Shown here one piece after another: positions 1 through 64,000 of a stretch of DNA of 64,000 nucleotides. The position numbers were made by a program, and so were the translations under genes. The stretch is from an uncultured virus (IMG/VR IMGVR_UViG_3300029305_009146). Lineage: Duplodnaviria > Heunggongvirae > Uroviricota > Caudoviricetes. Under the pieces are notes generated by a model. That model ran no database searches and had not been told where the DNA came from. It worked only from the letters and a program-made list of their open reading frames with translations. The DNA is taken from IMG/VR virus record IMGVR_UViG_3300029305_009146. The stretch is one strand, 5' to 3'. Position 1 is the first letter of the stretch, and each line of letters starts with the position of its first letter.

Positions 1-147
1 CCCGCCTTGGTCAAAGAATTAAACAGCGTACTCTTTCCTACATTCGGAAGACCTACAATACCTAACTTCATTTTACTTATCACCTATTCGAAAATGCCTT
101 ATTTCCCGGCATTTCCGCCTTTCTCTATTTTTTTGCTACACAAATCA

Positions 148-1281
148 CTACACAATTTTTAGGGCACTTTCGATTTTTTCGATTTCTTTTACGCTTTCGT
201 CTTCGGTCACGTGAACGTATAAGTTCATCGTGATTCCCACATTAGAGTGTCCCAGAATAACCTGCAACGTTTTTGGGCGCATACCGCCTTCGATACACCG
301 AGTGGCCATCGTGTGTCTCAACACATGCATGGAGAACCTTTTAATACCTGCCTTATCACAAAGCTTGAATAAGGTAGAATCATATGCCGAGTTTTTGGTA
401 GGCTCGCCTTTCCGGTTAAGAAAAACAAGATTTGCGAAACGCACGTTGATTACTTTAAGCGACCGGACTATCTCTTTTTGTTCCATCAGTATTGCGAAGG
501 CTTCTTCCGTTAGCGGAATATCCCGATACCCCGATTTGCTCTTAGGGGGACCAATCCGCCACTCACCTACCGAATGCCGGTATTCCATACTTCTTTCAAT
601 ATGAATAATACGTTTTTCAAAGTCGATATCGGTCCATTCCAATCCTATCAATTCCCCGGTACGAAGTCCGGTTTGAAGAATAAACGCATATTGATTGTAA
701 TTACTGCATGGCCTTGCGACTTCAAGAAAACGCCGTTGTTCTTCCCGTGTCAGGGCCCTGACCTTTTTTGATTCTTTTCCTATATCGTGCTTTACTGATT
801 TTGTTACCGGGTTTCGATAGATAATGTCGTTTTCCACGGCATCTGTAAACATGCAGAATAATGTTATCCGCACCTGCCCAATAGTGGAGGATTTATACTT
901 TTTTTCCATGTGGTTTAAGACACTCTGGCAATGCATAGGCTTCACGTCAGAGAGTAACATATTCCCAATATACGGCTTGATATTACGGATATATCGTTCC
1001 GTATAGTTTCTGATAGTATTGGGTCTTATGCTGTTTCCTTTGATATGTACAATCCAGTAATCAAACCATGCAGAAACTGTCATATCCTTCGAAGCACTAA
1101 TTTTGTTGTGCTCATCGTCAAACCTGGCGTCTGCGTACCATTTGCGGCAATCCTGAAGTTTGTGAAAATATTTTTGAACAGGCTTGCCGGTTGTTTTACT
1201 GATAAAACGTGCGGTATAGAGCCCATCCTTGCGTTGGCAAATGCCAACACCCAGCTCCTTTCCTTTTAAATCTTTTCCCAT
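148..1281 (-). CDS. int: Tyrosine recombinase/integrase (Tn916/phage type)
   Basis: 377 aa; TGLRTGE (R), HVLRHT (HxxR), LGHS and LYVH catalytic motifs; N-terminal arm-binding-like region. Confidence 0.95.
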   Translation of the reverse strand: MGKDLKGKELGVGICQRKDGLYTARFISKTTGKPVQKYFHKLQDCRKWYADARFDDEHNKISASKDMTVSAWFDYWIVHIKGNSIRPNTIRNYTERYIRNIKPYIGNMLLSDVKPMHCQSVLNHMEKKYKSSTIGQVRITLFCMFTDAVENDIIYRNPVTKSVKHDIGKESKKVRALTREEQRRFLEVARPCSNYNQYAFILQTGLRTGELIGLEWTDIDFEKRIIHIERSMEYRHSVGEWRIGPPKSKSGYRDIPLTEEAFAILMEQKEIVRSLKVINVRFANLVFLNRKGEPTKNSAYDSTLFKLCDKAGIKRFSMHVLRHTMATRCIEGGMRPKTLQVILGHSNVGITMNLYVHVTEDESVKEIEKIESALKIV

Positions 1282-1354
1282 TTAGGCCTCCTTTTTTGGA
1301 TAAAAAGAGCCCCGATACAGTAAACAGAATACCATATCCCGGCTCAAATGTCCA

Positions 1355-1573
1355 TCAGATTTCATTCATTTTTTCAATAAAGTTCTCAAACGCCTTGCGC
1401 TTAATAATTCTTTTCTTTCCTATAAATAATACAAAAGGACAGCGCGGGTCATTTGTCATGTCATAGAGCTTGTTAATCCCAATATTGCTATAGGCAGAAG
1501 CTTCTTCGATTGACAAGTTAAGTTTTTCCCAAATGGGAACCTGCAATTTGGTTTCCGTATCTTCCTTATTCAT
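1355..1573 (-). CDS. xis: Excisionase / HTH DNA-binding protein
   Basis: 72 aa, VPIWEKLNLSIEEASAYSNIGINKLY pattern of Firmicutes excisionases; directly upstream of int; AGGAGG RBS. Confidence 0.85.
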   Translation of the reverse strand: MNKEDTETKLQVPIWEKLNLSIEEASAYSNIGINKLYDMTNDPRCPFVLFIGKKRIIKRKAFENFIEKMNEI

Positions 1574-1602
1574 ACAACACCTCCTGAAGTGAAATCATAT
1601 TT

Positions 1603-1631
1603 GTTAAGGGAAAAATAACGCCTTATATAAA
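1603..1631 (-). promoter_or_regulatory. Element promoter-like motif TTTATA-N16-CCTTAAC
   Basis: Upstream of xis-int, after a terminator hairpin. Confidence 0.7.
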
Positions 1632-1664
1632 AAAAGAGGATGGAATTTTCTTCCATCCTTCTTT

Positions 1665-2225
1665 TTAGCAAAATCCTAACTCTTCATATCCCGCATCAGC
1701 GAAGTCCATTTGCTGTCCATCCACGCCCCGGCGCTGTTTTTCTTCTGCTTTTTCTTCTAAATTGTTAAGGAAGTTCTGAAGAATTTCTTTGGTAAAATCC
1801 CCGTACTCTTGACGCAGAGCTTTAGTCTCCACATAGACATTTTCCCAAAAGGAATCCACTTCCTGTCGGTTGGAATTGTCTGGGAGCAGTACCGGCGGGT
1901 CGTCGTATTTTCTTGAAAGCTCAACAAACTTTCCATAAAACCCGAACTCTGGAGAGCCTTTTTCAAAGGAATCTTCCTGCTGTTTTAAAATACGGTACTG
2001 GGCTTCCAAAACGCCTGCGCGTCGTTCCATCTCCTTCATAAAGCTCAGTACCATATTTTTGGCGTAGGATGTGGGATGCTTTTTCTCAACAAATTCTCTT
2101 GCGTCGTTATCGAGTCTCTGCCAGTACGCGTCCGTAGATAAGCCGTCTTTGTCAAACTCAATGTTCTTGTTTCTTTTCATGAATCTCCAAAAATCTGCAT
2201 AAAATGCATCGTTTGCTGCTTCCAT
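1665..2225 (-). CDS. Hypothetical protein with two internal helical repeats
   Basis: Start moved to MEAAND (AGGAGG RBS); FYxxF...DxxW...F...LExxA occurs twice. Confidence 0.7.
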   Translation of the reverse strand: MEAANDAFYADFWRFMKRNKNIEFDKDGLSTDAYWQRLDNDAREFVEKKHPTSYAKNMVLSFMKEMERRAGVLEAQYRILKQQEDSFEKGSPEFGFYGKFVELSRKYDDPPVLLPDNSNRQEVDSFWENVYVETKALRQEYGDFTKEILQNFLNNLEEKAEEKQRRGVDGQQMDFADAGYEELGFC

Positions 2226-2236
2226 AGTACACCTCC

Positions 2237-2833
2237 TTAAAACAACTCCGGACATTCCTGTGCCGGAATACCTCTTTTTCCCATCTCTTTCACATAACTG
2301 CGGTAAATAAGCTCAGCCACTCTTTCAGGAGGATAAATATCCCCATAAGAAGGGACGACAACATCTATCAGCATTTTTACATCTGCATAACGTTTGTAAT
2401 CAGATGAAATTCGGCGTTCCACCTCAGCTTCGCTCCAGTTTCGAGAAGCGATACGTTCCCTCATTACATCCTCAGGCAAAAAGAGCTGCGCAACAAAAAT
2501 TTCATCCTTCATGGGGCCTTCTTTAAGCATTTTTATTCCATCCGGAGAACATATCATAACCCGGTTCGAGGTATAATCATCAATAATCGAACCATAATAC
2601 CACGGTTTGTCATCGTCAGCTACATGGAATATTTCAAATTCCGCCAGCATGCCGGAATCAATCATCTGTTCAAAAGTTTTGTTGTCGGTACCATGATAGG
2701 TTTTGCCATCTATTTCGCCTGGGCGAAACGGTCTGGTTGTAAACCGGACAATCGGCTCTAAGCCGTAACGCTCTTTTAAAATCTTTAAAACTGTGTCCTT
2801 GCCGCATGTGGGCATTCCACAAAGAATCAGCAT
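2237..2833 (-). CDS. gmk: Guanylate kinase-like protein
   Basis: P-loop GMPTCGKDT, TTRPFRPGEIDGKTYH and YYGS motifs. Confidence 0.85.
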   Translation of the reverse strand: MLILCGMPTCGKDTVLKILKERYGLEPIVRFTTRPFRPGEIDGKTYHGTDNKTFEQMIDSGMLAEFEIFHVADDDKPWYYGSIIDDYTSNRVMICSPDGIKMLKEGPMKDEIFVAQLFLPEDVMRERIASRNWSEAEVERRISSDYKRYADVKMLIDVVVPSYGDIYPPERVAELIYRSYVKEMGKRGIPAQECPELF

Positions 2834-2835
2834 AA

Positions 2836-3078
2836 CTATCTCTCCATTTCTTCATCCTTACCTATTTTTATACAACAATCAGTCCCCGGAACAATCGCCA
2901 GCGTACTCCCTGTTGCCCAGGCTACGTGTATCTGTCCGGCGTCATCTACGTACCGTACAATGCCCCTGGTCCCGGGTTCCGGTGCTTGTTTATCATCCAT
3001 ATAGATAAGTTCCAGTTCTGCACCTGCCGGGTACTTTTTTCTGATTGCATCTACTTCTGCTCTGCTCGGAAATCTCAT
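2836..3078 (-). CDS. DUF4314 family protein
   Basis: KYPAGAELELIYMDD...GTRGIVRYVDDAGQIHVAW pattern; start MRFPS overlaps the upstream stop (ATGA). Confidence 0.8.
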   Translation of the reverse strand: MRFPSRAEVDAIRKKYPAGAELELIYMDDKQAPEPGTRGIVRYVDDAGQIHVAWATGSTLAIVPGTDCCIKIGKDEEMER

Positions 3079-4052
3079 CGCCCTATCTCCTCTTCCTGTT
3101 CTTTTTCTTCTGTATGAAAGGTTAGGTCTGTTTTCCATAATCCGTCACTTACCGCATACACATTGTGGACGCTCCACGGAAGTTGTTCGCGAAATCCGTA
3201 ACATTTATCGATGTCCGGAATAAGGTCGGCAATCATGAAATATGGAAGTTCTACATCTTTATCCAGTTCAATCTCAAGGACAGAACCTCCGCCATTCCAT
3301 TTGTCAAACAGTCCGCATTCTGTATTTTTAGGGATAGTGACAGTGCCGTTTTCCCCATGCTGGATATCATCTATCAATTTCATATAGTCAAGGAGCGGCA
3401 TTTTTATAAGAAAGATGAGTGCACCCATGCTTGATGTAAGATTTTCAAGCTCCGAGACAGCAGAAGACACAAAGCGGTCTTCCATTTTCACGGGGCCCGG
3501 GGACAAACAGTCCTTGACCGCTTTTCTTAAAAGCTCTTCTTTGCCTTGTTGTTTTGCCAGCCACAGGATGGAGGATTCTTCAGGGAACTCTCCGTCGCCG
3601 TTTGCAGCATAATTGAGAATATTGTTGCAGGTATAGTCATAGTCGGCGTCTCCGGAGTCTACAAAAAGAGTCAGGCACACGCTCCTGTTATAGTGTGCTT
3701 TATCCGCCTCGTAATGGACATGCTCTTCGAGCCACAACAAAATATCGTCCTTGAAATGCTCGAAAAGCTCAGCCGGAAGGGCTCCTTCAATTTTGTCCAT
3801 CAGCTCCGGATATTCATGTTCCCAACTCTTCTCGGTTTCCATATCATAGAAGTATTCATCCAGCGCTTCCCGCGGGAACTCTGCAGACATAATATCTTTT
3901 AAAGTGCAATTTTCTATTTCGTCCCGGTAATCAGCAAAAAGGGTAGAAAAATATTCCCCGTCTTCTTTCCGGTCCCAGTCTTCTTTATCCAGAATGTTCT
4001 TTATTATTGTTTCTATGCCATCCCAGAATATATCCATGTTTTCCTTTTCCAT
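3075..4052 (-). CDS. Acidic hypothetical protein
   Basis: 325-aa ORF with RBS, in operon orientation. Confidence 0.75.
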   Translation of the reverse strand: MEKENMDIFWDGIETIIKNILDKEDWDRKEDGEYFSTLFADYRDEIENCTLKDIMSAEFPREALDEYFYDMETEKSWEHEYPELMDKIEGALPAELFEHFKDDILLWLEEHVHYEADKAHYNRSVCLTLFVDSGDADYDYTCNNILNYAANGDGEFPEESSILWLAKQQGKEELLRKAVKDCLSPGPVKMEDRFVSSAVSELENLTSSMGALIFLIKMPLLDYMKLIDDIQHGENGTVTIPKNTECGLFDKWNGGGSVLEIELDKDVELPYFMIADLIPDIDKCYGFREQLPWSVHNVYAVSDGLWKTDLTFHTEEKEQEEEIGR

Positions 4053-4145
4053 AAAAATCTCCCTCTTTCGAATGCAGAATTATGAATTATGAATTAAGAA
4101 TGGTGGTATCTCCATTATTCCTTATTCATTATTCATTGTATCTCT

Positions 4146-4152
4146 GTTAAGG
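4146..4152 (-). promoter_or_regulatory. Element motif core (TTTTC)CCTTAAC
   Basis: Intergenic, upstream of 3075..4052; no TTTATT box at N16. Confidence 0.6.
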
Positions 4153-4162
4153 GAAAATTTTC

Positions 4163-4423
4163 TTAGATGACTTTTTGGTAATAATAAATAAGAATAAATC
4201 CGAGTGGCCACGGGATTATGGATATGACGTGTTTTGGAAGAACATCGTCCATATTTATAAAATCAAGCAAATCGTCCAGTGTTTCAAAATCACCTCTTTT
4301 GTAATATGAATCTGTTTTGCAATCTACGTTTGCGCATATCGGGCATTGCAACAGCAGTCCCTTTTTCTTTGGTGTAACCGTCCATTCTTCGCCAACATAT
4401 TTACAAAATTTACATTCTTTCAT
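4163..4423 (-). CDS. Small Cys-rich (zinc-binding) hypothetical protein
   Basis: CKFC and CPIC pairs; start at MKECKF with GGAGG RBS. Confidence 0.6.
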   Translation of the reverse strand: MKECKFCKYVGEEWTVTPKKKGLLLQCPICANVDCKTDSYYKRGDFETLDDLLDFINMDDVLPKHVISIIPWPLGFILIYYYQKVI

Positions 4424-4494
4424 GATTTTGTCCTCCTGTAATCTTTTATTTTCTTGCAAATCACAGGTTTTCACTGCTTTTTTCTTACAATACT

Positions 4495-4523
4495 GTTAAG
4501 GAAAATAATTAGGCACTTTTAAA
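4495..4523 (-). promoter_or_regulatory. Element promoter-like motif TTTAAA-N16-CCTTAAC
   Basis: One of a divergent pair of motif copies. Confidence 0.65.
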
Positions 4524-4532
4524 ATTTCTTTC

Positions 4533-4539
4533 CCTTAAC
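4533..4539 (+). promoter_or_regulatory. Element motif core (TTTC)CCTTAAC on + strand
   Basis: Only intergenic + strand copy seen; 32 nt upstream of the only + strand gene. Confidence 0.7.
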
Positions 4540-4571
4540 ATAAAGTGTATATACTTTGAAAGGAGAATTTT

Positions 4572-5453
4572 ATGGCAGACAAATACAGTTTTATTACAAT
4601 CAAGAAAATAAATTCTATGGGTGTGCTCAGCAAGGCATATTCTCACAACTACCGGACATCGTTTGTTCCTAACGCAGACAGTTCCCTTCACATGAAAAAC
4701 GAAGAGCTGGTCAACAAGAGCCACTTAAACTATAATGAACGCTGGGAACGTCGCATGAAAGAAGCCGGAGCAAAACTTGGGCGAAAAGATGCTGTCCGGG
4801 CATATGAAATCATTACAACCTATTCCGATACCGGATTTGTGGATGTGGAGGAATGGAAAAAAGACAATGTAAAATGGATGCAGGACTACTTTGGAAAAGA
4901 CAATGTGCTATCCATGATGTTTCACGGGGACGAGTGCGGGAATGTACATATCCACTCGATTGTAATTCCTATCGATGAACGAGGGCGCCTTTGTGCAAAG
5001 TCTTTCACGGGTGGTGCGAAAAAAATGCACGAGTTACAAAATTCTTACGGCGCAGCAATGGAAAAGCATGGTTTAAAGAGAGGTCTTGAAAACAGCAGAG
5101 CAAAGCACCAGGACATTCGCCGTTTTTATGCGGCACTCAATAACGCAGTTTCTGCTAAAATCCCGGAGAGAGAACAAGGAGAGGATTTCGAGGAGTATTT
5201 TAATCGTGTAAATACTTACCTGCAGGAAAAAGAACTCAAAAATCTTGGCGAAAAACAAGCATTAAAACGTGAGGTAGATGAAGCAAAGACGCATCTCTTC
5301 ACGTTTAAAAAGAAATACAAAAAGGCCATCAAGCTTCACGACACATGGGAAGGCCTTTACGGACTGGAAAGCACTGAAATGCAGTTTGACCGGCTTCTTG
5401 CAAAAACAGAAGAAAATAAACAGACTGCAAAGGAAAAGGAACTATCCGAATAG
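4572..5453 (+). CDS. mobV: MobV/Pre family relaxase (plasmid recombination enzyme)
   Basis: HNYR motif I and HGDECGNVHIHSIVIP HUH motif; coiled-coil C-terminus. Confidence 0.9.
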   Translation: MADKYSFITIKKINSMGVLSKAYSHNYRTSFVPNADSSLHMKNEELVNKSHLNYNERWERRMKEAGAKLGRKDAVRAYEIITTYSDTGFVDVEEWKKDNVKWMQDYFGKDNVLSMMFHGDECGNVHIHSIVIPIDERGRLCAKSFTGGAKKMHELQNSYGAAMEKHGLKRGLENSRAKHQDIRRFYAALNNAVSAKIPEREQGEDFEEYFNRVNTYLQEKELKNLGEKQALKREVDEAKTHLFTFKKKYKKAIKLHDTWEGLYGLESTEMQFDRLLAKTEENKQTAKEKELSE

Positions 5454-5474
5454 TTTTAAGAAACGTTATTTGAG

Positions 5475-5513
5475 AAAAAAGAAAAGAGCGGGGATAAAAC
5501 CCGCTCTTCTTTT
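5475..5513. terminator. Bidirectional intrinsic terminator
   Basis: AAGAGCGGG/CCCGCTCTT stem with A and T tracts between convergent genes. Confidence 0.85.
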
Positions 5514-5772
5514 ATAGTCTTTTGTATGGGAGCACAACAGTAAGCCCATGTCTAATTTTATGTTCCTTGCTCTCCCACTCTTCAAAACGTAAAATTTCGT
5601 CATCGGCAGAATAAGTGTCTCCATCTTTCGAGATTAACACTCCGGTACGACTACAGCAGATACCGGCAAAGAAATCATCTTCTTTGTCACATCCGGAAAT
5701 TTCTTTTGGTAAATCAATTCGGACCGAGATGTAATCATAGTCTTTTTTCTTAATTAAATCACCAAGCGTCAT
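5512..5772 (-). CDS. Hypothetical protein
   Basis: Start at MTLGDL with AAGGAGG RBS just after the recJ stop. Confidence 0.6.
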   Translation of the reverse strand: MTLGDLIKKKDYDYISVRIDLPKEISGCDKEDDFFAGICCSRTGVLISKDGDTYSADDEILRFEEWESKEHKIRHGLTVVLPYKRL

Positions 5773-5782
5773 AATATCCTCC

Positions 5783-7492
5783 TTAAAAATCAAGCTCTTC
5801 GTATTCATACTCGGAGTCTTCCTCCGCTCCCGGTTCTTCTCTATCGACAACTTCTTGAACCTTAAACTGTATGCTTGCTTTTCCCATGAACACATTCTGT
5901 TCAATGGTCCCCACAGCATCAAAGCACTCCGGATTGCGAAGTTTTGCGTCTACATGCCCGAAGTGAAGCATTTTTATGCCGTTTGCGTTAATGGAGAGAT
6001 GTCTCTTGTCTGCGCCGATAAGCTGAGACTGCATTTTTGTAAGGTCAACCGGGACTTTAAACACCGGCATGGGATTGCCTTCGCCAAACGGTCGCATTTC
6101 TTCCATTTCCTCAAAACATTTCTTTATTTCTGCCGGCATAATCGTGATGTCTGGTTCAATATGGAATTCTTCCATATCCCGTTCTTCGGCCATCTCCTGA
6201 AATTTTTCAAACTGTTCCATGGTAACACGAAGGCCTGCGGCGCCACAATGTCCACCAAAACCAACTACATTATCTTCGTGTTCTTTCAGGAAATTAAAGA
6301 TGTGAAACTCCCCATCAGAACGAGCACTTCCCTTTAAACATCCGGCAGCTTCATTTTCGGTCACAACAAAAGCCGGACGATGGTATTTTTCGGAAAGATG
6401 TCCTGCCAAAATGCCGACAATACCCTCGTGAAGGTGCTCTTTTGTCACCCAGAGCGGATATTTGTTCTGAAGGTTGTTTTTCTCCACGTACTCTTCTACC
6501 AGTGCCATCTGTTCTTTAACGAGCTCTTTTCGTTCTTTGTTGATGTTGTTAAGCGCCTCTGCTCCCTGCACAGTCGGATTCTTTAAATACTCCAGCACAA
6601 TTTGCCCGCCGTCATCATAGAGGCGTCCTGGGGCATTAAACATCGGACCAAGCACAAAACCTAAGTAATACTCGTCTGTGAACAACGGGTCGTAACCCGC
6701 AGCAAACATCATCTCTTTTAACGCCGGGGATATTTTCCCTTCTCTGGCGTTATACATGAACTCACGACACATCAGCCAGTTTTCTTCATGAAGCGTCATA
6801 ACATCCGCAAAGGTAGCCACCGCCGCAAACTGACGAAGCTCTTCTCTTGCTTCCTTTGACAAACGGCTCTCGAAAAGCTTATAAATTACCCCGGCACCGC
6901 AATAGAGATTGCTCTTAAAGGGATTCGACAGTCGTGATACTGCCGGGTTTACTACAAAATCCGCTTCCGGGAGTTCTTTGTCGTCCGCCAATGTATGGTG
7001 GTCGGTAACTGCCACCTTAATGCCGGCGTCACGCGCTTTTTTTAATACGTCCCCTGCGACAATACCATTATCTACAGTGATAATAAGTGTATTTTCTGTG
7101 TCGCCTTCTTCGATAATACGGTCAACGATACGTTCATTAATACCGTAACCTTCCGAAAAGCGGCGAGGAATAAAGATTTTTACATCCTTTCCCGGAAAAA
7201 TGTCTTCTATACCCTCTCGCGCAATGTGAGAAGCACAGATACCATCGCAGTCATAGTCTCCGATAATTCGGATATGTTTTGCCTTTTCAATCATGGAAAG
7301 AAAAACAGACACTGCATGCTCGTTTGTAGAATAGTCTGCCGTTTTCCAGCCACGAAATGTAGACTTGTTGATTCCTAATTTTTCTAACATAATTTCCTCC
7401 ACCTTGTTTCTCTTTGTCCCTTCATGGTTCTTGAGAAACATTCCTAAATCAAAACCCGTAAAAGCCACCTCCTCTCGTGATTTCAGAACCAT
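5783..7492 (-). CDS. recJ: RecJ-like ssDNA exonuclease (DHH/DHHA1)
   Basis: GDYDCDG, TVDNG, TDHH, GSARS and GGH motifs. Confidence 0.93.
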   Translation of the reverse strand: MVLKSREEVAFTGFDLGMFLKNHEGTKRNKVEEIMLEKLGINKSTFRGWKTADYSTNEHAVSVFLSMIEKAKHIRIIGDYDCDGICASHIAREGIEDIFPGKDVKIFIPRRFSEGYGINERIVDRIIEEGDTENTLIITVDNGIVAGDVLKKARDAGIKVAVTDHHTLADDKELPEADFVVNPAVSRLSNPFKSNLYCGAGVIYKLFESRLSKEAREELRQFAAVATFADVMTLHEENWLMCREFMYNAREGKISPALKEMMFAAGYDPLFTDEYYLGFVLGPMFNAPGRLYDDGGQIVLEYLKNPTVQGAEALNNINKERKELVKEQMALVEEYVEKNNLQNKYPLWVTKEHLHEGIVGILAGHLSEKYHRPAFVVTENEAAGCLKGSARSDGEFHIFNFLKEHEDNVVGFGGHCGAAGLRVTMEQFEKFQEMAEERDMEEFHIEPDITIMPAEIKKCFEEMEEMRPFGEGNPMPVFKVPVDLTKMQSQLIGADKRHLSINANGIKMLHFGHVDAKLRNPECFDAVGTIEQNVFMGKASIQFKVQEVVDREEPGAEEDSEYEYEELDF

Positions 7493-7516
7493 ACGATACG
7501 TATAGCTCCTTATAGT

Positions 7517-7545
7517 GTTAAGGAAAAAAATTATAAAGAAATAAA
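7517..7545 (-). promoter_or_regulatory. Element promoter-like motif TTTATT-N16-CCTTAAC
   Basis: Exact match upstream of recJ. Confidence 0.75.
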
Positions 7546-7592
7546 AAAAAGAGTTGCTACGCAGATGCGCAACAACTCTAAAAAATGATTAT

Positions 7593-8333
7593 TTACTTCT
7601 TTTTCTTCTTTGTAAAGAGGAAAATTACCGCTATGGCGACAACGCCAGCACCTACGTAAAGACCTACCGGACTTTTCTTTTCCGGTTCAGGCTCCGGAGG
7701 AAGTTCAATCGGAGGAATCTTTTCCGGGTCTTTTACAATCGGTGTCGGTGCGACGGTTGGCGTCGCCGGAGCTTCTGTCGGTTCCGGAGCATTCGCTTCT
7801 TCGTCGGCCTTTTTCATTGCTGCGTAAGTGATGTCAAGCCACTCCTGCGGGCCTACAAGGCATGTTACATCTTCGAGCATACGTCCGACTAACATGCGCC
7901 CTTCCGGAAAAAGCTTGCAGGATGCAGAACCAAAGGTATCGCCGCTCACACGGCAGGAAACAAAATAATCACCCTGCGGAATATTAATTCTTTCTACCCA
8001 TAAGTTTTCTCCGTTATAATTTGCCGGGTTGAACTTATAAAAGTATTCATCTCCGGTTTCTTTGTCAAGGAAAACGATTCGAGTTACCTGGTTTTTGTAT
8101 TCGTCAGAGATATACAAATAAAAATTAACATTTCCATCCGCCCCGCAAAAAGCGCTAAGTTCTCCGGATGGCGGAATGGTATTGCTCGGTTCGCGGTTTG
8201 TCGGTTCGTGTCCTTCCTCATAAGTTATCTCGTTGTTTTCTTCCGGAAGCACGTTTTCCTCTGCAAAAGCCATTACGGAAGAACTAAACAACATAGTAAA
8301 TAACAAGCATAATCCAAAGATTTTCTTTTTCAT
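7593..8333 (-). CDS. Secreted protein with Pro-rich stalk and C-terminal membrane anchor
   Basis: Signal peptide, PT/PE linker, hydrophobic helix followed by KKKKK. Confidence 0.8.
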   Translation of the reverse strand: MKKKIFGLCLLFTMLFSSSVMAFAEENVLPEENNEITYEEGHEPTNREPSNTIPPSGELSAFCGADGNVNFYLYISDEYKNQVTRIVFLDKETGDEYFYKFNPANYNGENLWVERINIPQGDYFVSCRVSGDTFGSASCKLFPEGRMLVGRMLEDVTCLVGPQEWLDITYAAMKKADEEANAPEPTEAPATPTVAPTPIVKDPEKIPPIELPPEPEPEKKSPVGLYVGAGVVAIAVIFLFTKKKKK

Positions 8334-8420
8334 AAAAACTCTCCTTTCTTCTTGCGTAAGAACCTTGTACTATTGTAGCACATATTGTTGTAATACACAA
8401 GTCCTACTTGTTCTGTATAT

Positions 8421-8449
8421 GTTAAGGAAAATTTTTAGAGTAAAATAAA
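8421..8449 (-). promoter_or_regulatory. Element promoter-like motif TTTATT-N16-CCTTAAC
   Basis: Exact match, intergenic. Confidence 0.75.
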
Positions 8450-8473
8450 AAAAGAAGGATTCCTCCCTCTTTT

Positions 8474-9118
8474 TTAATATCCTCTTCGCCTCTGAGCCTC
8501 CTCTCTCTGAAGCTTCATTATAAACTTATCAATCGCATTGGAAGTGCTCTTAAACTTAGCGCCAACCGTTAAATAGCCATTTTTATCATTTTTCTGCATT
8601 CTTACTGCTGTAGCAAAAACCTTAAATGTTGTTCTTTCTTCCCCATAAGTAAACGTACTACTCAGTTCGTCTCCGCGGGCTATTTCAGCCTCCTGCTTTA
8701 TGGTGAAGGAAATGCCGGTAGATGAAATATCATGGACATAACAATCAATCTCGGTACGCTTCGGCCCAAATTTAAGTTTACAGGGAACGCCAAGTGGGAC
8801 GCGTATACCATTTCTTCGGTTTACCGCGGTGGCATCCGACGCAGATGTAATCAAGTGGTATGTCTGATTTTTAATACGAATGGATGTTATACTATCAACC
8901 TTAAACATAACAGCTTTGGTTTTGTCTACCTGGGATTCCAAAATCATATCCGCAATATTAAAATTTACTACAACGCCATTATAACGGATAGCTTCTACTA
9001 AAATTGCGTTTTTATCTTCATAGGGCCCGACGACCTTGGTTAAAAAACCCCTCTTATCTTTTCCTACTTTGCAAGTAAGGGTAACCTCGCTTTCCGGGAT
9101 GAGTTCGTTTATATACAT
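8474..9118 (-). CDS. PilZ-domain c-di-GMP receptor (YcgR/flagellar-brake-like architecture)
   Basis: RRNGIR (RxxxR) and DISSTG (DxSxxG) motifs. Confidence 0.85.
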   Translation of the reverse strand: MYINELIPESEVTLTCKVGKDKRGFLTKVVGPYEDKNAILVEAIRYNGVVVNFNIADMILESQVDKTKAVMFKVDSITSIRIKNQTYHLITSASDATAVNRRNGIRVPLGVPCKLKFGPKRTEIDCYVHDISSTGISFTIKQEAEIARGDELSSTFTYGEERTTFKVFATAVRMQKNDKNGYLTVGAKFKSTSNAIDKFIMKLQREEAQRRRGY

Positions 9119-9186
9119 AAAATTCCTCCATGAAAGTTATTCGAGAGAAATGGCAACAAATCCGATGCATGTTTACTCTCCTTTTT

Positions 9187-9193
9187 GTTAAGG
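9187..9193 (-). promoter_or_regulatory. Element motif core (TTTT)CCTTAAC
   Basis: Upstream of the PilZ gene. Confidence 0.6.
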
Positions 9194-9324
9194 AAAATCC
9201 AAAATAAATTTTCTCGAAGGCTATTCTGCAATGGTGATATTTTGTTATCGTCCGGAAAAAACTCCCCAAAAATAGCATTAACCCGGGCACAGAAAATTCC
9301 ATACCCGGGGATAATTTTTTATTC

Positions 9325-10332
9325 TTACTCTAATTCAGCCACAAACATTGCAGTAAAGGCGAAATCCTTTCTGTCAGTCTGGACTCTGCCAAAGTATGCA
9401 TCAAAGGCAAGCTTTCCTTCACTCTCGCCATCAATTACACCAAGCTCTGCCGGGGTAAAACTCTCTTCTGCCCAGACATAATCACCGGTAGTAATACTCT
9501 TCCATGTATCGCCTTCTGTTTCCGGCTTAAGACCGAGCGAAAAATACTTCTGGGAATTCTCAAAGTCTAACAGCTCCCAGTCAAGCTCTGCCGGAAGTTC
9601 GTCCGGACGAATCAGGCTGGTGAACGGAAGGTTCGCAGAAGCGATAGACTGGAGCTTAACCTTTACCGGGGCCTTACTGTTGTTTGTAATAAACACGTCC
9701 CCGTACACCAGTGCATCTTCTTCGTTTACATTAATCACAAGATTAATGTTTAACGGCACACTGATGTTGACTATAGTCGCCTCCATTTCAACATCGATTC
9801 CCATAGACGCAGAAGATGGAACGCTCGAAGACTCATTTTCTAAATCATAATCGATATTTGAATGTGGCAAACTCTGCAATAGTGCTATATCTCCTCTGTA
9901 ATCAAAGGTGGAAGCAAAAGGAGTTAATCCGCTCTGTTCATTATAAAAAGCAAAAGCAATACCATTTTCTACTTCGGTTACATTTGTTACAGCCCCATCT
10001 TTGACATGGACTACGTAATGAGCAAAAGTATTGACGTAGCCATTATTGTTGTCATAATCAGGTGTATAAGAATCTTTCGGGAAGACATATGTGTAAATCC
10101 CCGTGTTCTCATTATAACTTACAATAAGCTTATTTCCGCACTCGTAAACTGTCTGTTTTTGGGATTCATAGGTGTCCCAATTAACCTCAGTCCATAGACC
10201 CGGAATATAAACTCCGTCATCTGTTTCTGCGGCATTTGATACCGTAGCCTCTATCATCGCGACAGGAGCAATCAGCGCCAAAACAAAACAGAAAGACAAC
10301 AAAAGGGACATCATTTTTTTTCTTGGTTGCAT
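9325..10332 (-). CDS. Secreted protein, VPL...FVAEL family paralog 5
   Basis: Signal peptide; shared C-terminal ~150-aa domain ending MFVAELE. Confidence 0.85.
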   Translation of the reverse strand: MQPRKKMMSLLLSFCFVLALIAPVAMIEATVSNAAETDDGVYIPGLWTEVNWDTYESQKQTVYECGNKLIVSYNENTGIYTYVFPKDSYTPDYDNNNGYVNTFAHYVVHVKDGAVTNVTEVENGIAFAFYNEQSGLTPFASTFDYRGDIALLQSLPHSNIDYDLENESSSVPSSASMGIDVEMEATIVNISVPLNINLVINVNEEDALVYGDVFITNNSKAPVKVKLQSIASANLPFTSLIRPDELPAELDWELLDFENSQKYFSLGLKPETEGDTWKSITTGDYVWAEESFTPAELGVIDGESEGKLAFDAYFGRVQTDRKDFAFTAMFVAELE

Positions 10333-10365
10333 TCTTTGATTTTTCCATCATGAGCACCTCCGTGT

Positions 10366-13300
10366 TTAGTTGTTGTCGTAGAGCTCTGCTACGAACATAA
10401 TCATCAGGTTCAAGTTGTCCGGGTTTTTAAAGCTTTTACCGTACCATGCATCCATCTCAAGAGTAACCTCTCCTTTTCCGGTAACAATGCCCAATGCTGT
10501 TTTCTCAGTTACATTGTCTGCATAAGCATAATCCCCTATAAGAACTTCCTGCCAGTTTGCATTTTCCTGCGCTCTGAGTCCAATAGCGAAATATTCGGAA
10601 GAATATTCCTTAGTAAGAGTATCCCACGTAAGGTCATCCGGCAATCCCTCCGGGGTTACCATGGTCTTTGCCGCATCTGTCTGAGAGAAACTACCCACGG
10701 AAATCTTTACCGGGGAGTAACTGTGGTTCGTAACCACAATATCGCCGTAAACAAAGCCATCTTCTACGTTTGGGTTAATGGTACATGCCACGTTAAGTGG
10801 TACTGTAACGTAGATGTCGGTCGCAAACATGGATACTTCAATATTCATATTTCCCTCGGCATTTACGCTGTTATTATTGTTATGTTCACCACCACCACTC
10901 TCGCCTCTGTAGACAGGACTTCCACTCCAATTCATGAATCGGATTTGGTTCTCTGCTTCTTCATCTGTGTCGTAACAAACAACGTAATCTACATTCTCAT
11001 CGACGATGCACTCTACATCGTAAGGCATATCAGCGTATCTGTAGGTCTGATAGGTTGCGTTTGTTGTAAGTTCTTCAGAACTTGGCGCACGGTCAATTAC
11101 AAACTCATACTCTCCCTTATCAGTTACGACTTTTAAGGTTCTGTCAGACTTTACAGAATTATTGGTACAAATGATGTGAGTTTTGCCTTCATCGTCCTTC
11201 CATACAGAGGAAACATAGAGTCTGGAGCTTGGACCGCAATTTTCTGCAACGGTTTCATCTCTTTTGATATAAAACAGGGTGCTTGAATTCTCGGTTGAGT
11301 ATTCATCGGAAGCAACAATGTTTCTGAATGTCATGTTGGTTGCCACGTAATCGGAGCGATGGTCATCATATATAGGAGCACCACTACCCGCGGAGTCAAT
11401 AATAATATTCTCGAAAAGAATATTGTCACCATCGCTCTGCTCCATCTTAACGAAGATTGCCGCATTCACATAGGTTGTGGCGCCTTCAAAATAATAGCTC
11501 GGCATTGCGAAGCGAACATTATTCAGATGAACGTTAGATATGTCATATCCGGTAGTACCATAAATCTGAACACCATCAACATGTCCTCCTGTTGTAGAGG
11601 CAGAGTCTGTGACATTGACAACAAAGCAGTCTTCCACAGTAAAATTGGACATGATATTCATCGCATCGCCGTTATTAATTTCGAAAAGACAATTTTTAAA
11701 TGTCATGTTGGAGCCTGTCGCACCACGAATAGTACAATTTTCGAACACAAGGTTTATTTCGGAAAGAGAGGTCTTATCATGAAGAATTCCGTCAAATTTA
11801 CAGTTTTTAAAAATAACAGTACGCTCTCCGGATAAAACTGTAGAGTTCAACGTCTGGAACCCGAATTCGGAAAAATCATAATTTTCGACAATGGATTCCT
11901 TTGCTAAAGAGCCGTTTGAATATCCGTTTAACAGGATTCTTGAATTCTCTGGTTCATACACAAACTTTGGTGCATTTCCGCCATCATCACTTAAGACGGT
12001 TCCGATAAAACCGGTCTCGCTGATTGCTGTCAGTCCTACATTATCACATCCCGTATTATATTTATCCGGAATAACAATGGTATCGCGACAAGTCTCTGTA
12101 ATAAGTTCTTTCTGAGAAGAGGTCTGAGTTATGTGCTCTCCGTTAGATTTACAGTACACAGAATCAGTACCGTAATTAACAAAACGAATCTGGTTTTCAG
12201 CGGAAACAGAGGTATCATAACAAACCACATAATCACCGGTTGTCTCAACCTCTACATCAAACGGAAATTGAGAAAAGTTGGTGTAGGTCTTACCTTCTGC
12301 CCAGGTCGGAGCTGCCGGGATAACCACATCCTTTGTTCCGGTATTGGTCACAACCTTTAAGGTCTTTGCTTCGTTTGTGTAGTTGGTCGCAAGTAAATGA
12401 ATGGTATCATTCTCTTTCCAGACAGAGGATACGAACAATTTATCTGCATCTTTGATTTCAGTGTGGTCGAAGGAATTCTGGGAATATTCATCTCCACCGC
12501 AATTTAATTTACCATACTGATATCCACAACCAACGACAATATTCTCAACCGTATTGTTCTCGATTACAACGCCCTCTTCCGGGTACTTTCTTCCGTAATA
12601 TACGGAATAATTACCGCCATAGAGCATACAATCCCTGATAACAGAATTGTAGCAGTCTCCCTCCAGTATAAAGAAGATTGCAGCATTTGTGACATATTCA
12701 TTATAGGAAGGCGTATCAAAACGACAGTTGGTAATGTAAAAATTTTCGTTGCCAGTAGCACTACTGGTTACTTGTATGCCGTCTGCATGAGCCCCATCGG
12801 TAGAACCAATGTTGTAAAAATAGCAGTTTTCATATCCACCATTGCTAAACCCTTTACCGCCATCAGAACCCATGTTGTAAATTTTACAATTAATAAGCTT
12901 AAAGTTGGTTGTCGGATTAACACAAGCAGAAGTCTGGTTCATAAACTCACAGTTTTCAAACGTGACGGTGACATTTTCAGAATCAAAGTTGCTTCCGGTA
13001 TTAATTGCGTATGTACCATTATTGGCAAATTTACAATTTCTGAACACCATAGATTGTAATCCGGGTTTATTAAGGGTTACTGTTCTATCGAAAAGTATAT
13101 TTTCGTAGACAGTTCCAAACGTGTTTTGTATGGAGGTTGTGATGTACAGAGCACCTTCCTCCGGATAGGATGCTCCGAAATACTCGGCTGCAGGAGTGAG
13201 TTCTCCACTGCAACCAGTATTGTGTTTATCCGGAATTACATGCTCATCATAATATCCCGGTTCTACCAGTGTCATTTCTTCTGCATGAACCGTTTCTACG

Positions 13301-13371
13301 GCCCCGCATGTGACAAAAAGACCACATACGAGGCAAAGAACAGTCAGCATAGACAACAGCTTCTCTTTCAT
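10366..13371 (-). CDS. Secreted protein with two tandem beta-helix-like modules plus shared VPL...FVAEL domain (paralog 4)
   Basis: Two modules, each from VIPDKxNTGC to YVVCYDT..AENQIRF, with FxNCxF repeats and HxDGxQ. Confidence 0.85.
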   Translation of the reverse strand: MKEKLLSMLTVLCLVCGLFVTCGAVETVHAEEMTLVEPGYYDEHVIPDKHNTGCSGELTPAAEYFGASYPEEGALYITTSIQNTFGTVYENILFDRTVTLNKPGLQSMVFRNCKFANNGTYAINTGSNFDSENVTVTFENCEFMNQTSACVNPTTNFKLINCKIYNMGSDGGKGFSNGGYENCYFYNIGSTDGAHADGIQVTSSATGNENFYITNCRFDTPSYNEYVTNAAIFFILEGDCYNSVIRDCMLYGGNYSVYYGRKYPEEGVVIENNTVENIVVGCGYQYGKLNCGGDEYSQNSFDHTEIKDADKLFVSSVWKENDTIHLLATNYTNEAKTLKVVTNTGTKDVVIPAAPTWAEGKTYTNFSQFPFDVEVETTGDYVVCYDTSVSAENQIRFVNYGTDSVYCKSNGEHITQTSSQKELITETCRDTIVIPDKYNTGCDNVGLTAISETGFIGTVLSDDGGNAPKFVYEPENSRILLNGYSNGSLAKESIVENYDFSEFGFQTLNSTVLSGERTVIFKNCKFDGILHDKTSLSEINLVFENCTIRGATGSNMTFKNCLFEINNGDAMNIMSNFTVEDCFVVNVTDSASTTGGHVDGVQIYGTTGYDISNVHLNNVRFAMPSYYFEGATTYVNAAIFVKMEQSDGDNILFENIIIDSAGSGAPIYDDHRSDYVATNMTFRNIVASDEYSTENSSTLFYIKRDETVAENCGPSSRLYVSSVWKDDEGKTHIICTNNSVKSDRTLKVVTDKGEYEFVIDRAPSSEELTTNATYQTYRYADMPYDVECIVDENVDYVVCYDTDEEAENQIRFMNWSGSPVYRGESGGGEHNNNNSVNAEGNMNIEVSMFATDIYVTVPLNVACTINPNVEDGFVYGDIVVTNHSYSPVKISVGSFSQTDAAKTMVTPEGLPDDLTWDTLTKEYSSEYFAIGLRAQENANWQEVLIGDYAYADNVTEKTALGIVTGKGEVTLEMDAWYGKSFKNPDNLNLMIMFVAELYDNN

Positions 13372-13445
13372 AAAGCTCTCCTTTCTTTGTCCGAGACTAA
13401 AACATTTTGTAAGAGTTGTTTTAGCCTGTTGTTTTCCTTGCTATT

Positions 13446-13452
13446 GTTAAGG
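13446..13452 (-). promoter_or_regulatory. Element motif core (TTTT)CCTTAAC
   Basis: Intergenic, upstream of the 1001-aa gene. Confidence 0.6.
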
Positions 13453-13472
13453 AAAATAAAAATGAAAAACCG

Positions 13473-16106
13473 TTAATAAGCATAGGTTATTGTGAAGTTG
13501 CCACTGGTTTCAAACCATGTAATGCTGTCTTTCGCAACAAAACCGAAATTGAAAGCAGTTGTTCCTTCTGTCGTATTTGTTTTTATGTTCCTTAGCGCTG
13601 GCATGTTGTCGTTGACCTTCGTCCATGTAGTACCATTATCATAAGACAACCAACCATTTACTACGCCGTTCGTGCATGAACATTCCTTAAAACACAACGC
13701 ATTCGCGGAGTTTCCTGCTTCTACAATTCTAGTAGAGTTGCCCGCAAACAGAATATTCTGTGTTTCGTTCTTTCCTAAGAACCAGTATCCCTGGTCTTTT
13801 AAGCCTTCCGGGATGGTATAACTGCCATCAATGACAGACACAAACGTGTTTGCACTAAAGCCTCTGTAGGTTGCAGATACTGTGTATTTACCGACTGTTG
13901 TCAGGTCAATTCCGCTCTGATTTATAACGGCTTCATCGGACACATCTGCGGTGGAGCCGTCTGCATAAGTGGCAATAACTGTATATGCATCATTAGAATC
14001 AGACTCTCCTAACAGAATGTTTCCGTTTCTGCTGACAGTAATCTTTGTGACAGGGTTGAATACGTATTCACCAAGCTCTGCATATTGCGCACGGGTTACC
14101 ACTTCTATTTTTCCGGTATCCTCTAAATCCTTAAGGTAATCAAACAATTCTCTCCATTTTGCTATATCCGGCTCATCATTAAACGGCATATGCCAGTAAA
14201 TCTCTACAGACCGGCCCGGTTCAACCTGGTCTATCCAGCCCTGGATTTTGGAAAAGTTGCCGCCGTATCTAAGCAAGTCGTACTCCGAAGAAGCGGTAAT
14301 CGTACCGGTCACGCTCACGCCGACTCTTCCCCCGACTGCAGTATAGCCCATTCCTCTCCAGTCGTAATTATTTATATTACCTATCTGTCTTAAGTCAAAT
14401 TCAACGCCATCAACCGTCGCGGTAGGAGTGCCGCCCCAGTTTCCGACAGTTTTAATCGGGAATCCGTATGCCTCTTCCAATATCTCCCTTGAATCAGCTA
14501 TATAAGGAGCCCCCTGTGCAACGTCCGTGTCGGCAAGCTGTATCATAATTTCGTTACGCAGCTCCTCTTCTGTCCTGGTTCCACCCTGGTCTGTATAAGA
14601 AGTATGCAATTCTGTAAGAAAATCACCGGTAAGATAAGTACTATCCCAGATTTTCTTGCTTGAAGAACCATGCTGTGCTACTTCACCTAAGTCATTGTCG
14701 TAAAGATATTTACCTAATGTAACAACATCGACACCATCAGGGAATAATGCCGGAGCGTCGTCTTCCGTAAACATGGTATCGTCTACATCAGAACCTAATG
14801 CTTTTGCAATGTTTTCGGCCTCTACGTTCATGGTATACGGGAAGTCATAGGTCCTCAGCAATCTGAAAAACTTTGCATTTCCGACATTGTCGTCATCCGT
14901 ACCAAGAATCAAATATTTCTTATCAGTCGTGTTCTTTAGCTGCCACGTGCCTGTCGGCAGGATTTCTTCGTCCTCAGACGGGTCTGAAACGTCCGGCGTT
15001 ACCTGCGGAGTAACAGAAGGTGTCACCTCCGGCGTCACGCCCGGAGTTGTGTTCCCGGGAGCATTTCCTCCATCCGAGCAGAGTTCCGCGACAAAGAGCA
15101 CTTGAAGGGATAATTCCCTCTTTTCTTTAAAACTACGTCCGTAATGCGCTTCCAGTTCAAGAGGTGCAGTTACTTTTCCTGCAACAATTCCCAGCGGGGA
15201 AAGTTCAGACACATTGTCGGCATAGACATATTCGTTGGCAAGTCTTTCCTGCCAGCCGGTATCTGCAGCATTTATTCCAATAGAAAGATATTCTGCGCTC
15301 TGTTCTCCGTTTAAAGCATCCCATGAAAGCCCCGTTGCAGACTCTATCTCGTCGGGAGCCAGCAAGGTAAAGGCCCCATCCTTTTGAGCAAAGCCACCAA
15401 CGGATATTTTAACCGGTGCCAATGCATTGTTTTGTACAGAGATATCGCCGTAGGTAAAGCCGTCTTCTACATTCGGATTGATAGTACACGTTACGTTAAG
15501 CGGAACTGTTACGCTTATTTCGGTGGTATGCATAGTGACGTCGATTGTCATAGAATAATTCCCCTGTGCATTTCCCGGCGATGGAGTCCAACCCGTATAG
15601 GTATAAGAAAAATTGCTGTGAGGACAATCCTCTAATTCTGCTATTCCGTCACGGTAATCGAAATTACTGTGGGTAATGAGCTCGACGTTGTCAAACGGAG
15701 ATGAACTGTTAAGAGTGAAAGTGCCAGAGCCCTTAAACGGTTCAGCACTTTCAACGTATTCATAGATGCCATCCGTATTTGTGTCGGTAAAAACATACTG
15801 ATTAAAAGTTCCTTCTCTGTACAGATAGTATTTCTCGTCGGAGAGTCCTGCGGTCGGTTTTTCGTCATCTAAGATAAACGTAATCACCGGATTCCCCTGG
15901 TTATCAGTCGAAGAGTGAATAACAATATAATTGCATTCAGACACAGCCTGTAAAAAATCGACTTTTGTATTAAAGTCCTCAATTTCGGTCTCCAAATTTG
16001 GGAGGCCTTCGTTCATTTCTCCGGCCAGCGCTTCCACCGGGGTGCTCATAGCACAAAGACCAAGAACCATGCAAAGGCATAAAAATATGGATAATAACTT
16101 TTTCAT
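13473..16106 (-). CDS. Secreted protein: internal VPL...FVAEL domain, VTP linker, polysaccharide-deacetylase-like domain, Ig-like domain (paralog 3)
   Basis: LILGTDD, EVAQHG and IYWH resemble NodB/CE4 motifs; VIATYADGS...VGKYTVSATY is Ig-like. Confidence 0.75.
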   Translation of the reverse strand: MKKLLSIFLCLCMVLGLCAMSTPVEALAGEMNEGLPNLETEIEDFNTKVDFLQAVSECNYIVIHSSTDNQGNPVITFILDDEKPTAGLSDEKYYLYREGTFNQYVFTDTNTDGIYEYVESAEPFKGSGTFTLNSSSPFDNVELITHSNFDYRDGIAELEDCPHSNFSYTYTGWTPSPGNAQGNYSMTIDVTMHTTEISVTVPLNVTCTINPNVEDGFTYGDISVQNNALAPVKISVGGFAQKDGAFTLLAPDEIESATGLSWDALNGEQSAEYLSIGINAADTGWQERLANEYVYADNVSELSPLGIVAGKVTAPLELEAHYGRSFKEKRELSLQVLFVAELCSDGGNAPGNTTPGVTPEVTPSVTPQVTPDVSDPSEDEEILPTGTWQLKNTTDKKYLILGTDDDNVGNAKFFRLLRTYDFPYTMNVEAENIAKALGSDVDDTMFTEDDAPALFPDGVDVVTLGKYLYDNDLGEVAQHGSSSKKIWDSTYLTGDFLTELHTSYTDQGGTRTEEELRNEIMIQLADTDVAQGAPYIADSREILEEAYGFPIKTVGNWGGTPTATVDGVEFDLRQIGNINNYDWRGMGYTAVGGRVGVSVTGTITASSEYDLLRYGGNFSKIQGWIDQVEPGRSVEIYWHMPFNDEPDIAKWRELFDYLKDLEDTGKIEVVTRAQYAELGEYVFNPVTKITVSRNGNILLGESDSNDAYTVIATYADGSTADVSDEAVINQSGIDLTTVGKYTVSATYRGFSANTFVSVIDGSYTIPEGLKDQGYWFLGKNETQNILFAGNSTRIVEAGNSANALCFKECSCTNGVVNGWLSYDNGTTWTKVNDNMPALRNIKTNTTEGTTAFNFGFVAKDSITWFETSGNFTITYAY

Positions 16107-16118
16107 CTGACTCCTCCT

Positions 16119-17411
16119 TTACTCTAATTCAGCCACAAAGGTTACAGCAAAGCTAAACGAATTTCCCTCGGATTGTACGCGACCAAAACGCGCATCAAGC
16201 CCTAAGTTGGAGGAAGATTCTGCTTGTATAACACCAAGCTCCGTCTCGGTAAATCCCGGTACGGCCCACGCATAATCGCCGGCAATAGACTTCCACGGGT
16301 CGTTTTCTGCATCAATTGCTTTAACGCCAAGCGCGAAGTATTTCTGAGAATCCTCTGCACCAAGAGTTTCCCATTCAAGACTATCCGGCAATTCATCCGG
16401 TGCAATCAAGTCAGTGAACGGCAAATCGTTAGAGGTAAAGTTTGCGATACTCAGCTTCACCGGAGCCTTGGTTTCGTTTTCGACTACAATGTCGGCGTAA
16501 ACAAGCGCGTCATCCACGTTTACGTTGATAGATACGGCTACGTTTAACGGAACACGAACACAGACAACGGTTGGCTCTACATCGATATCTACTTGCGTCA
16601 TACCGGCGAATACATCAAAGGCAGCGGTACGCACATCCCCATGAACAGACGGAACGGTATACGGGGTGCTGTTTTCGGTGCCGGAAACATCGTTGCTACT
16701 AAAAATAACAGTTTCCCGAGCTCCGATTTCTTTTGTGGTAACAACGGTCCAAGCTTGTTCGCAAACAGCAATAGCTCCGGAATCTTCCACAAGTCCGTCC
16801 TCGATATCATACCATTGTACGCTTGTATCATTAAGCTCTACTCTGACAAAGCAATAACCTTCGCATGATATTGTGTAATATGCATTTCCCTGCGTTTCAA
16901 AATCCACATCATCTAAAACGGACTTTGTAAATTCGCCTATTTCTTTTTTTGTGTAAAAAGTCGTGATGGACGGATAATCGTTCTCTACCGGGTCACCGGA
17001 GCCTGGAGTATAGATATAGTGATAAGAGTCATAAGCTGAGATTACAGCATATTTCTGGTCAATAAGCTCCCCAGGCAAGTTTTCGCCTGCGGCATATTCA
17101 ACCGGAACGTAATCAGCATCCGGGGCATAAACTTTCGCATTGCCGGTTGCAGTAAAAATAGTTCCCGATGAAGAGACAGATAACGTCAAGTCTCCGTTAT
17201 AGAAAATAACACCGGTGTCCTTAGTGTTACCGACAAGCCAGAATTTTTCATAATCCGGTTCGTTAATGGTTCTCTCACCGTACCTGGTATCAACGGTTAC
17301 AGTTGCGGCCTCTGCTCTTTCGGGGGCAAATATAAGTCCTGCAATTAAAGCAAATGCGGCAAAAGCAAATCCTTTTGCAAATTTTGTTTTCATGGAATTT
17401 TCTCCTTTCAA
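16119..17411 (-). CDS. Secreted protein, VPL...FVAEL family paralog 2
   Basis: Signal peptide; shared C-terminal domain ending TFVAELE. Confidence 0.85.
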   Translation of the reverse strand: MKGENSMKTKFAKGFAFAAFALIAGLIFAPERAEAATVTVDTRYGERTINEPDYEKFWLVGNTKDTGVIFYNGDLTLSVSSSGTIFTATGNAKVYAPDADYVPVEYAAGENLPGELIDQKYAVISAYDSYHYIYTPGSGDPVENDYPSITTFYTKKEIGEFTKSVLDDVDFETQGNAYYTISCEGYCFVRVELNDTSVQWYDIEDGLVEDSGAIAVCEQAWTVVTTKEIGARETVIFSSNDVSGTENSTPYTVPSVHGDVRTAAFDVFAGMTQVDIDVEPTVVCVRVPLNVAVSINVNVDDALVYADIVVENETKAPVKLSIANFTSNDLPFTDLIAPDELPDSLEWETLGAEDSQKYFALGVKAIDAENDPWKSIAGDYAWAVPGFTETELGVIQAESSSNLGLDARFGRVQSEGNSFSFAVTFVAELE

Positions 17412-17465
17412 TTTCTTGTTGCTATAGAATTACAGTATGGAATGCCGTAAAACAGCCTCCATACT

Positions 17466-17472
17466 GTTAAGG
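17466..17472 (-). promoter_or_regulatory. Element motif core (TTTC)CCTTAAC
   Basis: Intergenic. Confidence 0.6.
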
Positions 17473-17490
17473 GAAATATTTTTTAAGAAA

Positions 17491-18366
17491 CTACTCCAGA
17501 AGCTCAACCACGAAGGTTGCGGCAAAAGAGAAGTTTTGTTCTGTGGCAAAGGCCTTGCCATAATATACCTGTAAGCCCAAGTAAGCAGTGCTTTGTCCGT
17601 CAATCACGCCCAGTTCTGTCTTCTTGAATGTCGGCGAGGTATAAACATATCCTTTTGAACGGTCTTCCCTCCAAAAAACGTTCTTGTACTCAATCGGACG
17701 GATACCGATAGCTACGTAACGTAATGTTTCGCTTACACTTAAATTGTCCCAATAGAGCCCGTCCGGGAGTTCTTCGGGGCGAATGCAGTTCTGGAACGGG
17801 ATACCGGTAGTATTAAAGTCCTTGATGCTTACCACAACCGGAGCTTTGGTATGGTTCTGGACTTCGATTGCACCGAAAACAAATCCGTTTTCTGCGTTTG
17901 GGTCAATATATACGTCTACGGTCAACGGGATGGTAACACAAACCACAGTAGCTTCTACAGAAGCAACGAATTCGGTACTGGTCGTGGTAGATGGCATCTC
18001 TGTAACAACAACCTCCGGAACATCTGTGGGAACGGGCAGACCTTCGGTCGGTTCTACTGCGTCACCGGTATCATCCGGAATGAGAGTTTCTTCCGAAGGT
18101 TCAACAGTTTCGAGGTTTTCTTCTGCGGGAGCGTCTTCAGCAGGAAGTGTAATTTCGGGCTCTGTCTGTACAAGAGACCCTTCCACGACCGACTCCGTCA
18201 AACCCTCAGAAACTTCATCTCCCACGCTTGCAGATTCTTCTGTTGTAAGAATACTTTCTTCTGTTGTAAGAATACTTTCTTCTGTTGCGTATGCCGGGAA
18301 CACGTTGGTTCCGGCAATACTAAGAGTTAAAATACAAAAACACAACACACCGCTTAGCTTTCTCAT
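17491..18366 (-). CDS. Secreted protein, VPL...FVAEL family paralog 1 (acidic low-complexity N-terminus)
   Basis: Signal peptide, TEESILT 21-bp tandem repeat, shared domain ending TFVVELLE. Confidence 0.85.
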   Translation of the reverse strand: MRKLSGVLCFCILTLSIAGTNVFPAYATEESILTTEESILTTEESASVGDEVSEGLTESVVEGSLVQTEPEITLPAEDAPAEENLETVEPSEETLIPDDTGDAVEPTEGLPVPTDVPEVVVTEMPSTTTSTEFVASVEATVVCVTIPLTVDVYIDPNAENGFVFGAIEVQNHTKAPVVVSIKDFNTTGIPFQNCIRPEELPDGLYWDNLSVSETLRYVAIGIRPIEYKNVFWREDRSKGYVYTSPTFKKTELGVIDGQSTAYLGLQVYYGKAFATEQNFSFAATFVVELLE

Positions 18367-18400
18367 AATGTTAATAATCCCTCCTTACTCGATAACATGT

Positions 18401-19093
18401 TTATTGCGACAACATGTTTATAGTTATTTTTAATCCGCCTGTGCCTAAATAGGTATAATTACCGTTCTCGTTCTTTTCATAGCAAAAACAGGATAAAAGA
18501 CACGGCTGTTGCCCCGGTCTGAGGTTTTTCAGATTCTTTGTGAGTGTAACCTTATTCATTTCTTCTCCCGGCGCCAGTACAACACTGGTAAAATAAGCTT
18601 GAGATAAATCCGCTATGTCATTGTCGTACGGCAGGATGCTTATCTGGACGTAAAAGTCGTTATCGTTCTTGTACTTGAGGACGCCTTCATACGTCGGGGC
18701 CTTAAGCTCCATGTAATTGCACGCCTTGATTGTGCAGTACTTCTGCTCTGCGTTTAGCTGTTCGCGAATCTTGTCCGGGTCATACTCTTCTCCTTCGTTT
18801 GCTTCGCCGGTACCATCAATTGGTAAAACCGGCGTAGGGGTAGGTTTGTCTTTTCCCGGCTCCGGCGTCAGGGTTGCTTCCTCTCCCGGGAATCCGGTTG
18901 TGTTCGGTCCGACACCAAAGCCACCACAGGTACAATCCCGCAGTAACAAGAGAATGATAATAATAATTAAAATTGCAACAATAATTGCATTCCGGCGTCT
19001 TCTTCTCTTGTCGTAATTCTTCTCTTCGTTTTTAATCTCGTTGGGGTTTACATTTTCGTTGTTGTTTAAATTTTCCATAAGTCCTCCAATCAT
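18401..19093 (-). CDS. Membrane-anchored beta-sandwich protein, first gene of the surface cluster
   Basis: Basic patch, one TM helix, PT linker, then KNDNDFYVQISI...FTSVVLAPGE...LRPG. Confidence 0.75.
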   Translation of the reverse strand: MIGGLMENLNNNENVNPNEIKNEEKNYDKRRRRRNAIIVAILIIIIILLLLRDCTCGGFGVGPNTTGFPGEEATLTPEPGKDKPTPTPVLPIDGTGEANEGEEYDPDKIREQLNAEQKYCTIKACNYMELKAPTYEGVLKYKNDNDFYVQISILPYDNDIADLSQAYFTSVVLAPGEEMNKVTLTKNLKNLRPGQQPCLLSCFCYEKNENGNYTYLGTGGLKITINMLSQ

Positions 19094-19113
19094 TGTTATG
19101 TAATACTGATACT

Positions 19114-19142
19114 GTTAAGGGAAAAATAAAGATAAAAATAAA
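19114..19142 (-). promoter_or_regulatory. Element promoter-like motif TTTATT-N16-CCTTAAC
   Basis: Exact match heading the surface cluster. Confidence 0.75.
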
Positions 19143-19180
19143 AAAAGTGGGAAGAAATTAGTATTTCCTCCCATTTTTTC

Positions 19181-20188
19181 TCATCGCTCCAAAACTTCAA
19201 TACCCAAGTGTTCGTATGCTTTTGGCAAAACAATCCGCCCCCTTGGAGTTCGTGCAAGGAAGCCGTTCTGTACCAAAAAGGGTTCATATACTTCCTCCAG
19301 TGTTCCCGCGTCTTCCCCAATGCTGACGGCTACAGAAGCAAGCCCGACAGGGCCTCCGCCAAAATTTTCTATCATGGAAAGAAGCATTTTGCGGTCGTTG
19401 TCATCCAGCCCATACCGGTCTATGTTAAGAAGTGCGAGTGCTTTTTCCGTAACGTCTTCCGTAAGAACTCCGTCATTGACCACCGCCGCATAATCGCGTA
19501 CACGTTTCAAAAAACGGTTCGCGATGCGCGGAGTTCCCCGGGAACATAAAGCTATCTGGAGTGCACTCTTGTCATCCACTACAGTCCTTAAAACATCCCC
19601 AGAACGGCGAACAATCTCCGCCAGTTCATCCGCGTTATAATATTCCAGACGCTCTACGATTCCGAAACGGTCTCTGAGCGGCGCAGAAAGCATTCCGGCC
19701 CGGGTGGTAGCCCCAATAAGCGTAAATTTTGGGAGATTGAACCGTTTATTTACTGCAGTGGTCCCCTCTCCGATAAGAACGTCCATGGTGAAATCTTCCA
19801 TTGCGGAGTAAAGGAATTCTTCCACGTTCCGGGGGATTCTGTGAATTTCGTCAATAAACAAGACGTCGCCTTCGTTGAGTTTGTAAAGAATTGACGCAAT
19901 ATCTCCTGGTTTTTCGAGGGCCGGTCCTGCCGTAGTACGAAGGCTTACACCCATTTCATTGGCAATAATCCCGGCGAGGGTGGTTTTGCCCAGTCCCGGG
20001 GGACCGTAAAAGAGTGCATGGTCCAGAGATTCTCCGCGGGACTTTGCTGCTTCAATATAGATTTTCAAAGACTCTTTTATCTTTCCCTGCCCGATATAAT
20101 CGGAGAGAAATTGTGGACGTAACCCTATCTCGCTCCGCTTTTCTTCTTCTGACACAACATCCGTTGTAATAATCCGCTTCTTTGCCAT
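19181..20188 (-). CDS. ruvB: Holliday junction branch migration ATPase RuvB
   Basis: [47 protein letters not shown]; start at MAKKR. Confidence 0.96.
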
Positions 20189-20221
20189 AACTACTCCTTT
20201 TAAAAATATCATTTCTTCCTT

Positions 20222-20228
20222 GTTAAGG
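20222..20228 (-). promoter_or_regulatory. Element motif core (TTTTT)CCTTAAC
   Basis: Upstream of ruvB. Confidence 0.6.
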
Positions 20229-20289
20229 AAAAACAAAGTAAAAAAGGAGCCACACGGGCTCCTTGTGGTTAATTGCGTTTCGCGATATT

Positions 20290-20480
20290 CTCTGAAAAAC
20301 GAAGCCTGTTTGACACTCCCCATATCTAAAGAAAAGGGATTCTTGCTACCCGTTGGATATTTTCCAACTGATTAGTCCATTTCTGGTAAATCGCAGTGCA
20401 AGGCATGGGTATGTCATTACCCATCCTAAAGCAGTACCATTAGTACTTTAGGCAGATAGTCTGTTACCAACTATCTCAGT
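20290..20480 (-). ncRNA. Predicted TnpB omega/reRNA including ~20-nt guide (5' boundary approximate)
   Basis: Lies between the tnpB 3' end and the right-end TCAA, as established for TnpB systems. Confidence 0.6.
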
Positions 20481-21667
20481 TGAAGCACAGATATTTCTTG
20501 CCCCAACGATATCCCGGTGTGTATGGTATCCACAAGAACATCCATACCATCTATCCTTTGCGTGGTTCAATGAGCCACACTTTGGACATTTTTGGCTGGT
20601 ATACGAGGGATTTACATACGCCACCTGAATACCTGCCAATCGGGCTTTGTATTCGATATACATAGCGAGCCGGTAGAAGCTCCACGTATGCAGGCTTGGA
20701 TTGTTTTTACGACTTTGTCTTGTCGCTGTTCTTATGTTTGCAAGCTGTTCCAGTTTGATAGTTGAAACACCTTGTTTTATCGCTTCATTTACAACGGAAC
20801 GACTTATCTTATGGTCAATATCTTTCATGATGCGCTGTTCTTTGTTGTTGATACGTTTCACTGCAGCCATCTTTTTCTTTTGCTGTAGCTTTTTGCGGAG
20901 ATACTTATAATGGCGTCTCATATATTTGTTGTGACGGCCATTCCCATAGAATTTTACTTTACCGTCAGAAGTGAAACTAACGGCGGGGCATTTAATTCCT
21001 AAATCAATGCCCATGACTTTGTTGTCAGGCAAAAGTTCCGGCGCTGCTTCTTCAATACTTACCTGTGCTATCAATTTGCTGTTTTTAGATACAATACGAA
21101 GCGTGCCAAGTTTATGGCTTTTGATGGTATCGTATTGCTCTTCCGTACAGAAGGTTTTGATGCGGATGCGTTCTGATTTGCCGTTAATTAAAACCGGAAC
21201 AGAAAGATATATCGTATCCTCTGTAGAGAACGTATCTTTACTAATTACAAAGTTTTGGTTGTTCCAGTAACAGCACGGTTTCTTTAACACAGGAAGATGT
21301 GGTGCTGTTACTCTTACGGGAGAACCTTTGGCAATCAGTCTTTTGTTTTGCAGCACAGCTTTGTGACATTCTTTTCTATGTTTTTTTATGATGGAGCGTG
21401 CGTCTTGCGCTATCTGCGCTCTTACTGCAGAAGGTAAATTTGCACGGATATCTTTACTGCTAAATTTACGAATGTCAATGCCACGAATCGCAAGTGATAC
21501 TGTTTCGTTTACTGCGCGGATGTATTCGTCCATAGCAGAATGGATTATCTTTTCCTGCTCTCTTGTGAAGGAAAGTTTTATTGTTTCTGTCAGTTTCGTT
21601 TGTATCACCTTCCTTTCTTGTGCTTATATCCCCCATAGTTAAAAACAGGGGTTTTACGCGCATGAGA
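20310..21667 (-). mobile_element. Non-autonomous IS200/IS605 (IS1341-like) element, tnpB only
   Basis: Left-end hairpin CCCCTGTT-TTT-AACTATGGGGG following TTAT; right-end hairpin ending GGGGAGTGTCAA; no tnpA. Confidence 0.8.
20448..21608 (-). CDS. tnpB: TnpB RNA-guided endonuclease
   Basis: RuvC motifs GIDLG, IKLEQL and RDIVGARNI; zinc finger TSQKCPKCG...CSCG. Confidence 0.95.
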   Translation of the reverse strand: MIQTKLTETIKLSFTREQEKIIHSAMDEYIRAVNETVSLAIRGIDIRKFSSKDIRANLPSAVRAQIAQDARSIIKKHRKECHKAVLQNKRLIAKGSPVRVTAPHLPVLKKPCCYWNNQNFVISKDTFSTEDTIYLSVPVLINGKSERIRIKTFCTEEQYDTIKSHKLGTLRIVSKNSKLIAQVSIEEAAPELLPDNKVMGIDLGIKCPAVSFTSDGKVKFYGNGRHNKYMRRHYKYLRKKLQQKKKMAAVKRINNKEQRIMKDIDHKISRSVVNEAIKQGVSTIKLEQLANIRTATRQSRKNNPSLHTWSFYRLAMYIEYKARLAGIQVAYVNPSYTSQKCPKCGSLNHAKDRWYGCSCGYHTHRDIVGARNICASTEIVGNRLSA

Positions 21668-21766
21668 ATAATGAGACACAAACTCTTCTTTTGTACAACT
21701 TATAGGGTCAGCTAAAACAGTATGCATAGATACTCCTCTCTTTCTACACTTGTCGAAGCTAAGACA

Positions 21767-23614
21767 TCAATATTCAATCTTTGAAAGAATATTTTCCAGC
21801 TTCTTTACGCTCTCGGTAGTATCATTAGTCAGCTCGTGATTGTTGTCAGTAACCGAAGCAACGTTTGCGGTTTTTTCCGCGATATCCGCAACACCCATAA
21901 CATTTTCGTCAATAATGATGTTGATTTCGTTTACTGCACCGGAAACTTCATCAATTACAGTATTCATCTCTGAGACTTCCTTGTGAATCACTTCCATGCC
22001 GGACATGAACGTGTCTGCATCTGACATATACTGTTCGCTCAAGTTACGAAAGTTATCGTAATCGCTTAAAACAGAAGCACCTAAAAATTCTGTTGTCCCG
22101 GTCATGCACTTTGTGATATCCGAAACTGCAGCATCGGTAGCCTTAATAATTTCATTAATGCTCTTTACAGTATCCAGAGAACGAGCCGCCAGATTCCTGA
22201 TTTCTCCGGCAACGACGGCAAAGCCCTTACCGGCCTCTCCTGCTCTTGCGGCTTCGATGGAAGCGTTAAGGGAAAGGAGGTTGGTCTGGTCAGAAATCTC
22301 GATAATAGCCGCAGTCAATTCATTAATCTTCTTTACTGCTTTTAACTTTTCAAGAGATGTAGATGTATCTTCCTTGATTTGTTCGTACATTTTCTGCGTC
22401 TGAGTGATTGCATTAACGGTTACATTCTGAAGCTCCGTGGTTCTCTTTGCAATCTCCTTGGAAACCTCATTATTTTTTTCTACCGCACTTTCAATGCTCT
22501 CTGACTTTTCCTTCATCTGTGCAATACGCTCAGTCATTGCATTTGTTGTTTCTGCAACCTTGCCGGAGTTATGAGAAAGCGCCTCGGTTGTTTTGGAGTT
22601 ATTTTGGCACAGCATACGCACTTCTTCACTGGAATCTTCCAACGCTTGCATATTCTCTCTTATCTGTCCGTTTGCATTTTCTATCCGGGAAATCATCTCC
22701 CCAAGACTGGCAGTCATCTTCTGGACCGACCGACTCATGGTTCCGGTCTCGTCTTTTTTGTCACAGAGACGTTCCAAGTCGTCGGAAGCCTTTAACTTTA
22801 AATCGGCAATATCGTCAATGATTTTACCAACCTTTTGGATTGGTTTTGTGATACGGTTTGAAATATACTGACTCAGAAAGATTGACGCAGCCATCAGGCA
22901 TGCAACCGTAACACAAGAAATTAACACAAGTCTGCGAATAGGACTCATAAGTTCACTTCCGCTGGCACAAACCACCACGACAGACTTGATTCCTGTTACG
23001 TAATAGCTTGCATAATAGGTCTCACCGTCTTCTTCGAACTCCATGCAGAGATTATCTGGGACAACGCCTCTTGCGAGCTTTCCCAAAAGGTCAGAAAGTA
23101 CGCTGTTTCTCACCGGTTTTTTGATTTTTGATGCGTCGGTATGGTATTCAATAATACCACTACCGTTGGTTACGTAGTAATAATACGAATTAACTCCCTC
23201 CAGAGAAAAATCCTTCAAAATCTCTCCGTATTCTTCGGCGGAGAGCTGTATCGGTTTTGAGTTGATTTTGTTCTGTGGTTGCGCAGCCTGCTCTTTTACA
23301 TCCACCAGCTTACCGTAAGATGTAACAGTATTAAGCATCTTTCCGTAGGCGGAATCAATTACAAGGTCTTTCATACTGTTCATCAGCACAAGAAGAATTA
23401 CTGTAGCAGCAAGAACAATCCCCGAGACGGATGTCATGATAATCTTGGCTTTGATGGATTTAAGCTCGATTTTCGACAAAGGCTTTGTAACCTTCTTTAA
23501 TGCCGGCAGAATCTTTTTCCCGGCTTTAGATGAGACTTTTTTAGTTTTTCCTATAACCTTTTTAAGCGCAGAACCGGATTTCTTCGGACCTGCGTTTTTC
23601 TTTTCCTTTTTCAT
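21767..23614 (-). CDS. Methyl-accepting chemotaxis protein
   Basis: Two TM helices, Cache-like sensor, [31 protein letters not shown] signalling hairpin. Confidence 0.95.
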
Positions 23615-23655
23615 ATATTCTCCTTTCTTACCTTTTTCTCTTGAGAAAAACGGAG

Positions 23656-23726
23656 AGCTGGTAGAGGGAATTGAACCCCCGTAGGCAGATTACAAATCTG
23701 CTGCCAAGCCACTTGGCGATACCAGC
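23656..23726 (-). tRNA. tRNA-Thr(TGT)
   Basis: Cloverleaf; anticodon arm GCAGA-TTTGTAA-TCTGC; no encoded CCA. Confidence 0.85.
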
Positions 23727-23852
23727 AGTCCGGAGCACGCTCCGGTGTTCGGAGTCATTGCTCCAATTTTGAGGTCTAAGCCCCAGATAAAAAACCGATA
23801 ATGACTATGTCAAAATCGGGGGCTGTATCCAAACATGTTGGTACAGTCACAA

Positions 23853-23939
23853 CGCCTGGAGAGGGATTCGAACCCCCGTGCCATTTAAGGCTGTACGGTT
23901 TTCAAGACCGCCCCGTTACGACCACTTCGGTATCCAAGC
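23853..23939 (-). tRNA. tRNA-Ser(TGA)
   Basis: GCGGT-CTTGAAA-ACCGT, long variable arm, G discriminator. Confidence 0.9.
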
Positions 23940-23965
23940 AATAAAATATTGTTGTTTGTTTTTAG

Positions 23966-24103
23966 CGGCACAGGTAGGGCCCTGCTCTCCAGTGGAGAGC
24001 GTCTAGGGCGGACCGAGTCGGGAGACGAGACTTCGAACCCACGGTCCCTTTCGGAATCACTGGTTTTCAAGACCAGCCCCTTAAGCCTCTCGGGCACTGT
24101 GCC
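23966..24103 (-). tRNA. tRNA-Ser(TGA) with 52-nt insertion in the T-loop
   Basis: Acceptor GGCACAG/CTGTGCC, T-stem GTGGG/CCTAC, loop TTCGAA[23980-24031]C. Confidence 0.8.
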
Positions 24104-24118
24104 AAAATTAAACGAAAG

Positions 24119-24358
24119 CTATTTTTCATTTTCCTTCTCTTTCTTTGTCCACTCAATCAACCCATGAATGTTCATAAGTGAATAAACAGCATACATTACC
24201 ACATTTGCCAAATTAAACGTTGTAAGAAAATTGACAAGAATCCACGTAAGGTTGCTGGCTATCCATACAGGAAAAGCAGCTTTCTTCTTTTTATTAATCA
24301 AAACCTGTCCACCCAAACTCAAAACCGTTGCCAACCACGACAAAATAATACCTAGCAT
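24119..24358 (-). CDS. Short PnuC-like membrane protein
   Basis: Three hydrophobic segments, FPVWIASN and NIHGLIEW resemble a PnuC half; embedded in the tRNA array. Confidence 0.6.
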   Translation of the reverse strand: MLGIILSWLATVLSLGGQVLINKKKKAAFPVWIASNLTWILVNFLTTFNLANVVMYAVYSLMNIHGLIEWTKKEKENEK

Positions 24359-24580
24359 TGTACTTTCTCCTTGTTTGTTATTCTCTTTAATCACGAAAAA
24401 AAATCCCTCTTATAAAACCAACTGCCATTTAGGCCCGCTCTTATCTCGTCAGATAGGCGCAACTTCCAAGGGATTCGAAACCAAGAGAAGTGGAATGTGG
24501 TGTCCCCTCTGCGTTTGGTATCGAAGTTTTTTCAGAATTTGTAAGCCACACATCTTACAACTCCTTATAGATGGAAAAAA

Positions 24581-24651
24581 TGGACCGTGTAGGGTTCGAA
24601 CCTACGCACCGGTTATGACCCGACCACTCTAACCAACTGAGCTAACGGTCC
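24581..24651 (-). tRNA. tRNA(CAT), Ile2/Met type, slightly degenerate
   Basis: GTCGG-GTCATAA-CCGGT; very short variable region. Confidence 0.75.
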
Positions 24652-24723
24652 ACAGACTGCTATACAGCAGCTATATAGCAGTCATGACACATATTTGGTT
24701 TTTGCCGTCCACGACAACGGCAA

Positions 24724-24795
24724 CTGGGCTGGCAGGATTCGAACCTGCGAATGCAGGGGCCAAGACCCTGTGCCTTACCTCTTGGCGACAGCCCA
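24724..24795 (-). tRNA. tRNA-Gln(TTG) with C at position 33
   Basis: Gln-type body TGGGCTG...CAGCCCA-G; loop TC-TTG-GC. Confidence 0.8.
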
Positions 24796-24802
24796 ATGTT
24801 AA

Positions 24803-24934
24803 ATACTTACGGTGTGCGGCCGGAATGGCTTCCAGCTCCGGAGCAAGGCTATCCTCGTGTGTTGTTTGATATACGTCTATATCTCATCCACACGGTTCCT
24901 ACACGTCCTACGGACTACCGTACACCGTAAATAC
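24803..24934 (-). ncRNA. Candidate structured ncRNA (~132 nt)
   Basis: 16 of 17 pairs in the closing helix, which encloses three hairpins. Confidence 0.55.
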
Positions 24935-25120
24935 TTAAAAATATATACATGCAATGCTCTTTTTCGCCCGGTGAAACCACCGATTTGCAGATTTAATGTT
25001 ACTCCTTCAGGAAGGCTACCATGGATTATTTCCTATAAGGGTGCAGGCATCACATAGAAACTTTTACATATGGCCTTATGCAAAGATGTTCCCCTAGCCT
25101 GCTTAAACTAATTTCCCTAG

Positions 25121-25193
25121 TCGAGGTAGCCGGACTCGAACCGACGACGTCGTGAACCCAAATCACGCGCCCTACCATCTGGGCCATACCTCG
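25121..25193 (-). tRNA. tRNA-Pro(TGG)
   Basis: CGTGA-TTTGGGT-TCACG, canonical cloverleaf. Confidence 0.9.
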
Positions 25194-25204
25194 AAAAGCT
25201 ATTT

Positions 25205-25519
25205 GCCGTCACACAGGTTGCAACCCTAGACTGCTTTCCCTCTGGGAAGGTCTTTCGTTCAATAAGCTATCCGTTCAAAGCGGATGTCTCTGCTTATCAC
25301 GCAGTCCAAACCTTTGAGAGTGTATCTCCTCTATTGTTTTAAATGGTTTTTCGACCCCTGTACACGAATGCACGAACGAGCGAAGGTTACGCCTTTTCCC
25401 GTCAGGGCCATGTCCAAAACTCTCCTACGCAGTCACTATCGCTCTTTAACCTCGGCCTTGCTTCTCAAGACTAATATCCTCTGTCTTGACACCCCATCGG
25501 AAAGGGTTCGCCTTACGGC
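25205..25519 (-). ncRNA. Candidate large structured ncRNA (~315 nt)
   Basis: End-to-end pairing GCCGT/ACGGC and AACCCT/AGGGTT, many internal stems, no credible ORF. Confidence 0.6.
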
Positions 25520-25522
25520 TAG

Positions 25523-25679
25523 TAGCCTCTGCCGGACTCGAACCGGCGTAGCCTTTGTCTTTTTCCCGGGTTATTACACAAAAGCTGTTGCGTATTCCTG
25601 ACAAATTATTCCGCAACCATCCCTATTCTTACTGGTTTGTAAAAACTAGGAGTGCTTGTACCAACTAAGCTAAGAGGCT
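25523..25679 (-). ncRNA. tRNA-like RNA with three hairpins (~105 nt) replacing the anticodon and variable arms
   Basis: Perfect acceptor AGCCTCT/AGAGGCT, D arm GCTT/AAGC, T arm GCCGG-TTCGAGT-CCGGC. Confidence 0.75.
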
Positions 25680-25685
25680 ATATAA

Positions 25686-25758
25686 TCGAAGCGACCGGAT
25701 TTGAACCGACGACCTCTGCACCCCCAGTGCAGCGCTCCACCAACTGAGCCACGCTTCG
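25686..25758 (-). tRNA. tRNA-Pro(GGG)
   Basis: CTGCA-CTGGGGG-TGCAG, canonical cloverleaf. Confidence 0.9.
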
Positions 25759-25855
25759 ATGTTCCCAGAGAACAAAGAAGCTCTCCGGGAGTAACAAAAT
25801 ATTTTAGGAGGTATCCCATGCTCTGAGATACTGTGGGGGCACAACTCCCCACGAA

Positions 25856-25948
25856 TACGACAAGCGGGATTCGAACCCGCCATACAACCGGTTGCTCATG
25901 CCGCACAGAATGTCTAGTCCTGTCCATTACCACACCTGGAATTGTCGT
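25856..25948 (-). tRNA. Atypical class II tRNA, anticodon AGA (Ser-like)
   Basis: Acceptor ACGACAA/TTGTCGT, CAGGA-CTAGACA-TTCTG, long variable arm, perfect T arm. Confidence 0.6.
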
Positions 25949-25994
25949 ACCAGTTTTTTGAGCCGATGTAATTGAGCGTGCTTATCTAGCACAG

Positions 25995-26071
25995 TCCCCT
26001 ATACAGGATTTGAACCTGTGACCTCTCGGCTTTTGCAGACCAAGCGCTCTTCCTGGCTGAGCTAATGAGGG
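25995..26071 (-). tRNA. Atypical tRNA with enlarged anticodon arm (loop CTGCAAAA)
   Basis: Normal D and T arms; CTTGGT/GCCGAG stem with 8-nt loop; one acceptor mismatch. Confidence 0.6.
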
Positions 26072-26152
26072 ATGAACGCTCCCGTCACACCCGGGCGGGG
26101 GCGTTATGTTGGTAAGTAGTTTACAAGGAGGACTTCTGGCAAAGAAGCCCAG

Positions 26153-26211
26153 TGAGGTACTCGGGAATTGAACCCGGGTGTTTTTGCTTCCCTTTTTGAA
26201 GCATATACCCC
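26153..26211 (-). ncRNA. 59-nt tRNA-like RNA lacking the anticodon arm
   Basis: Acceptor GGGGTAT/GTACCTC, GCTTC/GAAGC arm, 8-nt linker, CGGG-TTCAATT-CCCG. Confidence 0.65.
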
Positions 26212-26240
26212 AGAAAGGAACCAACGCAACCATCTTTCAC

Positions 26241-27796
26241 CGAAACCTATGCTACGGAAGCCCCTCGCTTTAGCCATGGGGAGGAAGTAGCACAAGCCCT
26301 TTCTGTATAATATTTATATCCATCTGATTTCTGCACAAGAGTAATATACTTATGGTTTATGCCCTGTACACGCTCTTTGCCTGTCTTAACATCGAAAGAG
26401 CCGCTCTTTCTGCATGCAACGGTCCCGTAGTATACACCTACCTTCTTTCCGGACGTGACGACGGCTTTTACCATATCTCCCGTCTGAAACCCGAAGAACT
26501 GCTTCTGTCTCGCGAAATAGCCTCTCGGAAATCCTGATGCATTTACGTTGGTTCTCTGATGGATTCCCCTGCCGACAGCCTTGATAAACTGGACGGTATC
26601 CGTTTTGAAAACCAAGATGTCCGGAGTGGAGGCTCCAACGCAAACCGCATCGTAGTAGTGTTCTTTCGGCAAGCCCAACCGGATGCGATTAAGTTTTGTT
26701 CTGCCGCCAGTCCCGCATTCTATCGGAATACCAAAGGATTTCAATATCTGCAATACAGCCCACCGGGTTGCGGTTACCATTGCAGCATCTTTCAGTGGTT
26801 TCCTTGTGAGTGCCTGTACCTGTGGGTGCCCAAATTCTTCGGCTGTCATGTTGTCTTTCTTCTGATTGCAGTCATGGCAGGCTATTGCGAGATTACTGAT
26901 TCGGTTAGAACCTCCCCGGGACTTCGGAATGATGTGCTCGATTTCAAGCTTTGCATTCTCCGTTCCGCAATACGCACACTTCCGATTAAACTTCTCAAGA
27001 AGGTACTCTCTTACCTCGTATCCCGCTAACTCTCCCTGCTGATATTCAATCCCGCAGATATCCGGATTTTGAAGTAATTGGGTATCAAACTTAACGTTCT
27101 CGTAGGATATATATCCGAGTGGAACAATCTTTGACAACCTCCTTACAAAGGCGTGGATGTTATTTATCCGGCTCATCAAAGATGGAGGCAACCAGCCCTC
27201 TGGTCTCCTCCGGTTTAGAAACCGGGGTTTACGGTAACGCAGATTTGAGGAACGTCTGCGCCGGCGGTATCCCCTTCTGGCATCAAGATTACTCTTGATG
27301 TCAGTTCTGTGCTCCATCTGACCAAGCCAGCACATCTCATTACCCTTCAGAATAGCAAGACCAGTGTGCCTGCTGCCGTAGTCAATCTTTATGCGGTAAG
27401 ACTTTTCCGGAGACTGTTCCGCTCCCTTCTTTAAGATGATGGTGAACGGAGCTTTCCGGAAGATTGCCGCCTTACCATCTTTTAAAAGCCTTCTTGCTTT
27501 TGCCGGATGACACATGTCCAACGGCTGTTTATTTGCATCCAGTACAAATACCATGGAATCTTATTCCTTTCTCGCCTTACGGCGGTAAATATCCTCTCGC
27601 CAATGTTAATTAAGCTTTTCATGCTATACACACTACCCATTACCCCATGACGGATTGTTTAATGTATAACGACAGAGCGACGGACTGAGGAGGCATCCGA
27701 AGGTGTCATGACTTAATTAACGTAGCACATCATGTGCTTAAGCTGGTCAATATGAGGCTTTTACAAGCCCCTACCTTTAGGTATGGGGTTATTGAC
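26241..27796 (-). mobile_element. IscB-type IS200/IS605 element (non-autonomous)
   Basis: Begins GTCAATAACCCCATACCTAAAGGTAGGGGCTT; ends with the related hairpin CCCCATGGCTAAAGCGAGGGGCTT; 3' boundary uncertain by a few nt. Confidence 0.8.
26247..27554 (-). CDS. iscB: IscB RNA-guided endonuclease (RuvC + HNH)
   Basis: VFVLD..KQPLDMCHPAKAR N-terminus, IDYGS RuvC-I, Arg-rich bridge helix, CAYC...EHIIPKSRGGSN HNH, HYYDA RuvC-III. Confidence 0.95.
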   Translation of the reverse strand: MVFVLDANKQPLDMCHPAKARRLLKDGKAAIFRKAPFTIILKKGAEQSPEKSYRIKIDYGSRHTGLAILKGNEMCWLGQMEHRTDIKSNLDARRGYRRRRRSSNLRYRKPRFLNRRRPEGWLPPSLMSRINNIHAFVRRLSKIVPLGYISYENVKFDTQLLQNPDICGIEYQQGELAGYEVREYLLEKFNRKCAYCGTENAKLEIEHIIPKSRGGSNRISNLAIACHDCNQKKDNMTAEEFGHPQVQALTRKPLKDAAMVTATRWAVLQILKSFGIPIECGTGGRTKLNRIRLGLPKEHYYDAVCVGASTPDILVFKTDTVQFIKAVGRGIHQRTNVNASGFPRGYFARQKQFFGFQTGDMVKAVVTSGKKVGVYYGTVACRKSGSFDVKTGKERVQGINHKYITLVQKSDGYKYYTERACATSSPWLKRGASVA

Positions 27797-27812
27797 TTCT
27801 ACGCCGGGATTT
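27560..27812 (-). ncRNA. IscB omegaRNA (HEARO-like) including 5' guide
   Basis: GTCAA...TTGACCAGCTTAAG...CTACGTT...ACATTGGCGAGAGG scaffold upstream of iscB. Confidence 0.8.
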
Positions 27813-27913
27813 GCCGAAAGTCGGCAACGTTGTGCGTCTAAACAGAAGATGTGGTTTTTACCAACGTACAACGCCATGCTTAAGCTTACTTTTGCATCTT
27901 TGTCGGATGCGAA

Positions 27914-27981
27914 TACTCCACAGCGGAATCGAACCGCCATCTTCCCGTTAAACGAGTGCTCTGCCATTGAGCTAATGGAAT
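27914..27981 (-). tRNA. tRNA-like gene with shortened anticodon arm (3-nt loop TTA)
   Basis: Normal acceptor, D and T arms; CTCGT-TTA-ACGGG is 13 nt instead of 17. Confidence 0.65.
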
Positions 27982-28040
27982 ACTTAATCACACAGAAAGG
28001 AGGCGAAACTAAGAAATTGCCGGGTAATCACTCCGGCGAG

Positions 28041-28114
28041 TGTGCCATATAGGACTTGAACCTATGACCAACCGGTTATGAGCCGGCCGCTCTCACCAAC
28101 TGAGCTAAAGGCAC
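28041..28114 (-). tRNA. tRNA(CAT), Ile2/Met type
   Basis: GCCGG-CTCATAA-CCGGT cloverleaf. Confidence 0.88.
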
Positions 28115-28206
28115 AAAGTTTATCCTTTCTTAGAGGAGTTTCCCCGGCCCGCTGTAATCTCGGCGGGCCAAGGAGTGGAGGTATAACAATGAAAAGAAAA
28201 GCTGCG

Positions 28207-28279
28207 TGGGCCACGCGGGAATCGAACCCGCGACACCCGGATTAAAAGTCCGGTGCTCTGCCGCCTGAGCTAGTGGTCC
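28207..28279 (-). tRNA. tRNA-Lys(TTT)
   Basis: CCGGA-CTTTTAA-TCCGG cloverleaf. Confidence 0.92.
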
Positions 28280-28368
28280 TTGTACGCGTCGCCATCGGCT
28301 CATCCTTGTCCGGCTCGGCAGCGGCGCGCGTGCTCGAAATAATTTGCTCTGTAATTTCTTACGTTATT

Positions 28369-28397
28369 GTTAAGGGAAAAAATTTGCAGAAAATAAA
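28369..28397 (-). promoter_or_regulatory. Element promoter-like motif TTTATT-N16-CCTTAAC
   Basis: Exact match heading the tRNA array. Confidence 0.75.
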
Positions 28398-28415
28398 AGT
28401 TTTTGATGTTTTTTT

Positions 28416-28940
28416 CTACAGCTTAAAGAAAAGGTTGCAGAGCTCCTGCATAAACTCGTCTCCTACCGGGGACCTGTGTTCAGCATTCGGAGCATTCACT
28501 TCTCTCGGCATATAGTCAAAAATTGTTGCCGAAACTGCTCCCGGACGCTTACCGGATGTATACTGGAGCGGCGTTGTCTTGGCGTGTTCGCTACCATATA
28601 TTTTCTTAGCAAGGCTGATTAATTCCTCTTCCGGCTTATCAATCGTGCGTACGCCATAACGCTTAAACGCCTTCTTACTATCCAGATGATATCTTGGTCC
28701 AAATGTCTTTTCTACCACTCCCATAGCGTAATCGTACTTCATATCTTCCGGGGCAAAACAAAGCACAAGATGCTCTGTATGCGTTGCCGCTTCTTCTACA
28801 GAAACCACTACCAGGTTCTTCTTCACAATCTCGTTGAGCTTCTGTTCCTTCTCGGAAAGAACCGCCTTCATTTTCTCTTCTTCGATAAAGCGGATTGCCT
28901 CATCGTAATCTAACTCTCTTCCGTTTACATTAATCTTCAT
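28416..28940 (-). CDS. Hypothetical protein
   Basis: 174-aa ORF with RBS. Confidence 0.7.
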   Translation of the reverse strand: MKINVNGRELDYDEAIRFIEEEKMKAVLSEKEQKLNEIVKKNLVVVSVEEAATHTEHLVLCFAPEDMKYDYAMGVVEKTFGPRYHLDSKKAFKRYGVRTIDKPEEELISLAKKIYGSEHAKTTPLQYTSGKRPGAVSATIFDYMPREVNAPNAEHRSPVGDEFMQELCNLFFKL

Positions 28941-29238
28941 CCGTCTTCTCCTTTTTTGTTGTCATTTTTGAAAAGTCTTTCATGAGGTTAGGGGGTATCG
29001 GGAGAACCGTTACCAGCGTCTCTCCGCAAAATATATACGCTTTCCCGCCGTAGAGCCGGATTTCGTTTGCGCTTTTGTTCCGCCCCCATAAGGAAGTAAC
29101 CCATTTGTTGAGCCGTCCCTTGGTTTCACAGTGCCGAATGCCCTCATGGAATACTTTTTGCACAATCCGGTCTTTAGACTTTTTATTGAGTCCGCAGCGT
29201 TCTTTCATGCGGTTTTTTGCGTGTTCGGTTACTTTCAT
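28930..29238 (-). CDS. Small basic protein, DUF4258/RelE-like fold candidate
   Basis: VTEHAKNRMKER...YIF...LVTV pattern. Confidence 0.5.
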   Translation of the reverse strand: MKVTEHAKNRMKERCGLNKKSKDRIVQKVFHEGIRHCETKGRLNKWVTSLWGRNKSANEIRLYGGKAYIFCGETLVTVLPIPPNLMKDFSKMTTKKEKTDED

Positions 29239-29274
29239 ATCATTCTCCTTTCTCATGAAGTTGCTTATGTATAC

Positions 29275-29303
29275 GTTAAGGAAAAAATATAGCCCGGAAT
29301 AAA
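29275..29303 (-). promoter_or_regulatory. Element promoter-like motif TTTATT-N16-CCTTAAC
   Basis: Exact match. Confidence 0.75.
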
Positions 29304-29324
29304 TTTTCCGGGCCAAATCTTTTC

Positions 29325-29948
29325 TTATTGCATATCTACATTGTATTCTTGTTTTATGCTCCCCTCCGGAATCTTAAATACATGTATCCTGTCCACAGCC
29401 CTATGGGATTTAGGCGGGTTCACAAAAATGTTCCACCAGCCCTCCAAAAAAAGTTTGGCGCGTGTTTCTAAACAAGAGCTTTCGGAATCGTCGATATATT
29501 CAAAGTACACGTTCTTGGAGTTCTGAGTAAGAGATTTCGTCCGAAAACCATACTCTTCCTTTACGAGATATGTGAGTTCATTAGCGTTACCTGTTAAAGA
29601 CACGTAGCAGTTATCCTGCAGCGCATACACCGGGACACTCTCTTCAAGAACATACTCATCGGTTGTGGGGATAAAGAACGGAGCGATAATTATAAAGAGT
29701 CCCCAAATTATAAAACTAACAGCGGCTCCGGCAACGACAGACACCAAAGAAAAGAAGGCGAAGTCGCCCGGATGAACCTTTGGCTTACTTGTACCAACGA
29801 CAACGCTTCCTTTGTTGTTATCATCATCGTTTTCTTCTTCGTTGTCTTCGCTACGGGACATGTAGGGAACATAATACCACTCATCCTTTGCTGCGATAAA
29901 AATCGCAATTGCGATAACCAGTGTAATAATTACATAAGTTAAAAACAT
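29325..29948 (-). CDS. Membrane protein
   Basis: Two hydrophobic segments; RBS. Confidence 0.7.
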   Translation of the reverse strand: MFLTYVIITLVIAIAIFIAAKDEWYYVPYMSRSEDNEEENDDDNNKGSVVVGTSKPKVHPGDFAFFSLVSVVAGAAVSFIIWGLFIIIAPFFIPTTDEYVLEESVPVYALQDNCYVSLTGNANELTYLVKEEYGFRTKSLTQNSKNVYFEYIDDSESSCLETRAKLFLEGWWNIFVNPPKSHRAVDRIHVFKIPEGSIKQEYNVDMQ

Positions 29949-30000
29949 AATTTTTCCTCCTTATAAAAACAAACCTCTAAAAGCGACATCTTATATATAT

Positions 30001-30029
30001 GTTAAGGCAAAAAATAAGGCCGGAATAAA
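30001..30029 (-). promoter_or_regulatory. Element promoter-like motif TTTATT-N16-CCTTAAC
   Basis: Exact match. Confidence 0.75.
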
Positions 30030-30056
30030 AATTCCGAGCCCTGATTTTTATAAGTA

Positions 30057-30599
30057 TCACTCCGTTTTCTGCAAATACTTCGCTGGTACTTCATTTGTGA
30101 GCCAAACACCGTTTGCAGAGAGGTAGAACTTATATCCATCCTTTGCCATCTGACCGGTATTTACCCGATAGAGTACTAACTTGCCATGCCTCTCCCCTAC
30201 CATAACGGCCGTTTCTAAATCCTTGCTCAGATGAACATGAAGTCTGCTCTTTGGGATAAGACCGTTCTTTTCAATGGAAGCGACATATTTCTCTGCAGTT
30301 CCATGCCAGAGATAATCCGGCGGAGTTGCTTCCGGAAACTCCAAGTCTACCGGAATGGAATGTCCCTGATTCGCCCGGATGCAGGTCATGTCTTCATTGA
30401 ATGCATAGCGCTGCTTCTCATCCGTAGCGACAATCTCCTTTAATAAATCCATATCAAAGGATTCAAACTCCGGATTCTTTTTAATTCCGGCAATCAATTC
30501 CTTTGTATTTGCCCAGCCATGCCTATCTAAGGCAATGCCGATAACCTCCGGCTTATGGCGCAAAATAAGGGCAATGAATTTACTTACATGGGTTTTCAT
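30057..30599 (-). CDS. kptA: RNA 2'-phosphotransferase (Tpt1/KptA)
   Basis: ILRH, LDRHGW, KQRY, IRANQGHS, LWHGT and HVHLS motifs. Confidence 0.95.
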   Translation of the reverse strand: MKTHVSKFIALILRHKPEVIGIALDRHGWANTKELIAGIKKNPEFESFDMDLLKEIVATDEKQRYAFNEDMTCIRANQGHSIPVDLEFPEATPPDYLWHGTAEKYVASIEKNGLIPKSRLHVHLSKDLETAVMVGERHGKLVLYRVNTGQMAKDGYKFYLSANGVWLTNEVPAKYLQKTE

Positions 30600-31239
30600 A
30601 AAAAGATTTCTCCTCTCTTTCTTCCTGTAGACGCTCTTGATACATCTCATACAGCGTCGGAGAAGTTTGTTTTAATAGCTCTTCCAGCTTTTCAAAATCA
30701 TCACACCATTCGCAGACATTAAACGGAGCCTGATGTCCGTCGTCATAATCAGCGAAAAATCTTGCTGCTGGAGAGTGAGGACATCCTCCGGTGTAGTTAA
30801 AATTAATTCCATCCCAATCATCCCATGCTATATCAAAACATGCTGCTCCATAACCACTTTTTCTGATTGTTTTTTCGAAGTCATGGATTTTACCGCAAAC
30901 ATCACTGAAAGTGTCTTCTCTAAATCCACGATAAGACTGTTCGGCAAGCAACAAGACTAATACTTTAAACCGCTCTTGTTCATCTTCAGATACAGGTCTC
31001 TTCTTGATAAGCTCTTGCATTTTTTTCTGCACAACCTGAGCATGTTCTGCACGATATTCGTCAATTGTTTTCTCTGGCTTTAAGACAGTCATAGTGTCGT
31101 GGGTAGTATCGAGAAACTTAACATTCCACATGCCAAGCCTGTTAACAAGAGCTCTTGCTGTGAATTTTAACTTATCCTCAGCAACAAAATCAAGTTCTTT
31201 TTCCAGTACCGATAAAAATACTTCTTCAGCAGTTTTCAT
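30580..31239 (-). CDS. Hypothetical protein, paralog of 31265..31966 (C-terminal domain)
   Basis: ADYDD...VCEW...PTLYEMYQERL. Confidence 0.7.
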   Translation of the reverse strand: MKTAEEVFLSVLEKELDFVAEDKLKFTARALVNRLGMWNVKFLDTTHDTMTVLKPEKTIDEYRAEHAQVVQKKMQELIKKRPVSEDEQERFKVLVLLLAEQSYRGFREDTFSDVCGKIHDFEKTIRKSGYGAACFDIAWDDWDGINFNYTGGCPHSPAARFFADYDDGHQAPFNVCEWCDDFEKLEELLKQTSPTLYEMYQERLQEEREEKSFYENPCK

Positions 31240-31264
31240 AAAAATTCCTCCTTATTTGTTTTCA

Positions 31265-31966
31265 TTAACGGTCAAGCGCCATGGAAGATTCCGGGAATCT
31301 CTCAGATAATCTTGTCTGGTACATTTCGTAAACCGTTGGAGCCGTTTCCCGAAAAAGCTTTTCAAACTCTTCATAAGAACCTTCCCACTCACATACAGTT
31401 CGGTCGTCATAATCAGCAGTGAAAATTATGGAGCCACGAGGAGTCTGATAACCGGTTCGGATTTCATTCCATTTGGATTTTGCTTCTCCAAAAAACGCAT
31501 GATTGTATCCACGCGCCTCGATTGCGTATTCGAAGTCGCTAATTTCGTCATCGATAGAATCTTCCTCATTTTTGTGATATGTCTCTGCAAGAAAAACGAC
31601 TATTTTCTCGAACTTTTCCTTATCGGCACGAATTTTTTGCTCTTTCTGCTCGCGAGGGCCTGCTTCTAAAAACCAAAGAGCGTTATTCGAAGCAACATAT
31701 AAAGCCTTGAGTTCCTCGTGTCGGGCTCTTACTTTTTCTGCAAGAAGACTCTTTGCGAGCTCATCATTTTCTTCTGAAAGTAAAACATGAAATTCGTTGT
31801 CATTATCTGAGTAGACTTTTTCGAGCATCTTTTGCATATAGATACAAGCAGTTTGGAAACGTTCCGAATCATTCAGAACGGCCACTTTTTTGTACTGAAA
31901 ATTTCCCTCTCCGTCTGTATTAAAATCTACAGAATAGCGCCATAGGGTTGTTTCATTTTTACTCAT
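31265..31966 (-). CDS. Hypothetical protein, paralog of 30580..31239
   Basis: ADYDD..VCEW...PTVYEMYQTRL. Confidence 0.7.
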   Translation of the reverse strand: MSKNETTLWRYSVDFNTDGEGNFQYKKVAVLNDSERFQTACIYMQKMLEKVYSDNDNEFHVLLSEENDELAKSLLAEKVRARHEELKALYVASNNALWFLEAGPREQKEQKIRADKEKFEKIVVFLAETYHKNEEDSIDDEISDFEYAIEARGYNHAFFGEAKSKWNEIRTGYQTPRGSIIFTADYDDRTVCEWEGSYEEFEKLFRETAPTVYEMYQTRLSERFPESSMALDR

Positions 31967-31979
31967 AAATCATTCCTCC

Positions 31980-32471
31980 TTATCTGTTCAAAATCTCTAT
32001 TGCCCTATCCTTAAGTTCCTCTGTGAGACCGTGCTTATATGTAGTATGGATGAAGAGGTCTGTGTCGGTATACTCCCGCATATCCGAATCGTCGTCAAGG
32101 ATGATGAAGTTATCGACCGGATTCTTTGAGAGCCATTCTCTGATTTCATCACCACGTTGGATGTCTCCACTCAATGACGGCGTGATGTCATAAATCTCCA
32201 AACCATAGTCACGGAGTCTCTTTTCAAGTCTTTTGTATAACTTATCACCAAAAATACTTTCCCGACCGCTTCTCTCACAGCCGATACGCCAAGAAGACGA
32301 TACTACAATCTTTGCGCCGGTCCTATCGATAATCTCTTTGAGTAACTTCAAAGGACGGTCTTCCACCTCTGCATACATAATACATCCGGTGATTCCATTT
32401 TTCTCACGAAACACCATTAAATCGTCTTCAGAATTCAAAACTCCATCAACGTCTAAGAAAACAACTTTCAT
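31980..32471 (-). CDS. HAD phosphatase, Swiss Army Knife RNA-repair-like (HAD_SAK_2)
   Basis: FLDVDGVLN, IVVSSSWR, RGDEIREWL, IILDDD. Confidence 0.85.
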   Translation of the reverse strand: MKVVFLDVDGVLNSEDDLMVFREKNGITGCIMYAEVEDRPLKLLKEIIDRTGAKIVVSSSWRIGCERSGRESIFGDKLYKRLEKRLRDYGLEIYDITPSLSGDIQRGDEIREWLSKNPVDNFIILDDDSDMREYTDTDLFIHTTYKHGLTEELKDRAIEILNR

Positions 32472-32488
32472 GGGCTATTCCTCCTTTT

Positions 32489-32950
32489 CTAAAACAACTC
32501 ACAAAACACAGTAACAGCAACCGCGACAACTCCAGCAGTGATAAACTGTCCAATCCAGAAGGAAAATTCGTTGTTCATCCACCGAAGAACCCTGTTTGCA
32601 TCTTCAAGTGAAAGGGTTTCGTTTTCCTTAAAAGAGGATGCAAGTTCATTCGTTTCCGAGTTAATGTCGTCTAATTTGAGATATCTTTTATCAAGACTTT
32701 GTATGTTCTGCACATATTCATTGTGTGCAATGTTTTTGAGTTTTAAGTTCCCAAACGCAGAAACAACCGGCTTGTAATGCTTTTCGTATTTCATGTCCAA
32801 AGCCATTCTGTCCGCAAAAACAGCTCGCTCTCTAAATCCGAAAGTCTCCAGAATAGACAGACGCTCGTTTTCTATAAACTCGTTCTTTTGTGCTTCTGTG
32901 GTCAACGGATAATATTTCTTATAAATCTTGTGGTTTTTTAGGAATCCCAT
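32489..32950 (-). CDS. Hypothetical protein with C-terminal TM helix
   Basis: ORF with RBS in operon. Confidence 0.65.
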   Translation of the reverse strand: MGFLKNHKIYKKYYPLTTEAQKNEFIENERLSILETFGFRERAVFADRMALDMKYEKHYKPVVSAFGNLKLKNIAHNEYVQNIQSLDKRYLKLDDINSETNELASSFKENETLSLEDANRVLRWMNNEFSFWIGQFITAGVVAVAVTVFCELF

Positions 32951-32965
32951 ATTGCTCCTCCTTCT

Positions 32966-33511
32966 TTACATGGGGTAATTCATCCACTTATCTTGTGAAA
33001 GTTTTCTAAATCTTTCATACCAATATCTTTTATGTTCGATATTGGTTGCAATGTTGTCTAAGATACAAAACGCCTTGTTTTTGACATTCTCGACAAAGGC
33101 CTCATCCGTGTGTAAGGGAGCTGTCACATATCGAATATATTCCAACATGTCTTTTTCCGGAGACTCCCATGAAAAACCGTTTAAATATACACGTCTGGAT
33201 AGCTCGAAAAACACTGCTTCTTCCACAAGGCTATTCATGTAATCTGTTGTGGTTTTATATTCAGAATCTTTCTCTTTCTGACCCGGAGTCTCGTCCGAAT
33301 GAAGAATGTAGAACAATTCGGAAGAGGTACAGTATACGTCCATAAACGAAGATGTATTGGAAAAGTCAAAGGTCCGACATAAATACTGTCCCTTATCCGG
33401 GATTTGAGATACTTGTTTTCCGTATTTCTTTGCTAAACGGTACACCGATTCCAAGTATTCGCTGTAATTCTTTTTCTTTGCAAGTATCTCAATGTGTTTT
33501 ACTACGTTCAT
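32966..33511 (-). CDS. Hypothetical protein
   Basis: ORF with RBS in operon. Confidence 0.65.
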   Translation of the reverse strand: MNVVKHIEILAKKKNYSEYLESVYRLAKKYGKQVSQIPDKGQYLCRTFDFSNTSSFMDVYCTSSELFYILHSDETPGQKEKDSEYKTTTDYMNSLVEEAVFFELSRRVYLNGFSWESPEKDMLEYIRYVTAPLHTDEAFVENVKNKAFCILDNIATNIEHKRYWYERFRKLSQDKWMNYPM

Positions 33512-33540
33512 AGATTGCTCCTTTCTTTAAATGAGAATGA

Positions 33541-34326
33541 TTACTCCTTTTCCAAAATTTCAATTGTGCCGATAAGATTCACTTTTGCCTCTAAAACATC
33601 GCCTACTTCAATATCTTCCCACTGGGTATAAGAAACCGGATAGGTCTTGGTCTTATCCTTTTTATTAACCGTTGTGACTAAAGACCGAATTATAGTGATG
33701 GATTTCTTCTTGTTCGTCATAGACTCGTCCCCCGGAAGGAACAGACCAATCACTTTCCTTTACGGTACGCTCTTCTTCAATGAAAATGCTACGTTCCCAT
33801 GTAGTTCCCGTAATGGTAAGCGTTTCAATCTTCGGAGTAAACAGTTTCCAAAGTAAAAAGCCAAAACCTGCGATTCCGAGAATTGTACAAAAAGCAATTA
33901 TAAGGCTGGACGGGATGTGGAGTTCTTTCGACTCTTTTTATCAATGTATTCCGACTTAGATTCCCGGGAAAGATAATCTGCCAAATAAGAAAGGTCGCTG
34001 TTGTCTTCTTCGATGGTCTTTTCTTCTTCTCTTGCTTGCATCTCAAAGTAATTTACCTCGCTACTTTCTTTAGAAGCTCCACATGCCTCACAAGAATCTG
34101 TATTGTCGCTGTTTAAGCCTCCGCAAAAACTACAGAGCCAGTCCGGATTACGGGAAATGGTCTCGGTTTTTTCTTCCGGGACATATTCGAGATTCCCCAT
34201 ATCCATATAAAACTTCGTATTTTCGCCACGAACATGTCCGCAGGTTGGACAATTTTGTTCCGAACCGGCAATATGTGTTTTTTCACAATACGGGCAATCC
34301 CAATAACCCATGATTAATCTTCCCAT
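33541..34326 (-). pseudogene. Frameshifted zinc-ribbon membrane protein
   Basis: N-terminal WDCPYC/WLCSFC frame stops at 33898; a TM plus WERSIFIEEERTVKESDW continues in a second frame; the C-terminus is in a third segment. Confidence 0.7.
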
Positions 34327-34646
34327 ATGTTTCTCCTTATCTTAATGTAAATCACGAATGAACCCTTACTTCGATTGTAACTCCTGAACTTTTTAGTTTT
34401 ACAGTTTCGCCCGGTTGTAATGTTAAAGAGGAAATCTTGCAATCCGTTTCTACAGCTTTGCTATTGGGGTTGGGATTTGTTTTGCGTGTATCCCGTTTAT
34501 TTTTCTCTGACTCTCTTTTTAAATTATCAGACCAAGCCTGAAGCCACTTATCAGCATTTTCCTTGCGTCGTCTTTTATCTTCCTTTTCTTGTTCCTGTCT
34601 CACATATCCCGGTCTATAGCAAAAACCCATAATTATCCTCCTTGTT

Positions 34647-35015
34647 TTACCAATCTCCGTTTGTTATACCGATGTTCTCTTCTGTATATGATAAAAAACC
34701 ATCGCCCCAATATCCATACACACAGCCGTCTTCGTCCGGTTCTCTCAGGAATTTTTGGTGATGTGTTAGCAGTCTCGGGCAATTTGCTTCTACCCATTCT
34801 TTGGTTGCGGTAATACAAAAATTCGCAGACTGGTCTACAATTCCCCGGACTACGCAAAGTCTGTTCTCTTTTACCCATTGCTCATCATCAAAGAAAAATT
34901 CTTGTATCCAAGTAAGGAACGGTTCTTCTGCCGGATAATGCTCTCCACAATACCAGTTGTTAAGTTCGAAGTATACGGCATTCTTCATTTTCTTTCTCCT
35001 TATCTTATCAGTCAT
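34647..35015 (-). CDS. Hypothetical protein
   Basis: YFELNNW...YP pattern; in operon. Confidence 0.6.
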   Translation of the reverse strand: MTDKIRRKKMKNAVYFELNNWYCGEHYPAEEPFLTWIQEFFFDDEQWVKENRLCVVRGIVDQSANFCITATKEWVEANCPRLLTHHQKFLREPDEDGCVYGYWGDGFLSYTEENIGITNGDW

Positions 35016-35616
35016 TGCTGTTGTTTAAGTATTTATCAATGCATTTATCCAGATAGGAAAAATCCAAAGCAAAACCTCTGACTATTCTGCTACGATATAA
35101 ATCAAAGTTTGTGCTAAAGGTCTTTGTCTTTTTAAAGTTATTTTCGACATATTCCACTTTTACATCCCAGTTATCGGTCTCCTGTAAAATACAGTCCGGA
35201 TGGCTTTTAATGATGTCACAGAAGGCTTCTATACGCTCGGCTTCCAGAATAACCTTCAAAAAGTCCTTTTCCAATACACGAGGGTGGTCACACCCGTTCT
35301 CTTTGAACAGCGAAAACATTCTGTAGGAACCAATTGTCCCATTTCGAATATCTCCTATCCACGAAAACGCAAGTATAGCTACCGATGAGGAAAGGAGGAC
35401 TAAAATCACGCCTAAAACCGGTACATCTATAAAACAGATTGCCAAGCTCATAAGTGTTATTGCTGTTACCAAAGACAGTAACATTCCTAAAATGTTATAG
35501 AACGTATTTATCCGGGATAATTTTCGGAAGATTTTTTCTCCGAGTTGATTCATGGCGGTGGTGAGGAACTTCTTTAAGTCCTTTGATGTGTATTTTGGTT
35601 TAATGATATTTACCAT
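35008..35616 (-). CDS. Two-TM membrane protein
   Basis: Hydrophobic pair; RBS. Confidence 0.65.
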   Translation of the reverse strand: MVNIIKPKYTSKDLKKFLTTAMNQLGEKIFRKLSRINTFYNILGMLLSLVTAITLMSLAICFIDVPVLGVILVLLSSSVAILAFSWIGDIRNGTIGSYRMFSLFKENGCDHPRVLEKDFLKVILEAERIEAFCDIIKSHPDCILQETDNWDVKVEYVENNFKKTKTFSTNFDLYRSRIVRGFALDFSYLDKCIDKYLNNSND

Positions 35617-35657
35617 GACGTATTCTCCTTTTTTGCTTTTGATATTGGCGTTTCGTG

Positions 35658-36032
35658 TTAATTTTTCACGGGAACCATTACTATTTCACCGTTGATGCTG
35701 TTAAGTAAGTCACAATAATCAGCATATACACGATGGAGTTCGTTTTCATCATACGAGACCGGTTCTCTGCTGCATTCAATTCGAATACAGTCGTCTTTCT
35801 GTTCGATGATTGAAAGGCTAAGAGTCTTTGATAGTCCATCGACAAAACGTTCTCTGCCCTCTCCAAAAACATCAAAAGTCCCCATAAAAGGATTGTATCG
35901 CCCCTCTGCTACCGGATTTGTAGTGTCGATTAACTTTATGTCATATCCGGCGTCCTTTAACTTGCGAAAATCTCCAAAGCTTACACCCTTTCCCTTGGTT
36001 CCAACAAATAACATTTCGTCCTGCTTAAACAT
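35658..36032 (-). CDS. Hypothetical protein with a VirD4/TraG-like N-terminal fragment
   Basis: TKGKG...LKDAGYDIKLIDTTNP...YNPF. Confidence 0.45.
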   Translation of the reverse strand: MFKQDEMLFVGTKGKGVSFGDFRKLKDAGYDIKLIDTTNPVAEGRYNPFMGTFDVFGEGRERFVDGLSKTLSLSIIEQKDDCIRIECSREPVSYDENELHRVYADYCDLLNSINGEIVMVPVKN

Positions 36033-36127
36033 TTCATTTCCTCCTTTTATCTAGGTGGTTTTCTTTATAGAACTCAATACTGTTTCCTTGTGTCTGTTAT
36101 TCACCATAGCTGTTACTCCCCCTTGCG

Positions 36128-36823
36128 TTATTCTTCTTCCGTGTATTTCACCGTAAGAAGAACCTCTCCGTTCTTAAGTTCAAGAATGCTTTGTTTGACA
36201 TTTATACTGTACTGAATGTCGTCGCAGATAAATTCAGACTCATAAACAATTCCGTCTTCTCTGGCAAAGTTAATGGTTACTCTGTTTCCATTAAGGTGAG
36301 CGGCTAATACCTTCGTCTGAAGGAGTGTCTGTAGCTTGATAAGAAGAAAAATCTTATCGCCAATCGTCCGGTATATTTGGTCCGGCCAGATAGCTGTTCG
36401 GTGTTTATTGAATTCATCCCACTCTTTTTTAGCATCTTCTAATGTCTGGGCATTAGAGATTTTGTTTAACGAGTTCTGGTATAAATCATACTCTTCCTGT
36501 TCTCTTTTCTTGGAAATATAAGTTGTTTCCTGTAAAATAAAGGCAGAGATACATCCAATAATGAGCGTGAGAACCGCCAATGTAATATGTCCGGCTAAAA
36601 CCCATCCGGAAAAAAGTGTATTTGGCGAGTCAAGGAAATAGTTGAAAAGGAAGACCCAATACCCGATACAAAGCAGAAGGGCCGGCAAAGCAAAAGAAAA
36701 GGTCAGTCTGTTTCTTTGAATATCCTTACGATTAGTATTCGTGGACTCTACTGCCTCCGGAATAAGCGTCTCTTTGATATGGTTAAGTTCTGCGGGAAAA
36801 TCTACTGGGTTAATTGTCAACAT
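36128..36823 (-). CDS. Two-TM membrane protein
   Basis: Start at MLTINP with AAGGAG RBS. Confidence 0.65.
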   Translation of the reverse strand: MLTINPVDFPAELNHIKETLIPEAVESTNTNRKDIQRNRLTFSFALPALLLCIGYWVFLFNYFLDSPNTLFSGWVLAGHITLAVLTLIIGCISAFILQETTYISKKREQEEYDLYQNSLNKISNAQTLEDAKKEWDEFNKHRTAIWPDQIYRTIGDKIFLLIKLQTLLQTKVLAAHLNGNRVTINFAREDGIVYESEFICDDIQYSINVKQSILELKNGEVLLTVKYTEEE

Positions 36824-36893
36824 GGAAAAATCTCCTTTCAGTAAAATTTTTATAACAATCGCTCTTTTCTTGAAATACTGTTTGTACAATATA

Positions 36894-36922
36894 GTTAAGG
36901 AAAAAATAAAGCCCGGAATAAA
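36894..36922 (-). promoter_or_regulatory. Element promoter-like motif TTTATT-N16-CCTTAAC
   Basis: Exact match. Confidence 0.75.
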
Positions 36923-36967
36923 AATTCCGAGCTCCGGGTTAACATATTTCATTATACAAAATGCTGT

Positions 36968-37411
36968 TTAAGACAGCCTCATCCTTCTTTTATCTTTTTC
37001 CCATTCCTGGTATTTCTTTAACTTAGCCACTCTCTGACGGAGCTCGTTCCTTCTCTGGGTATTCTCCTCGGGGTCTTCATCAGCCATGAACTGGACCCAA
37101 CCGTTTAAATTCCGTTCGATATCAAGGATGAGGTCCCTCTCCAAATCCTCAAATCGAAAATCGTCAAGGAAGTGAATGGTCCTCTCTTTTCTCTCTTCGA
37201 TGATATAGATGCTTCGGTTGTATGCGGTCATAACCAGCGTAAAGGTCCCGGCTCCCTCGGAGTCAAACACAACCACGCCATGTCCGTTTTCGTGAAAATC
37301 GATAAAAGCATCCAGTAAGTCTATCGGGACATCTGTAAGATAACTTGCTCGGCCGGAGAACCAGTTTCCGAGTTTAAAATCACACCAACCATACTTAGGA
37401 TTAGAAATCAT
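36968..37411 (-). CDS. Hypothetical protein
   Basis: PKYGW...ASYLTDVPIDLL...FDSEG; RBS. Confidence 0.65.
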   Translation of the reverse strand: MISNPKYGWCDFKLGNWFSGRASYLTDVPIDLLDAFIDFHENGHGVVVFDSEGAGTFTLVMTAYNRSIYIIEERKERTIHFLDDFRFEDLERDLILDIERNLNGWVQFMADEDPEENTQRRNELRQRVAKLKKYQEWEKDKRRMRLS

Positions 37412-38457
37412 AAGGTACTCCTTTCTTGCTTTTTTATAGATATTCTCTTTCAGCAGCTAATACGCTGTTGAGTGCCAGAGTGAGAGCTTTCTTTTTTTCT
37501 GAATTCCCTTCGGAATCGTTGAGGATAGAAAGTAACTTCCCTTTTACGAGAGCCGAAAACTCAAGAATAGCTTTTGGGGTATCATTGGGATATTCCGGGC
37601 CATCAAGAAGAATCCAGTTTGTAACGAGAGCATTATCGTCTTTGCAATGTTCTCTTACATTGTCCACCAACTCTGTCAAATTGTCGGAGGAAATTCTTTC
37701 ATTTATCATTACAGTTATAGCTCCATTCCTCGTGGATGTTTCAAATACAACATAATAGGTGTGCATCATAATCTATTCCTCCTCTTTGGTATCATTTGTT
37801 GTGTCCAAGAACCAATTGTGGGTTAGTTTGCTAATGATAATAAAAACAACGCTTAAGCCAACCAAAATAGCCGAAATCCATATTTTGGAAGAAAGAGCTT
37901 CTTGCACGGTGAGGCGCGAAGCCATTCCATCAATACACATAAGTCCAAAATTAAAAATACCGGAAGCAGAACAAAGGACTGAACAAAACATTGAAATAAC
38001 AGCCACAATAAGATAAAACAGGGCACGAAGCCCATATGTTTCTTTGATATCTGATAGCTCCTGCTTGAGATTGATTTTTTCGTTACAAGACATAATTTAT
38101 TCCTCCTCTTCTTCAACATCAATCGTTTCGACCTTTATAAAAATCCTTGCCCTGCCAGACCCCGGCCGTCCCAAAACAATTGGAGAAGTTTCTTTACGTT
38201 TTTGCCACTTATACTTTATAAGCTTCCAGATGCCCTTTCCGAAAAGAACAATAGAAATGATAACATGGATACAACAAAGAGTAGAAATCATAACCGTATC
38301 TATAATGGATAGTAATTTAGGCGAATCTGGATATGGATTAAAAAGAATGGTTAAAAAACCAAGGATTGACACAAAGATAAACACTACAGCAATCCAAAAA
38401 CATTCTTTTGCATCTTTCTTTAAGTTTTCGTCCATAAAGCCTCTCCTTGTTTTAGAA

Positions 38458-38907
38458 TTAATCGTTTAAGCAAACACGGTACACGTATTCCCCGATGTCA
38501 CCTGTCTCTATCTTAGATGCGTATTTTAGCTCTAAGTTTTTGTTTTTAAAGAAATTGTGAACTGCTTGCAAGCATGTTTTGTTGTCGGGGTGTATCGTCA
38601 CTTCTATGTTTTCTACATTGGCTGATATTGCGTAGTTATAAAGAGCATTCAATAAGGTATGTGAATATCCCTTTTTTCTGTGCTCTGTTAATACACCAAG
38701 TTGCCAAATGAAACAGGTTTTGTCTTTAAGAATCGAAGTGATGAAGCCTATCGGGCCATGTTCGTCTTCAAGGATATAGCTTGCTTCGTTAAATAGTGTT
38801 GCAATCACCCAGTATGTATACTTTGTGTGTATATCTAAGCTGCCACACTCATTGGCTAGGCTTTGGAGCAAATCTACGTCGCTTTCAGTAATATTTCTAA
38901 GTTTCAT
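38458..38907 (-). CDS. GNAT acetyltransferase, EctA-like
   Basis: LDIHTKYTYW, FIWQLGV...RKKG, VTIHPDN. Confidence 0.75.
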   Translation of the reverse strand: MKLRNITESDVDLLQSLANECGSLDIHTKYTYWVIATLFNEASYILEDEHGPIGFITSILKDKTCFIWQLGVLTEHRKKGYSHTLLNALYNYAISANVENIEVTIHPDNKTCLQAVHNFFKNKNLELKYASKIETGDIGEYVYRVCLND

Positions 38908-38924
38908 TTTGCGGTTCTCCTTCC

Positions 38925-39416
38925 TTAAGTTATCGTCCACCAATAGTCAAACACCTTTTTGTATGCTCCGCCGGAATGCAGTTCTCCCTTATATCTCCGC
39001 ACTTGGCGATTGGAGAACTTCTTAAAGAAATCAGATGGATTCCCTCTTTTGTTTCCACTTCCACGATAGAGTCTCTTATAATAAGGCTTGGGGTTCTCGA
39101 TATAGCCATATCCTCGGATGTGGATTTCGTCTTTATACCAAACAGGGGGCGGATATCCGGTACAGTTCTGATGCAAGGTTTTAAGGTGATTCTTATATAC
39201 CAAATCCCTCTCTCGCTTATTTCTTCTCTTTTTCTTAGAATTGTTGACCGGCAGGGTTTCTTCCGGACAGGCATCTTCGCATCGCCCAAAGATATAGACC
39301 TTGCCGCCAACTTTATCACAATCCATAAACTGTTCGGCATTATCTTCATCTCCATGGAAAAGGATTCTTCTTTCGTAATCCGGGGCTCCCAGCGGACAAT
39401 CTTTACAATTTGTCAT
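38925..39416 (-). CDS. Basic hypothetical protein
   Basis: Cys-rich N-terminus; C-terminus NRQVRRY...YKKVFDYWW. Confidence 0.65.
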   Translation of the reverse strand: MTNCKDCPLGAPDYERRILFHGDEDNAEQFMDCDKVGGKVYIFGRCEDACPEETLPVNNSKKKRRNKRERDLVYKNHLKTLHQNCTGYPPPVWYKDEIHIRGYGYIENPKPYYKRLYRGSGNKRGNPSDFFKKFSNRQVRRYKGELHSGGAYKKVFDYWWTIT

Positions 39417-39493
39417 AAAATCTACCTCCCTTTATCGAATGTAGAATTATGAACGAGGTATCCAATTCTACATTCTAAATTGTAATTATTATT

Positions 39494-39522
39494 GTTAAGG
39501 AAAAAATTATGAAGGAAATAAA
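39494..39522 (-). promoter_or_regulatory. Element promoter-like motif TTTATT-N16-CCTTAAC
   Basis: Exact match. Confidence 0.75.
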
Positions 39523-39534
39523 AAAGAGCAGAAT

Positions 39535-40641
39535 TTAATCTGCCCTTTTTCGGCGCTTAAAAAGTATGTTATAAACGGCTCTTTCTAGGAAATTCAAATT
39601 TTGTCCTGATGAAAGCAACGCGGTTCCCTCTTCCGGGGTAATCTCCGGAATATCCTCTCTTATATCGCGAGGCGGAATAAATCCAATCTCTTCACCAAGG
39701 GTGTATGCCATATTGTCCATGCAGTCAACCGACTCCGGAGCAATATCCAAAACATCCAGCCATTCGTGGGCCTTCCTTGAGGGGTTTAAAACATAAATAC
39801 AACTACAGAGATTATACATAGCTTGCGATGTTCTTGAACCGAAGCTCCCTTTTTCAACACTCCCCACGCAGATTCCGGCGTGTCTTCTCAGTCTTTTGAC
39901 AAACGAAATAATGAACTCATCTGAGTCTTTTTTCAGTAATGCATCAAGATGAGGAATGTAAACCCACGTAAACTTATCGGTATTGCGGAACTTCTCATGG
40001 ATTGCCGGAAGCAAATGGCTCAAAACCGAAATGACGATTGCAGCCTTAAGACGGTCATCAATGGAATCCATGTGTAAAATGATACATCTTTGGTCAAAAT
40101 CTATGTTTGTGTTCTCAGAAACACATCCGAGCCGACTTATCTGATGGACAAAGAGTTTGGTCTGTGAATCCTCTTCTTTTGCAAGCTCTGCGAGAATATC
40201 AGCCATAGTTCTACGCTCCCGTTCAAGAGCTCGGTTTACCGCGTTTCTAATAGCAGCGGTGGCAGAACTCGTGTGTAGCGTAGAAGGAAGAAGCTCCATA
40301 GATTTCATCATGGCAAGCAGGGTATCAATAGCCCTAAACACTTCATCCTCGCTATCATTCGGGATAAAAGTTGACTGATATAGAGGAGCAACAAGAGCAT
40401 GCTCTCCCATGAGAAGACTGATTCTCTTGGCTCCATACGCCTTCAATTCCGGGCCGTAATCCCCGAAGGCATCAATTACAACGACATCGTTATTTGTGTT
40501 TCGAAGGACATCGATGATATCTGTTTTCATTACAAAGTTCCCGGCCTCTCCGGGGTCTGCCACAATAAGAGTGTTGTAGCAACGAAGGTCTAAGCTTCTC
40601 CGTTTTCTAAGAGCTTCAGTAAAAATATTTTCAGTCATCAT
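39535..40641 (-). CDS. Degenerate VirB4/TraE-like ATPase domain
   Basis: NTLIVADPGEAGNF (Walker A lacks GK), VVVIDAFGDY, TWVYIPHLD (Walker B lacks DE), KRLRRHAG. Confidence 0.55.
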   Translation of the reverse strand: MMTENIFTEALRKRRSLDLRCYNTLIVADPGEAGNFVMKTDIIDVLRNTNNDVVVIDAFGDYGPELKAYGAKRISLLMGEHALVAPLYQSTFIPNDSEDEVFRAIDTLLAMMKSMELLPSTLHTSSATAAIRNAVNRALERERRTMADILAELAKEEDSQTKLFVHQISRLGCVSENTNIDFDQRCIILHMDSIDDRLKAAIVISVLSHLLPAIHEKFRNTDKFTWVYIPHLDALLKKDSDEFIISFVKRLRRHAGICVGSVEKGSFGSRTSQAMYNLCSCIYVLNPSRKAHEWLDVLDIAPESVDCMDNMAYTLGEEIGFIPPRDIREDIPEITPEEGTALLSSGQNLNFLERAVYNILFKRRKRAD

Positions 40642-41074
40642 AAAAACAAGTCTCCTTATCTGGTGTTTGGCTATTCTTCAACTTCCCAGTTATAATCTTT
40701 AAACAGCCGTCGTATAGAAGAAATTCTACTACCCAGAGAAAGATGTTCGTCGGAATCAAGGGTCTCATTTTTAACACCATTCTCTGCAACGGAAAGGGCT
40801 TCTTCCAGTTTCTTCTGGATTTCTGTTAATCTCCAGACATTATGCTTATGAATGACAGCAATCAGAGTCTCTCTAATTTCACGTAACATTGGGATATCGT
40901 ATGGTTTTACAAACAGAGAATATAATCCCAAAGCGAATGGCTGTCCACTGATAATGTCCCGAGTCACTCGCTCAAGGTGCTTATTCAGATTTTCTGTCAT
41001 TTCACAAGTATCCAGATATTTTGTGCAATATTCTTTTCCCTTTCTACGCCAATTACGTAAAAGCTGTTTGTATG

Positions 41075-41455
41075 TCATGGATTCGTCTCCTCCTTATCCC
41101 TTATTGTGTAAATATCCCCAACTGCAGAGATTACTTCATAGTTCTCATAAATCTCCTTATATGCCGATGAGTCTGTGACTGTTACAGTGTATTCGTATCG
41201 ACCGGTAGTGACCTCTTTGCTGGTGATTGATTCCACAAGAGGCTCTACCAGCCCAGTAAGCGCCATTCCAAAGAATAGAACAAGGAAAGCGATTAACCCA
41301 AGCTCTCTCTTGTCAAAATACTTTCCAATTAAGAACAAGCAAAAAGCAATCCCTACAACAGAAATAACATATAAGACCGGGACGATAAAGGTCCAATCCG
41401 GTACAACGGTTTCAATGATTTCCTCTTTTGATAAAAGTTCAATTCCTGCTAACAT
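41075..41455 (-). CDS. Two-TM protein, TGxYEY family paralog
   Basis: EVTTGRYEY...KEIYENYEVI...GDIYTIRDKE. Confidence 0.7.
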   Translation of the reverse strand: MLAGIELLSKEEIIETVVPDWTFIVPVLYVISVVGIAFCLFLIGKYFDKRELGLIAFLVLFFGMALTGLVEPLVESITSKEVTTGRYEYTVTVTDSSAYKEIYENYEVISAVGDIYTIRDKEETNP

Positions 41456-41883
41456 AAAGAACTCTCCTTTTTTGTATTTATTCTTAGGCCACCACAGGAC
41501 GGGCATTCTCTCATGGATTCGCTGTTAAGCCCTCCACAATAGAGACATTCCCAGTCTGTAGTTGGGAGAACTACTTTCTCGATGTTAAGTTCAGAGTCAG
41601 TTTCTAAACCCGGTTCGGAGGTCTCTTCCTCAGCGGGGCATTCTTCGTAATCATCAGTTGTGCCGCGGGATAGTGCGACTCCGGCAACCAAAAGAATGCC
41701 TGCAAACAATCCGTTAGGCATAAAAGCCGAGATTATGACAGCATCACCATTAAACACTCCGGAGGTAGCAACTTCAACTACTCCACCGGCTAATGTGATT
41801 ATCGTTCTAACCAAGAAAGCGATACTAACTATTATCATGACAAATGAAACAATTTTCTTCATAAGACGCAGCTCTTCGCTCAT
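41449..41883 (-). CDS. Membrane protein with C-terminal zinc ribbon
   Basis: WECLYCGGLN...CPSCGG. Confidence 0.65.
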   Translation of the reverse strand: MSEELRLMKKIVSFVMIIVSIAFLVRTIITLAGGVVEVATSGVFNGDAVIISAFMPNGLFAGILLVAGVALSRGTTDDYEECPAEEETSEPGLETDSELNIEKVVLPTTDWECLYCGGLNSESMRECPSCGGLRINTKKESSLC

Positions 41884-42046
41884 AAATTAGTCCTCCTTCT
41901 TTTGAAAGAAAAGTAAAATCAATAAAATCGGAATCAAAACAAATAACGGAGGAGAAATAAGCTTATATAACAGTGGCAAGTTATGGGATAAAACCAACAC
42001 AATTATACACAAGATAATAGCTATCCCCTCAAGAATTGCTATGGTT

Positions 42047-42520
42047 TTATTCATTAGATGTCTCGCTTTCTAAAACAGTGTCAAAATATTCCAGTTCCGT
42101 CTGATATGGTTCGTCTCTCCAAAGATAGGCAATTAATGTCCGGGATTCGATATCAACCTCTGTAGACTTAATTCCACTCATGGAATATTTGTTTCCATCC
42201 GGGAACACTGCTGCGGTATAAGAAGCGCGCTCGTTTGTAAAATAAATCCACATTGGAGTCTGAAACCAAGTTACCTCTCCAAAACAAGAATTACGGGAGA
42301 TTGAAAAAGAGCTATCGACCCCTCCGCTGCTTGTAGGCACTAACAAATAGCCGATTTCTTTTCTTAACACCTCTCCGTTGCCAAAATGGAGTTCTAAGAA
42401 AATTGGCGGTTCTTCTACAGGCTCGTTTGTCTCTACACTTGGAGCCGGTACCGAAATCTCTCCACACCCGGCACAAAACAAAAGTAAAGCACATAACAGT
42501 AAAATAATGGACTTTTTCAT
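42047..42520 (-). CDS. Lipoprotein
   Basis: Signal peptide with CAGC lipobox. Confidence 0.7.
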   Translation of the reverse strand: MKKSIILLLCALLLFCAGCGEISVPAPSVETNEPVEEPPIFLELHFGNGEVLRKEIGYLLVPTSSGGVDSSFSISRNSCFGEVTWFQTPMWIYFTNERASYTAAVFPDGNKYSMSGIKSTEVDIESRTLIAYLWRDEPYQTELEYFDTVLESETSNE

Positions 42521-42834
42521 GCGTTATTCTTCCTCCTCTTTTGGTTCATAATAACTCTTCGGCGGCTCGTAATGATTATGTTTACAGTTCTTGCACAGCT
42601 CTGTATGTCGGTCACGACATCTGTCATTTGCGATGCAATGCACTAATGCAGAAGAATTTTCTTCGTTTCGTGGTGGCTCATAACACGATATCGCCCAGTA
42701 TACAGCAGCAACAAAAACAATGATTACCAAACACATTATCATAATAGCTAGCCCATTCATTATAGCGCCTCCTTCTCATTTAAACATGTCTTCTTTAAGG
42801 TTTCAGCTCCGTTTGGCATATGTAAGCCCTCCTC

Positions 42835-43290
42835 TTACTGTTTTGCGCCACATTCCGGGCAAAATTTATTATCGTCCTTTATCTTGGACTTGCAGCCGGA
42901 ACAAACATTATCAGCTACTTCCCGGTCTCTAACGATATAAATCTCACCTTTGGAGCCTACTACTTCATACTGTTCGTAAACTTCTTTCATTGTCGAAGCG
43001 TCAGATATGAGAACTTCGTATTCGTATCGTCCCGTAGGAACCTCTACGTATGCCTTTGTATAAAAATGAAATCCGGCTATTAAAGGTACTATAGCGGCAA
43101 AAGACAAAACTGTTGGCCACCATGTCTCGATTTTACACCAATCCCTTATTTCAATTCGTGCTACAATTATTGCTAAGACAATAAAAAGAACAGCAACAGT
43201 GAGCCCTAAAATCAAAGGAATCCATCCGTTTTTTGCCAACTGCATTGTTGTTATTTCAGTCTTTTTTAAGACTTCCATGCCATGTATCAT
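42835..43290 (-). CDS. Two-TM protein, TGxYEY family paralog with zinc ribbon
   Basis: EVPTGRYEY...CSGC...FCPECG. Confidence 0.7.
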   Translation of the reverse strand: MIHGMEVLKKTEITTMQLAKNGWIPLILGLTVAVLFIVLAIIVARIEIRDWCKIETWWPTVLSFAAIVPLIAGFHFYTKAYVEVPTGRYEYEVLISDASTMKEVYEQYEVVGSKGEIYIVRDREVADNVCSGCKSKIKDDNKFCPECGAKQ

Positions 43291-43305
43291 AGGTATTTCC
43301 TCCTT

Positions 43306-44124
43306 TTATCTTTTGGTTCCGCATTCCGGACAAAACTTATCGGTTTCGTTTAATTGAATTCCACAAGTAGCACAAGGGTTGCTTATGGTGATTTTAACAG
43401 TTTCTTTCATACCAAAAGGCTCTGCGCCAGAGGTTATGCGTACCTCGATATAAACCTCATGCTCTCCTTCTACAAAGGTATCAGACACATTCCAATCAAT
43501 AAACTCGCCCGGAGCAACATCACAGGATTGAAAGATAATCTCATCCGTAGATTTGTCTGTTACTTTATAAGAGAATGTTACTGTATTCTCTTTTGGATTA
43601 TAAAGGCGGCAGGTAGGATTATCTCTATCAATAATCATATCTTTAAAATTCGGGAAAGAAACCGGCACCAGTGCTTCATCTAATGTTTCATTGTTACAAA
43701 TCTGATTGTGACACTTTCTGCAAAACGTATCGGTTCGTCCATACTTTTCTCCACAAAAATCGCAATGCCAATCTACGTGTTCTTTATCACGAAGAGTGTA
43801 GATATCGCCTCTGGTCTCAATAATTTCATATCGCGCATAAACTTCTTTCATGTCTACGGTGCCGTCAAAAACTACCTCATACTCGTACTTGCCGGTCGGC
43901 ACTTCCTTTGGAAACCCATAAGCAGCTATAATTACCGGAAGCGTACAAAATACGGCGAGAAAAAGGATTGAAAAAAATAAACCAAAATCCTCTTCATAAC
44001 ACGCTTTTGCAATTCCTGCAATAAGTCCGACCGCAAGAATGATAATGACAAGGGCTGTTGCCCAAACGGGAAAGTCCTTTTCTAAAATCTCTGTCTTCTT
44101 CAAAATATCCATACCTTCAATCAT
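43306..44124 (-). CDS. Two-TM TGxYEY paralog with two zinc ribbons and a beta-sandwich insert
   Basis: EVPTGKYEY; LYNPKEN...IFQSCDVAPGE; FCPECG. Confidence 0.7.
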   Translation of the reverse strand: MIEGMDILKKTEILEKDFPVWATALVIIILAVGLIAGIAKACYEEDFGLFFSILFLAVFCTLPVIIAAYGFPKEVPTGKYEYEVVFDGTVDMKEVYARYEIIETRGDIYTLRDKEHVDWHCDFCGEKYGRTDTFCRKCHNQICNNETLDEALVPVSFPNFKDMIIDRDNPTCRLYNPKENTVTFSYKVTDKSTDEIIFQSCDVAPGEFIDWNVSDTFVEGEHEVYIEVRITSGAEPFGMKETVKITISNPCATCGIQLNETDKFCPECGTKR

Positions 44125-44159
44125 TTTGATGCCTCCTCGGTAAAATTCAACTCATATAC

Positions 44160-44188
44160 GTTAAGGAAAAAATAAGGGCTGTTTTAAA
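44160..44188 (-). promoter_or_regulatory. Element promoter-like motif TTTAAA-N16-CCTTAAC
   Basis: Intergenic, after a terminator. Confidence 0.65.
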
Positions 44189-44237
44189 AGTTTTTAACAA
44201 AAAAGCCTGCAAATTGCAGGCCTTCTGTTATAAAATT

Positions 44238-44879
44238 TTATTTTACTTTTTGTAAAAACAATCTGTGATATGTGTGAATATCCGGATAGTTTTCTTTGAG
44301 GTATTCTTCATGCAAAAGATAGTCTTTCATAGTTTCCGCAAAAAACTCGTGTACCGTAGACGTCGCATACAGAATGTCCGTCTGATACCTATCGTCTTCG
44401 GGGATTCCCGAATAGGAATACGTAATATATCTTCCTTCTTTATACTTTTCATAAAGCTCTGCTATTTCTTTCGAATCAGACTCTTTAAAATATCGGTCCG
44501 TGTAATGGCAGAATTCGTGAATTGCAATATCACGAACAGCGTTTTCGTAGTCCGGGACCCCGCAAATCGTAATTGTTTTGTAGGTATAATTGATTAAGCC
44601 GACAATAGACGAATCCCCTCCAAAACGTTCATAATTTTCCACTTCTTCCAGCTCTCTCAGAAGAACGATTTTCCAGTCGTTTTCTACAAAAGAACGAATC
44701 ACCTCTTTGGGGAGAATTTTTATAGCTTTTTCGACCTCATCTATCATTTCCGGTGCAGCATCACTCGAAATGGTGATATTTACATTAAACTGCTCTTCTT
44801 TCACACTCTGGCTCTTTCCGATAAGCCAGATAGAAATAAAAATGACGTTCAGCAAAACGATGCAGATAAGTTTTTTCAT
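44238..44879 (-). CDS. Exported zinc metallopeptidase (ATLF/PPEP-like)
   Basis: HEFCH (HExxH) plus YA....HEFFAE; N-terminal signal. Confidence 0.75.
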   Translation of the reverse strand: MKKLICIVLLNVIFISIWLIGKSQSVKEEQFNVNITISSDAAPEMIDEVEKAIKILPKEVIRSFVENDWKIVLLRELEEVENYERFGGDSSIVGLINYTYKTITICGVPDYENAVRDIAIHEFCHYTDRYFKESDSKEIAELYEKYKEGRYITYSYSGIPEDDRYQTDILYATSTVHEFFAETMKDYLLHEEYLKENYPDIHTYHRLFLQKVK

Positions 44880-44896
44880 AAAAACTCCTCCTGTGA

Positions 44897-45364
44897 TTAA
44901 TTTTCCCGGGAAGCATTCTCACCGAGAAAATCGGAAACTCTGCCGATTTCAGGGCCTGTGCAGTCTTTGGGGGAAAAATGAATTTCGATATCATCTTCCG
45001 CTTTTTCTTCTCTTTTTACTTGGTCCGCAAGCGCCTCCTGTGCAGAAGTCATGTTTTGCATCTGGGTTACCATCATCATCTGCAAGCATTTTTCAATCTC
45101 TTTGTTCTGTGATTTTTCTTCTTCGGCTTTTAACTTCTCATCCAGCTTTTTCTCTTCGTATGCACGGTTCTTTTTCTTAATACGACGACGGATACGAGCC
45201 ATATTAATGGCATCTACAAGGGAAATGACAGCAATAACGAGCAGAATAATGACTACAATCCCCGAGAATACGGAATTGTTTAATGGGGACGGAAGTTTTG
45301 AGAGCAAGTCTCTGTAGAGCCCTGTAGATTCAAACCATTCGATTATCTTTGTATACATACACAT
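44897..45364 (-). CDS. Single-TM coiled-coil protein
   Basis: TM followed by a basic coiled coil. Confidence 0.65.
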   Translation of the reverse strand: MCMYTKIIEWFESTGLYRDLLSKLPSPLNNSVFSGIVVIILLVIAVISLVDAINMARIRRRIKKKNRAYEEKKLDEKLKAEEEKSQNKEIEKCLQMMMVTQMQNMTSAQEALADQVKREEKAEDDIEIHFSPKDCTGPEIGRVSDFLGENASREN

Positions 45365-45374
45365 CTCTCCTTTT

Positions 45375-45405
45375 AAAAGGGGAGGGGAAAACCCCTCCCC
45401 TTTTT
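45375..45405 (-). terminator. Intrinsic terminator after the giant adhesin
   Basis: GGGGAGGGG/CCCCTCCCC stem flanked by A/T tracts. Confidence 0.8.
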
Positions 45406-45412
45406 GATTTTG

Positions 45413-48400
45413 TTATCTGTAATTAAGAGTGAACATCATTCCGGTCTTTTCTGAACTAAACGTTACAGAAAGCGGCAAGGTTGTTTCTCTTAAAATCTTA
45501 AAGAGCTCCTTCTCGGAAGCGGGCACGGTATATACATCGTCACCAACAGAGATAGTCATCTTTGTATCTGCCGGGAATTTGGTTACCTGACCACACGAAA
45601 GTAATCTTTCAATGTACTCTTCTGCTGTAATAGCTCCGCTTCTAAGATTCTCGGTCATAACCGGAACAAACCATAATTCTTCATCACCCTTCGCCATGCC
45701 TTCCGGAACAAAGTCCGCGGTATAAATACCATGGAACTTTTTCTTGCGTCTGAAGAGTAAAATCAACAAACAGGATACGCCACCGGCTCCGGTAACAGTA
45801 ACCGGGATAGCTGCCGGAATAAGGTCTACGATTCTATCCTGCAATTCTTCCGGCTCCGGATTTGGTGTGGGTTCCGGTGTCGGTGCAGGCGTGTTTGTAG
45901 GAGCCGGCGTACTTGTCGGTGCCGTTGTCGGAACCGGAGTGTTTGTTGGCATTGGAGTAGCGGTAGGCGCTACAGTTGCCGCAGGCTCCGGGGTCGGAGT
46001 TGCTGTAGGCTTCGGTGTCGCCGTTGGCTTAGGTGTAGCCGTAGGAAGCGGCGTAGCTGTCGGAGCCGGGGTTACAGTCGGAACCGGAGTTGCTGTCGGT
46101 ACCGGGGTACTTGTAGGTGCAACTGTCGGCGTAGGTGCGACTGTTGGTGTCGGCAACGGAGTTGTAGTCGGTCTCGGGGTAGGTGTTATCTTAATCACCG
46201 GATACCACGGAATCGGTGTTGCCGTAGGCATCGGAGTCGCAGTCGGGACTGGCGTTGCCGTCGGGACCGGAGTGGCTGTAGGTGCCACAGTCGGTGTTGG
46301 AAGCGGAGTTGCTGTCGGCATTGGAGTAGCACTTGGTACAGGTGTCACTGTAGGTGTCGGCTTTGGAGTTACTGTTGGTGTAGGAGCCGGTTTGTATCCG
46401 GGCACCTTGGTATCATCATCAAAGCCCTTCCAAGTGACGACAACAGTGTTGTCACCTTCTTTTTCAACCGTATCTGGGGTGTAGGTGCACTCGTTCGGGT
46501 TAACCACTTCCGGAGTTACGTACGTACCGTCGATAAGCGGAGTGAAATTTGCGATTACATCAAAATCGTCCTGGGAAATCTCTGTACCTACAAGCAGTTT
46601 ATCTCCTGTATAGGTCGCCTCGATACCTGCATATGTATAGCCCCATGTAATAAAGGAGTCAGATAATCCTTTCCATACAACAACATGTTCGTTATTACCG
46701 ATTACATCTACCTTAAGAGTAGAAATGGTACACTCGTCTACGGGAACCGGAATGGTCATAGGGGTTCCACCGTTTACCGGAGTGGTAACAGCTTCCACTG
46801 CAATATCATCCTTATCAATCACGCTTCCGGTAAGATTGTCGATTGGACCGGAATAAGTTACGATAATTCGGTCGTATCCATATCCCGGGATGTCTACATC
46901 TGCACTAAGACCGGTATCCGCGTTGTCAATGGTAAAGGTGTTTGCTCCTACTCGTGTAATTTCCAAAGAAGGAATCGTACACTCTTCTATCGGAATTTCA
47001 AAAGGAGTAAGAGTGCTGCCGTCACGCTTCTCTGTATAAGAACAAACAACGGTAATATCATTTTTGTCAGCCTTTTCTCCGACAAGAATTGCGTCTCCGC
47101 CATAGGTGGCGGTAAGCTCCTTGTAATCGTAACCCCATACATCAAAGGTATCAGAGAAACCGTCCCAGGTAACAGCGAAATCGTTTTCACCGATGGTGGT
47201 GATGGAATCACTGGATAAAACGTACTCGGTTTCATCAAGAGTAATATCCGGCAAGGTGGTACCGTCCTGTAACGGGGAATACGTTGCAATAACGGTCAGC
47301 TTATCCGCATCAAGCTCGGTTCCCACAAACAGGTTGTCCTCGTTGTAGGTTGCTTCAATACCGGAAATCTCATAGCCCCATGTATGGAAGGAATCAGACA
47401 TGCCCTCCCACGTAACTACGTGTTCATTGTCGCCGGTATTTTCTACATCAAGGGTAGATATGGTACAATCTTCGATATCTACCGGAACAGTTGTTGTTCC
47501 GCTACCGGTATCCGGTAGGATTGCTACTACCGTAATATCATCCTTATCAATCACTGTATCCACCGGGTTGTCAACCGGGCCGGTGTAAGTTACCTTAATG
47601 CCTTCATAATCATACCCCGGAATAACCGCGGTTGTGTTCTTGAGAGCCGGTGGGTACTGTACCGGGAAGGAATTGTCTCCATCAACCGTAATTCTTAATT
47701 GCGGAATGATACAATCTGTATAAGGAATGGATAACGGAGTCTTCGGGACACCGTTACTACCGACTGTAAAAGTCAGGGTAAAGGATAAATCGCTCTTATT
47801 GGCGTCGTTACCAACCAAGATGGATGGGCCATTGTATGTACAAAGAAGCTTGTCATAGTCATAGCCCCAAACATCAAACGTAAGGTTTTGATACGTAAAC
47901 GTATTTTCCTCTGTCACTGTAATGGTAAAGACAGTGTCGGTAAGTTGGTCCAGAGTTGTGGTTTCTGTTGTTCCGTCAGCGTATTCGTTTTCAACAACAA
48001 CATCCGCATTGTCAACAGCCGTGCCCACAAACAGGTCATCTCCGATATATTCGGCGGTAGCCCGAACCGGAACCTTCTTAAGCGTCATCTCGGTTGAGAA
48101 CACATTGGTGAGTGGAATATCCTGCTCCGGATAGTCTGTTCTGTGGTCGTACGGATGTCCCCACAGCATAGCCATGGAATACACATCAGTATAACCTCTC
48201 TCATAGAGTTCCGGCAACACAACAACCACCGGTTCTTCGGAAGTGACATTTGTGGAAGAGCCAAAGATATCCTTTGTTCCAATCACTTTATCGGTGTAAG
48301 CATTCAAGATTGCAGTCTTTTCCGCTTCGGATGCGACACCGATTAACTTCTGTGTTTCCGCGTTTGCATAATAGGCTTGTGCCGTTCTCATGGAAGATGC

Positions 48401-51400
48401 AGGAATTTCTACATTACCAATCTTTGCATAGGAAATGTAGTAAACCTCATCCGGAGAGGATGTGTTTTCCTGGAAATCAACGTAAAAGTAAATGCAGTTA
48501 TCTTCCATCGCAATACTACTTGCGGATACGGAGGTAGGATAGGCTTCTCTTCCGCCGCTGAGAGTGGAGGTTGAACGACTAGCCATGCCATATCTAGGAG
48601 AGGAAATGTAATCCATCTTTAATGTAGGAACATAGTCGCCCGCTATTTCCTGGTATCCGTACAAATGTACCGCATGCGTCTTATCGCCATATCCGGACGT
48701 ATCTTCACTTGTTCCTTCCGCAATATCACGAAGTTCTTCCGGCAACTGAATGATTAACGTGCAATCCTCTGATATCGTCAAATGCCCGTTTTCGTTCAGT
48801 TCGGGTTCTTTGCAGAAATAAGTACTTGTAACACCGCGATATAGGATGCTGTCGCCGTAGGAAATGGACGAATCCTTAATGGAGAAATCAATCGGGTCCT
48901 CCGTAAAGATATCCACATCCTGCATTACCTCAAACGCAGGCGCTTCTTCCGGGCCGTGTTGCATCGGTTTTAAATATACCGTTGCATAGTTGTAATGATA
49001 ATTACCATCACTTTCCATTTTTGCAATCACATATCTCAACGGTTGTCTTTTGAAATACGTGGTATTGCTTTGGCTATTAAAAACAGACAAGTCTGTTCCC
49101 GCTGCAGTCAATAAATCCGCAACAGACATGCGAGAATTGCCGGCTATCATCTCCTGGCGTGACATATCCAACCACGAAGAAATATCCTTATTGTTGTAGG
49201 AATACTCATACTTAAAATCATTTAAGTAAACACCGCTGTGCTTCGAATAGTCATTTCTTCCTTCGTCGTAAAGGTTCAATTGACAGGAGTATTCAGAAAG
49301 AACATCGCCTGATATACGGATGACGAGCTTGTAAACGCCTATCGGTAAATCTTTCGGAAGAATAATGTCATCAGCAACAGATGTATTGCCTCCGCTATCT
49401 CTCGGGACTTCTTTTTCAAGAATCAAACTTCCAGCAGCATTATAAACTGCATAAGAGAGCTTTCCGTTTGCGAGATGCTCTTCATCGGGGATGTATCCCT
49501 GCAAAATAGTAGCCGCGTTCGTCATCTGTGTTTTTTCAAGCTCTGCCGTTATTATTCCTTCATATCCGGGACCAAGGTCTTGGAATGAAACCTCGAAAAA
49601 CATCCAACATCTGTTGTAGGCATTTCTTGGTACATCGATACCACCGGTAAGAGGACCACTCCATGTAGGAGACGGCAAACTGGAGCAAGCATAGGTTTGA
49701 GCCCGACAATAACTCTTAAATCCTTCCGGATAATCAGAGTAATGCGTATTGTAGAGTGTGTTTACCCAGAAAGAAGAATATCCGTCCGGGGTTTCTCCTG
49801 AAAAATCAATATAGGTGTCCTCTACAGTATCCGGGTAAAATTTTACATCAACGTCTTCAGGCGCCGGAATTGTTTCATCAAGGATGAATCTCGGCGGAAC
49901 AATGGTTATTGTGAAATATTCGCTTCGAACAGACTTTGAGGGGTCTGCCGTTCCGTAACATGTGAAGCGGAATTCTTTTTCGTCGCCCTCGCTCCAGCTA
50001 GAGGTGTCAACAACCATAGAGTATGTTTTTTCTCCGACCGTGGAGCCCGGGATATTGGTGATTGTTAAATCTTCGTATTCAGTCTCGTGTCCCCAGTCGT
50101 CAAACAAATAAATTTCGTTCTCATTTATTCCGGTTCCCGAGAAAGAAACTGTTGTTTTCTTTCCTTCAAGGGCCTCTTGGTCTTGCGGCTGTTCGGTAAT
50201 CGCAAGGATGTTACTCGGGTTAAGACCGTCCACTGAGACCGTAATATTTAAATCAGGCATACTCATTTCACCGGAAGCAGTTTGAGTCATCGGCATTGGG
50301 TTCGAGAACTCAAGTCCCCATTCGTCCCACACAACCACTTTACCATCCTCTGCCGTCGCCTCAAAAGAGAGAGAATCATTCCGTCCCAAATAAAAATACA
50401 TGGTTTTATTTGTCCCGTGCACATCTGCATCGTAAGTCCAAGAATCAGAGGTTGTTCGGTTCTCTGGGTCTTGTGCGATATATCCGTCAATAACACTAAT
50501 ATCATAATTAGTGTATCTGTTAGTGATGTTTACGGTTGCTTCTTTAATTCCTTCGCCGATATCAAAAACAAGCCTATAAAAATAATGCGATTCTGCAGAA
50601 ATAAAAACATCGTTGTTAGGCATAGTCAGCGTATCGGAATCCGTTCCAGAGGTAACGGTATAATATTTACTCCAATCACTGTTTCGTGCAGTCAAAACCG
50701 AAGTGGAAAGACCTCTGTAATCGGAATAGGAATACTTTCCGTTTTTAGGGATAACGCGGATTGTGGACCCTGGCAAACAAGTCATGGTTGAGTTAGAAAA
50801 GGTCACATCGCCACTTGTAATGTTTCCGGACGGGTCCGTAACCTCCCATGACCAGGACCCATTCATGCCGATAAATTTTACCGTATATGGTGTAGAGTTT
50901 TCTGTTACTTCGTACTCTCTTGCATACAATGTTACCGGTTCATATATCCATTCGCCCATATAAGGGGCATGGGTGACCATATATTTGTCTTCTTCTGTCC
51001 GCTTATCTACATATGTAATGTTGATAGCTGCAGTTTCGTTATTCGGGTTAAATGTCGAAATGTCGGTTCCTTCCGGAATAAGCACATACCCACCGGTTGC
51101 TGTCCAACACGTACTACTTCCCTGCACAGAGAAAGATAAGCTCGGGGTAGAACCAAAAGGCGAAAAGTCATGTTCTCTTCCGGCAAGATTAGAAACGGCA
51201 ATGTCTCTGTCAAGTTCCGGAATTCCGGTTTTAACGAATTGGTATGCTCTCATATCCATATTCCCGGTTTGGGAAGCAGATATAAAATTACCATCTGTAT
51301 CATAGAAGCGCTGCACTATACGTACCTGCTCGGATAATGCAATCCAGCCGGTAAAAAGTGTTCCTTCATTACCACTAGACGTTATCTTGTTGGTAATCAT

Positions 51401-53266
51401 GGTGTCATCGTCATAATCGACATATCCCCATAATCCCTGCCCACAAGAGTTGCTTCCGCCCCAATAAGGGAACGCTTCGGATGCAAGACCGGAGTCCGGA
51501 AGACAAATTCTTGAAATACGAGTTTCTCCAATCGGGGAACGGGTGTAATCTTTTACATATGCATCAAGGTTGTTAAACGCTTTGCCAAAATCCCACGTAG
51601 ATAAGTCAAGAACAGCTAAACCATCAAGGCCGCTGAAACAATGTGTCATGTTAGCGACTTGAGAAGTGGTCCATCCGGAAACGTTCAACTCGGAGAGTTT
51701 TCCGCAACCAAAGAATACCTTCTGCATATATTCCACGTTTGAAGTATTCCAGTTAGATACATCAAGCACTTCGACTGCAGAACATCCCGAAAAGAGTTCG
51801 GACATGTTAGTAACATTGTCCGTATCCCAGCCGGAAACATCGATAACTGCAAGCTTGGTGCAGCCACTGAACATGCTTTCAAGATTTGTGGTATTGCTTG
51901 TACACCATCCGGATACGTCAACTGTCTCCAGATTACCACAACGGAAGAACATGTAAGAAAGATTAATAGCGTTTTGTAAATCCCAATTAGAGGTATTTAA
52001 AGATTGTAATGCGGTACAATCTTTAAACATGTTGGATAAGTCTTCTGCACTAATTGGGGTCCATCCGGATACATCTACCATAGTTAAAAGCCTGCAACCG
52101 CTAAACATGTTGGCGAATCCGGTTACGTTGCTTACATTAAAATTAGAAACATCAACAGATAAAAGTGCAGTACAGCCGGAAAACATAGCGGACATTCTGG
52201 TTGCAGACGTGGTATCCCAGTGAGCGATGTCTACTGATTCCAACGCCGCACATCCGGAAAAGAAAGAACCGAAGTTCTCGACGTTTTCTGTTCTCCACCC
52301 CGTCGTAACAAGGTCTGTCAGAGAAGAACATCCGCTCACAAATCCGGTCATGTTCGTGACGTTATAAACGTTAAGCAGGCTTACATCCAATGAAGTAAAG
52401 CTTCTGCAGTTGCTAAACATGTATCTTAAACTGGTCGGGTGCGCAGATGCGAACGGCGTAAGGTCAATGTTCTCAAGCGAACCCCAGTTATAGAAATACC
52501 AGTCGAAATCCTTTACCGCCGATACATCAAAAAGCGGGCCATAGGAAATGGAGGTCGCATTTGCGAAGTTGGAAAAAAACTGCTCGGAGCCTTCGCTAAG
52601 CACACAGTTTGCATAAACCTCCGTAACGTACCAGGAATAATCATTCCACGGGTAATAATGATTGCCCACAACATCAAGATACGGTCTGGTATGGGTACCG
52701 GTAAAATTCATACGTCCCTGACGGGTGATTTCCCAGTTAATTCCATCTTCATAACCTTGCGCGATGTTATTGGTCCCTTCTACAAGAAAGGCACCAACAA
52801 TCTCGACATCTTCTGCCGGCATCACAAACTCCGGAGCAAGATGGTCTAATACGCTCATATCTATCTGCTCTGATTTAAGCCCGTCAAATTCATAACCGGA
52901 ATCACTGAGCATAGAGAAACGGACAGTATCTCCGGCTGTGACATCTATCTCAAACGAGTTAGACGAACGTACAAGCTCATCGTTTACATAGATTTCTACA
53001 GAGCCGTTTGGAGTCACTGTACATTTTAAGGAATAAGTCTCTCCTGTATTAATTGGCGCCGGGGAATACATAAGTGCACTACCCGTTACCGGGCGCGTCA
53101 TCCCAAGTGTTTGTATTGCATTCGATGTTGAACCCTCGTTCTGAGACGAAACGGTCGCACCGTCAGCAAACACACTTGAAATCGGAACGCTTGTGAGTGC
53201 GATTGCTAATGCAAGGAGCATTGCAAGGCACTTCTTAAATTTTCCGTTTGAAACCTTGTTCTTCAT
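45413..53266 (-). CDS. Giant surface protein: BspA/DUF285-type leucine-rich repeats, Ig-like repeats, PT stalk, TM, cytoplasmic tail
   Basis: MFSGCxxLxxxDVSxWxTxNVxN repeats; ~80-aa ATYxG...WGY repeats; PTATP repeats. Confidence 0.9.
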   Translation of the reverse strand: MKNKVSNGKFKKCLAMLLALAIALTSVPISSVFADGATVSSQNEGSTSNAIQTLGMTRPVTGSALMYSPAPINTGETYSLKCTVTPNGSVEIYVNDELVRSSNSFEIDVTAGDTVRFSMLSDSGYEFDGLKSEQIDMSVLDHLAPEFVMPAEDVEIVGAFLVEGTNNIAQGYEDGINWEITRQGRMNFTGTHTRPYLDVVGNHYYPWNDYSWYVTEVYANCVLSEGSEQFFSNFANATSISYGPLFDVSAVKDFDWYFYNWGSLENIDLTPFASAHPTSLRYMFSNCRSFTSLDVSLLNVYNVTNMTGFVSGCSSLTDLVTTGWRTENVENFGSFFSGCAALESVDIAHWDTTSATRMSAMFSGCTALLSVDVSNFNVSNVTGFANMFSGCRLLTMVDVSGWTPISAEDLSNMFKDCTALQSLNTSNWDLQNAINLSYMFFRCGNLETVDVSGWCTSNTTNLESMFSGCTKLAVIDVSGWDTDNVTNMSELFSGCSAVEVLDVSNWNTSNVEYMQKVFFGCGKLSELNVSGWTTSQVANMTHCFSGLDGLAVLDLSTWDFGKAFNNLDAYVKDYTRSPIGETRISRICLPDSGLASEAFPYWGGSNSCGQGLWGYVDYDDDTMITNKITSSGNEGTLFTGWIALSEQVRIVQRFYDTDGNFISASQTGNMDMRAYQFVKTGIPELDRDIAVSNLAGREHDFSPFGSTPSLSFSVQGSSTCWTATGGYVLIPEGTDISTFNPNNETAAINITYVDKRTEEDKYMVTHAPYMGEWIYEPVTLYAREYEVTENSTPYTVKFIGMNGSWSWEVTDPSGNITSGDVTFSNSTMTCLPGSTIRVIPKNGKYSYSDYRGLSTSVLTARNSDWSKYYTVTSGTDSDTLTMPNNDVFISAESHYFYRLVFDIGEGIKEATVNITNRYTNYDISVIDGYIAQDPENRTTSDSWTYDADVHGTNKTMYFYLGRNDSLSFEATAEDGKVVVWDEWGLEFSNPMPMTQTASGEMSMPDLNITVSVDGLNPSNILAITEQPQDQEALEGKKTTVSFSGTGINENEIYLFDDWGHETEYEDLTITNIPGSTVGEKTYSMVVDTSSWSEGDEKEFRFTCYGTADPSKSVRSEYFTITIVPPRFILDETIPAPEDVDVKFYPDTVEDTYIDFSGETPDGYSSFWVNTLYNTHYSDYPEGFKSYCRAQTYACSSLPSPTWSGPLTGGIDVPRNAYNRCWMFFEVSFQDLGPGYEGIITAELEKTQMTNAATILQGYIPDEEHLANGKLSYAVYNAAGSLILEKEVPRDSGGNTSVADDIILPKDLPIGVYKLVIRISGDVLSEYSCQLNLYDEGRNDYSKHSGVYLNDFKYEYSYNNKDISSWLDMSRQEMIAGNSRMSVADLLTAAGTDLSVFNSQSNTTYFKRQPLRYVIAKMESDGNYHYNYATVYLKPMQHGPEEAPAFEVMQDVDIFTEDPIDFSIKDSSISYGDSILYRGVTSTYFCKEPELNENGHLTISEDCTLIIQLPEELRDIAEGTSEDTSGYGDKTHAVHLYGYQEIAGDYVPTLKMDYISSPRYGMASRSTSTLSGGREAYPTSVSASSIAMEDNCIYFYVDFQENTSSPDEVYYISYAKIGNVEIPASSMRTAQAYYANAETQKLIGVASEAEKTAILNAYTDKVIGTKDIFGSSTNVTSEEPVVVVLPELYERGYTDVYSMAMLWGHPYDHRTDYPEQDIPLTNVFSTEMTLKKVPVRATAEYIGDDLFVGTAVDNADVVVENEYADGTTETTTLDQLTDTVFTITVTEENTFTYQNLTFDVWGYDYDKLLCTYNGPSILVGNDANKSDLSFTLTFTVGSNGVPKTPLSIPYTDCIIPQLRITVDGDNSFPVQYPPALKNTTAVIPGYDYEGIKVTYTGPVDNPVDTVIDKDDITVVAILPDTGSGTTTVPVDIEDCTISTLDVENTGDNEHVVTWEGMSDSFHTWGYEISGIEATYNEDNLFVGTELDADKLTVIATYSPLQDGTTLPDITLDETEYVLSSDSITTIGENDFAVTWDGFSDTFDVWGYDYKELTATYGGDAILVGEKADKNDITVVCSYTEKRDGSTLTPFEIPIEECTIPSLEITRVGANTFTIDNADTGLSADVDIPGYGYDRIIVTYSGPIDNLTGSVIDKDDIAVEAVTTPVNGGTPMTIPVPVDECTISTLKVDVIGNNEHVVVWKGLSDSFITWGYTYAGIEATYTGDKLLVGTEISQDDFDVIANFTPLIDGTYVTPEVVNPNECTYTPDTVEKEGDNTVVVTWKGFDDDTKVPGYKPAPTPTVTPKPTPTVTPVPSATPMPTATPLPTPTVAPTATPVPTATPVPTATPMPTATPIPWYPVIKITPTPRPTTTPLPTPTVAPTPTVAPTSTPVPTATPVPTVTPAPTATPLPTATPKPTATPKPTATPTPEPAATVAPTATPMPTNTPVPTTAPTSTPAPTNTPAPTPEPTPNPEPEELQDRIVDLIPAAIPVTVTGAGGVSCLLILLFRRKKKFHGIYTADFVPEGMAKGDEELWFVPVMTENLRSGAITAEEYIERLLSCGQVTKFPADTKMTISVGDDVYTVPASEKELFKILRETTLPLSVTFSSEKTGMMFTLNYR
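45860..46390 (-). repeat. Coding 18-bp degenerate tandem repeat (PTATPV-type)
   Basis: Hexapeptide repeats with synonymous variation. Confidence 0.85.
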
Positions 53267-53346
53267 GCGTTTTCGTCCTTTCTTTTCTTAAATATCAAAC
53301 TCCCGGCATGCGGGAGCTGTGCGCAATATTCATTTGCCAGAGCCGG

Positions 53347-53589
53347 TTATGCTTCGAATTTCTTGATTGCCTCAAAGAAACGGTCGGCATCCGCGTCATC
53401 CTTATAGGCGACAATGGAAATCGGCTTGGATAAATCCAGCGCGAGCAAGCCCATGACGGATTTGGCGTCGATAACATATCTGCTGTTTGCGGTGCTTACC
53501 GCGTCTACATCGAACTCACACCTTGCAACAATGAGCTCGAACTCCTTTAACTTCTCAATCTCGTTTAACTTAACCTTTAGTTCTCTCAT
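53347..53589 (-). CDS. HPr-like protein lacking the His15 motif
   Basis: IDAKSVMGLLAL (Ser46 region) present; no HARP motif. Confidence 0.8.
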   Translation of the reverse strand: MRELKVKLNEIEKLKEFELIVARCEFDVDAVSTANSRYVIDAKSVMGLLALDLSKPISIVAYKDDADADRFFEAIKKFEA

Positions 53590-53708
53590 AATTACTCTCC
53601 TTTTACATTATTTTATTTTCCCGACACCCCCTGCGGAGCTCCCGCAGGAGATACCGGGCAGAAGCAAAAACAGAAAAGAGCTGACCAGCAAATCCTTCCG
53701 CTTGGCGG

Positions 53709-53774
53709 TTAGAAACCGGTAAACTTAATCTGTTTTCTTAACCGGTGGATAAAACGATACCGTTTGTGAATCAA
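53709..53774 (-). CDS. Putative 21-aa basic peptide MIHKRYRFIHRLRKQIKFTGF
   Basis: AAGGAGTGG RBS, TTG start, TAA stop, inside a structured leader. Confidence 0.4.
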   Translation of the reverse strand: MIHKRYRFIHRLRKQIKFTGF

Positions 53775-53862
53775 AAATACCACTCCTTTTTGTTATACTC
53801 TCCCGCTGCAGTTGGCAGCGGGATGTATTATAAAGCTCTTGGCTGCTTTGCGCTATGTATCT

Positions 53863-53891
53863 GTTAAGGGAAATAATTTATCAAAAATAAA
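53863..53891 (-). promoter_or_regulatory. Element promoter-like motif TTTATT-N16-CCTTAAC
   Basis: Exact match. Confidence 0.75.
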
Positions 53892-53893
53892 AC

Positions 53894-54448
53894 TTATTTC
53901 ACTTTTTTTACATATTTGTCGATTTCTCTATCAAGCCATCTAAAATCATTTGTTCCATCAACCGCGGCATACATGTCCGAAAAGTTTACGATTACATCTT
54001 CATCTTTTTTGATGGTATAAGAAACGGTATCATAGACGATACTGTTGTCTTTATAGAGCGCATCCGCAAACAAATAAAATCCGAGAAAGTGAAAGAATTT
54101 CTTGTCGCAGAGCGGATTGTCGGTAAAAATCCCGATTTTTCGGCAAAGAAACGAAAATACCTTATCTATTCTTGATAGAAACAGATAGCACGGGAACCAA
54201 ACAAGGAAGTTCGGTCCTGCAAGAAATTGATACGAAACCTCTACAAATCCGGTTTTTATGAACAGGTGAAGCACAAGAATAATCAGCATAACCACCTGGT
54301 AGGCTGAGGCAAACCCCGAAAAGTGTTCTCTGGCATGAAATGCTCTGACACTTACCTTTCCATGAGCCTCCACATACATATCCATAAGTTCTTTCGCAGT
54401 ATATTTCTCGGGTAAAATCACATCTGTGACAACAATGTTTTCTACCAT
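53894..54448 (-). CDS. Membrane protein
   Basis: Hydrophobic segments; RBS. Confidence 0.65.
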   Translation of the reverse strand: MVENIVVTDVILPEKYTAKELMDMYVEAHGKVSVRAFHAREHFSGFASAYQVVMLIILVLHLFIKTGFVEVSYQFLAGPNFLVWFPCYLFLSRIDKVFSFLCRKIGIFTDNPLCDKKFFHFLGFYLFADALYKDNSIVYDTVSYTIKKDEDVIVNFSDMYAAVDGTNDFRWLDREIDKYVKKVK

Positions 54449-54460
54449 ATAATCCTCTCC

Positions 54461-55042
54461 TTATAGCTTGTTTACTTCTATCATGTAACCGTCATCGGTG
54501 CATACAAGACGCCCGGATGGCTGCAATTGGGTGCCGTACTTGATTTTGTGGGTCGCTATTAAATTTGCATCACAAAGGCATGAAAAAACGTTATGGATGC
54601 CGGAATAATGCGGAATCATCATTGGGAAACGTGCTACGCCACGTCTTGTCTCCGGAGCTGACAGTACAAACCCATCCATGGACACCGTGTTGATAAATTC
54701 TTTTTCTTTGGACGGCATTGCTTCTTTTGCCATAATGTACGCTTTTGCCCGCACACCATTGCTTTTGCTGAACATCTTGCATTTGAGAACAACGTGTTTC
54801 CCGGTATAATTTCGGATATTTTTAAGGACCTTTCCGGGGGTTATTACCTCAACAACGTCTTTTCCAGGCCCTAAAGAAACACGGACGCGGTAAAATGTAT
54901 CAAGCCACGCTTCTCTTTCCACCGGGAATCCTTCTAAAAGAATTCCACAAAGGGTTAGCTCAGCTTCTTTGTCTTTTGTTAAAAGGTCTACATTTTTGTC
55001 CAACTGCTTATCGGAAGGTAATACATACGTTTTTTTGCTCAT
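54461..55042 (-). CDS. Possible tandem OB-fold / SSB-like protein
   Basis: LTLCG..L..P and NTVSMDGFV..PETR halves; weak similarity. Confidence 0.4.
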   Translation of the reverse strand: MSKKTYVLPSDKQLDKNVDLLTKDKEAELTLCGILLEGFPVEREAWLDTFYRVRVSLGPGKDVVEVITPGKVLKNIRNYTGKHVVLKCKMFSKSNGVRAKAYIMAKEAMPSKEKEFINTVSMDGFVLSAPETRRGVARFPMMIPHYSGIHNVFSCLCDANLIATHKIKYGTQLQPSGRLVCTDDGYMIEVNKL

Positions 55043-55076
55043 AAAATACTCCTTTTTCTAAATTATTTCTTTTGTT

Positions 55077-55106
55077 GTTAAGGAAAAAAATATAATGAAA
55101 AATAAA
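55077..55106 (-). promoter_or_regulatory. Element promoter-like motif TTTATT-N17-CCTTAAC
   Basis: Spacer one base longer than consensus. Confidence 0.7.
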
Positions 55107-55136
55107 AAAGAGGCTTGTTCCAGCCTCTTCTTTTTC

Positions 55137-55712
55137 TTATTTGTCTGTAGAGCCGAATCCGCTGACGCGCTCCACATCTTTCACGCGAAGCCCTTCTTCC
55201 GGGCGAAGATACTTCTGAAATACACCCTGACCAATGCGGTCTCCTACTTTAAGGGTTACTGTCCATGGAAAGAAATTATAAAACGCAAACCTAATTTCGC
55301 CATCATCGTCCGAGTTATCCGCATAATCTGCGTCAACGACCCCGACAGAATTGGCGAGTACCAGACCTTTCTTCTTCGGTCCGGAACTACGATTATAAAG
55401 GAATAACGCCTCATCTGCGTACATCCTTGCTTTGACACCGGTATGAACCAGCGTCGGATGGAACAGTTTCTTTGCGTTTTCTTTCGCCGGCGGATTTGGG
55501 ATTACCGCTGAGCCCTTTGTAAGCAAACATGCGATTAGATGGCTCCAAATGCTCGGAATCACAACGTCTTCTGCACAAAAGAAATCTGCACCTGCGGAAT
55601 GTCTGGTCTGATACTCCGGTAATTGTGCTTCCGGATAAGCCATTACCTCTTCGCCGTTTTCAATTACCAGCTTTCCGTCTTCCATCTTTCTTGCAAAATA
55701 AAATCCTCTCAT
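55137..55712 (-). CDS. dut: Trimeric dUTPase
   Basis: SAGADF, RSSG, GVVDADY, RIGQG and RVSGFGST motifs. Confidence 0.95.
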   Translation of the reverse strand: MRGFYFARKMEDGKLVIENGEEVMAYPEAQLPEYQTRHSAGADFFCAEDVVIPSIWSHLIACLLTKGSAVIPNPPAKENAKKLFHPTLVHTGVKARMYADEALFLYNRSSGPKKKGLVLANSVGVVDADYADNSDDDGEIRFAFYNFFPWTVTLKVGDRIGQGVFQKYLRPEEGLRVKDVERVSGFGSTDK

Positions 55713-56029
55713 TACAGTTCCTCCTTATTTTTTATCTCATGAATTTTCAGGGTGTAGTATTCTACCCCATCTTCTGCGCCCCATGTGGGGTTCCCAGTCT
55801 TGATATCCAGACTACACTTCGCAATGAAGCTCGGAGATTTGCCGCTGTATCCATTACGAAACATGATTTCATGAGTATCTGTACCGATTGGAATACAAGA
55901 ATATGGATGCATTTCAAATATCCCTTTGAACCGGGATTGATAATACGGTTTCACTTCCCGGTATTCTTCTTTCTTTACACCGGAAAGAATCATATCATAC
56001 CATTTCTTTTTGATTGGTAAAATAAGCAT
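55712..56029 (-). CDS. ASCH-domain protein
   Basis: LPIKKKWYDMILSGVKKEEYRE (GxKxxExR). Confidence 0.8.
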   Translation of the reverse strand: MLILPIKKKWYDMILSGVKKEEYREVKPYYQSRFKGIFEMHPYSCIPIGTDTHEIMFRNGYSGKSPSFIAKCSLDIKTGNPTWGAEDGVEYYTLKIHEIKNKEEL

Positions 56030-56033
56030 AAGA

Positions 56034-56636
56034 TTATCCCTCCTTGTTTTTTTTATCCAAATTAACGAACATAATTGGACGTTCGCCTGACAAATCGATT
56101 GTAGCTTCGCCATATCCCAGATAGGTGACTCTTCTAATGGTAAAGAACTCCTTGAGAGGTTTGTTTAGAACAATAACACCTATCTCTTTGGTTTCAACAT
56201 CTTGGCATCTTAATTCCGTACTTTCAAGCAAAACTTCGATAATCTCCTTGTGTTCCAGTTCGAGCTTTTTCGACAAAGTAATTGTTTCGGATAGCCACGT
56301 ATGGTGTTCCGCAAAATCCAGCCAATCTTTATCTGTTTTACAATCCAGTCTGGCAAGCACGGAGCCGCCGCCGGACATGTTTCCTAAGAGCATGATTAAT
56401 GAGATAAAGGAAACAAGGAATCCAAGACCCGCCCCAATAGAGATTATCGCCTGTAAAAATGCCTGAATCGGCACCTGTAATGACAAATCTATATTGAAGC
56501 AGACAAATCCACACAAAACGCAAACTGCTGTTGATACAATCCATGTAAGAATCTGTTTTTTAAATGACTTCTTACAAAGAGCAACAAGACTGTCTGCCTG
56601 TGTGTTTCTTATGGTTTTTGTAACTTTTATTGGCAT
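56034..56636 (-). CDS. Two-TM membrane protein
   Basis: Hydrophobic pair; RBS. Confidence 0.65.
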   Translation of the reverse strand: MPIKVTKTIRNTQADSLVALCKKSFKKQILTWIVSTAVCVLCGFVCFNIDLSLQVPIQAFLQAIISIGAGLGFLVSFISLIMLLGNMSGGGSVLARLDCKTDKDWLDFAEHHTWLSETITLSKKLELEHKEIIEVLLESTELRCQDVETKEIGVIVLNKPLKEFFTIRRVTYLGYGEATIDLSGERPIMFVNLDKKNKEG

Positions 56637-56654
56637 AAAATTAACCCTCCTTAT

Positions 56655-57074
56655 CTAAAAGATGTTTTTAATGACCAAGAAAACAAACAGGCCTAAGAAA
56701 ACTGCCGCAATTCCAAAAAAGAATACTGCTTTCGTTTTTTCACTTTTCTTTTTGTGAAACACAAAAACGCTTGGGTCTTCTTTGTCTATAAAAATATCAT
56801 ACGATTCTCCAAGCGCAAAGTTGTTTTCCAGATATTGAGGGGTACAACTTTGGTCTGTAAATTCTTCATACTCTTTTCCTTTATAGGTATATTTGAATTT
56901 TGGGAGACAGTTTGTTATCCCCTTCATGCAGCAAAAGGTATTTCCAACATAAGTTCCGGTAATTTGCTCAGTACACAACAAGTAATCCCTCAAAGTCACA
57001 ATACCGAACAAAACCGGAATAACCACAAATATACTAAAATAAAGAAAATATGCCCAACATAACACAACCACCAT
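56655..57074 (-). CDS. DUF3592-like membrane protein
   Basis: TM - PKFKYTYKGKEY...IFIDKEDP - TM. Confidence 0.6.
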   Translation of the reverse strand: MVVVLCWAYFLYFSIFVVIPVLFGIVTLRDYLLCTEQITGTYVGNTFCCMKGITNCLPKFKYTYKGKEYEEFTDQSCTPQYLENNFALGESYDIFIDKEDPSVFVFHKKKSEKTKAVFFFGIAAVFLGLFVFLVIKNIF

Positions 57075-57563
57075 TTTGTTTTCCTCCTTAATGAGTTACA
57101 AAGCTCCTCCTTATATTACACTTTGTTCATTTACCAGCTTCTCACAAAAGGCCTCTGTTTCCGGAGAAAGCGTAGACACCTTCATGAGTAAGGTATAACC
57201 ATCAATCACGGTGTGGTATTCTCCATTCTTGGTACTCCTTGGCAACAACTGAATAGCCATTGGCTTGTAAATATCAAGAACGCTCTGGATACACTCAGAT
57301 AAAGTGTTTGAAAGAAACTCCTTGTTATCAATGGAGACCTTCCACTTGGCTGACCATTCGGAACCCTCTCTTCCCAAATATACAGCGACGACGGTTTCAG
57401 AACCGCTTAACTCCATAAACTCACTTCCTCCTTCTAATAAAAGAATATTGCTTCCCGAATGTCGGGATTGTTTTTCTGATGTTTCCTGTTCGGCTTGATG
57501 TTGTCTGATAATCATCATAGCCGCCAAAAAGCCTGCAGGACTTACAATCATAGGGACCACTCC

Positions 57564-58028
57564 TTACCTGCTCAAAAAAGCATCTTTTGCCTTGCCCTTT
57601 GGCTTGTATTCTTCAATCCTCTGAGGACACCAAGCTACAATGTTCCAGTTGTTTCCGATGTTCCACTCTCCACAGAAGGACACAATCTCAGTTTTTGTCT
57701 TATCCGGGTCATCATAGAAACATGCCGTTACAAGATAGTTTCCGTTTTCTTCCGGTTCTTCTTGCTCTTTTACAGATATCCATGGTATTCTGTAATCAAT
57801 CTTCTCTCCAAGCTGATACCCGAGTTCGTGGAGCTGCTCCTCTGCGACATCTCTTTCTCTGGCAACCTGTTTATATACCTCAATAGAGACAAGTTTATTG
57901 TCAAACTCTGCCTCAATTTCGGAAACGATTCGAATTGCCCTATTGATTCCTCTATCAAATTCGTGTGGGGTAGGCTTCCCAAGTGTTTCTTTTTCCAATC
58001 TCTCCTTGATTTTTTCAAATACACGCAT
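57564..58028 (-). CDS. Phage-type protein with DUF551-like C-terminus
   Basis: WISVKE..PE..G.YLVT...IVAWCP. Confidence 0.6.
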   Translation of the reverse strand: MRVFEKIKERLEKETLGKPTPHEFDRGINRAIRIVSEIEAEFDNKLVSIEVYKQVARERDVAEEQLHELGYQLGEKIDYRIPWISVKEQEEPEENGNYLVTACFYDDPDKTKTEIVSFCGEWNIGNNWNIVAWCPQRIEEYKPKGKAKDAFLSR

Positions 58029-58553
58029 AATTACGCCTCCTCTTCGTTATCGATAAAGGCTTCTACGAAAGACTTACCCTTCTCCGGATTACCGAAGTCA
58101 AACACGTGAACTTTCTTAGGACGTAGTGTGTCTTCGGTTATCTTCGTGGTTCCTAAAGAAACTTTATAGGTGCTGCCGTTATAACGATAAAGTGCAATAA
58201 TATTATACTGCCCGGAATAATATCCATCGATGTCAAGGCATTCATAGACGTATGTACGATTCTTTACGCTTTTACGAGCCATAGAGTAAGGTTTAAAAGC
58301 TGCATAAAAGAACGAGAAAAACACCAACAAAGCTGCCAACAACGGAACCACAAAAAGAGCCCGTTCGTGAGCAAGAAGAACAATCGCTCCCGCTAACGGT
58401 ATAAAGGCGAGCATACCACCAAACAAAGCAAAAAACTTTACATCGTCCTTTAATAGTTCTAAAAGTTCTGTTGCTTCCTCGTGGATTTTCTCTTTAGACA
58501 TCATCTTCATAGTTTCATTCTCCTTTCATCAACTATAGAAACAACCTCCTTGT

Positions 58554-58946
58554 TTACAAAATCATCGTATACACTATCCAAGTGAGAACCACCTGTGCAA
58601 TATGAATCATTTGGTCTGCCACGAGATTGATGCTTAACTTATTTGCCTTCTCGTTATCTACAACTGTATGGATGGTCCAGTTAATCGCAAAGATTAAAAG
58701 AGGCCATGCCGGATTAATATATTCTCCGGAAAGAACCATTGGTAAGATTACCGGGACGTGAATCATGCAGGTCCAAGAAAAGGCGTGTAAGAACAGAACC
58801 ACGATATAGTCGTTCCGGTAGAGCTCCTTATCTGTCTGCTCTCTCCACCAAGCTTTCTGTTTCATTTCTTTCATAATGCCCTGCAAATAAAAATCGTCTG
58901 CGATATGACAGAAAATCATGGCAAACAATATGATGACCTCTTTCAT
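58554..58946 (-). CDS. DUF3307 family membrane protein
   Basis: HIADDFYLQG...LH...HTVVD..K...DQMIH. Confidence 0.75.
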   Translation of the reverse strand: MKEVIILFAMIFCHIADDFYLQGIMKEMKQKAWWREQTDKELYRNDYIVVLFLHAFSWTCMIHVPVILPMVLSGEYINPAWPLLIFAINWTIHTVVDNEKANKLSINLVADQMIHIAQVVLTWIVYTMIL

Positions 58947-59181
58947 AATGACTTCTCCTTTATCTGATATTCAGCAGCTTCTTTTAGTCGCTTGCTGCGA
59001 TAGAGCCGATTCCCTTTGCAAACCTCACAGGAGCCGTGACATCTACAGGTGGCGTCAACCGCCTGTGCACCGTAATACGGTTTTCTTTTTTCTTTGCCGT
59101 GCTTAATGGCTTTATCAAGGCTCATATAGGCCCACTCCCTTTCAAAATGTAATAAACTTAATTCAAAATTATCCTACTTCT

Positions 59182-59210
59182 GTTAAGGAAAAAATAAGAG
59201 TAAAAATAAA
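59182..59210 (-). promoter_or_regulatory. Element promoter-like motif TTTATT-N16-CCTTAAC
   Basis: Exact match. Confidence 0.75.
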
Positions 59211-59261
59211 AAAAGGAAAGGTGTTCAACCTCTCCTTTTACTTTCTCGTCATGTTTTTCTG

Positions 59262-59609
59262 TTACTTCAATAACTCCAGCAGCTCTTTCTTGTCTTTCCC
59301 GGACAGCTTATTCCTTTTTGTCACGAGCCTTACAAATTCCGGTAAAGAGCCGCCAAACTTGTCATTTACAAGGTCAGTCGCGACTTTCGCCTTATACTCT
59401 TCCTCACTCATTACCGGAGTTACAACGCAATTTACGTTCTGAAATAATCCATGTTCGCAAATTCTTCTGAGCATTGTGTATGTGGTTGACTTTGCCCAGC
59501 CAAATTCCTCCTTGCAGAGTTTCACCACGTCTCCGGACCGTATTTCCTTTCTGTCCCATAACAGCCTTGCCATTCTCATTTCCATTTCGCCAATACCAAA
59601 TCTCTGCAT
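59262..59609 (-). CDS. BlaI/MecI/CopY family repressor
   Basis: E.RMARLLW, WAKSTTYTMLRR, FGGSLPEFV. Confidence 0.88.
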   Translation of the reverse strand: MQRFGIGEMEMRMARLLWDRKEIRSGDVVKLCKEEFGWAKSTTYTMLRRICEHGLFQNVNCVVTPVMSEEEYKAKVATDLVNDKFGGSLPEFVRLVTKRNKLSGKDKKELLELLK

Positions 59610-59948
59610 AATACTATCTCCTTTGTATTTTTATGCTTTTCTTTTATTATCGCACATGGTCGAAAAATATTCAAGAGGAAATACTTGTAAAAACTCGTTC
59701 TGCAACCGAAAACAGCCAAATGATTGCAGGAATCGCAGCGGTTCCGATTATAATGCGAACGCACCACCCCATAACATTTTTCCATTCTTTGTCGGGAACT
59801 GTCTTTGGGGTGTTTGATTTTGCTTCTTGTGTATCCTTACTGTTTTCTTCATCACTGTTTAAAGCGTTAATGGCATTGGATACAATACTTGCTCCTATCA
59901 TGCCTTCCGTAAGACTTGTCTTACCATCACCGTTAAAATCAAATAAAC

Positions 59949-60263
59949 TCATTCAGAAAATCCTCCTTCCGGCAAACAACATTCGTTCTTACAGCCATTA
60001 TCGATTTCTTCGAACTCTTCTGTTTCCGGATTGTACCTATATGGGAATCCATTTGGCGCGTAATAAGCAGACGGAGTAGTTGAAGAATAATAGCCGACGT
60101 CAAGTCTTCCGTTCCAAAAATATACAATTCTGGTTACTGAATCGTACCATAGGCCGTTTTCAATTTCGACCAGTTTGCCTTCTAGTATTTTAGAGGAACT
60201 GTCTGCACGACATCCGGCGAAACAGGTAACGCACAATAAAAGGAAAATTAAAAGTTTTTTCAT
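59949..60263 (-). CDS. Small lipoprotein
   Basis: FAGC lipobox. Confidence 0.65.
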   Translation of the reverse strand: MKKLLIFLLLCVTCFAGCRADSSSKILEGKLVEIENGLWYDSVTRIVYFWNGRLDVGYYSSTTPSAYYAPNGFPYRYNPETEEFEEIDNGCKNECCLPEGGFSE

Positions 60264-60830
60264 GTATCATGCTCCTTTCCTTACTTTGCCAACCGTAAAA
60301 ATGGGACCGCCCAAATAGGACATAAAATTAACCACATAAAAAATCGCTCATGCAAAGGTACTGCCAACTTATGTTTGCCAATTTCCTTACAGTCTTTCTT
60401 CCAGATACGATAAAACGGAATAAATAAAAGGAACTGTAACGTAATACAAATAAGCAGACTTAAAATAAACCCTTTCATTCCTTACTCCTTTCCTTCTTCC
60501 ATCATTTTAGACTCTTACTACTTATGTCTCAAATAAAAATGGTATATCGTCTATCGTGGGGTCATCTACAATTGTGTCAGCCGTTCTGCCAGAGATATTT
60601 ACCATTTCCGTTGGCACACGGTTAATTACTTCAAGGTAACCATCTGCACCTACTTTGAGATTAGGGACTTTAATTCTTCCGGACTCTATCCACTTTTTAA
60701 CATCTCTTTCTCTATATCTTCCCTCTTTACCGCTTTTTACAACCCGTATCTTAAACCCAATTACGTCCTTAGTTATGGGAGATATAAGTACCCCAGTACA
60801 TATACAAGGTGCCACATTTTCTTTCATCCC

Positions 60831-61073
60831 TTACTCCTTTCTTCGGACAATCTCTAATACATCCGCACAATCCAAATAGGCGTTTCCGTTATATTCTGCA
60901 AGTTCTTCCAGCTCCGCCACCTTTGCTTCCACATCGTAGGCGGTAGGCTGTTCCTTTATAAGCTTTTCCATCTGCATAAAACCTTCTGCAAGGTTGTTTG
61001 GAACAATGTCCTTTTTCTCTTTAAATCGTTTATCCATTACACTAAGCAACAAATCCGCATCAATCAACCGCAT
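60831..61073 (-). CDS. Phage-type small protein
   Basis: MRLIDAD...IKEQPTAYDV pattern. Confidence 0.65.
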   Translation of the reverse strand: MRLIDADLLLSVMDKRFKEKKDIVPNNLAEGFMQMEKLIKEQPTAYDVEAKVAELEELAEYNGNAYLDCADVLEIVRRKE

Positions 61074-62017
61074 GGTATCACTCTCCTTTCATATCATGGC
61101 TCCGGATTCTCGTTTACCTTAATCAATACTTGTTTATCATCAACATTGTATGCGATTTCTCCTGTGGTCTCATAATCAATGTACCCCACACCGCTTCTCT
61201 CAAGGTTTTCCATTGCTTTTCTAACTTCATTCATAATCAAAGTTTCAATATGCGACATGCTATCACTCCTTTCCTTCGCTCCAATCAAGTGCAGTTCCGC
61301 ACTCTTCGCAACACTTGGAACGTGTACCACCGCACCAACTACCATCTATTTTTGAAATCAGCTTATAATTACAAGACGGACAACGGTAAGTTTTGCAACT
61401 ATATTTCGGACTAAATACATCAATAACAACCGGCTTCCTTGCTGTTGCCTTTTCCTTCATCTGCTCCCACTCTTCGGCTTCCTTGTTCGTGAGGATTCTA
61501 CCCTTGGTATATAAGTGCTCGACTACTTCCTTTACAGTGATTCCACTCAGTTTTTCTTCCAATGCTCTGTACTGTTGGACTTCTTCAATGGCTTTCAAGC
61601 AGATTTCCTTCACTTCTTCGCACTCCACGGAATCAAGGCTTTCTTCCGGTCGCATTGATAATTCGGAATCGAACCACTTCTTTACCTTTTCGCTCTCCGT
61701 CATACTCATTCTCCTTCCTTTTTGCTCACCGAAAAGGTAATATCCAAATCTAATACATTGCCGTTGATTTCAAAAGTCAATCCGATATTGTCTGTTTGGT
61801 TTTCCATACATACTTTAAGCAAATCTGCAATATCTTGCATAAATCCTTCTGAAAAAGTTTTATCTTCCGCCTTTGTGGAATTCGTAATTACGCAAGTTTG
61901 CTCGTTACTTCGTCCAACAAAACGCTTACACAAACTGCAATATATTCCATCTGCATAAATTTCCGATGCCCCACAGTCTATACACTTCTTTTTCTCAACC
62001 GTCATACTCATTTCCGC

Positions 62018-62530
62018 TTACCTCTCTTTCTCTAACAGTTCGGGATTGTCGAATACGTTGCCGATAACTTCACAATCAAAGAAATCTCCCCAATTTCCGC
62101 AGCAATAAATTCCATAATCCTTTATTTTTACGCTCCATTCCGCGCTGTATTCACGGTATTTATCGTGCGTTTCTGTTTCCTCGTTGTAGAATCCACTGCC
62201 TTTTCCGATGTCGTATTCTACAACTCCGATATGCCTTTTCGTCTTTCGGTTCTTCGCATACGGTTTATCCGAATACTCCTGCGTTCTAACAATATCATTC
62301 TCCCAAATCTTCCGTCCGTTCTTGTCGGTAAGTCCGGTATCGTCACAAAGGGTTTCAATGTCAATTTCCACCTGTATCTGTTCAATCGGTGTACCCTTAC
62401 TCAAATCAGCACCAATCGGGATGATGAAATGGTGTTCGTGCCGTTTATCATCATGCACCATGCAGAAATAAAACCCTTCCACCCATTCCTTGTTGTCCTT
62501 TCGCTTTGCTTTGCAAATCTTACTTTTCAT
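62018..62530 (-). CDS. YopX family phage protein
   Basis: TGLTDKNGRKIWENDIV and EVIGNVFDNPELL. Confidence 0.88.
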   Translation of the reverse strand: MKSKICKAKRKDNKEWVEGFYFCMVHDDKRHEHHFIIPIGADLSKGTPIEQIQVEIDIETLCDDTGLTDKNGRKIWENDIVRTQEYSDKPYAKNRKTKRHIGVVEYDIGKGSGFYNEETETHDKYREYSAEWSVKIKDYGIYCCGNWGDFFDCEVIGNVFDNPELLEKER

Positions 62531-62835
62531 TCTGTTCTCCTTTCTCCGCAAGTGCGTCTTCGGCTTTTTCTTTGGCTGTGAACCATTCTTTTCCGTATTC
62601 ATCCCACATCACACCCAAAAACATCATATCCGCTTCGTTCGCCTTTATTTGTCCGTTGGATTGTATAATATATACCGTATCTCCTACCTTGCATGGCAAC
62701 CGCAGGAGAAGTCCTTGTTCCTCTGCCGTTTCATACTCCTTCAACTTCTTCTGAACCTCGATAATGTAGTCATTTTCCACATCCTCAACCTTCCCTTTGA
62801 ATGTGTAAATATCGTCTACCAATCTCTCCATTCCG

Positions 62836-63249
62836 TCACTCTCCTATCTGAAAATCATTCATCACGATGTCGTTTCGTAGCTTGTGCCATCCGTACATAT
62901 CATCCGGAGTCAACTGATTCTTCCATTCATCCCATTTAGACGGCACAAATACTGTCCATTCCTTTTCCGGGAGGGAAATACTGAGGTCATCCGGTGCCTT
63001 ATCATCCACATTAAGAGGCGGCTTCCACAGATTGATAAAGTAAATCTCATACAGATTCATGTCTGCTTCCGACTGGAACTCCGTGTACTCTATCTTTGTT
63101 ACATTGTGGATATTGATTGCCCGGTGCATCGGCTTCGCGAACATATGCCCTCTTATCCGTGCCTGCAATGGCTGTTTCGTTCTTCCGAGATATGCAAGGT
63201 GTTTTCCGTACCATATCCGATACAGTAAAAATCCTTTTGGACTAGACAT
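62836..63249 (-). CDS. GIY-YIG nuclease family protein
   Basis: LLY...YLGRT..L..RIRGH...E..FI....PPLN. Confidence 0.75.
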   Translation of the reverse strand: MSSPKGFLLYRIWYGKHLAYLGRTKQPLQARIRGHMFAKPMHRAINIHNVTKIEYTEFQSEADMNLYEIYFINLWKPPLNVDDKAPDDLSISLPEKEWTVFVPSKWDEWKNQLTPDDMYGWHKLRNDIVMNDFQIGE

Positions 63250-63442
63250 GTGTACCTCCTATTCATCAAACAGTTCTTTTGATGTGTTATATGGCGCTAA
63301 TATGTGCACCGCCACTGGCGATGGTTATCCCAATTAACCTTTTTAAGATATTTACAGCCTTTGCAGGAAAGATTCTTACGCTTTGACTTACCTTTCTTTC
63401 TCTTACACTTGAATCCCATGCAATCACTCCTTTTCTATGTAT

Positions 63443-63471
63443 GTTAAGGAAAATAATTAGACCAAAATAAA
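63443..63471 (-). promoter_or_regulatory. Element promoter-like motif TTTATT-N16-CCTTAAC
   Basis: Exact match. Confidence 0.75.
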
Positions 63472-63502
63472 AAAGCCCTGGATTTTTCCAAGGCTTTTCG
63501 CA

Positions 63503-63976
63503 CTAATCTCTTTCCCAACTTCTTATTTCGTTAATGGAGAACCCGTCAATCTCACAGGCTCCATTATCTGTGGGTTGATAATAGGCTCCTTCTTTCTCCG
63601 GGGAAATAAATTCCTGCGCGGCTAAGTTCGCAAGGGAGATAAGTAGAGCCGGGTTCCCGCTTTTCTTGTAGAGTTCTAAGGCGCAATCCATCATTCCAAG
63701 CGTAGTAAACTCCTCACAGGGAGTTGTCATAAACTCGCCTGTTTTTGGCACAGACGGATTCATAAACTCAATCATGGCAAAGTTGGCCACGTCTGCAAGA
63801 AATTCCGTATTACCGGTCTCTCTGTACTTATCCAGCCGCTTCTTCGCGGAACCAAGCGCATCAATGCACTTATACTTCCCGTAATTGTCCTTCAGGGGGC
63901 CGTACTTATAATAAGACACGACCATCATGTTCTTCCGGATGCGGTCAAACTCCATGGACTTATCTGAGCGCGGCAT
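63503..63976 (-). CDS. Hypothetical protein with internal duplication
   Basis: YRETGNTEFLADVANFAMIEF / YKKSGNPALLISLANLAAQEF. Confidence 0.65.
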   Translation of the reverse strand: MPRSDKSMEFDRIRKNMMVVSYYKYGPLKDNYGKYKCIDALGSAKKRLDKYRETGNTEFLADVANFAMIEFMNPSVPKTGEFMTTPCEEFTTLGMMDCALELYKKSGNPALLISLANLAAQEFISPEKEGAYYQPTDNGACEIDGFSINEIRSWERD

Positions 63977-64000
63977 ATTCTGATACCTGGCATCATCAAA

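Follow-up and report, generated by a model that had tools for sequence, protein, structure and literature searches.

An invariant intergenic word, CCTTAAC, as a probable transcription start signal of a phage-like integrative element

We analyzed a 64,000-nt stretch of DNA (the window) from a contig of at least 154.5 kb, which belongs to a phage-like integrative element of large size from bacteria of the animal gut. The word CCTTAAC stands at 21 intergenic sites in the window, each given here by its core, with the whole site and its weight-matrix score in parentheses, and on the − strand unless stated otherwise. At the left end, the core 1603–1609 (1596..1633; 33.3 bits; hairpin and T tract upstream) heads a Tn916-type excisionase ORF (1355–1573) and an integrase (148–1281). 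The weakest site, 4146–4152 (4139..4176; 15.4 bits), lacks an upstream box and heads a 325-aa gene (3075–4052), and a divergent pair follows: its left member, 4495–4501 (4488..4525; 31.2 bits), heads ORF 4163–4474, and 4533–4539 on the + strand (4509..4546; 22.1 bits) heads a MobV-type relaxase (4572–5453). A RecJ-like gene (5783–7492) lies behind 7517–7523 (7510..7547; 38.1 bits; terminator 7579–7550), a 246-aa gene (7593–8333) behind 8421–8427 (8414..8451; 33.9 bits; terminator 8475–8448), and a PilZ-domain gene (8474–9118) behind 9187–9193 (9180..9217; 19.0 bits), where no box is found at N16. The core 13446–13452 (13439..13476; 27.7 bits) heads a 1001-aa repeat protein (10366–13371) and then 9325–10332; 17466–17472 (17459..17496; 26.6 bits) heads 16119–17411 and 13473–16106; and 19114–19120 (19107..19144; 40.0 bits; terminator 19173–19148) heads 18401–19093 and 17491–18366. 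The core 20222–20228 (20215..20252; 22.8 bits) precedes a RuvB-like gene with a probable start at about 20185.

The second half of the window is organized similarly. The core 28369–28375 (28362..28399; 37.4 bits), with a box and no hairpin, heads a tRNA array running from 28279 to 23655, which includes a HEARO RNA and an IscB-like gene. Genes 28930–29238 and 28416–28940 lie behind 29275–29281 (29268..29305; 31.8 bits), where TTTATT falls inside a hairpin loop or arm, and 29325–29948 behind 30001–30007 (29994..30031; 36.3 bits), the only site with a G before the core. Longer blocks are headed by 36894–36900 (36887..36924; 35.4 bits; from about 36850 down to Tpt1, 30057–30650), by 39494–39500 (39487..39524; 39.5 bits; terminator 39551–39520; from 39416 down to 36968), and by 44160–44166 (44153..44190; 28.8 bits; from 44124 down to a VirB4-like ATPase gene, 39535–40641). 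The core 53863–53869 (53856..53893; 35.7 bits), again with a box and no hairpin, heads 53347–53589 and a 2617-aa secreted protein (45413–53266), and 55077–55083 (55070..55108; 31.6 bits; box at N17) heads 54461–55042 and 53894–54448. The last two sites each head a small ORF and a block: 59182–59188 (59175..59212; 37.4 bits) down to a dUTPase gene (55137–55712), and 63443–63449 (63436..63473; 39.4 bits), where the small ORF is Cys-rich, down to a BlaI-like gene (59262–59609).

The CCTTAAC pattern is real. All 21 intergenic coordinates given in a preliminary description of this DNA were found by exact match, and the window holds 23 exact copies in total, compared with a mean of 8.25 (sd 2.52, largest 16) in 100 dinucleotide shuffles, none of which reached 23. 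Their placement is skewed as well: noncoding DNA makes up 12.6% of the window and contains 21 of the 23 copies (binomial P = 2.7e-17), a share computed from a hand-adjusted gene set and not from the longest ORFs. Three gene starts (the RuvB-like gene and the genes whose coordinates open at 28930 and 36128) were shifted manually to the first ATG 3′ of the motif preceded by a Shine–Dalgarno sequence; with the longest ORFs, the copies at 20222, 29275, and 36894 lie inside 5′ ORF extensions. The two intragenic copies, 1764 and 22265, are both on the − strand and without a T run, and the word is depleted within genes (2 vs. 8.7 in codon shuffles, P = 0.017). Of the intergenic copies, 20 are on the − strand and 1, at 4533, on the + strand. 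The motif heads 21 gene blocks and would divide the element into at least 21 transcription units in the window, but the proposal of a single regulon for the whole replicon was overstated, as 14 of 30 gaps of at least 40 nt in the adjusted gene set have no copy.

Across the 21 sites, the consensus including the T run is TTTyCCTTAACA, with the 7-mer and the preceding TTT identical in all and adjoining columns reaching at most about 1 bit. In the weight-matrix scan, the sites scored 15.4–40.0 bits and only three other window positions exceeded 12 bits; as these three (12.9–13.8 bits) lie within the range of best scores from 20 shuffled windows (6.3–14.2 bits), variants of the core with one mismatch are not in use. 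A box was found exactly 16 nt upstream as TTTATT in 11 sites, TTTAAA in 2, and TTTATA in 1, with TTTATT at N17 in site 55077 and no box in 6. These counts reproduce the earlier ones exactly. The accompanying term "bipartite" is weakened, and "core plus T run" is the stronger description, because the box is absent from the 6 sites and often coincides with the T tract of a terminator. The box is not merely a terminator tail, however, since TTTATT stands at N16 even in the hairpin-free sites 28369 and 53863, and at 29275, 30001, and 36894 the hairpin is shifted and the box lies in its loop. Sites 29275, 30001, and 36894, and likewise 28369 and 53863, are visibly copies of each other, and shared ancestry may thus account for part of the constancy in spacing.

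The motif was described as usually standing just after a terminator, and with folds read by eye we found a hairpin and T tract directly upstream of it in 13 of the 21 sites. Intrinsic-terminator-like sites are enriched both in 1–20000 (36 vs. 18.4 expected) and in 28300–45400 (27 vs. 14.0 expected). Such hairpin–T tract–core composites resemble PeSLs, the composite terminator/early-promoter cassettes of T4-like phages (PMC4122927), which likewise combine a small stem-loop terminator and a promoter between small variable genes and occur in many repeats. One could thus think of the recent spread of a single composite cassette, a PeSL-like mobile joint, and not of selection by a special reader. 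Some copies are clearly derived from one another (families D2, D3, and D7 and three hairpins with a CCGGAA stem). Moreover, in contigs of two runs, 20192 is followed directly by 20258, and the 65 nt missing there, before the RuvB-like gene, comprise the hairpin with its T tract, the core, and the ribosome-binding site; this possible cassette-sized indel between variants would fit gain or loss as a unit, but the joint rests on sides of 51–52 nt with 80% likeness, in a region where contigs of other organisms pile up. Outside the core and T run, the cassette copies are only 60–86% alike, whereas the 7-mer is 100% identical in all 21, which indicates selection on the word CCTTAAC itself. With the depletion within genes also against it, we find spread alone a very improbable account; it would explain the dispersal of the sites but leave their function unaddressed, and a promoter function is compatible with it. 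The promoter part of PeSLs is read by the host polymerase, whereas the word here does not match the sigma-A consensus.

The orientation of the copies points to a 5′ signal. As first described, each of the 21 is oriented with the gene that follows it, including the one + strand copy, which stands before the sole + strand gene. Between the divergent genes 4163–4474 (−) and 4572–5453 (+) lie two copies only 31 nt apart, each facing its own gene, while the convergent ends 5453/5783 share a two-way terminator and have no copy. The copy said to head the tRNA array precedes the first tRNA (28279) by about 90 nt. Clear Shine–Dalgarno sequences begin 17 nt (63443) and 24 nt (1603) downstream of the core's first C, too close for the core to be a −35 box. 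The divergent pair, the following ribosome-binding sites, and the copy before the tRNA array support CCTTAAC as a 5′, promoter-type signal and not a 3′ signal, with a predicted start point within about 16 nt of the word. That 22 of the 23 copies lie on one strand, all in transcribed-sense orientation, might also suggest a word acting in RNA, as a processing site or 5′-leader element, or a polar DNA signal unrelated to transcription, used, for instance, by a translocase or in recombination. Either role seems scarcely credible: strand-oriented architecture signals are not restricted to intergenic DNA and would not flip for a single opposite gene, an RNA role would require the promoters of the divergent pair to lie inside the other gene's leader, 31 nt away, and the leaders beyond +16 have no common structure or sequence.

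Counting from the first C of the core, a purine occupies position +13 in 20 of the 21 sites (with purines making up 0.62 of the local sequence, P = 6e-4, which is only modestly significant at 0.02 after correction for 33 positions), with a pyrimidine at +12 in 15 and the pyrimidine–purine step at +12/+13 in 15. A purine also occupies +7, right after the invariant C, in 20 of 21 (18 A and 2 G). The +13 register, of sigma type, and the +7 register, of phage-polymerase type, fit equally well. The suggested sigma70 two-box geometry stands as to spacing, and its predicted +1 is a purine in 20 of 21, but a start at +7 is also allowed. In the sigma-type register, CTTAAC would occupy −12 to −7 and TTTATT −35 to −30. 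The defining bases of sigma70-group −10 boxes are A at −11 and T at −7, and CTTAAC has neither there, a point against the proposed reading. The reported mismatch to the sigma-A consensus is upheld. A host sigma-A promoter was rejected as the identity of the sites, and consensus sigma-70-type sites are not enriched (43 vs. 38.8 expected in 1–20000; 29 vs. 39.5 in 28300–45400).

The word might instead be an operator, the asymmetric site of an element repressor that would silence every unit of the resident element, with weak host promoters in the AT-rich surroundings. A parallel is provided by the stoperators of cluster A mycobacteriophages, 13-mers that bind the repressor and stop elongation (PMC9283540). 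The likeness extends to more than 20 asymmetric sites, an invariant word, short intergenic spaces, orientation following transcription, and a temperate element; the element here is integrative. Hexamers starting with TA follow the core in about 17 of the 21 sites as read by eye, but they lack a −35-like box at a suitable distance, and no other conserved promoter element was found. Unlike stoperators, the sites here stand behind terminators, with ribosome-binding sites a fixed, short way downstream, and their T run in fixed register and frequent upstream box have the layout of a start signal. Because the sites follow terminators, something must restart transcription there. One copy heads a tRNA array, and no repressor candidate was linked to the sites. 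Repression thus seems decidedly unlikely as their function, and the most likely role of TTTyCCTTAACA is that of a transcription start signal belonging to the element.

As a start signal peculiar to the element, TTTyCCTTAACA would form the promoter core, with an optional TTTATT box 16 nt upstream and often a terminator hairpin just before it: most units would run to an intrinsic terminator, with transcription of the following unit beginning a few bases downstream of the core. The most likely reader would be a divergent sigma70-family factor with the host core polymerase, in which case transcription would begin at the purine lying 7 nt past the core. A phage-type RNA polymerase of the element itself comes second; for this enzyme the core would span −7 to −1, and the A right after it would be the start. 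Searches of the window ORFs with Pfam, PHROGs, and NCBIfam, also at lax thresholds, revealed neither a sigma factor nor an RNA polymerase nor any other candidate for this role. From these sequence features, we infer that transcription starts at the motif sites and that the reader of the signal is an element-encoded factor outside the window. A promoter core specific to the element and read by such a specificity factor appears probable to us, with considerable room for doubt.

A host factor could also read the promoters, either an alternative sigma or sigma-A together with an element-encoded activator bound at CCTTAAC. The lack of a reader in the window would suit this, a sigma-dependent multisubunit polymerase would match the geometry, and the motif precedes the xis/int operon (1603) and the relaxase gene (4533), for which an incoming or resident integrative element would need host machinery; their expression would be simpler if the host polymerase recognized the motif without help. 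The core, however, is without the degeneracy usual for host sigma regulons, and a host regulon should give several matches per genome, although the host may be outside the collection. In scans of three public collections, a two-box pattern that recovers only 7 of the 21 window sites gave single scattered matches at 40 loci in viral_contigs, 87 in genome_contigs (one genome per species, 185,579 species), and 47 in metagenome_contigs. Each of the 80 genome loci listed, out of 87, comes from a different assembly, and their mostly intragenic contexts suggest chance matches. In the pattern scans of these collections, the T-run core never occurred more than twice at one locus; the motif's designation as private is borne out within them. 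We regard a host reader as unlikely.

Promoters peculiar to a phage are of a known kind, of which the CCTTAAC sites would be a new member. The T4 late promoters, for example, are phage-specific and read by a phage sigma factor. Bacillus phage SPO1 uses host sigma-A for early, Gp28 for middle, and Gp34 for late transcription (PMC13401047). The element resembles such systems in having many copies of one nonhost promoter-like word over a large phage genome with a Gram-positive-type host, and in a two-box geometry with 16–17 nt spacing in which the −10-region word carries most information. It differs in that no sigma gene was found in this window and in that the same word heads xis/int, the relaxase gene, and the tRNA array, with no recognizable single temporal class. 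To our knowledge, the CCTTAAC words do not match the SPO1 or T4 consensus sequences. Phage-encoded RNA polymerases comprise the T7 group and two-barrel single-chain enzymes, and AR9 and phiKZ-type phages reportedly have virion and nonvirion polymerases with their own promoters. Promoters of phage polymerases share with the sites here a near-invariant contiguous word (about 12–17 nt) with an AT-rich upstream part, an AT-rich stretch downstream, and a purine start; they are private to a phage lineage and often fused to terminators. On the other hand, this window has no polymerase gene, the conserved stretch of T7-group promoters is longer, and, as far as we know, a separate box at a −35-like distance is not expected for phage-encoded polymerases. 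Distant homologues of the 325-aa protein (3075–4052) mark 80 viral loci, none of which contained the T-run core; among cultured phages, the only homologues of this protein are in records of Bacillus subtilis phages, 38 in number and about 153–163 kb long.

The word CCTTAAC was found 23 times in the 64-kb window, compared with 8.25 copies (sd 2.52) in dinucleotide shuffles, and none of 100 shuffles reached 23. With a hand-adjusted gene set, 21 of the 23 copies fall in the non-coding 12.6% of the window (P = 2.7e-17); in this set, three gene starts were moved 3′ of the motif, in each case to the nearest ATG that has a ribosome-binding site, and under longest-ORF gene calls the same three sites lie within 5′ ORF extensions. 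The two extra copies (1764 and 22265) are intragenic and lack the preceding T run, and the word is rarer within genes than expected from codon shuffles (2 vs. 8.7, P = 0.017). All 21 coordinates listed in the preliminary description were found in the window. When aligned on the core, the 21 sites gave the consensus TTTTTATTT, followed by about 12 variable nucleotides and then wwwTtTTTyCCTTAACA. The 7-mer and three preceding T nucleotides are identical in all 21 sites, and the columns flanking the core carry at most approximately 1 bit each. The base 5′ of the core is T in 13 sites, C in 7, and G in 1; at the position 3′ of the core, 18 sites have A and 2 have G. Compared as repeat families, the surrounding cassettes are only 60–86% alike. 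The weight-matrix scores of the sites range from 15.4 to 40.0 bits, and only three other positions in the window scored above 12 bits (12.9–13.8). As these fall inside the range of best scores in shuffled windows (6.3–14.2), the element uses no one-mismatch variants of the word.

At all 21 sites, the word points in the same direction as the gene that follows it. As all genes of the window but one are on the minus strand, a signal before a gene is normally hard to separate from one after a gene. The exception is informative: between the divergent genes at 4163–4474 (minus) and 4572–5453 (plus, MobV-type relaxase) there are two back-to-back copies, 31 nt apart and each oriented towards its own gene, and the convergent gene ends at 5453/5783 contain a two-way terminator and zero copies of the word. 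Together with a copy that precedes the first tRNA gene of the array by approximately 90 nt, this arrangement identifies the word as a 5′ signal. Clear Shine–Dalgarno starts follow the first C of the core by 17 nt at site 63443 and by 24 nt at site 1603 (sites are named by the start of the core). With Shine–Dalgarno sequences this close, an mRNA that includes them must start within approximately 16 nt of the core, which places the core at or just before the start and rules it out as a −35 box; we regard it as highly improbable that the word is instead an RNA-level or architecture signal. We also considered TTAACA as a −35 box with a −10 box 16–18 nt 3′ of it and rejected this reading, as the place is taken by Shine–Dalgarno sequences or start codons and a weak match was found at only 2 of the 10 sites in 1–20000.

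Upstream of the core, TTTATT or a close variant stands at a distance of 16 nt from CCTTAAC (17 nt from CTTAAC) at 14 of the 21 sites and 1 nt farther away at one, and six sites have no such box. The preliminary counts of 11 copies of TTTATT, two of TTTAAA, and one of TTTATA at the 16-nt spacing, with one more at 17 nt, were thus exact, and the sites with a box show two conserved boxes at the 16–18-nt spacing of the sigma70 family. A hairpin and a T tract lie directly 5′ of the core in 13 of the 21 sites (this count, like several gene starts and the finding of TA-starting hexamers 3′ of the core at about 17 of the 21 sites, was judged by eye or by hand), and in most of these the TTTATT box is part of the terminator T tract. 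Sites 28369 and 53863 have the box at the 16-nt spacing though they lack a hairpin. At sites 29275, 30001, and 36894, the hairpin is shifted: the box lies in the loop and the 3′ arm, and the T run adjacent to the core makes the terminator tail. The hairpins of these three (29290–29315, 30020–30037, and 36908–36935, minus strand) are near-identical CCGGAA/TTCCGG structures and form a trio of paralogous terminator–promoter joints in a register unlike that of the other ten hairpin sites. Within each of the two groups, 28369/53863 and 29275/30001/36894, the sites are visibly copies of each other, and the fixed spacing of the box may therefore owe something to common descent.

The two stretches scanned (1–20000 and 28300–45400) each had approximately twice as many intrinsic-terminator-like sites as their shuffles. 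With terminators this frequent, transcription would often be stopped, and the sole conserved candidate for restarting it is the CCTTAAC word. The combination resembles the composite terminator–promoter cassettes known as PeSL (PMC4122927), in that a stem-loop terminator is directly followed by a promoter and the unit is repeated between small genes (13 of the 21 sites here). A recent, PeSL-like spread of cassettes could by itself have left the sites conserved, and a 65-nt skip that removes the entire cassette before the RuvB-like gene, seen in the contigs of two of the four sequencing runs compared, speaks for such mobility. The skip is nevertheless weak, its sides being 51–52 nt at 80% likeness in a place where foreign contigs pile up, and spreading accounts for the distribution of the cassettes but not for their function; we consider it a very unlikely explanation. 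At the skip, contigs of runs X7 and X14 have two other letters in place of 20193–20257, directly between 20192 and 20258, and the 65 nt missing comprise the hairpin, the T tract, the core, and the ribosome-binding site of the RuvB-like gene. The difference may represent gain or loss of a cassette, or the contigs of another organism.

The A at −11 and T at −7 of the housekeeping −10 box are absent from every register of CCTTAACA, and a scan for the sigma-70-type consensus gave no excess in either stretch (43 vs. 38.8 in 1–20000 and 29 vs. 39.5 in 28300–45400). By both results the word is not a sigma-A promoter, though an alternative sigma factor may read it, and they bear out the earlier remark that the boxes are unlike those of SigA (TTGACA/TATAAT). 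The promoter part of PeSL cassettes is by definition a host early promoter, whereas the sites of the window lack sigma-A-type boxes.

Judged from the sequence, two start registers fit the sites equally well. In the sigma-type register, CTTAAC would serve as the −10 box (−12 to −7) and TTTATT would occupy −35 to −30, with a spacer of 17 nt. At the +1 predicted on this basis, 13 nt past the first C of the core, 20 of the 21 sites have a purine, a modestly significant excess (P = 6e-4 for a local purine share of 0.62; 0.02 when corrected), and position +12 is a pyrimidine in 15 of the 21. A multisubunit polymerase working with a sigma70-family factor has this geometry, in line with what the preliminary description had proposed. 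In the phage-polymerase-type register, transcription would start at +7 and the conserved word would run up to the start. Here, 20 of the 21 sites have a purine (A in 18) right after the invariant last C of the core, and the sequence is AT-rich upstream of the word and A/T-rich downstream of it. Promoters of phage-encoded polymerases have such a layout, with a conserved word up to the start, an AT-rich upstream part, and A/T-rich sequence downstream.

No match to sigma factor or polymerase families was found among up to 72 ORFs of the window in searches of Pfam, PHROGs, and NCBIfam (Pfam threshold 1e-3, with 51 of the ORFs also searched at 0.1). According to family search, the large ORFs of the window are secreted repeat proteins, and an aspartate-triad pattern of our own choosing gave one poor match. 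The 325-aa protein encoded at 3075–4052 has records on four contigs. As the longest of these measures 154,507 bp, the window covers less than half of the element, and we infer that a reader of the word is encoded by the element there. Tentatively, we propose that the element, of at least 154.5 kb, could run its own orthogonal transcription, with a novel sigma-like factor or polymerase that reads only TTTyCCTTAACA, the word heading every unit, and the cassettes acting as movable, insulating joints. Under such a system, the word would stand in front of the xis/int operon and the relaxase gene, of host-type genes acquired by capture (RuvB, PilZ), and of the tRNA array together with the IscB/HEARO insert inside it, and the terminator–promoter joints would insulate the units and could be moved ahead of newly captured genes.

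The main argument for a reader encoded by the host, either an alternative sigma factor or an activator, comes from the xis/int operon and the relaxase gene, as both of these also have the word in front of them. We find a host reader unlikely; zero mismatches among 21 copies is more typical of phage polymerases or phage sigma factors than of host regulons. The word could also be a stoperator-like repressor site placed over weak AT-rich promoters, for which the stoperators described in PMC9283540 provide the comparison. The sites share the stoperator-type features of asymmetry, location in short intergenic spaces, and an orientation that follows transcription (21 of 21), but the sole repressor-like gene seen, of the BlaI/CopY family at 59262–59609, shows no link to the word, and a repressor site seems to us quite unlikely. 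If the word nevertheless is one, stoperator-type silencing of a whole genome would extend from mycobacteriophages to Firmicute elements.

Matches to the two-box pattern, which recovers 9 of the 21 window sites in its first form and 7 or 5 in stricter forms, were no more than single and scattered in public collections (viral_contigs, 40 loci; genome_contigs, 87; metagenome_contigs, 47). Among these pattern matches, no locus of the three collections had more than two copies of the T-run core; a doublet at the metagenome loci L330, L350, and L365 was rejected as one unrelated sequence. No assembly occurred twice among the 80 contig names listed for the 87 genome_contigs loci, and the contexts, mostly intragenic, look like chance matches. 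The 14-nt exact core gave unrelated singles among the viral_contigs matches listed. The T-run core was absent from 80 viral loci around distant homologues of the 325-aa protein (∼31–37% identity), whose top repeated 9-mers are tandem repeats or coding words. These loci share only that protein with the window, three other window proteins matching one to three loci each, and thus say little about true relatives. Nearer homologues of the 325-aa protein numbered two (58–60%) and were on short contigs. The 1001-aa protein (10366–13371) matched 0 loci in viral_contigs, the RecJ-like protein matched none in viral_contigs or metagenome_contigs, and the protein scans found no relative with synteny to the window. 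Megablast of 28000–40000 against phages returned a tRNA-Lys match only, and neither megablast of 1–12000 nor tblastn of the 325-aa protein gave anything against plasmids. The element or its close variants are present in 17 DNA sequencing runs, which belong to 12 studies that sampled animal faeces or gut.

Private promoter words of large phages and composite terminator–promoter joints are both well known. The T4 sigma factor reads private promoters, and phages of the T7 group and of the AR9/phiKZ type have their own polymerases with private promoters. SPO1 is a further example of phage sigma factors reading private promoter words (PMC13401047). The consensus found here is new in that it is not known from other phages, and none of the literature titles listed for the word CCTTAAC concerned a promoter containing it. 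The setting is unusual in that int/xis, mob, and tRNA units of an integrative mosaic share one word. Should an element-encoded factor start transcription at these sites, one protein and a 12-nt word would make an orthogonal expression switch for gut Firmicutes that are hard to engineer. The same reading would offer a simple way of mapping transcription units in an uncultured element that spans at least 154 kb and consists mostly of genes without a known function, and would mean that a temperate integrating element ties integration, transfer, and tRNA genes to a promoter that the host housekeeping polymerase should not read. It would then have to be asked how such genes are first expressed once the element has entered a cell.

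The gene content looks like a mosaic of phage-like and conjugative-element-like parts. Family searches identified a Tn916-type excisionase (4.4e-22) and a tyrosine integrase at the left end (within 148–1573), the MobV relaxase (4572–5453, plus), and a 368-aa ORF (39535–40641; 1.5e-17) whose similarity is to VirB4-like conjugation ATPases of the CD1110 family, in their C-terminal half; beside these stand phage-type genes (YopX, dUTPase, and RecJ-like), which, with a RuvB-like gene, form a group for DNA and nucleotide metabolism. Strong Shine–Dalgarno sites make a Firmicute host likely. Domains of a host-signalling type occur in a PilZ-domain protein (8474–9118, minus), in a 615-aa protein with a methyl-accepting chemotaxis signalling (MCP) domain (21767–23614, minus), and, as a weak HPr-like match, in an 80-aa ORF (53347–53589, minus). 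The 2617-aa secreted protein (45413–53266, minus) combines a signal peptide with DUF285/BspA-type LRR domains and a long tail rich in Thr and Pro. Four adjacent large ORFs of 335, 1001, 877, and 430 aa (9325–17411, minus) have no family match apart from one weak Big_3, and share repeated segments among themselves (repeat families D8, D11, D13, and D15).

The tRNA array consists of 11 genes, 10 called by ARAGORN and one by Rfam only (27914–27981, minus; 43 bits). ARAGORN gave a four-base anticodon to the tRNA at 25994–26071 (minus), which is a tRNA according to Rfam as well. Near the array, a Tpt1/KptA RNA 2′-phosphotransferase gene (30057–30650, minus) and a HAD domain of ‘Swiss Army Knife’ RNA repair proteins (31980–32471, minus) suggest a tRNA repair module. 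Inside the array, an IscB-like gene (RRXRR and HNH domains, 435 aa) lies directly 3′ of a full-length HEARO RNA (27585–27796; 160.5 bits), and the two together (26247–27796, minus) are a predicted OMEGA-type RNA-guided nuclease module. A TnpB-type gene with OrfB_IS605 and Cas12f1-like TNB domains (20448–21608, minus) is located between the MCP-domain and RuvB-like genes, and no copy of the motif precedes it. Contigs pile up to 19× word depth in this region, with 19309–20642 covered by all four runs and 20643–21299 mainly by run X9. Finally, small Cys-rich ORFs of approximately 40 and 60 codons (63250–63420 and 58950–59160, minus) lie directly 3′ of sites 63443 and 59182; both have a good ribosome-binding site and were missed at the ORF cut-off of 60–80 aa.

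Follow-up and report, generated by a model that had tools for sequence, protein, structure and literature searches.

A tRNA array of a phage-like gut element in which six of fourteen units retain a tRNA body apparently unfit for normal decoding

Analysis of a 64,000-nucleotide stretch of viral DNA (the window) located 14 tRNA-shaped units between positions 28279 and 23656, all on the minus strand. The initial annotation had listed 14 tRNA or tRNA-like units lacking an encoded CCA; every one was recovered where it had been placed, and 0 of the 14 encode CCA. Eight units (Lys-UUU, two Met-CAU, Pro-GGG, Pro-UGG, Gln-UUG with C33, Ser-UGA and Thr-UGU) are canonical and were called by both ARAGORN and Rfam; U11, the second CAU unit, shares 83% identity over 48 nt with U2. 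The other six of the 14 (U3, U4, U5, U6, U8 and U12) are aberrant, with the damage residing in the anticodon arm of five and in the T loop of one. ARAGORN, which had been proposed as a check, called 10 units at default settings, and Rfam called 10 tRNAs at the gathering score. The Rfam set includes the 68-nt unit at 27981-27914 and the 8-nt-loop unit at 26071-25995 and excludes the unit at 25949-25856. A T-arm scan of the whole window detected 13 GC-rich, high-quality T arms within the array and none of equal quality outside it; bar one weak remnant, it showed neither orphan T arms nor half-decayed units. A degenerate T-loop-like remnant lies at 24482-24469.

Table 1. Features of the tRNA array and its surroundings, in the direction of the minus strand
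Feature	Position	Strand	Evidence or remark
HAD phosphatase, 'Swiss Army Knife' RNA-repair type (HAD_SAK_2)	31980..32471	-	PF18143 E 2e-27
RNA 2'-phosphotransferase Tpt1/KptA, 1.8 kb upstream of array	30057..30650	-	PF01885 E 4e-45
Terminator-like hairpin closing upstream gene, ahead of promoter-like motif	28436..28450	-	consensus scan
Promoter-like motif, element-specific (T-rich tract then CCTTAAC)	28369..28400	-	~90 nt upstream of U1
U1 tRNA-Lys(UUU), canonical	28207..28279	-	ARAGORN; Rfam 64.8 bits; acceptor 6/7, T stem 5/5
U2 tRNA, CAU anticodon (Met or Ile2 type), canonical	28041..28114	-	ARAGORN; Rfam 69.6 bits
U3 68-nt tRNA-like, anticodon arm 13 nt (4 nt short)	27914..27981	-	Rfam 43.0 bits
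IS200/605-type insertion	26237..27796	-	HEARO, IscB, conserved right end
U4 59-nt three-way junction, one internal arm missing	26153..26211	-	fold
U5 tRNA, 8-nt anticodon loop	25995..26071	-	ARAGORN 'tRNA-??? (gcaa)'; Rfam 44.8 bits
U6 class-II (long variable arm) tRNA-like, A34 and C37	25856..25949	-	ARAGORN Ser(aga)
U7 tRNA-Pro(GGG), canonical	25686..25758	-	ARAGORN; Rfam 61.0 bits
U8 tRNA body, anticodon arm replaced by 96 nt (three hairpins)	25523..25679	-	Rfam, fold
U9 tRNA-Pro(UGG), canonical	25121..25193	-	ARAGORN; Rfam 60.6 bits
U10 tRNA-Gln(UUG), loop with C33, G37, C38	24724..24795	-	ARAGORN; Rfam 58.0 bits
U11 second CAU-anticodon tRNA, canonical	24581..24651	-	ARAGORN; Rfam 51.5 bits
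79-aa ORF within array, resembles PnuC C-terminal part	24119..24358	-	PF04973 E 1e-8
U12 tRNA-Ser(UGA)-like, T loop with 52-nt insert	23966..24103	-	Rfam, fold
U13 tRNA-Ser(UGA), canonical	23853..23939	-	ARAGORN; Rfam 52.6 bits
U14 tRNA-Thr(UGU), canonical	23656..23726	-	ARAGORN; Rfam 60.3 bits
615-aa protein, MCP signalling domain	21767..23614	-	PF00015 E 1.4e-27

The array is best read as the tRNA operon of a large phage-like mobile element (contig about 154 kb) from animal gut; no homologous array was found in any collection searched. The coding density of the element is high, and contig pieces from four faecal runs match the stretch with 0 differences in 32 of 32 pieces among those listed (8 per run), a combination that speaks against decay or misassembly of the element. 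Although the window derives from a metagenome-type contig, an assembly or sequencing artefact is scarcely credible given these matches, since the listed pieces span U3, U4, U5, U8 and the U12 insert; one of the four runs is possibly the source sample. The window has 22 copies of the heptamer CCTTAAC on its minus strand and one on its plus strand; nearly all follow a T-rich tract and precede ORFs. A single such motif had been placed ahead of the array, and this agrees with our count: a copy is present at 28375, the array interior has none, and the next one with a T-rich tract is at 20228. Terminator-like sites in the region, the one ahead of the promoter-like motif among them, are no more numerous than in shuffled sequences. 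Downstream, the MCP-domain ORF begins 41 nt past U14 with no promoter-like motif between them. Upstream by 2-4 kb lie two RNA-repair genes, the HAD phosphatase and Tpt1, the latter scoring 242.5 bits against an NCBIfam equivalog cut-off of 239. The 79-aa ORF inside the array scores 31.9 bits against TIGR01528, under the cut-off, and has only two relatives, at about 70% identity. The small ORF, the two RNA-repair genes and the IscB insertion described below were absent from the initial annotation.

The spacer between U3 and U4 holds an omega RNA (HEARO, RF02033; 27796-27585; 160.5 bits versus a cut-off of 83) followed by an IscB ORF of 435 aa with RRXRR and HNH domains (27554-26247). This full HEARO match ahead of an RRXRR-HNH ORF is the arrangement of IS200/605 IscB-omega RNA elements, and all 15 of 15 homologous IscB loci carry HEARO. 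The sharp conserved ends are likewise common to the 15 IMG/VR loci: the left boundary coincides exactly with the HEARO start, and on the right conservation ends at about 26237. Unlike the present copy, however, only one of the 15 other loci adjoins tRNA genes. The element is an insertion into an array spacer and a passenger rather than part of the tRNA-like system. The array had also been said to contain unassigned structured RNAs, the largest of which is this HEARO. Of the two spacers of about 325 nt, with fold z-scores of -0.91 and -2.47, folding models suggest that at most the second is borderline structured. Roughly 1.3 kb of other spacer in the array region is unassigned; junk thus seems tolerated there, which counts against the reading that we prefer below.

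Individual examination of the aberrant units upheld most of what had been described. The anticodon arm had been reported as 4 nt short in U3, enlarged in U5, replaced by three hairpins in U8 and non-standard in U6 (A34) and in the otherwise canonical U10 (C33), and the T loop of U12 as interrupted; all of these departures were found again. U3 retains a 7/7 acceptor, a 4-bp D stem and a 5/5 T stem, and its anticodon arm folds either as 5 bp with a 3-nt loop or as 3 bp with a 7-nt loop. In U5, 9 nt stand against 6 positions of the Rfam model. U6, with acceptor 7/7 and T stem 5/5, was not reported as a tRNA by Rfam, its top match being tRNA-Sec at 28.4 bits versus a cut-off of 47. Folds of U5 and U6 are no better than those of shuffled sequences (z -0.58 and -0.78, respectively). 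In a local search U8 matched the full tRNA model (36.2 bits versus a cut-off of 29) with 96 nt in place of 13 anticodon-arm positions; its fold has a z-score of -3.84, 0 of 200 shuffles were as good, and the phage collection searched gave no match. U12 matches Rfam at 22.6 bits over model positions 6-65 only. Its acceptor is perfect (7/7), a 5-bp T stem closes around the 52-nt insert, and the fold has a z-score of -2.75; matches to phage tRNA-Ser genes cover the first 78 nt, while the remainder is without any match.

U4, called by none of the tools, consists of a 7-bp acceptor, a 6-bp hairpin and a T arm with 4/5 stem pairs and a canonical loop. Its fold has a z-score of -3.07 and an ensemble frequency of 0.66, and 0 of 200 shuffles folded as well. 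U4 had been presented as lacking its anticodon arm. One internal arm is indeed missing, but the remaining hairpin is built like an anticodon arm, with 6 bp and a 7-nt loop that lacks U33, and therefore which arm was lost cannot be stated. The unit lies 25 nt beyond the right end of the insertion and is not present downstream of the 14 IscB homologues compared.

Acceptor and T stems of the aberrant units are paired at 70 of 72 positions versus 94 of 96 in the canonical units. The description of the arms as well paired throughout needs only slight correction: a single mismatch occurs in each of three acceptor stems, two of which belong to canonical units, and one T stem is paired at 4/5. The sequence supports the conclusion that the six units keep a tRNA body with which normal decoding would not be possible. 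An uneven spread of lesions over the arms had also been claimed. Five of the six gross lesions do fall in the anticodon arm, but the binomial P ranges from 0.003 to 0.11 with the lesion types assumed recognisable to the reader, and from 0.05 to 0.11 once ascertainment is allowed for. Insertions are known to concentrate in the anticodon and T loops, and mutational bias could therefore yield the same pattern as the selection that had been proposed.

These results bear on a neutral explanation that is nearly as likely as our preferred one: the array may be an ordinary phage tRNA cluster in which six units, now without a role, were recently disabled and not yet deleted, the indels falling in the anticodon and T loops as mutational or recombinational hot spots of a fast-changing region. 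The weak clustering of lesions suits such an origin, as do the single gross lesion per aberrant unit, the flux of the region (IscB insertion, small ORF, 96-nt and 52-nt inserts), the two spacers devoid of strong structure with the T-loop-like remnant, and the tRNA pseudogenes that literature listings record from phage clusters. However, six of 14 is a large fraction when the ORFs of the element appear intact, and the stems of the disabled units are paired like those of working tRNAs. Orphan T arms and half-decayed units, apart from the one weak remnant, are also lacking, and the strongly structured 96-nt insert of U8 is neither a repeat nor a recognisable mobile element.

An improbable alternative is that some of the odd units still translate: U5 might shift frame or decode in another altered manner, U3 might work as a tRNA with a short stem, and U6 and U10 might be tRNAs that resist nucleases. 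U5, U3 and U10 do score above the Rfam tRNA cut-off, and nuclease-escaping phage tRNAs with altered anticodon loops or shorter stems appear in the available portions of published work (PMC10264068, PMC12445682). However, U4, U8 and U12 cannot display an anticodon in the normal frame, and U6 reaches neither the tRNA cut-off nor that for tRNA-Sec. If the loop of U3 is taken as 7 nt, its anticodon would pair with TAA. This stop terminates 50 of 74 counted ORFs, and suppression by U3 would therefore be harmful; no sign of recoding was seen.

It is more improbable still that the inserts of U8 and U12 behave like introns, being removed and the halves rejoined by a healing-and-sealing pathway whose residual 2'-phosphate the nearby Tpt1 then removes. 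Tpt1 performs that last step and is accompanied by an RNA-repair-type HAD phosphatase, and the inserts interrupt otherwise perfect tRNA bodies. Nevertheless, the neighbours searched include no recognisable splicing endonuclease, RNA ligase or kinase, neither insert has an Rfam intron match, and U8 without its insert has no proper anticodon stem. Repair of nuclease-cut tRNAs would account for Tpt1 equally well.

Our preferred reading, held tentatively, is that the array may be a counter-defence tRNA operon from which RNase P and RNase Z would excise six tRNA bodies acting as non-decoding mimics. From the single promoter-like motif we infer a polycistronic transcript covering the 14 units, the IscB element, the PnuC-like ORF and the downstream gene. 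The known substrate requirements of RNase P, RNase Z and the CCA-adding enzyme underlie the next step: as a 7-bp acceptor stacks on the T arm and CCA is not encoded, every unit should be cut out and tailed. The eight decoders would serve as a replacement tRNA supply in infection, alongside the upstream RNA-repair genes. They include isoacceptors attacked by published defence nucleases, as Lys-UUU and Thr-UGU are reported, in the available portions of two papers, as targets of PARIS/Schlafen and OLD (PMC12445682, PMC13056530). The six non-decoding bodies may have a part in that arms race over the anticodon arm, as mimics: defence nucleases or toxins that bind tRNA would meet the surface of acceptor, T arm and elbow but no normal anticodon stem-loop to be cleaved or decoded. 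Excerpts of published work describe phage tRNAs whose resistance to P2-OLD is due in part to a shorter anticodon stem (PMC12445682), and a nuclease, Cas12a3, that still cuts after removal of the tRNA loops, its binding sites being the acceptor stem, the T arm and the CCA tail (PMC12851939). No published decoy tRNA of this kind was found in the literature searched. As a by-product, the non-decoding bodies might also mark cleavage points of the transcript.

In tRNA punctuation, known from mitochondria and from bacterial tRNA-mRNA co-transcripts, RNase P and RNase Z cuts release the flanking RNAs. The units here could act similarly on the IscB/omega-RNA module, the small ORF and the downstream gene that they flank. 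Punctuation, however, needs no altered anticodon arm; a normal tRNA punctuates equally well, and punctuation alone therefore leaves the altered arms unexplained. The tRNA region of phage T4 encodes two non-tRNA stable RNAs, 'species 1 and 2' (rnaC and rnaD), which have tRNA-like ends and are co-transcribed and processed with the tRNAs. To our knowledge they are still without a known role; they have no known sequence relation to the array, and they do not take the form of a tRNA body in which one arm is altered.

Phage tRNA clusters that counter PrrC, PARIS, retron Eco7, P2-OLD or Schlafen resemble the array as tRNA gene clusters in phage-like elements. As far as the accessible text of the sources goes, the likeness extends to the Lys-UUU and Thr-UGU target isoacceptors, and to RNA-repair genes nearby, as in jumbo phages (PMC7824862); an altered anticodon loop (C33) and one shortened anticodon arm are further shared features. 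In contrast, the published resistant tRNAs are decoders with point changes, whereas four units here have no usable anticodon arm at all. Irregular tRNA polycistrons have already been described, and this array is a variant of such. The portions available of Mukai et al. 2017 (PMC5389517) report tRNA-like genes that stand in rows and have arms departing from the canonical pattern, in some cases by an extra loop. Some are charged yet unused in translation, and they are linked to mobile elements or toxin-antitoxin genes; the sources include phages and rumen Clostridia. Allo-tRNAs in those portions have acceptor/T stems of 8/4 or 9/3 rather than the 7/5 found here, the polycistrons described are acidobacterial soil transcripts rather than part of a phage-like gut element, and a missing anticodon arm or split T loop is not mentioned in them (PMC5389517). 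The same excerpts present Bacillus cereus tRNA-Other as a tRNA-like small RNA that is aminoacylated and apparently not in normal decoding (PMC5389517); unlike the array units, it is there a chromosomal single gene with a complete cloverleaf and an unrelated sequence. In favour of our preferred reading, two tRNA-like units with 6-nt anticodon loops were seen in an unrelated 150-kb provirus.

Fourteen tRNA-shaped units (U1 to U14, numbered in the direction of transcription) were located on the minus strand between 28279 and 23656. ARAGORN at default settings reported 10 tRNAs, and Rfam at the gathering score, which for the tRNA family RF00005 is 29 bits over the whole tRNA model, reported 10 in a slightly different set. 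Eight units are canonical in both analyses and score 51.5-69.6 bits against RF00005, above the cut-off. The C33 ascribed to U10 in the initial annotation was seen in its loop and, as also claimed there, CCA is encoded by none of the units (0 of 14 with CCA 3' of the unit). In 13 of the 14 units the acceptor stem has 7 bp and stacks on a T stem of 5 bp whose loop is canonical, the exception being U12, which possesses both stems and an interrupted T loop. These 13 units have the form of RNase P and RNase Z substrates, with cleavage predicted from their shape. A search for T-loop-like heptamers enclosed by a 5-bp stem returned 13 GC-rich T arms in the array; the remaining matches in the window (36 on the minus and 39 on the plus strand) are mostly AT-rich, 4-of-5 chance pairings and none is of equal quality. 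A T-loop-like stretch without a proper stem, situated between U11 and a 79-aa ORF, is the sole half-decayed remnant seen and may be what is left of a further, fifteenth unit.

Features of the tRNA-shaped array and of the genes around it
Feature	Position	Strand	Identity	Detection or remarks
U1		-	Lys-UUU	canonical; ARAGORN and Rfam
U2		-	CAU	canonical; ARAGORN and Rfam
U3	27981-27914	-	aberrant	RF00005 43.0 bits, above cut-off; acceptor, D and T arms normal
U4	26211-26153	-	aberrant	missed by every tool; no Rfam tRNA match
U5	26071-25995	-	aberrant	RF00005 44.8 bits, above cut-off
U6	25949-25856	-	aberrant	long variable arm; pyrimidine C37
U7		-	Pro-GGG	canonical; ARAGORN and Rfam
U8	25679-25523	-	aberrant	local search: entire tRNA model, 36.2 bits, above cut-off
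U9		-	Pro-UGG	canonical; ARAGORN and Rfam
U10	24724-24795	-	Gln-UUG	canonical; ARAGORN and Rfam
U11		-	CAU	canonical; ARAGORN and Rfam
U12	24103-23966	-	aberrant; Ser-UGA type up to T loop	RF00005 22.6 bits, partial, below cut-off
U13	23853-23939	-	Ser-UGA	canonical; ARAGORN and Rfam
U14		-	Thr-UGU	canonical; ARAGORN and Rfam
T-loop-like stretch	24482-24469	-		no proper stem
79-aa ORF	24358-24119	-	PnuC C-terminal-like	ends 15 nt before U12
IscB element	26237-27796	-	IS200/605 type	between U3 and U4
HEARO omega RNA	27796-27585	-	RF02033	160.5 bits (cut-off 83)
TnpB/Cas12f-like ORF	20448-21608	-	OrfB_IS605 and TNB domains	PADLOC Cas12f 2e-46
615-aa ORF	21767-23614	-	MCP signalling domain	after U14
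Tpt1	30057-30650	-	NCBIfam equivalog	242.5 bits (cut-off 239)
219-aa ORF	30580-31239	-		paralogue of 233-aa ORF
233-aa ORF	31265-31966	-		paralogue of 219-aa ORF
HAD phosphatase	31980-32471	-	RNA-repair "Swiss Army Knife" type	upstream of array
2617-aa ORF	45413-53266	-	BspA/DUF285 leucine-rich repeats
PilZ-domain ORF	8474-9118	-	PilZ

An anticodon arm fit for decoding (5-bp stem, 7-nt loop, U33 and a purine at 37) is absent from U3, U4, U5, U6 and U8, and U12 combines a normal anticodon arm with a split T loop. The alterations described in the initial annotation were largely borne out. The anticodon arm of U3 is 4 nt short, with 13 nt present where 17 are needed. A role for U3 in reading TAA as a stop-codon suppressor is unlikely, since TAA is the main stop and ends 50 of the 74 ORFs counted. 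U5 has an enlarged anticodon loop of 8 nt, and U6 carries the stated A34. In U8, 96 nt occupy the place of 13 model positions and fold into three hairpins (z of -3.84 for the whole unit). The T loop of U12 is interrupted by a 52-nt insert, beyond which both the T stem and a perfect 7-bp acceptor stem are completed by their 3' strands; the first 78 nt of the unit match phage tRNA-Ser genes, with no match beyond them. By eye, the start of this insert slightly resembles the 3' end of a second tRNA-Ser, which would suggest a recombination scar. U4 folds into a 7-bp acceptor stem, a T arm and a single hairpin of 6 bp capped by a 7-nt loop (ensemble frequency 0.66; z of -3.07, equalled by 0 of 200 shuffles). 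The claim that U4 lacks its anticodon arm stands as the loss of one internal arm and not as to which, because the surviving hairpin has anticodon-arm dimensions yet is without U33; whichever arm was lost, U4 cannot decode.

Several known classes of tRNA-like RNA were considered and rejected. U6 is not reported as a tRNA by Rfam and its best match is tRNA-Sec (RF01852), which is dismissed on a score of 28.4 bits against a cut-off of 47 and on AGA rather than UCA at the anticodon position. ARAGORN found no tmRNA and Rfam only 15-nt T-loop fragments, and a Y RNA-like (YrlA) assignment reaches 19.5 bits against 69, while none of the 57 proteins of the window that were scanned has a TROVE domain. 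Mukai et al., in the relevant passages (PMC5389517), report irregular tRNA polycistrons and extra-loop tRNAs, with members that are charged but unused in translation. The units described there are either defined by 8/4 or 9/3 stems or derived from acidobacteria of soil (PMC5389517); those of the present array are 7/5. Two stable RNAs in the tRNA region of phage T4 are a further analogue. Allo-tRNAs with an 8/4 or 9/3 branch are thus not represented, every unit including U6 being 7/5 and U6 at most 8/5. That the inserts of U8 (96 nt) and U12 (52 nt, in the T loop) are spliced out of the RNA is very improbable; no intron family was found in Rfam searches up to E 10, which speaks against a group I intron-containing tRNA. 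That the inserts are repeats or mini-IS copies is likewise rejected, since no repeat was found in the window.

Consistent with the earlier claim of well-paired stems, 70 of 72 acceptor and T-stem pairs (G-U allowed) are formed in the aberrant units against 94 of 96 in the canonical ones, and the lesions are therefore single, gross and local, without sign of general decay. The lesion lies in the anticodon arm in five of the six aberrant units. The chance of this is 0.003 when lesions are assumed to be spread over the unit according to length, and 0.05-0.11 when the count is limited to lesions after which a unit can still be recognised, so that the clustering is suggestive, not compelling. Assembly or sequencing error as the source of the aberrant units is extremely improbable: contigs from four runs, of low depth and none spanning the entire stretch, show 0 differences to the window in 32 listed pieces, including pieces across U3, U4, U5, U8 and the U12 insert, which argues against an artefact, although the source sample itself may be among the four runs and a single campaign may lie behind the four studies. 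Six animal faecal metagenome runs contain between one third and two thirds of the words sampled from the array, and no RNA run containing it is among the 21 sequencing runs listed.

We tentatively regard it as plausible that the six aberrant bodies are non-decoding mimics. Their retention for shape would be favoured by the intact stems, by the strong folds of U4, U8 and U12, and by the high share of such units (6 of 14) in an otherwise intact element. It would be favoured too by the existence of nucleases that recognise a tRNA by its acceptor stem, T arm and tail and not by the anticodon, as described for Cas12a3 (PMC12851939). The same bodies could be recent wrecks, namely disabled tRNA genes, a reading that we hold to be nearly as probable; the region is visibly in flux, spacers are tolerated, each unit carries one lesion, and insertions and site-specific recombination preferentially affect the anticodon loop and the T loop. 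That some units are odd decoders is quite improbable. The punctuation of the transcript by RNase P and RNase Z proposed in the initial annotation probably happens, and it leaves the altered arms unexplained. As mimics, the aberrant units might be excised, CCA-tailed and compete for defence nucleases or toxins, a specific scheme that we consider unlikely; with an anticodon arm that is lost, shortened, swollen or replaced, they would serve as competing tRNA bodies that can be neither cleaved nor used in decoding. The enzymes engaged would be those for which acceptor stem, T arm and elbow are the recognition surface, such as enzymes of the OLD, Cas12a3 or tRNA-nucleotidyltransferase-toxin kind, and such RNA-based anti-defence would work beside replacement tRNAs and repair enzymes.

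The eight putative decoders fit a role as replacements for host tRNAs cut by immune nucleases, and the composition (Lys-UUU, Thr-UGU and others) and context (Tpt1 and HAD phosphatase) fit a candidate counter-defence cluster, whose tRNAs would rescue infection from a tRNA-cutting defence. Lys-UUU is a reported target of PARIS and of a bacterial Schlafen protein and Thr-UGU of P2-OLD, and the resistance of phage tRNA-Thr to OLD is attributed partly to a shorter anticodon stem (PMC12445682, PMC13056530, PMC10264068). Repair genes beside tRNAs are likewise described for jumbo phages in passages of PMC7824862. The Tpt1 and HAD genes, together with the IscB/HEARO element and the 79-aa ORF, had been overlooked in the original inventory of the array. 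No ligase, kinase or endonuclease was recognised among the neighbouring proteins with Pfam (E up to 1), PHROGs, NCBIfam and searches for Walker A, ligase KxDG and 2H motifs, and PADLOC on 54 proteins returned nothing but the expected TnpB/Cas12f and HNH similarities. Two paralogous proteins with a common C-terminal motif, encoded between Tpt1 and the HAD phosphatase, gave no family, Atlas or motif match and are candidates for missing parts of a repair module. The 79-aa protein has three helices and resembles the final third of PnuC, a transporter of nicotinamide riboside. Tpt1 consumes NAD, and a link between it and the PnuC-like ORF is therefore conceivable. Only 2 relatives of this ORF (about 70% identity), both on short contigs, exist among 5.8 billion proteins, and no homologue was found in 401 genomes of one Clostridia family, 3 further MAGs or the JGI metagenomes.

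The largest of the structured RNAs initially described as unassigned is in fact the HEARO omega RNA of an IscB, directly followed by an ORF of 435 aa with RRXRR and HNH domains (PF14239, E 9e-66); both its score and its position upstream of such an ORF identify it as HEARO/IscB. Proteins 61-68% identical to this IscB are encoded at 15 IMG/VR loci (one match partial), with HEARO upstream in 15 of 15. When the flanks were aligned, the left border coincided exactly with the start of HEARO and conservation on the right ended at about 26237, which defines a 1.56-kb element within a former 142-nt spacer. U4 is no part of it, as none of the 14 IscB homologues compared has this unit downstream. The two spacers of about 325 nt have fold z values of -0.91 and -2.47 and no Rfam match. 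tRNA genes adjoin 1 of the 15 other IscB loci: in the IMG/VR locus L003, a second IscB/HEARO element (34-554) follows a set of three tRNA genes (Glu, Ala, Thr) at a distance of 87 nt, so that 2 of 16 IscB-group loci, window included, sit just after tRNA genes. With the TnpB/Cas12f-like ORF downstream of the array, the element carries two kinds of guide-RNA nuclease.

The window looks like a piece of a large phage-like mobile element. Nearly all of its long ORFs are on the minus strand, and its proteins include an integrase, YopX, a dUTPase, RecJ-like and RuvB-like proteins and a Mob_Pre relaxase (Pfam, PHROGs), with no capsid or tail genes seen among those scanned (57 against Pfam, 47 against PHROGs). 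Two of its own proteins are recorded on 4 contigs, the longest of 154,507 bases. The BspA/DUF285, MCP signalling and PilZ proteins are unusual cargo for such an element. The element motif recognised earlier is real, CCTTAAC after a T-rich tract occurring 22 times on the minus strand (sites include 63449, 59188, 55083, 39500, 30007, 29281, 28375, 20228, 19120, 8427 and 7523) and once on the plus strand, at 4533, where it precedes the single plus-strand gene. Sigma-70-type sites are not enriched. The element-wide motif suggests an element-specific sigma factor or RNA polymerase. The copy at 28375 stands some 90 nt ahead of U1 and closely follows a terminator-like hairpin; the array itself contains no copy and the next with a T-rich tract is at 20228, and one transcription unit would run through the array, the 615-aa MCP-domain gene and the TnpB gene. 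Outside the window, only single chance matches to the motif were found in IMG/VR (38 loci) and in the 18 of 64 parts of the GTDB genomes scanned (at least 120 loci).

tRNAs have lately become a main battleground between phages and bacterial immunity, and the responses known from phages consist of replacement tRNAs that carry point changes and of enzymes that repair RNA. An operon in which nearly half of the units keep the tRNA body and give up the anticodon arm would, provided that its RNAs are made and kept by selection, constitute a third response in the form of tRNA-shaped RNA decoys. They would equally provide natural minimal tRNA bodies, of 59 nt minus one arm or with a T loop tolerating 52 extra nt, that would show the real needs of RNase P, RNase Z, the CCA-adding enzyme and tRNA-directed nucleases. 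Should they be nothing but wrecks, the locus would nonetheless illustrate the rapid turnover of such arrays and the settling of IscB elements in them. The literature searched, largely outside the subscription journals, contained no description of a phage tRNA operon with anticodon-arm-less or T-loop-split units.

No homologous array was found in any search made. Searches with the 174-aa and 615-aa flanking proteins and Tpt1 in IMG/VR, and with the 615-aa protein in the JGI metagenomes, gave no relatives. A search with an alignment of the 102-aa neighbour family gave 32 IMG/VR loci, 4 with a few ordinary tRNAs and 0 with an array, and tblastn of 74 window proteins against the collected loci revealed no shared gene order. 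An exact 24-mer of U3 gave 0 matches, a T-loop/anticodon motif recovered 118 loci with mostly ordinary tRNA-Asn or tRNA-Lys, and blastn against 50,697 phage records matched generic tRNA parts only, with U8 unmatched. A whole-record tRNA search of five large contigs among the 102-aa-family loci found odd units only in G001, an unrelated IMG/VR provirus of 150 kb. Scattered among its normal tRNAs are two tRNA-like units whose anticodon loops have 6 nt (at about 4541-4608 and 9786-9856 of its locus L048, G001:C1:20000-38000); this is the only outside parallel found, and G001 shares neither DNA similarity nor gene order with the window. An ORF of 600 aa in L048 (16099-17901, minus strand) weakly matches PF05183 (E 8e-11), the eukaryote-type RNA-dependent RNA polymerase family. 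Four other IMG/VR contigs (L055, L076, L119 and L153) contain a conserved minihelix, with the match at about base 3000 (1212 in L055), composed of an acceptor-like stem of 7-8 bp, a 12-nt linker and a perfect T arm without D or anticodon arm, and so represent a second type of reduced tRNA-like element from phages.

Follow-up and report, generated by a model that had tools for sequence, protein, structure and literature searches.

A 52-nt insert splits the T-loop of a tRNA-Ser(UGA) gene in a large mobile element of gut Clostridia, and our sequence comparisons show that it belongs to a dispersed structured family with well over 100 copies in Clostridia genomes and phage-like contigs. We favor, with some reservation, the reading that these 52 nt arrived by insertion at the DNA level of a small, gene-less structured repeat. 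The window that we analyzed is a 64,000-nt stretch from an uncultured virus (IMG/VR IMGVR_UViG_3300029305_009146).

A tRNA-Ser(UGA) gene is split in its T-loop

The gene runs from 24103 to 23966 on the minus strand, and the insert (24031..23980) follows TTCGAA in its T-loop. Its layout is that of a type II tRNA: the D-stem has 3 bp, the anticodon loop reads CTTGAAA, the variable arm is long, and the gene does not encode CCA. The acceptor stem GGCACAG/CTGTGCC is fully paired and the T-stem GTGGG/CCTAC has one G-U pair. Neither ARAGORN nor Rfam at gathering score called a tRNA at 24103..23966; Rfam in E-value mode returned only a partial tRNA match at 24023-24098 (22.6 bits, model positions 6-65). 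The features are as follows:

24032..24103, minus strand: 5′ part of tRNA-Ser(UGA), positions 1-59, with acceptor GGCACAG, D-arm, anticodon arm (TGA), long variable arm, T-stem GTGGG and, at its end, T-loop TTCGAA
23980..24031, minus strand: 52-nt insert, one "GTCTCG-core" repeat module (deletion scan and family alignment)
24011..24031, minus strand: core of the module, 21 nt, GTCTCGTCTCCCGACTCGGTC; 18 of 21 columns invariant in 34 aligned copies
23978..24010, minus strand: bulged hairpin domain (minimum-energy fold and covariation over 13 pairs)
23966..23979, minus strand: 3′ part of tRNA-Ser(UGA), with C60, T-stem CCTAC, acceptor CTGTGCC and discriminator G
23852-23940, minus strand: second tRNA-Ser(UGA), intact (ARAGORN 113.2, Rfam 52.6 bits)
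30057-30650: KptA/Tpt1 (RNA 2′-phosphotransferase)

We deleted in silico every stretch of 35-69 nt from 40 start positions, and ARAGORN called a tRNA in 78 of the resulting 1400 variants. The top deletions were three equivalent 52-nt removals (24032..23981, 24031..23980 and 24030..23979), each yielding tRNA-Ser(tga) with a score of 115.5, inside the range of the ten intact tRNAs in the window (102.0-121.3). Once the 52 nt are gone, the 7-bp acceptor, D, anticodon and T arms and the type II variable arm are all in place. With a restoration this clean, chance does not account for the 13 downstream nucleotides that match the T and acceptor stems. A preliminary description of this DNA had reported a tRNA-Ser(TGA) at 23966-24103 with a 52-nt T-loop insertion whose removal restores the tRNA and a perfect acceptor stem, and the sequence reads just so.

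Window positions 24032-24097 are 93.9% identical to tRNA-Ser(tga) of Acetoanaerobium noterae, with the match ending exactly at the insert, and over precursor positions 8-72 the identity to the tRNA-Ser(tga) genes of three Clostridia MAGs is 97%. The host tRNA-Ser(tga) genes run on with the usual TTCGAAT-CCCAC-acceptor end. Compared with host tRNA-Ser, the element copy has its own acceptor and D-stem sequences, with changes matched on both strands, which means that the element's tRNA-Ser was a functioning tRNA as it evolved, either until the insert arrived or in spite of it. The second tRNA-Ser(UGA), which differs in sequence, lies 26 nt downstream of the interrupted gene and is a possible functional back-up.

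A 224-nt contig of the public run X1 spans 23829-24052 with 0 differences, and because it crosses the insert, the insert is present in DNA; X1 may be the window's own sample. No contig joint skipping the insert was found in runs X1, X3, X6 and X7, in which contigs hide rare alleles. Many host tRNA-Ser contigs in these runs lose the match at 24032 and then have a normal 3′ end. The public runs that contain the region are animal faeces and gut metagenomes.

The insert is one copy of a dispersed repeat family in Clostridia

The insert has no second copy within the window. BLAST of the 138-nt precursor recovered it in two of four Clostridia MAGs at 79-88% identity, with 86-88% in G003 and G004 and 79-87% at three further places in G004. 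These four MAGs had been reached via homologues of a neighboring 615-aa MCP-like protein, whose relatives are chromosomal Clostridia genes without tRNAs. We define the family by the insert's first 21 nt, GTCTCGYCTNCCGRCTCGGTC, together with the bulged hairpin. Searched as a degenerate 21-mer, this string matched at least 127 loci in genome contigs, where about 4 are expected by chance, and 18 loci in viral contigs, three of which (L170, L178 and L180) have no hairpin. Matches occurred in 10 of 301 genomes of the same taxonomic family as the MAGs, some of them by chance (L022 and L023 look so). Among the matches listed in genome contigs, all but one record title name a Clostridia-type organism, the hosts including Lachnospiraceae, Ruminococcus, Acutalibacter, Oscillospiraceae, Blautia and Eubacterium ruminantium. 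The exception, L053, is a MAG labeled Desulfovibrio, and its copy lacks the typical hairpin. Two Ruminococcus phages match the module, and the only annotation there is hypothetical protein; plasmids gave no module match.

The window itself is absent from the GenBank phage set and from PLSDB. Exact-string scans for the insert or the tRNA found nothing in viral contigs, nothing or one chance match (in a GC-rich Myxococcota contig) in genome contigs, and a single chance match, not a tRNA, in metagenome contigs. No Rfam family matches the module in 23 host loci (E up to 1 or 0.1), and we found no description of the family in the literature searched or in Rfam. The bases at the start of the insert, which the preliminary description had likened to another tRNA 3′ end, turn out to be the invariant core of this family.

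Acutalibacter sp. 1XD8-33 carries at least nine module copies. At three of its loci (L047, L056 and L087) the copy is preceded by the truncated 11-nt start of another core, GAGTCTCGCCTG running straight into GTCTCG, which suggests nested or slipped insertions.

The module hairpin is kept by compensatory changes

In the family alignment, which holds 34 short-form copies with the window's included, the module is 54 nt long (24031..23978), and its last CC therefore doubles as T-stem C61-C62. The outer stem of the family hairpin, which follows the core, has 6 bp; after it come 4 bulged nucleotides and a stem of 7 bp that is closed by CC/GG and has the loop ACY. In the window, 24010..24005 pairs with 23983..23978 as the outer stem, the 4-nt bulge AGAC occupies 24004..24001, and the 7-bp stem with loop ACT spans 24000..23984. 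Some longer forms of the module hold a second hairpin inside the outer stem (three-way-junction copies).

The minimum-energy fold of the precursor contains GCTCTCC/GGAGAGC inside GCCCT/AGGGC with the AGAC bulge, exactly the fold that had been described from the letters. The same account had pointed out that AGAC is complementary to the first bases of the insert, GTCT; this is true of the window's insert and does not extend to its relatives, where the bulge is mostly AAAC. In the precursor fold the core pairs with the variable arm and the 5′ strand of the T-stem, and the T-arm is abolished. Folded in isolation, the 52 nt are no more stable than shuffles (z -0.31).

Covariation speaks for the hairpin. 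Over its 13 pairs, 93.4% of 442 cells are paired and 10 pairs have changed on both sides. Double-change cells number 102, whereas shuffling gave 29.4 ± 4.5 (none of 500 shuffles reached 102) and slid controls gave 13-29. These counts show that the family hairpin is kept by compensatory changes. Within the core, positions 7 and 14 covary as well (CG 107, TA 25, TG 3, CA 2 and AT 1 in 138 copies). Watson-Crick pairs fill 633 of 650 variable stem cells, with 8 G.T and 4 A.C; under the Watson-Crick-only filter this 8:4 ratio (p = 0.39) permits no call on which strand folds. The near-absence of wobble pairs looks closer to a DNA palindrome than to typical structured RNA.

Most copies are intergenic, and some split tRNA 3′ ends at the same T-loop position

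Most module copies lie between ordinary housekeeping genes, and many are at MAG contig ends, as repeats are. A same-strand tRNA is found within 400 nt upstream in 15 of 169 distinct copies and is absent in 154. In 12 of these 15, the module is directly followed by a copy (at most 2 mismatches) of the upstream tRNA's last 13 nt, and in 11 of the 12 a GGGTTCGAA-, GGGTTCAAG- or GGGTTCG-like piece stands 5′ of the module, the exception being L160. The layout is thus an intact tRNA, a terminator, a short hairpin and then a copy of the T-arm and 3′ end that is split by the module. The upstream tRNAs are Arg-ACG, Gly-GCC, Gly-UCC, Leu-CAG and Leu-UAG, and the units measure 100-160 nt and are sometimes tandem, two to four per row. 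The split fragments have no 5′ half, and their split point is the T-loop spot seen in the window. These loci show that the family recurs at the exact T-loop position beside other tRNA-derived sequence. Homologous insertions, the lack of which had been named as an argument against a processed insert, do exist at this position, but they sit in 3′-end fragments that cannot be spliced into a tRNA.

The module occurs in both orientations with respect to tRNA or tmRNA pieces close by. The tmRNA-adjacent copies are in the opposite orientation, within a T-arm duplicate and in a tandem array. On contig C36 of G004, at about 1440-1650 on the minus strand, L015 and L030 form such arrays of two to four units, antisense in T-arm duplicates, one behind the intact tmRNA gene and one behind a 3′ fragment of tmRNA that is displaced and lies about 2 kb away. 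Antisense copies also adjoin reverse-complemented tRNA pieces (L064, L153, L169 and L171). On several phage- or ICE-like contigs the module is antisense, just upstream of the first gene of a block and beside a conserved promoter-like flank; at L168, L173, L174, L175, L181 (viral) and L122 it lies in the leader, between a TTGCTA ... TATAAT-like stretch and the ribosome-binding site. One of the first genes in this set resembles amidoligase genes of conjugative elements. Several viral-contig copies are near contig ends.

A second full-length tRNA with the module is a Glu-UUC gene in a tRNA array on an Eubacteriales MAG contig (L035, 229-360, plus strand). Here the module sits in the anticodon arm and a base has been lost at the junction. 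Deletion gives no clean restoration, leaving a G.G mismatch or a 6-nt loop. In both full-length cases, the window's Ser and this Glu, the module is in the sense orientation.

The insert does not resemble known introns or ribozymes

With the T-stem taken as the outer helix, the bulge-helix-bulge motif (two 3-nt bulges and a 4-bp helix) is absent. The four nucleotides before the 3′ bulge are GCAG, where CGAA is needed to pair with TTCG, and the minimum-energy fold has one 4-nt bulge on one strand only. A group I intron was rejected on length, 52 nt against a catalytic core (P3-P9) of at least 200 nt, and on the A at -1, which is not U; among the group I criteria, the terminal G of the insert alone fits. 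At E up to 10 in window positions 23500-28500, neither Intron_gpI nor any self-cleaving ribozyme (hammerhead, twister, pistol, hatchet, HDV-like) matched, and no ribozyme family was found in the 23 host loci at E up to 1 or 0.1. The preliminary judgment that the insert is too short for a group I or group II intron is thereby borne out. An RNase III-excised intervening sequence of the rRNA type was also rejected, with a closing helix of 5 + 7 bp around a 4-nt bulge where about two turns are expected. A search for RNA ligase genes, which had been suggested as a check, came back empty, with no Pfam or NCBIfam family of RNA ligases or splicing endonucleases in the window's 78 ORFs. An intron family is expected in genes, in sense and with a restorable product, and the GTCTCG-core family is mostly not so. 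The idea of a mini-intron removed from the RNA, advanced in the preliminary description, therefore fares poorly, both on these searches and because the module is mostly outside tRNA genes and in both orientations.

Tests for known routes of mobility

The module family consists of dispersed extragenic palindromic repeats kept as hairpins, as REP/REPIN sequences are. We found no link to Y1/RAYT genes. None of six Y1_Tnp loci, which came from four of five genomes containing the module, had the module within about 1.5 kb, save for one degenerate look-alike. A mini element derived from IS200/IS605 (PATE), which would insert 3′ of a single fixed tetra- or pentanucleotide, was rejected because even the base preceding the core is not fixed (G 59, T 34, A 31 and C 11 of 135), and the window's module has a single strong hairpin where PATEs have hairpins at both ends. 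The module does not resemble the ends of either the TnpB or the IscB (HEARO) element in the window. No integrase or transposase was found among 27 ORFs flanking module copies. One of five viral records with the module has an integrase, and the match in that record lacks the hairpin. An att site of a tRNA island was rejected for the window, which has no second CCCTACCTGTGCC; the host loci do carry a tRNA 3′-end repeat (12 of 15), yet there is no integrase in the 27 flanking ORFs.

The surrounding element and its tRNA array

The interrupted gene belongs to an array of about 12 tRNA genes (23655-28279), all on the minus strand and none encoding CCA. Other genes of the element include IscB with its HEARO/omega RNA, TnpB, RuvB, RecJ, KptA/Tpt1 and a HAD_SAK_2 protein. 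KptA and the HAD domain of RNA-repair proteins lie 6-8 kb from the interrupted tRNA-Ser; the KptA gene and the intact Ser(tga) next door had both been noted from the letters, and both are confirmed. Mobile elements that carry tRNAs often have RNA-repair sets, and KptA with its HAD_SAK_2 neighbor is presumably such a set, which we take to be the simpler reading.

Several further features of the array and its surroundings deserve mention in their own right. A tRNA-like gene at 25522-25683 (minus strand) pairs all 7 bp of its acceptor (AGCCTCT/AGAGGCT) and has a T-arm and a canonical D-arm, between which about 90 extra nt form three hairpins (z -3.7). It has no Rfam call, ARAGORN with introns reads it as tRNA-Lys with a 64-nt intron, and a deletion scan gave equally good, contradictory restorations (Lys, stop, Tyr, Arg and Val). 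A tRNA with anticodon UUA at 27913-27982 (minus strand; Rfam 43 bits, ARAGORN at relaxed threshold only) is a possible ochre suppressor; with the standard code, the window's long ORFs read through. A tRNA whose anticodon loop has 8 nt (gcaa), at 25994-26071, and a 95-nt "tRNA-Ser(aga)" at 25855-25949 that ARAGORN calls and Rfam does not, both on the minus strand, suggest that the array holds several odd or decaying tRNA genes. Within the array lie iscB (26247-27796, minus strand) and its HEARO/omega RNA (26152-26249, minus strand, 160.5 bits), and a lone T-arm-like remnant, CCCGGGTTCAATTCCCGAG, adjoins iscB at its 3′ end, which gives the impression of a tRNA gene broken at this spot.

At 148-5453 the window has a tyrosine integrase, a Tn916-type excisionase, DUF4314 and a Mob_Pre relaxase, forming a small integrative, mobilizable unit. 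A VirB4-like ATPase fragment lies at 39535-40641 and a 2617-aa surface-type DUF285/LRR protein at 45413-53266. A large plasmid or an ICE-phage hybrid seems a better description of the host element than a plain phage.

Weighing the explanations

If the module entered as DNA, we hypothesize that an enzyme acting in trans would recognize the invariant core and the hairpin and place the module, and that placement would favor the loops of hairpin-forming DNA such as the T-arm, with CC microhomology at the right junction. The transcript would then carry 22 unpaired nt and a 12-bp hairpin between T-loop position 59 and position 60/61. Because the insert would break the elbow between T-loop and D-loop, the interrupted tRNA-Ser copy would probably be non-functional and the gene is probably dead; the intact Ser(UGA) gene 26 nt downstream and the host's own tRNA would then take over decoding. 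Several observations count against insertion at the DNA level. The exons are undecayed, all stems are intact, and removal of the 52 nt leaves a flawless cloverleaf; this state of the exons is compatible both with an insertion that happened recently and with a processed RNA that is still under selection. In addition, the module is in sense in both full-length tRNAs, KptA and the HAD domain are nearby, no mobilizing enzyme was found, and the contigs of four runs gave no insert-free allele.

A minority reading, which we regard as improbable though worth keeping in view, takes site-specific recombination at tRNA T-loops to have left the module behind as a by-product. Integrative elements aimed at tRNA and tmRNA genes, namely prophages or ICE/IME remnants, would have the module in their attachment region, and an off-target or partial recombination event would have brought it into the window's gene as an att scar. 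It draws on the tandem 100-160-nt units behind tRNA-Arg, Gly and Leu and behind tmRNA, each with a tRNA 3′-end copy, on the several viral-contig copies close to contig ends, and on the tyrosine integrase, excisionase and Mob_Pre relaxase of the window. Yet the window has the bare module only, with no second tRNA 3′ end or other piece of the unit, the T-arm core is split by the module and not flanked, 154 of 169 copies lack the nearby upstream tRNA, and the flanks examined hold no integrase, with one in a single viral record of five. Such recombination explains the host arrays better than it does the bare module in the window. The preliminary description had offered an integration scar beside the intact Ser(TGA) as its alternative; insertion is indeed closer to the evidence, although the inserted piece is not a tRNA 3′-end remnant. 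We consider it unlikely that the 52 nt are a true intervening sequence, which would leave the pre-tRNA through self-cleavage or through RNases of the host or the element, after which the two halves would be religated or stay joined through the 12 bp of the acceptor and T stems to give a working tRNA-Ser. Exact restoration of a high-scoring tRNA (115.5), the undecayed exons, the compensatory D-stem and acceptor changes relative to host tRNA-Ser, the sense orientation and the neighboring KptA/Tpt1 and HAD_SAK_2 proteins are all consistent with it, as is the site, since tRNA positions 59/60 are on the outside of the elbow. Against this stand the missing bulge-helix-bulge (GCAG for CGAA), a length of 52 nt with A at -1, searches at E up to 10 that hit neither a ribozyme nor an intron family, a 12-bp helix that is short for RNase III, the lack of RNA ligase and endonuclease families in the 78 ORFs, stems nearly without G.U pairs, and relatives of the module located between genes, within 3′ fragments of tRNAs and in antisense orientation.

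Even less probable, and in our view very doubtful, is a tRNA that works with the module retained as an extra T-loop arm, or one that acts as a decoy, drawing a tRNA-targeting nuclease. Every stem of the cloverleaf is intact and the hairpin closes beside the T-stem, so that it could stack outward; the minimum-energy fold, however, abolishes the T-arm, the family data give no pointer to a tRNA function, and we know of no natural elongator tRNA with a 50-nt T-loop insertion. We also speculate, as a long shot, that the GTCTCG-core is a new class of tiny mobile element that homes to tRNA-like loops (T-loop and anticodon loop) and is tolerated through RNA-level removal, with KptA and RNA-repair genes doing the healing. 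If true, it would be the first intervening sequence in a bacterial tRNA, group I/II introns aside, to be processed by a protein or a ribozyme.

On the reading that we favor, DNA-level insertion of a repeat, an apparent archaeal-style tRNA intron in a bacterial mobile element disappears. Its place is taken by a concrete family, a short structured repeat with a near-invariant 21-nt core in gut and rumen Clostridia and their phages. Small repeats linked to tRNA and tmRNA 3′ ends may explain tandem pseudo-3′-end arrays behind tRNA genes, and insertion of the module explains why tRNA finders miss such genes. Core and hairpin together make a defined DNA or RNA ligand with which to seek the enzyme that moves the module.

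Comparison with known systems

Williams 2002 and Islander are said to describe genomic islands in tRNA and tmRNA genes with a T-loop sublocation. The module family resembles these islands in having tRNA and tmRNA targets at the T-loop and displaced direct 3′-end copies after an intact gene. It differs in that its units measure 100-160 nt and have no integrase, the T-arm copy is itself interrupted, and the window is without any displaced tRNA 3′ end.

In the portion of PMC11915505 on which we draw, group I introns of the tmRNA T-loop occupy four nearby subsites, predominantly in Bacillota; they are self-splicing, average 414 bp in the newly found set, carry U at -1 and terminate in G, and the smallest intron-form tmRNA gene is 545 bp. 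Common to both is an interrupted T-loop between intact flanking stems. As far as that portion goes, the site alone is shared, our insert being 52 nt long with A at -1 and no match to an intron model. The non-canonical, protein-spliced tRNA introns of archaea, as given for Aeropyrum pernix in an excerpt of PMC3241643, are short, lie at a position outside the anticodon, and restore the cloverleaf on removal, as here. Measured against that excerpt, the insert lacks a bulge-helix-bulge and lies in a bacterial (Clostridia) mobile element, with no splicing endonuclease found in the window.

Like REP/REPIN sequences and MITEs, the module is short, gene-less, multi-copy, mostly intergenic and sometimes tandem, and like REP/REPIN it has a hairpin held by compensatory change with a conserved short sequence adjoining. 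It departs from them in its tag, a 21-nt core starting GTCTCG and not the GTAG or CGTC given in the part of PMC3733652 consulted. No Y1/RAYT gene flanked by modules was found in the four genomes examined, and, unlike REP/REPIN, the module interrupts tRNA loops and copies of the T-arm. Among known kinds, REP/REPIN-like repeats and the att repeats of tRNA-integrating elements come closest.
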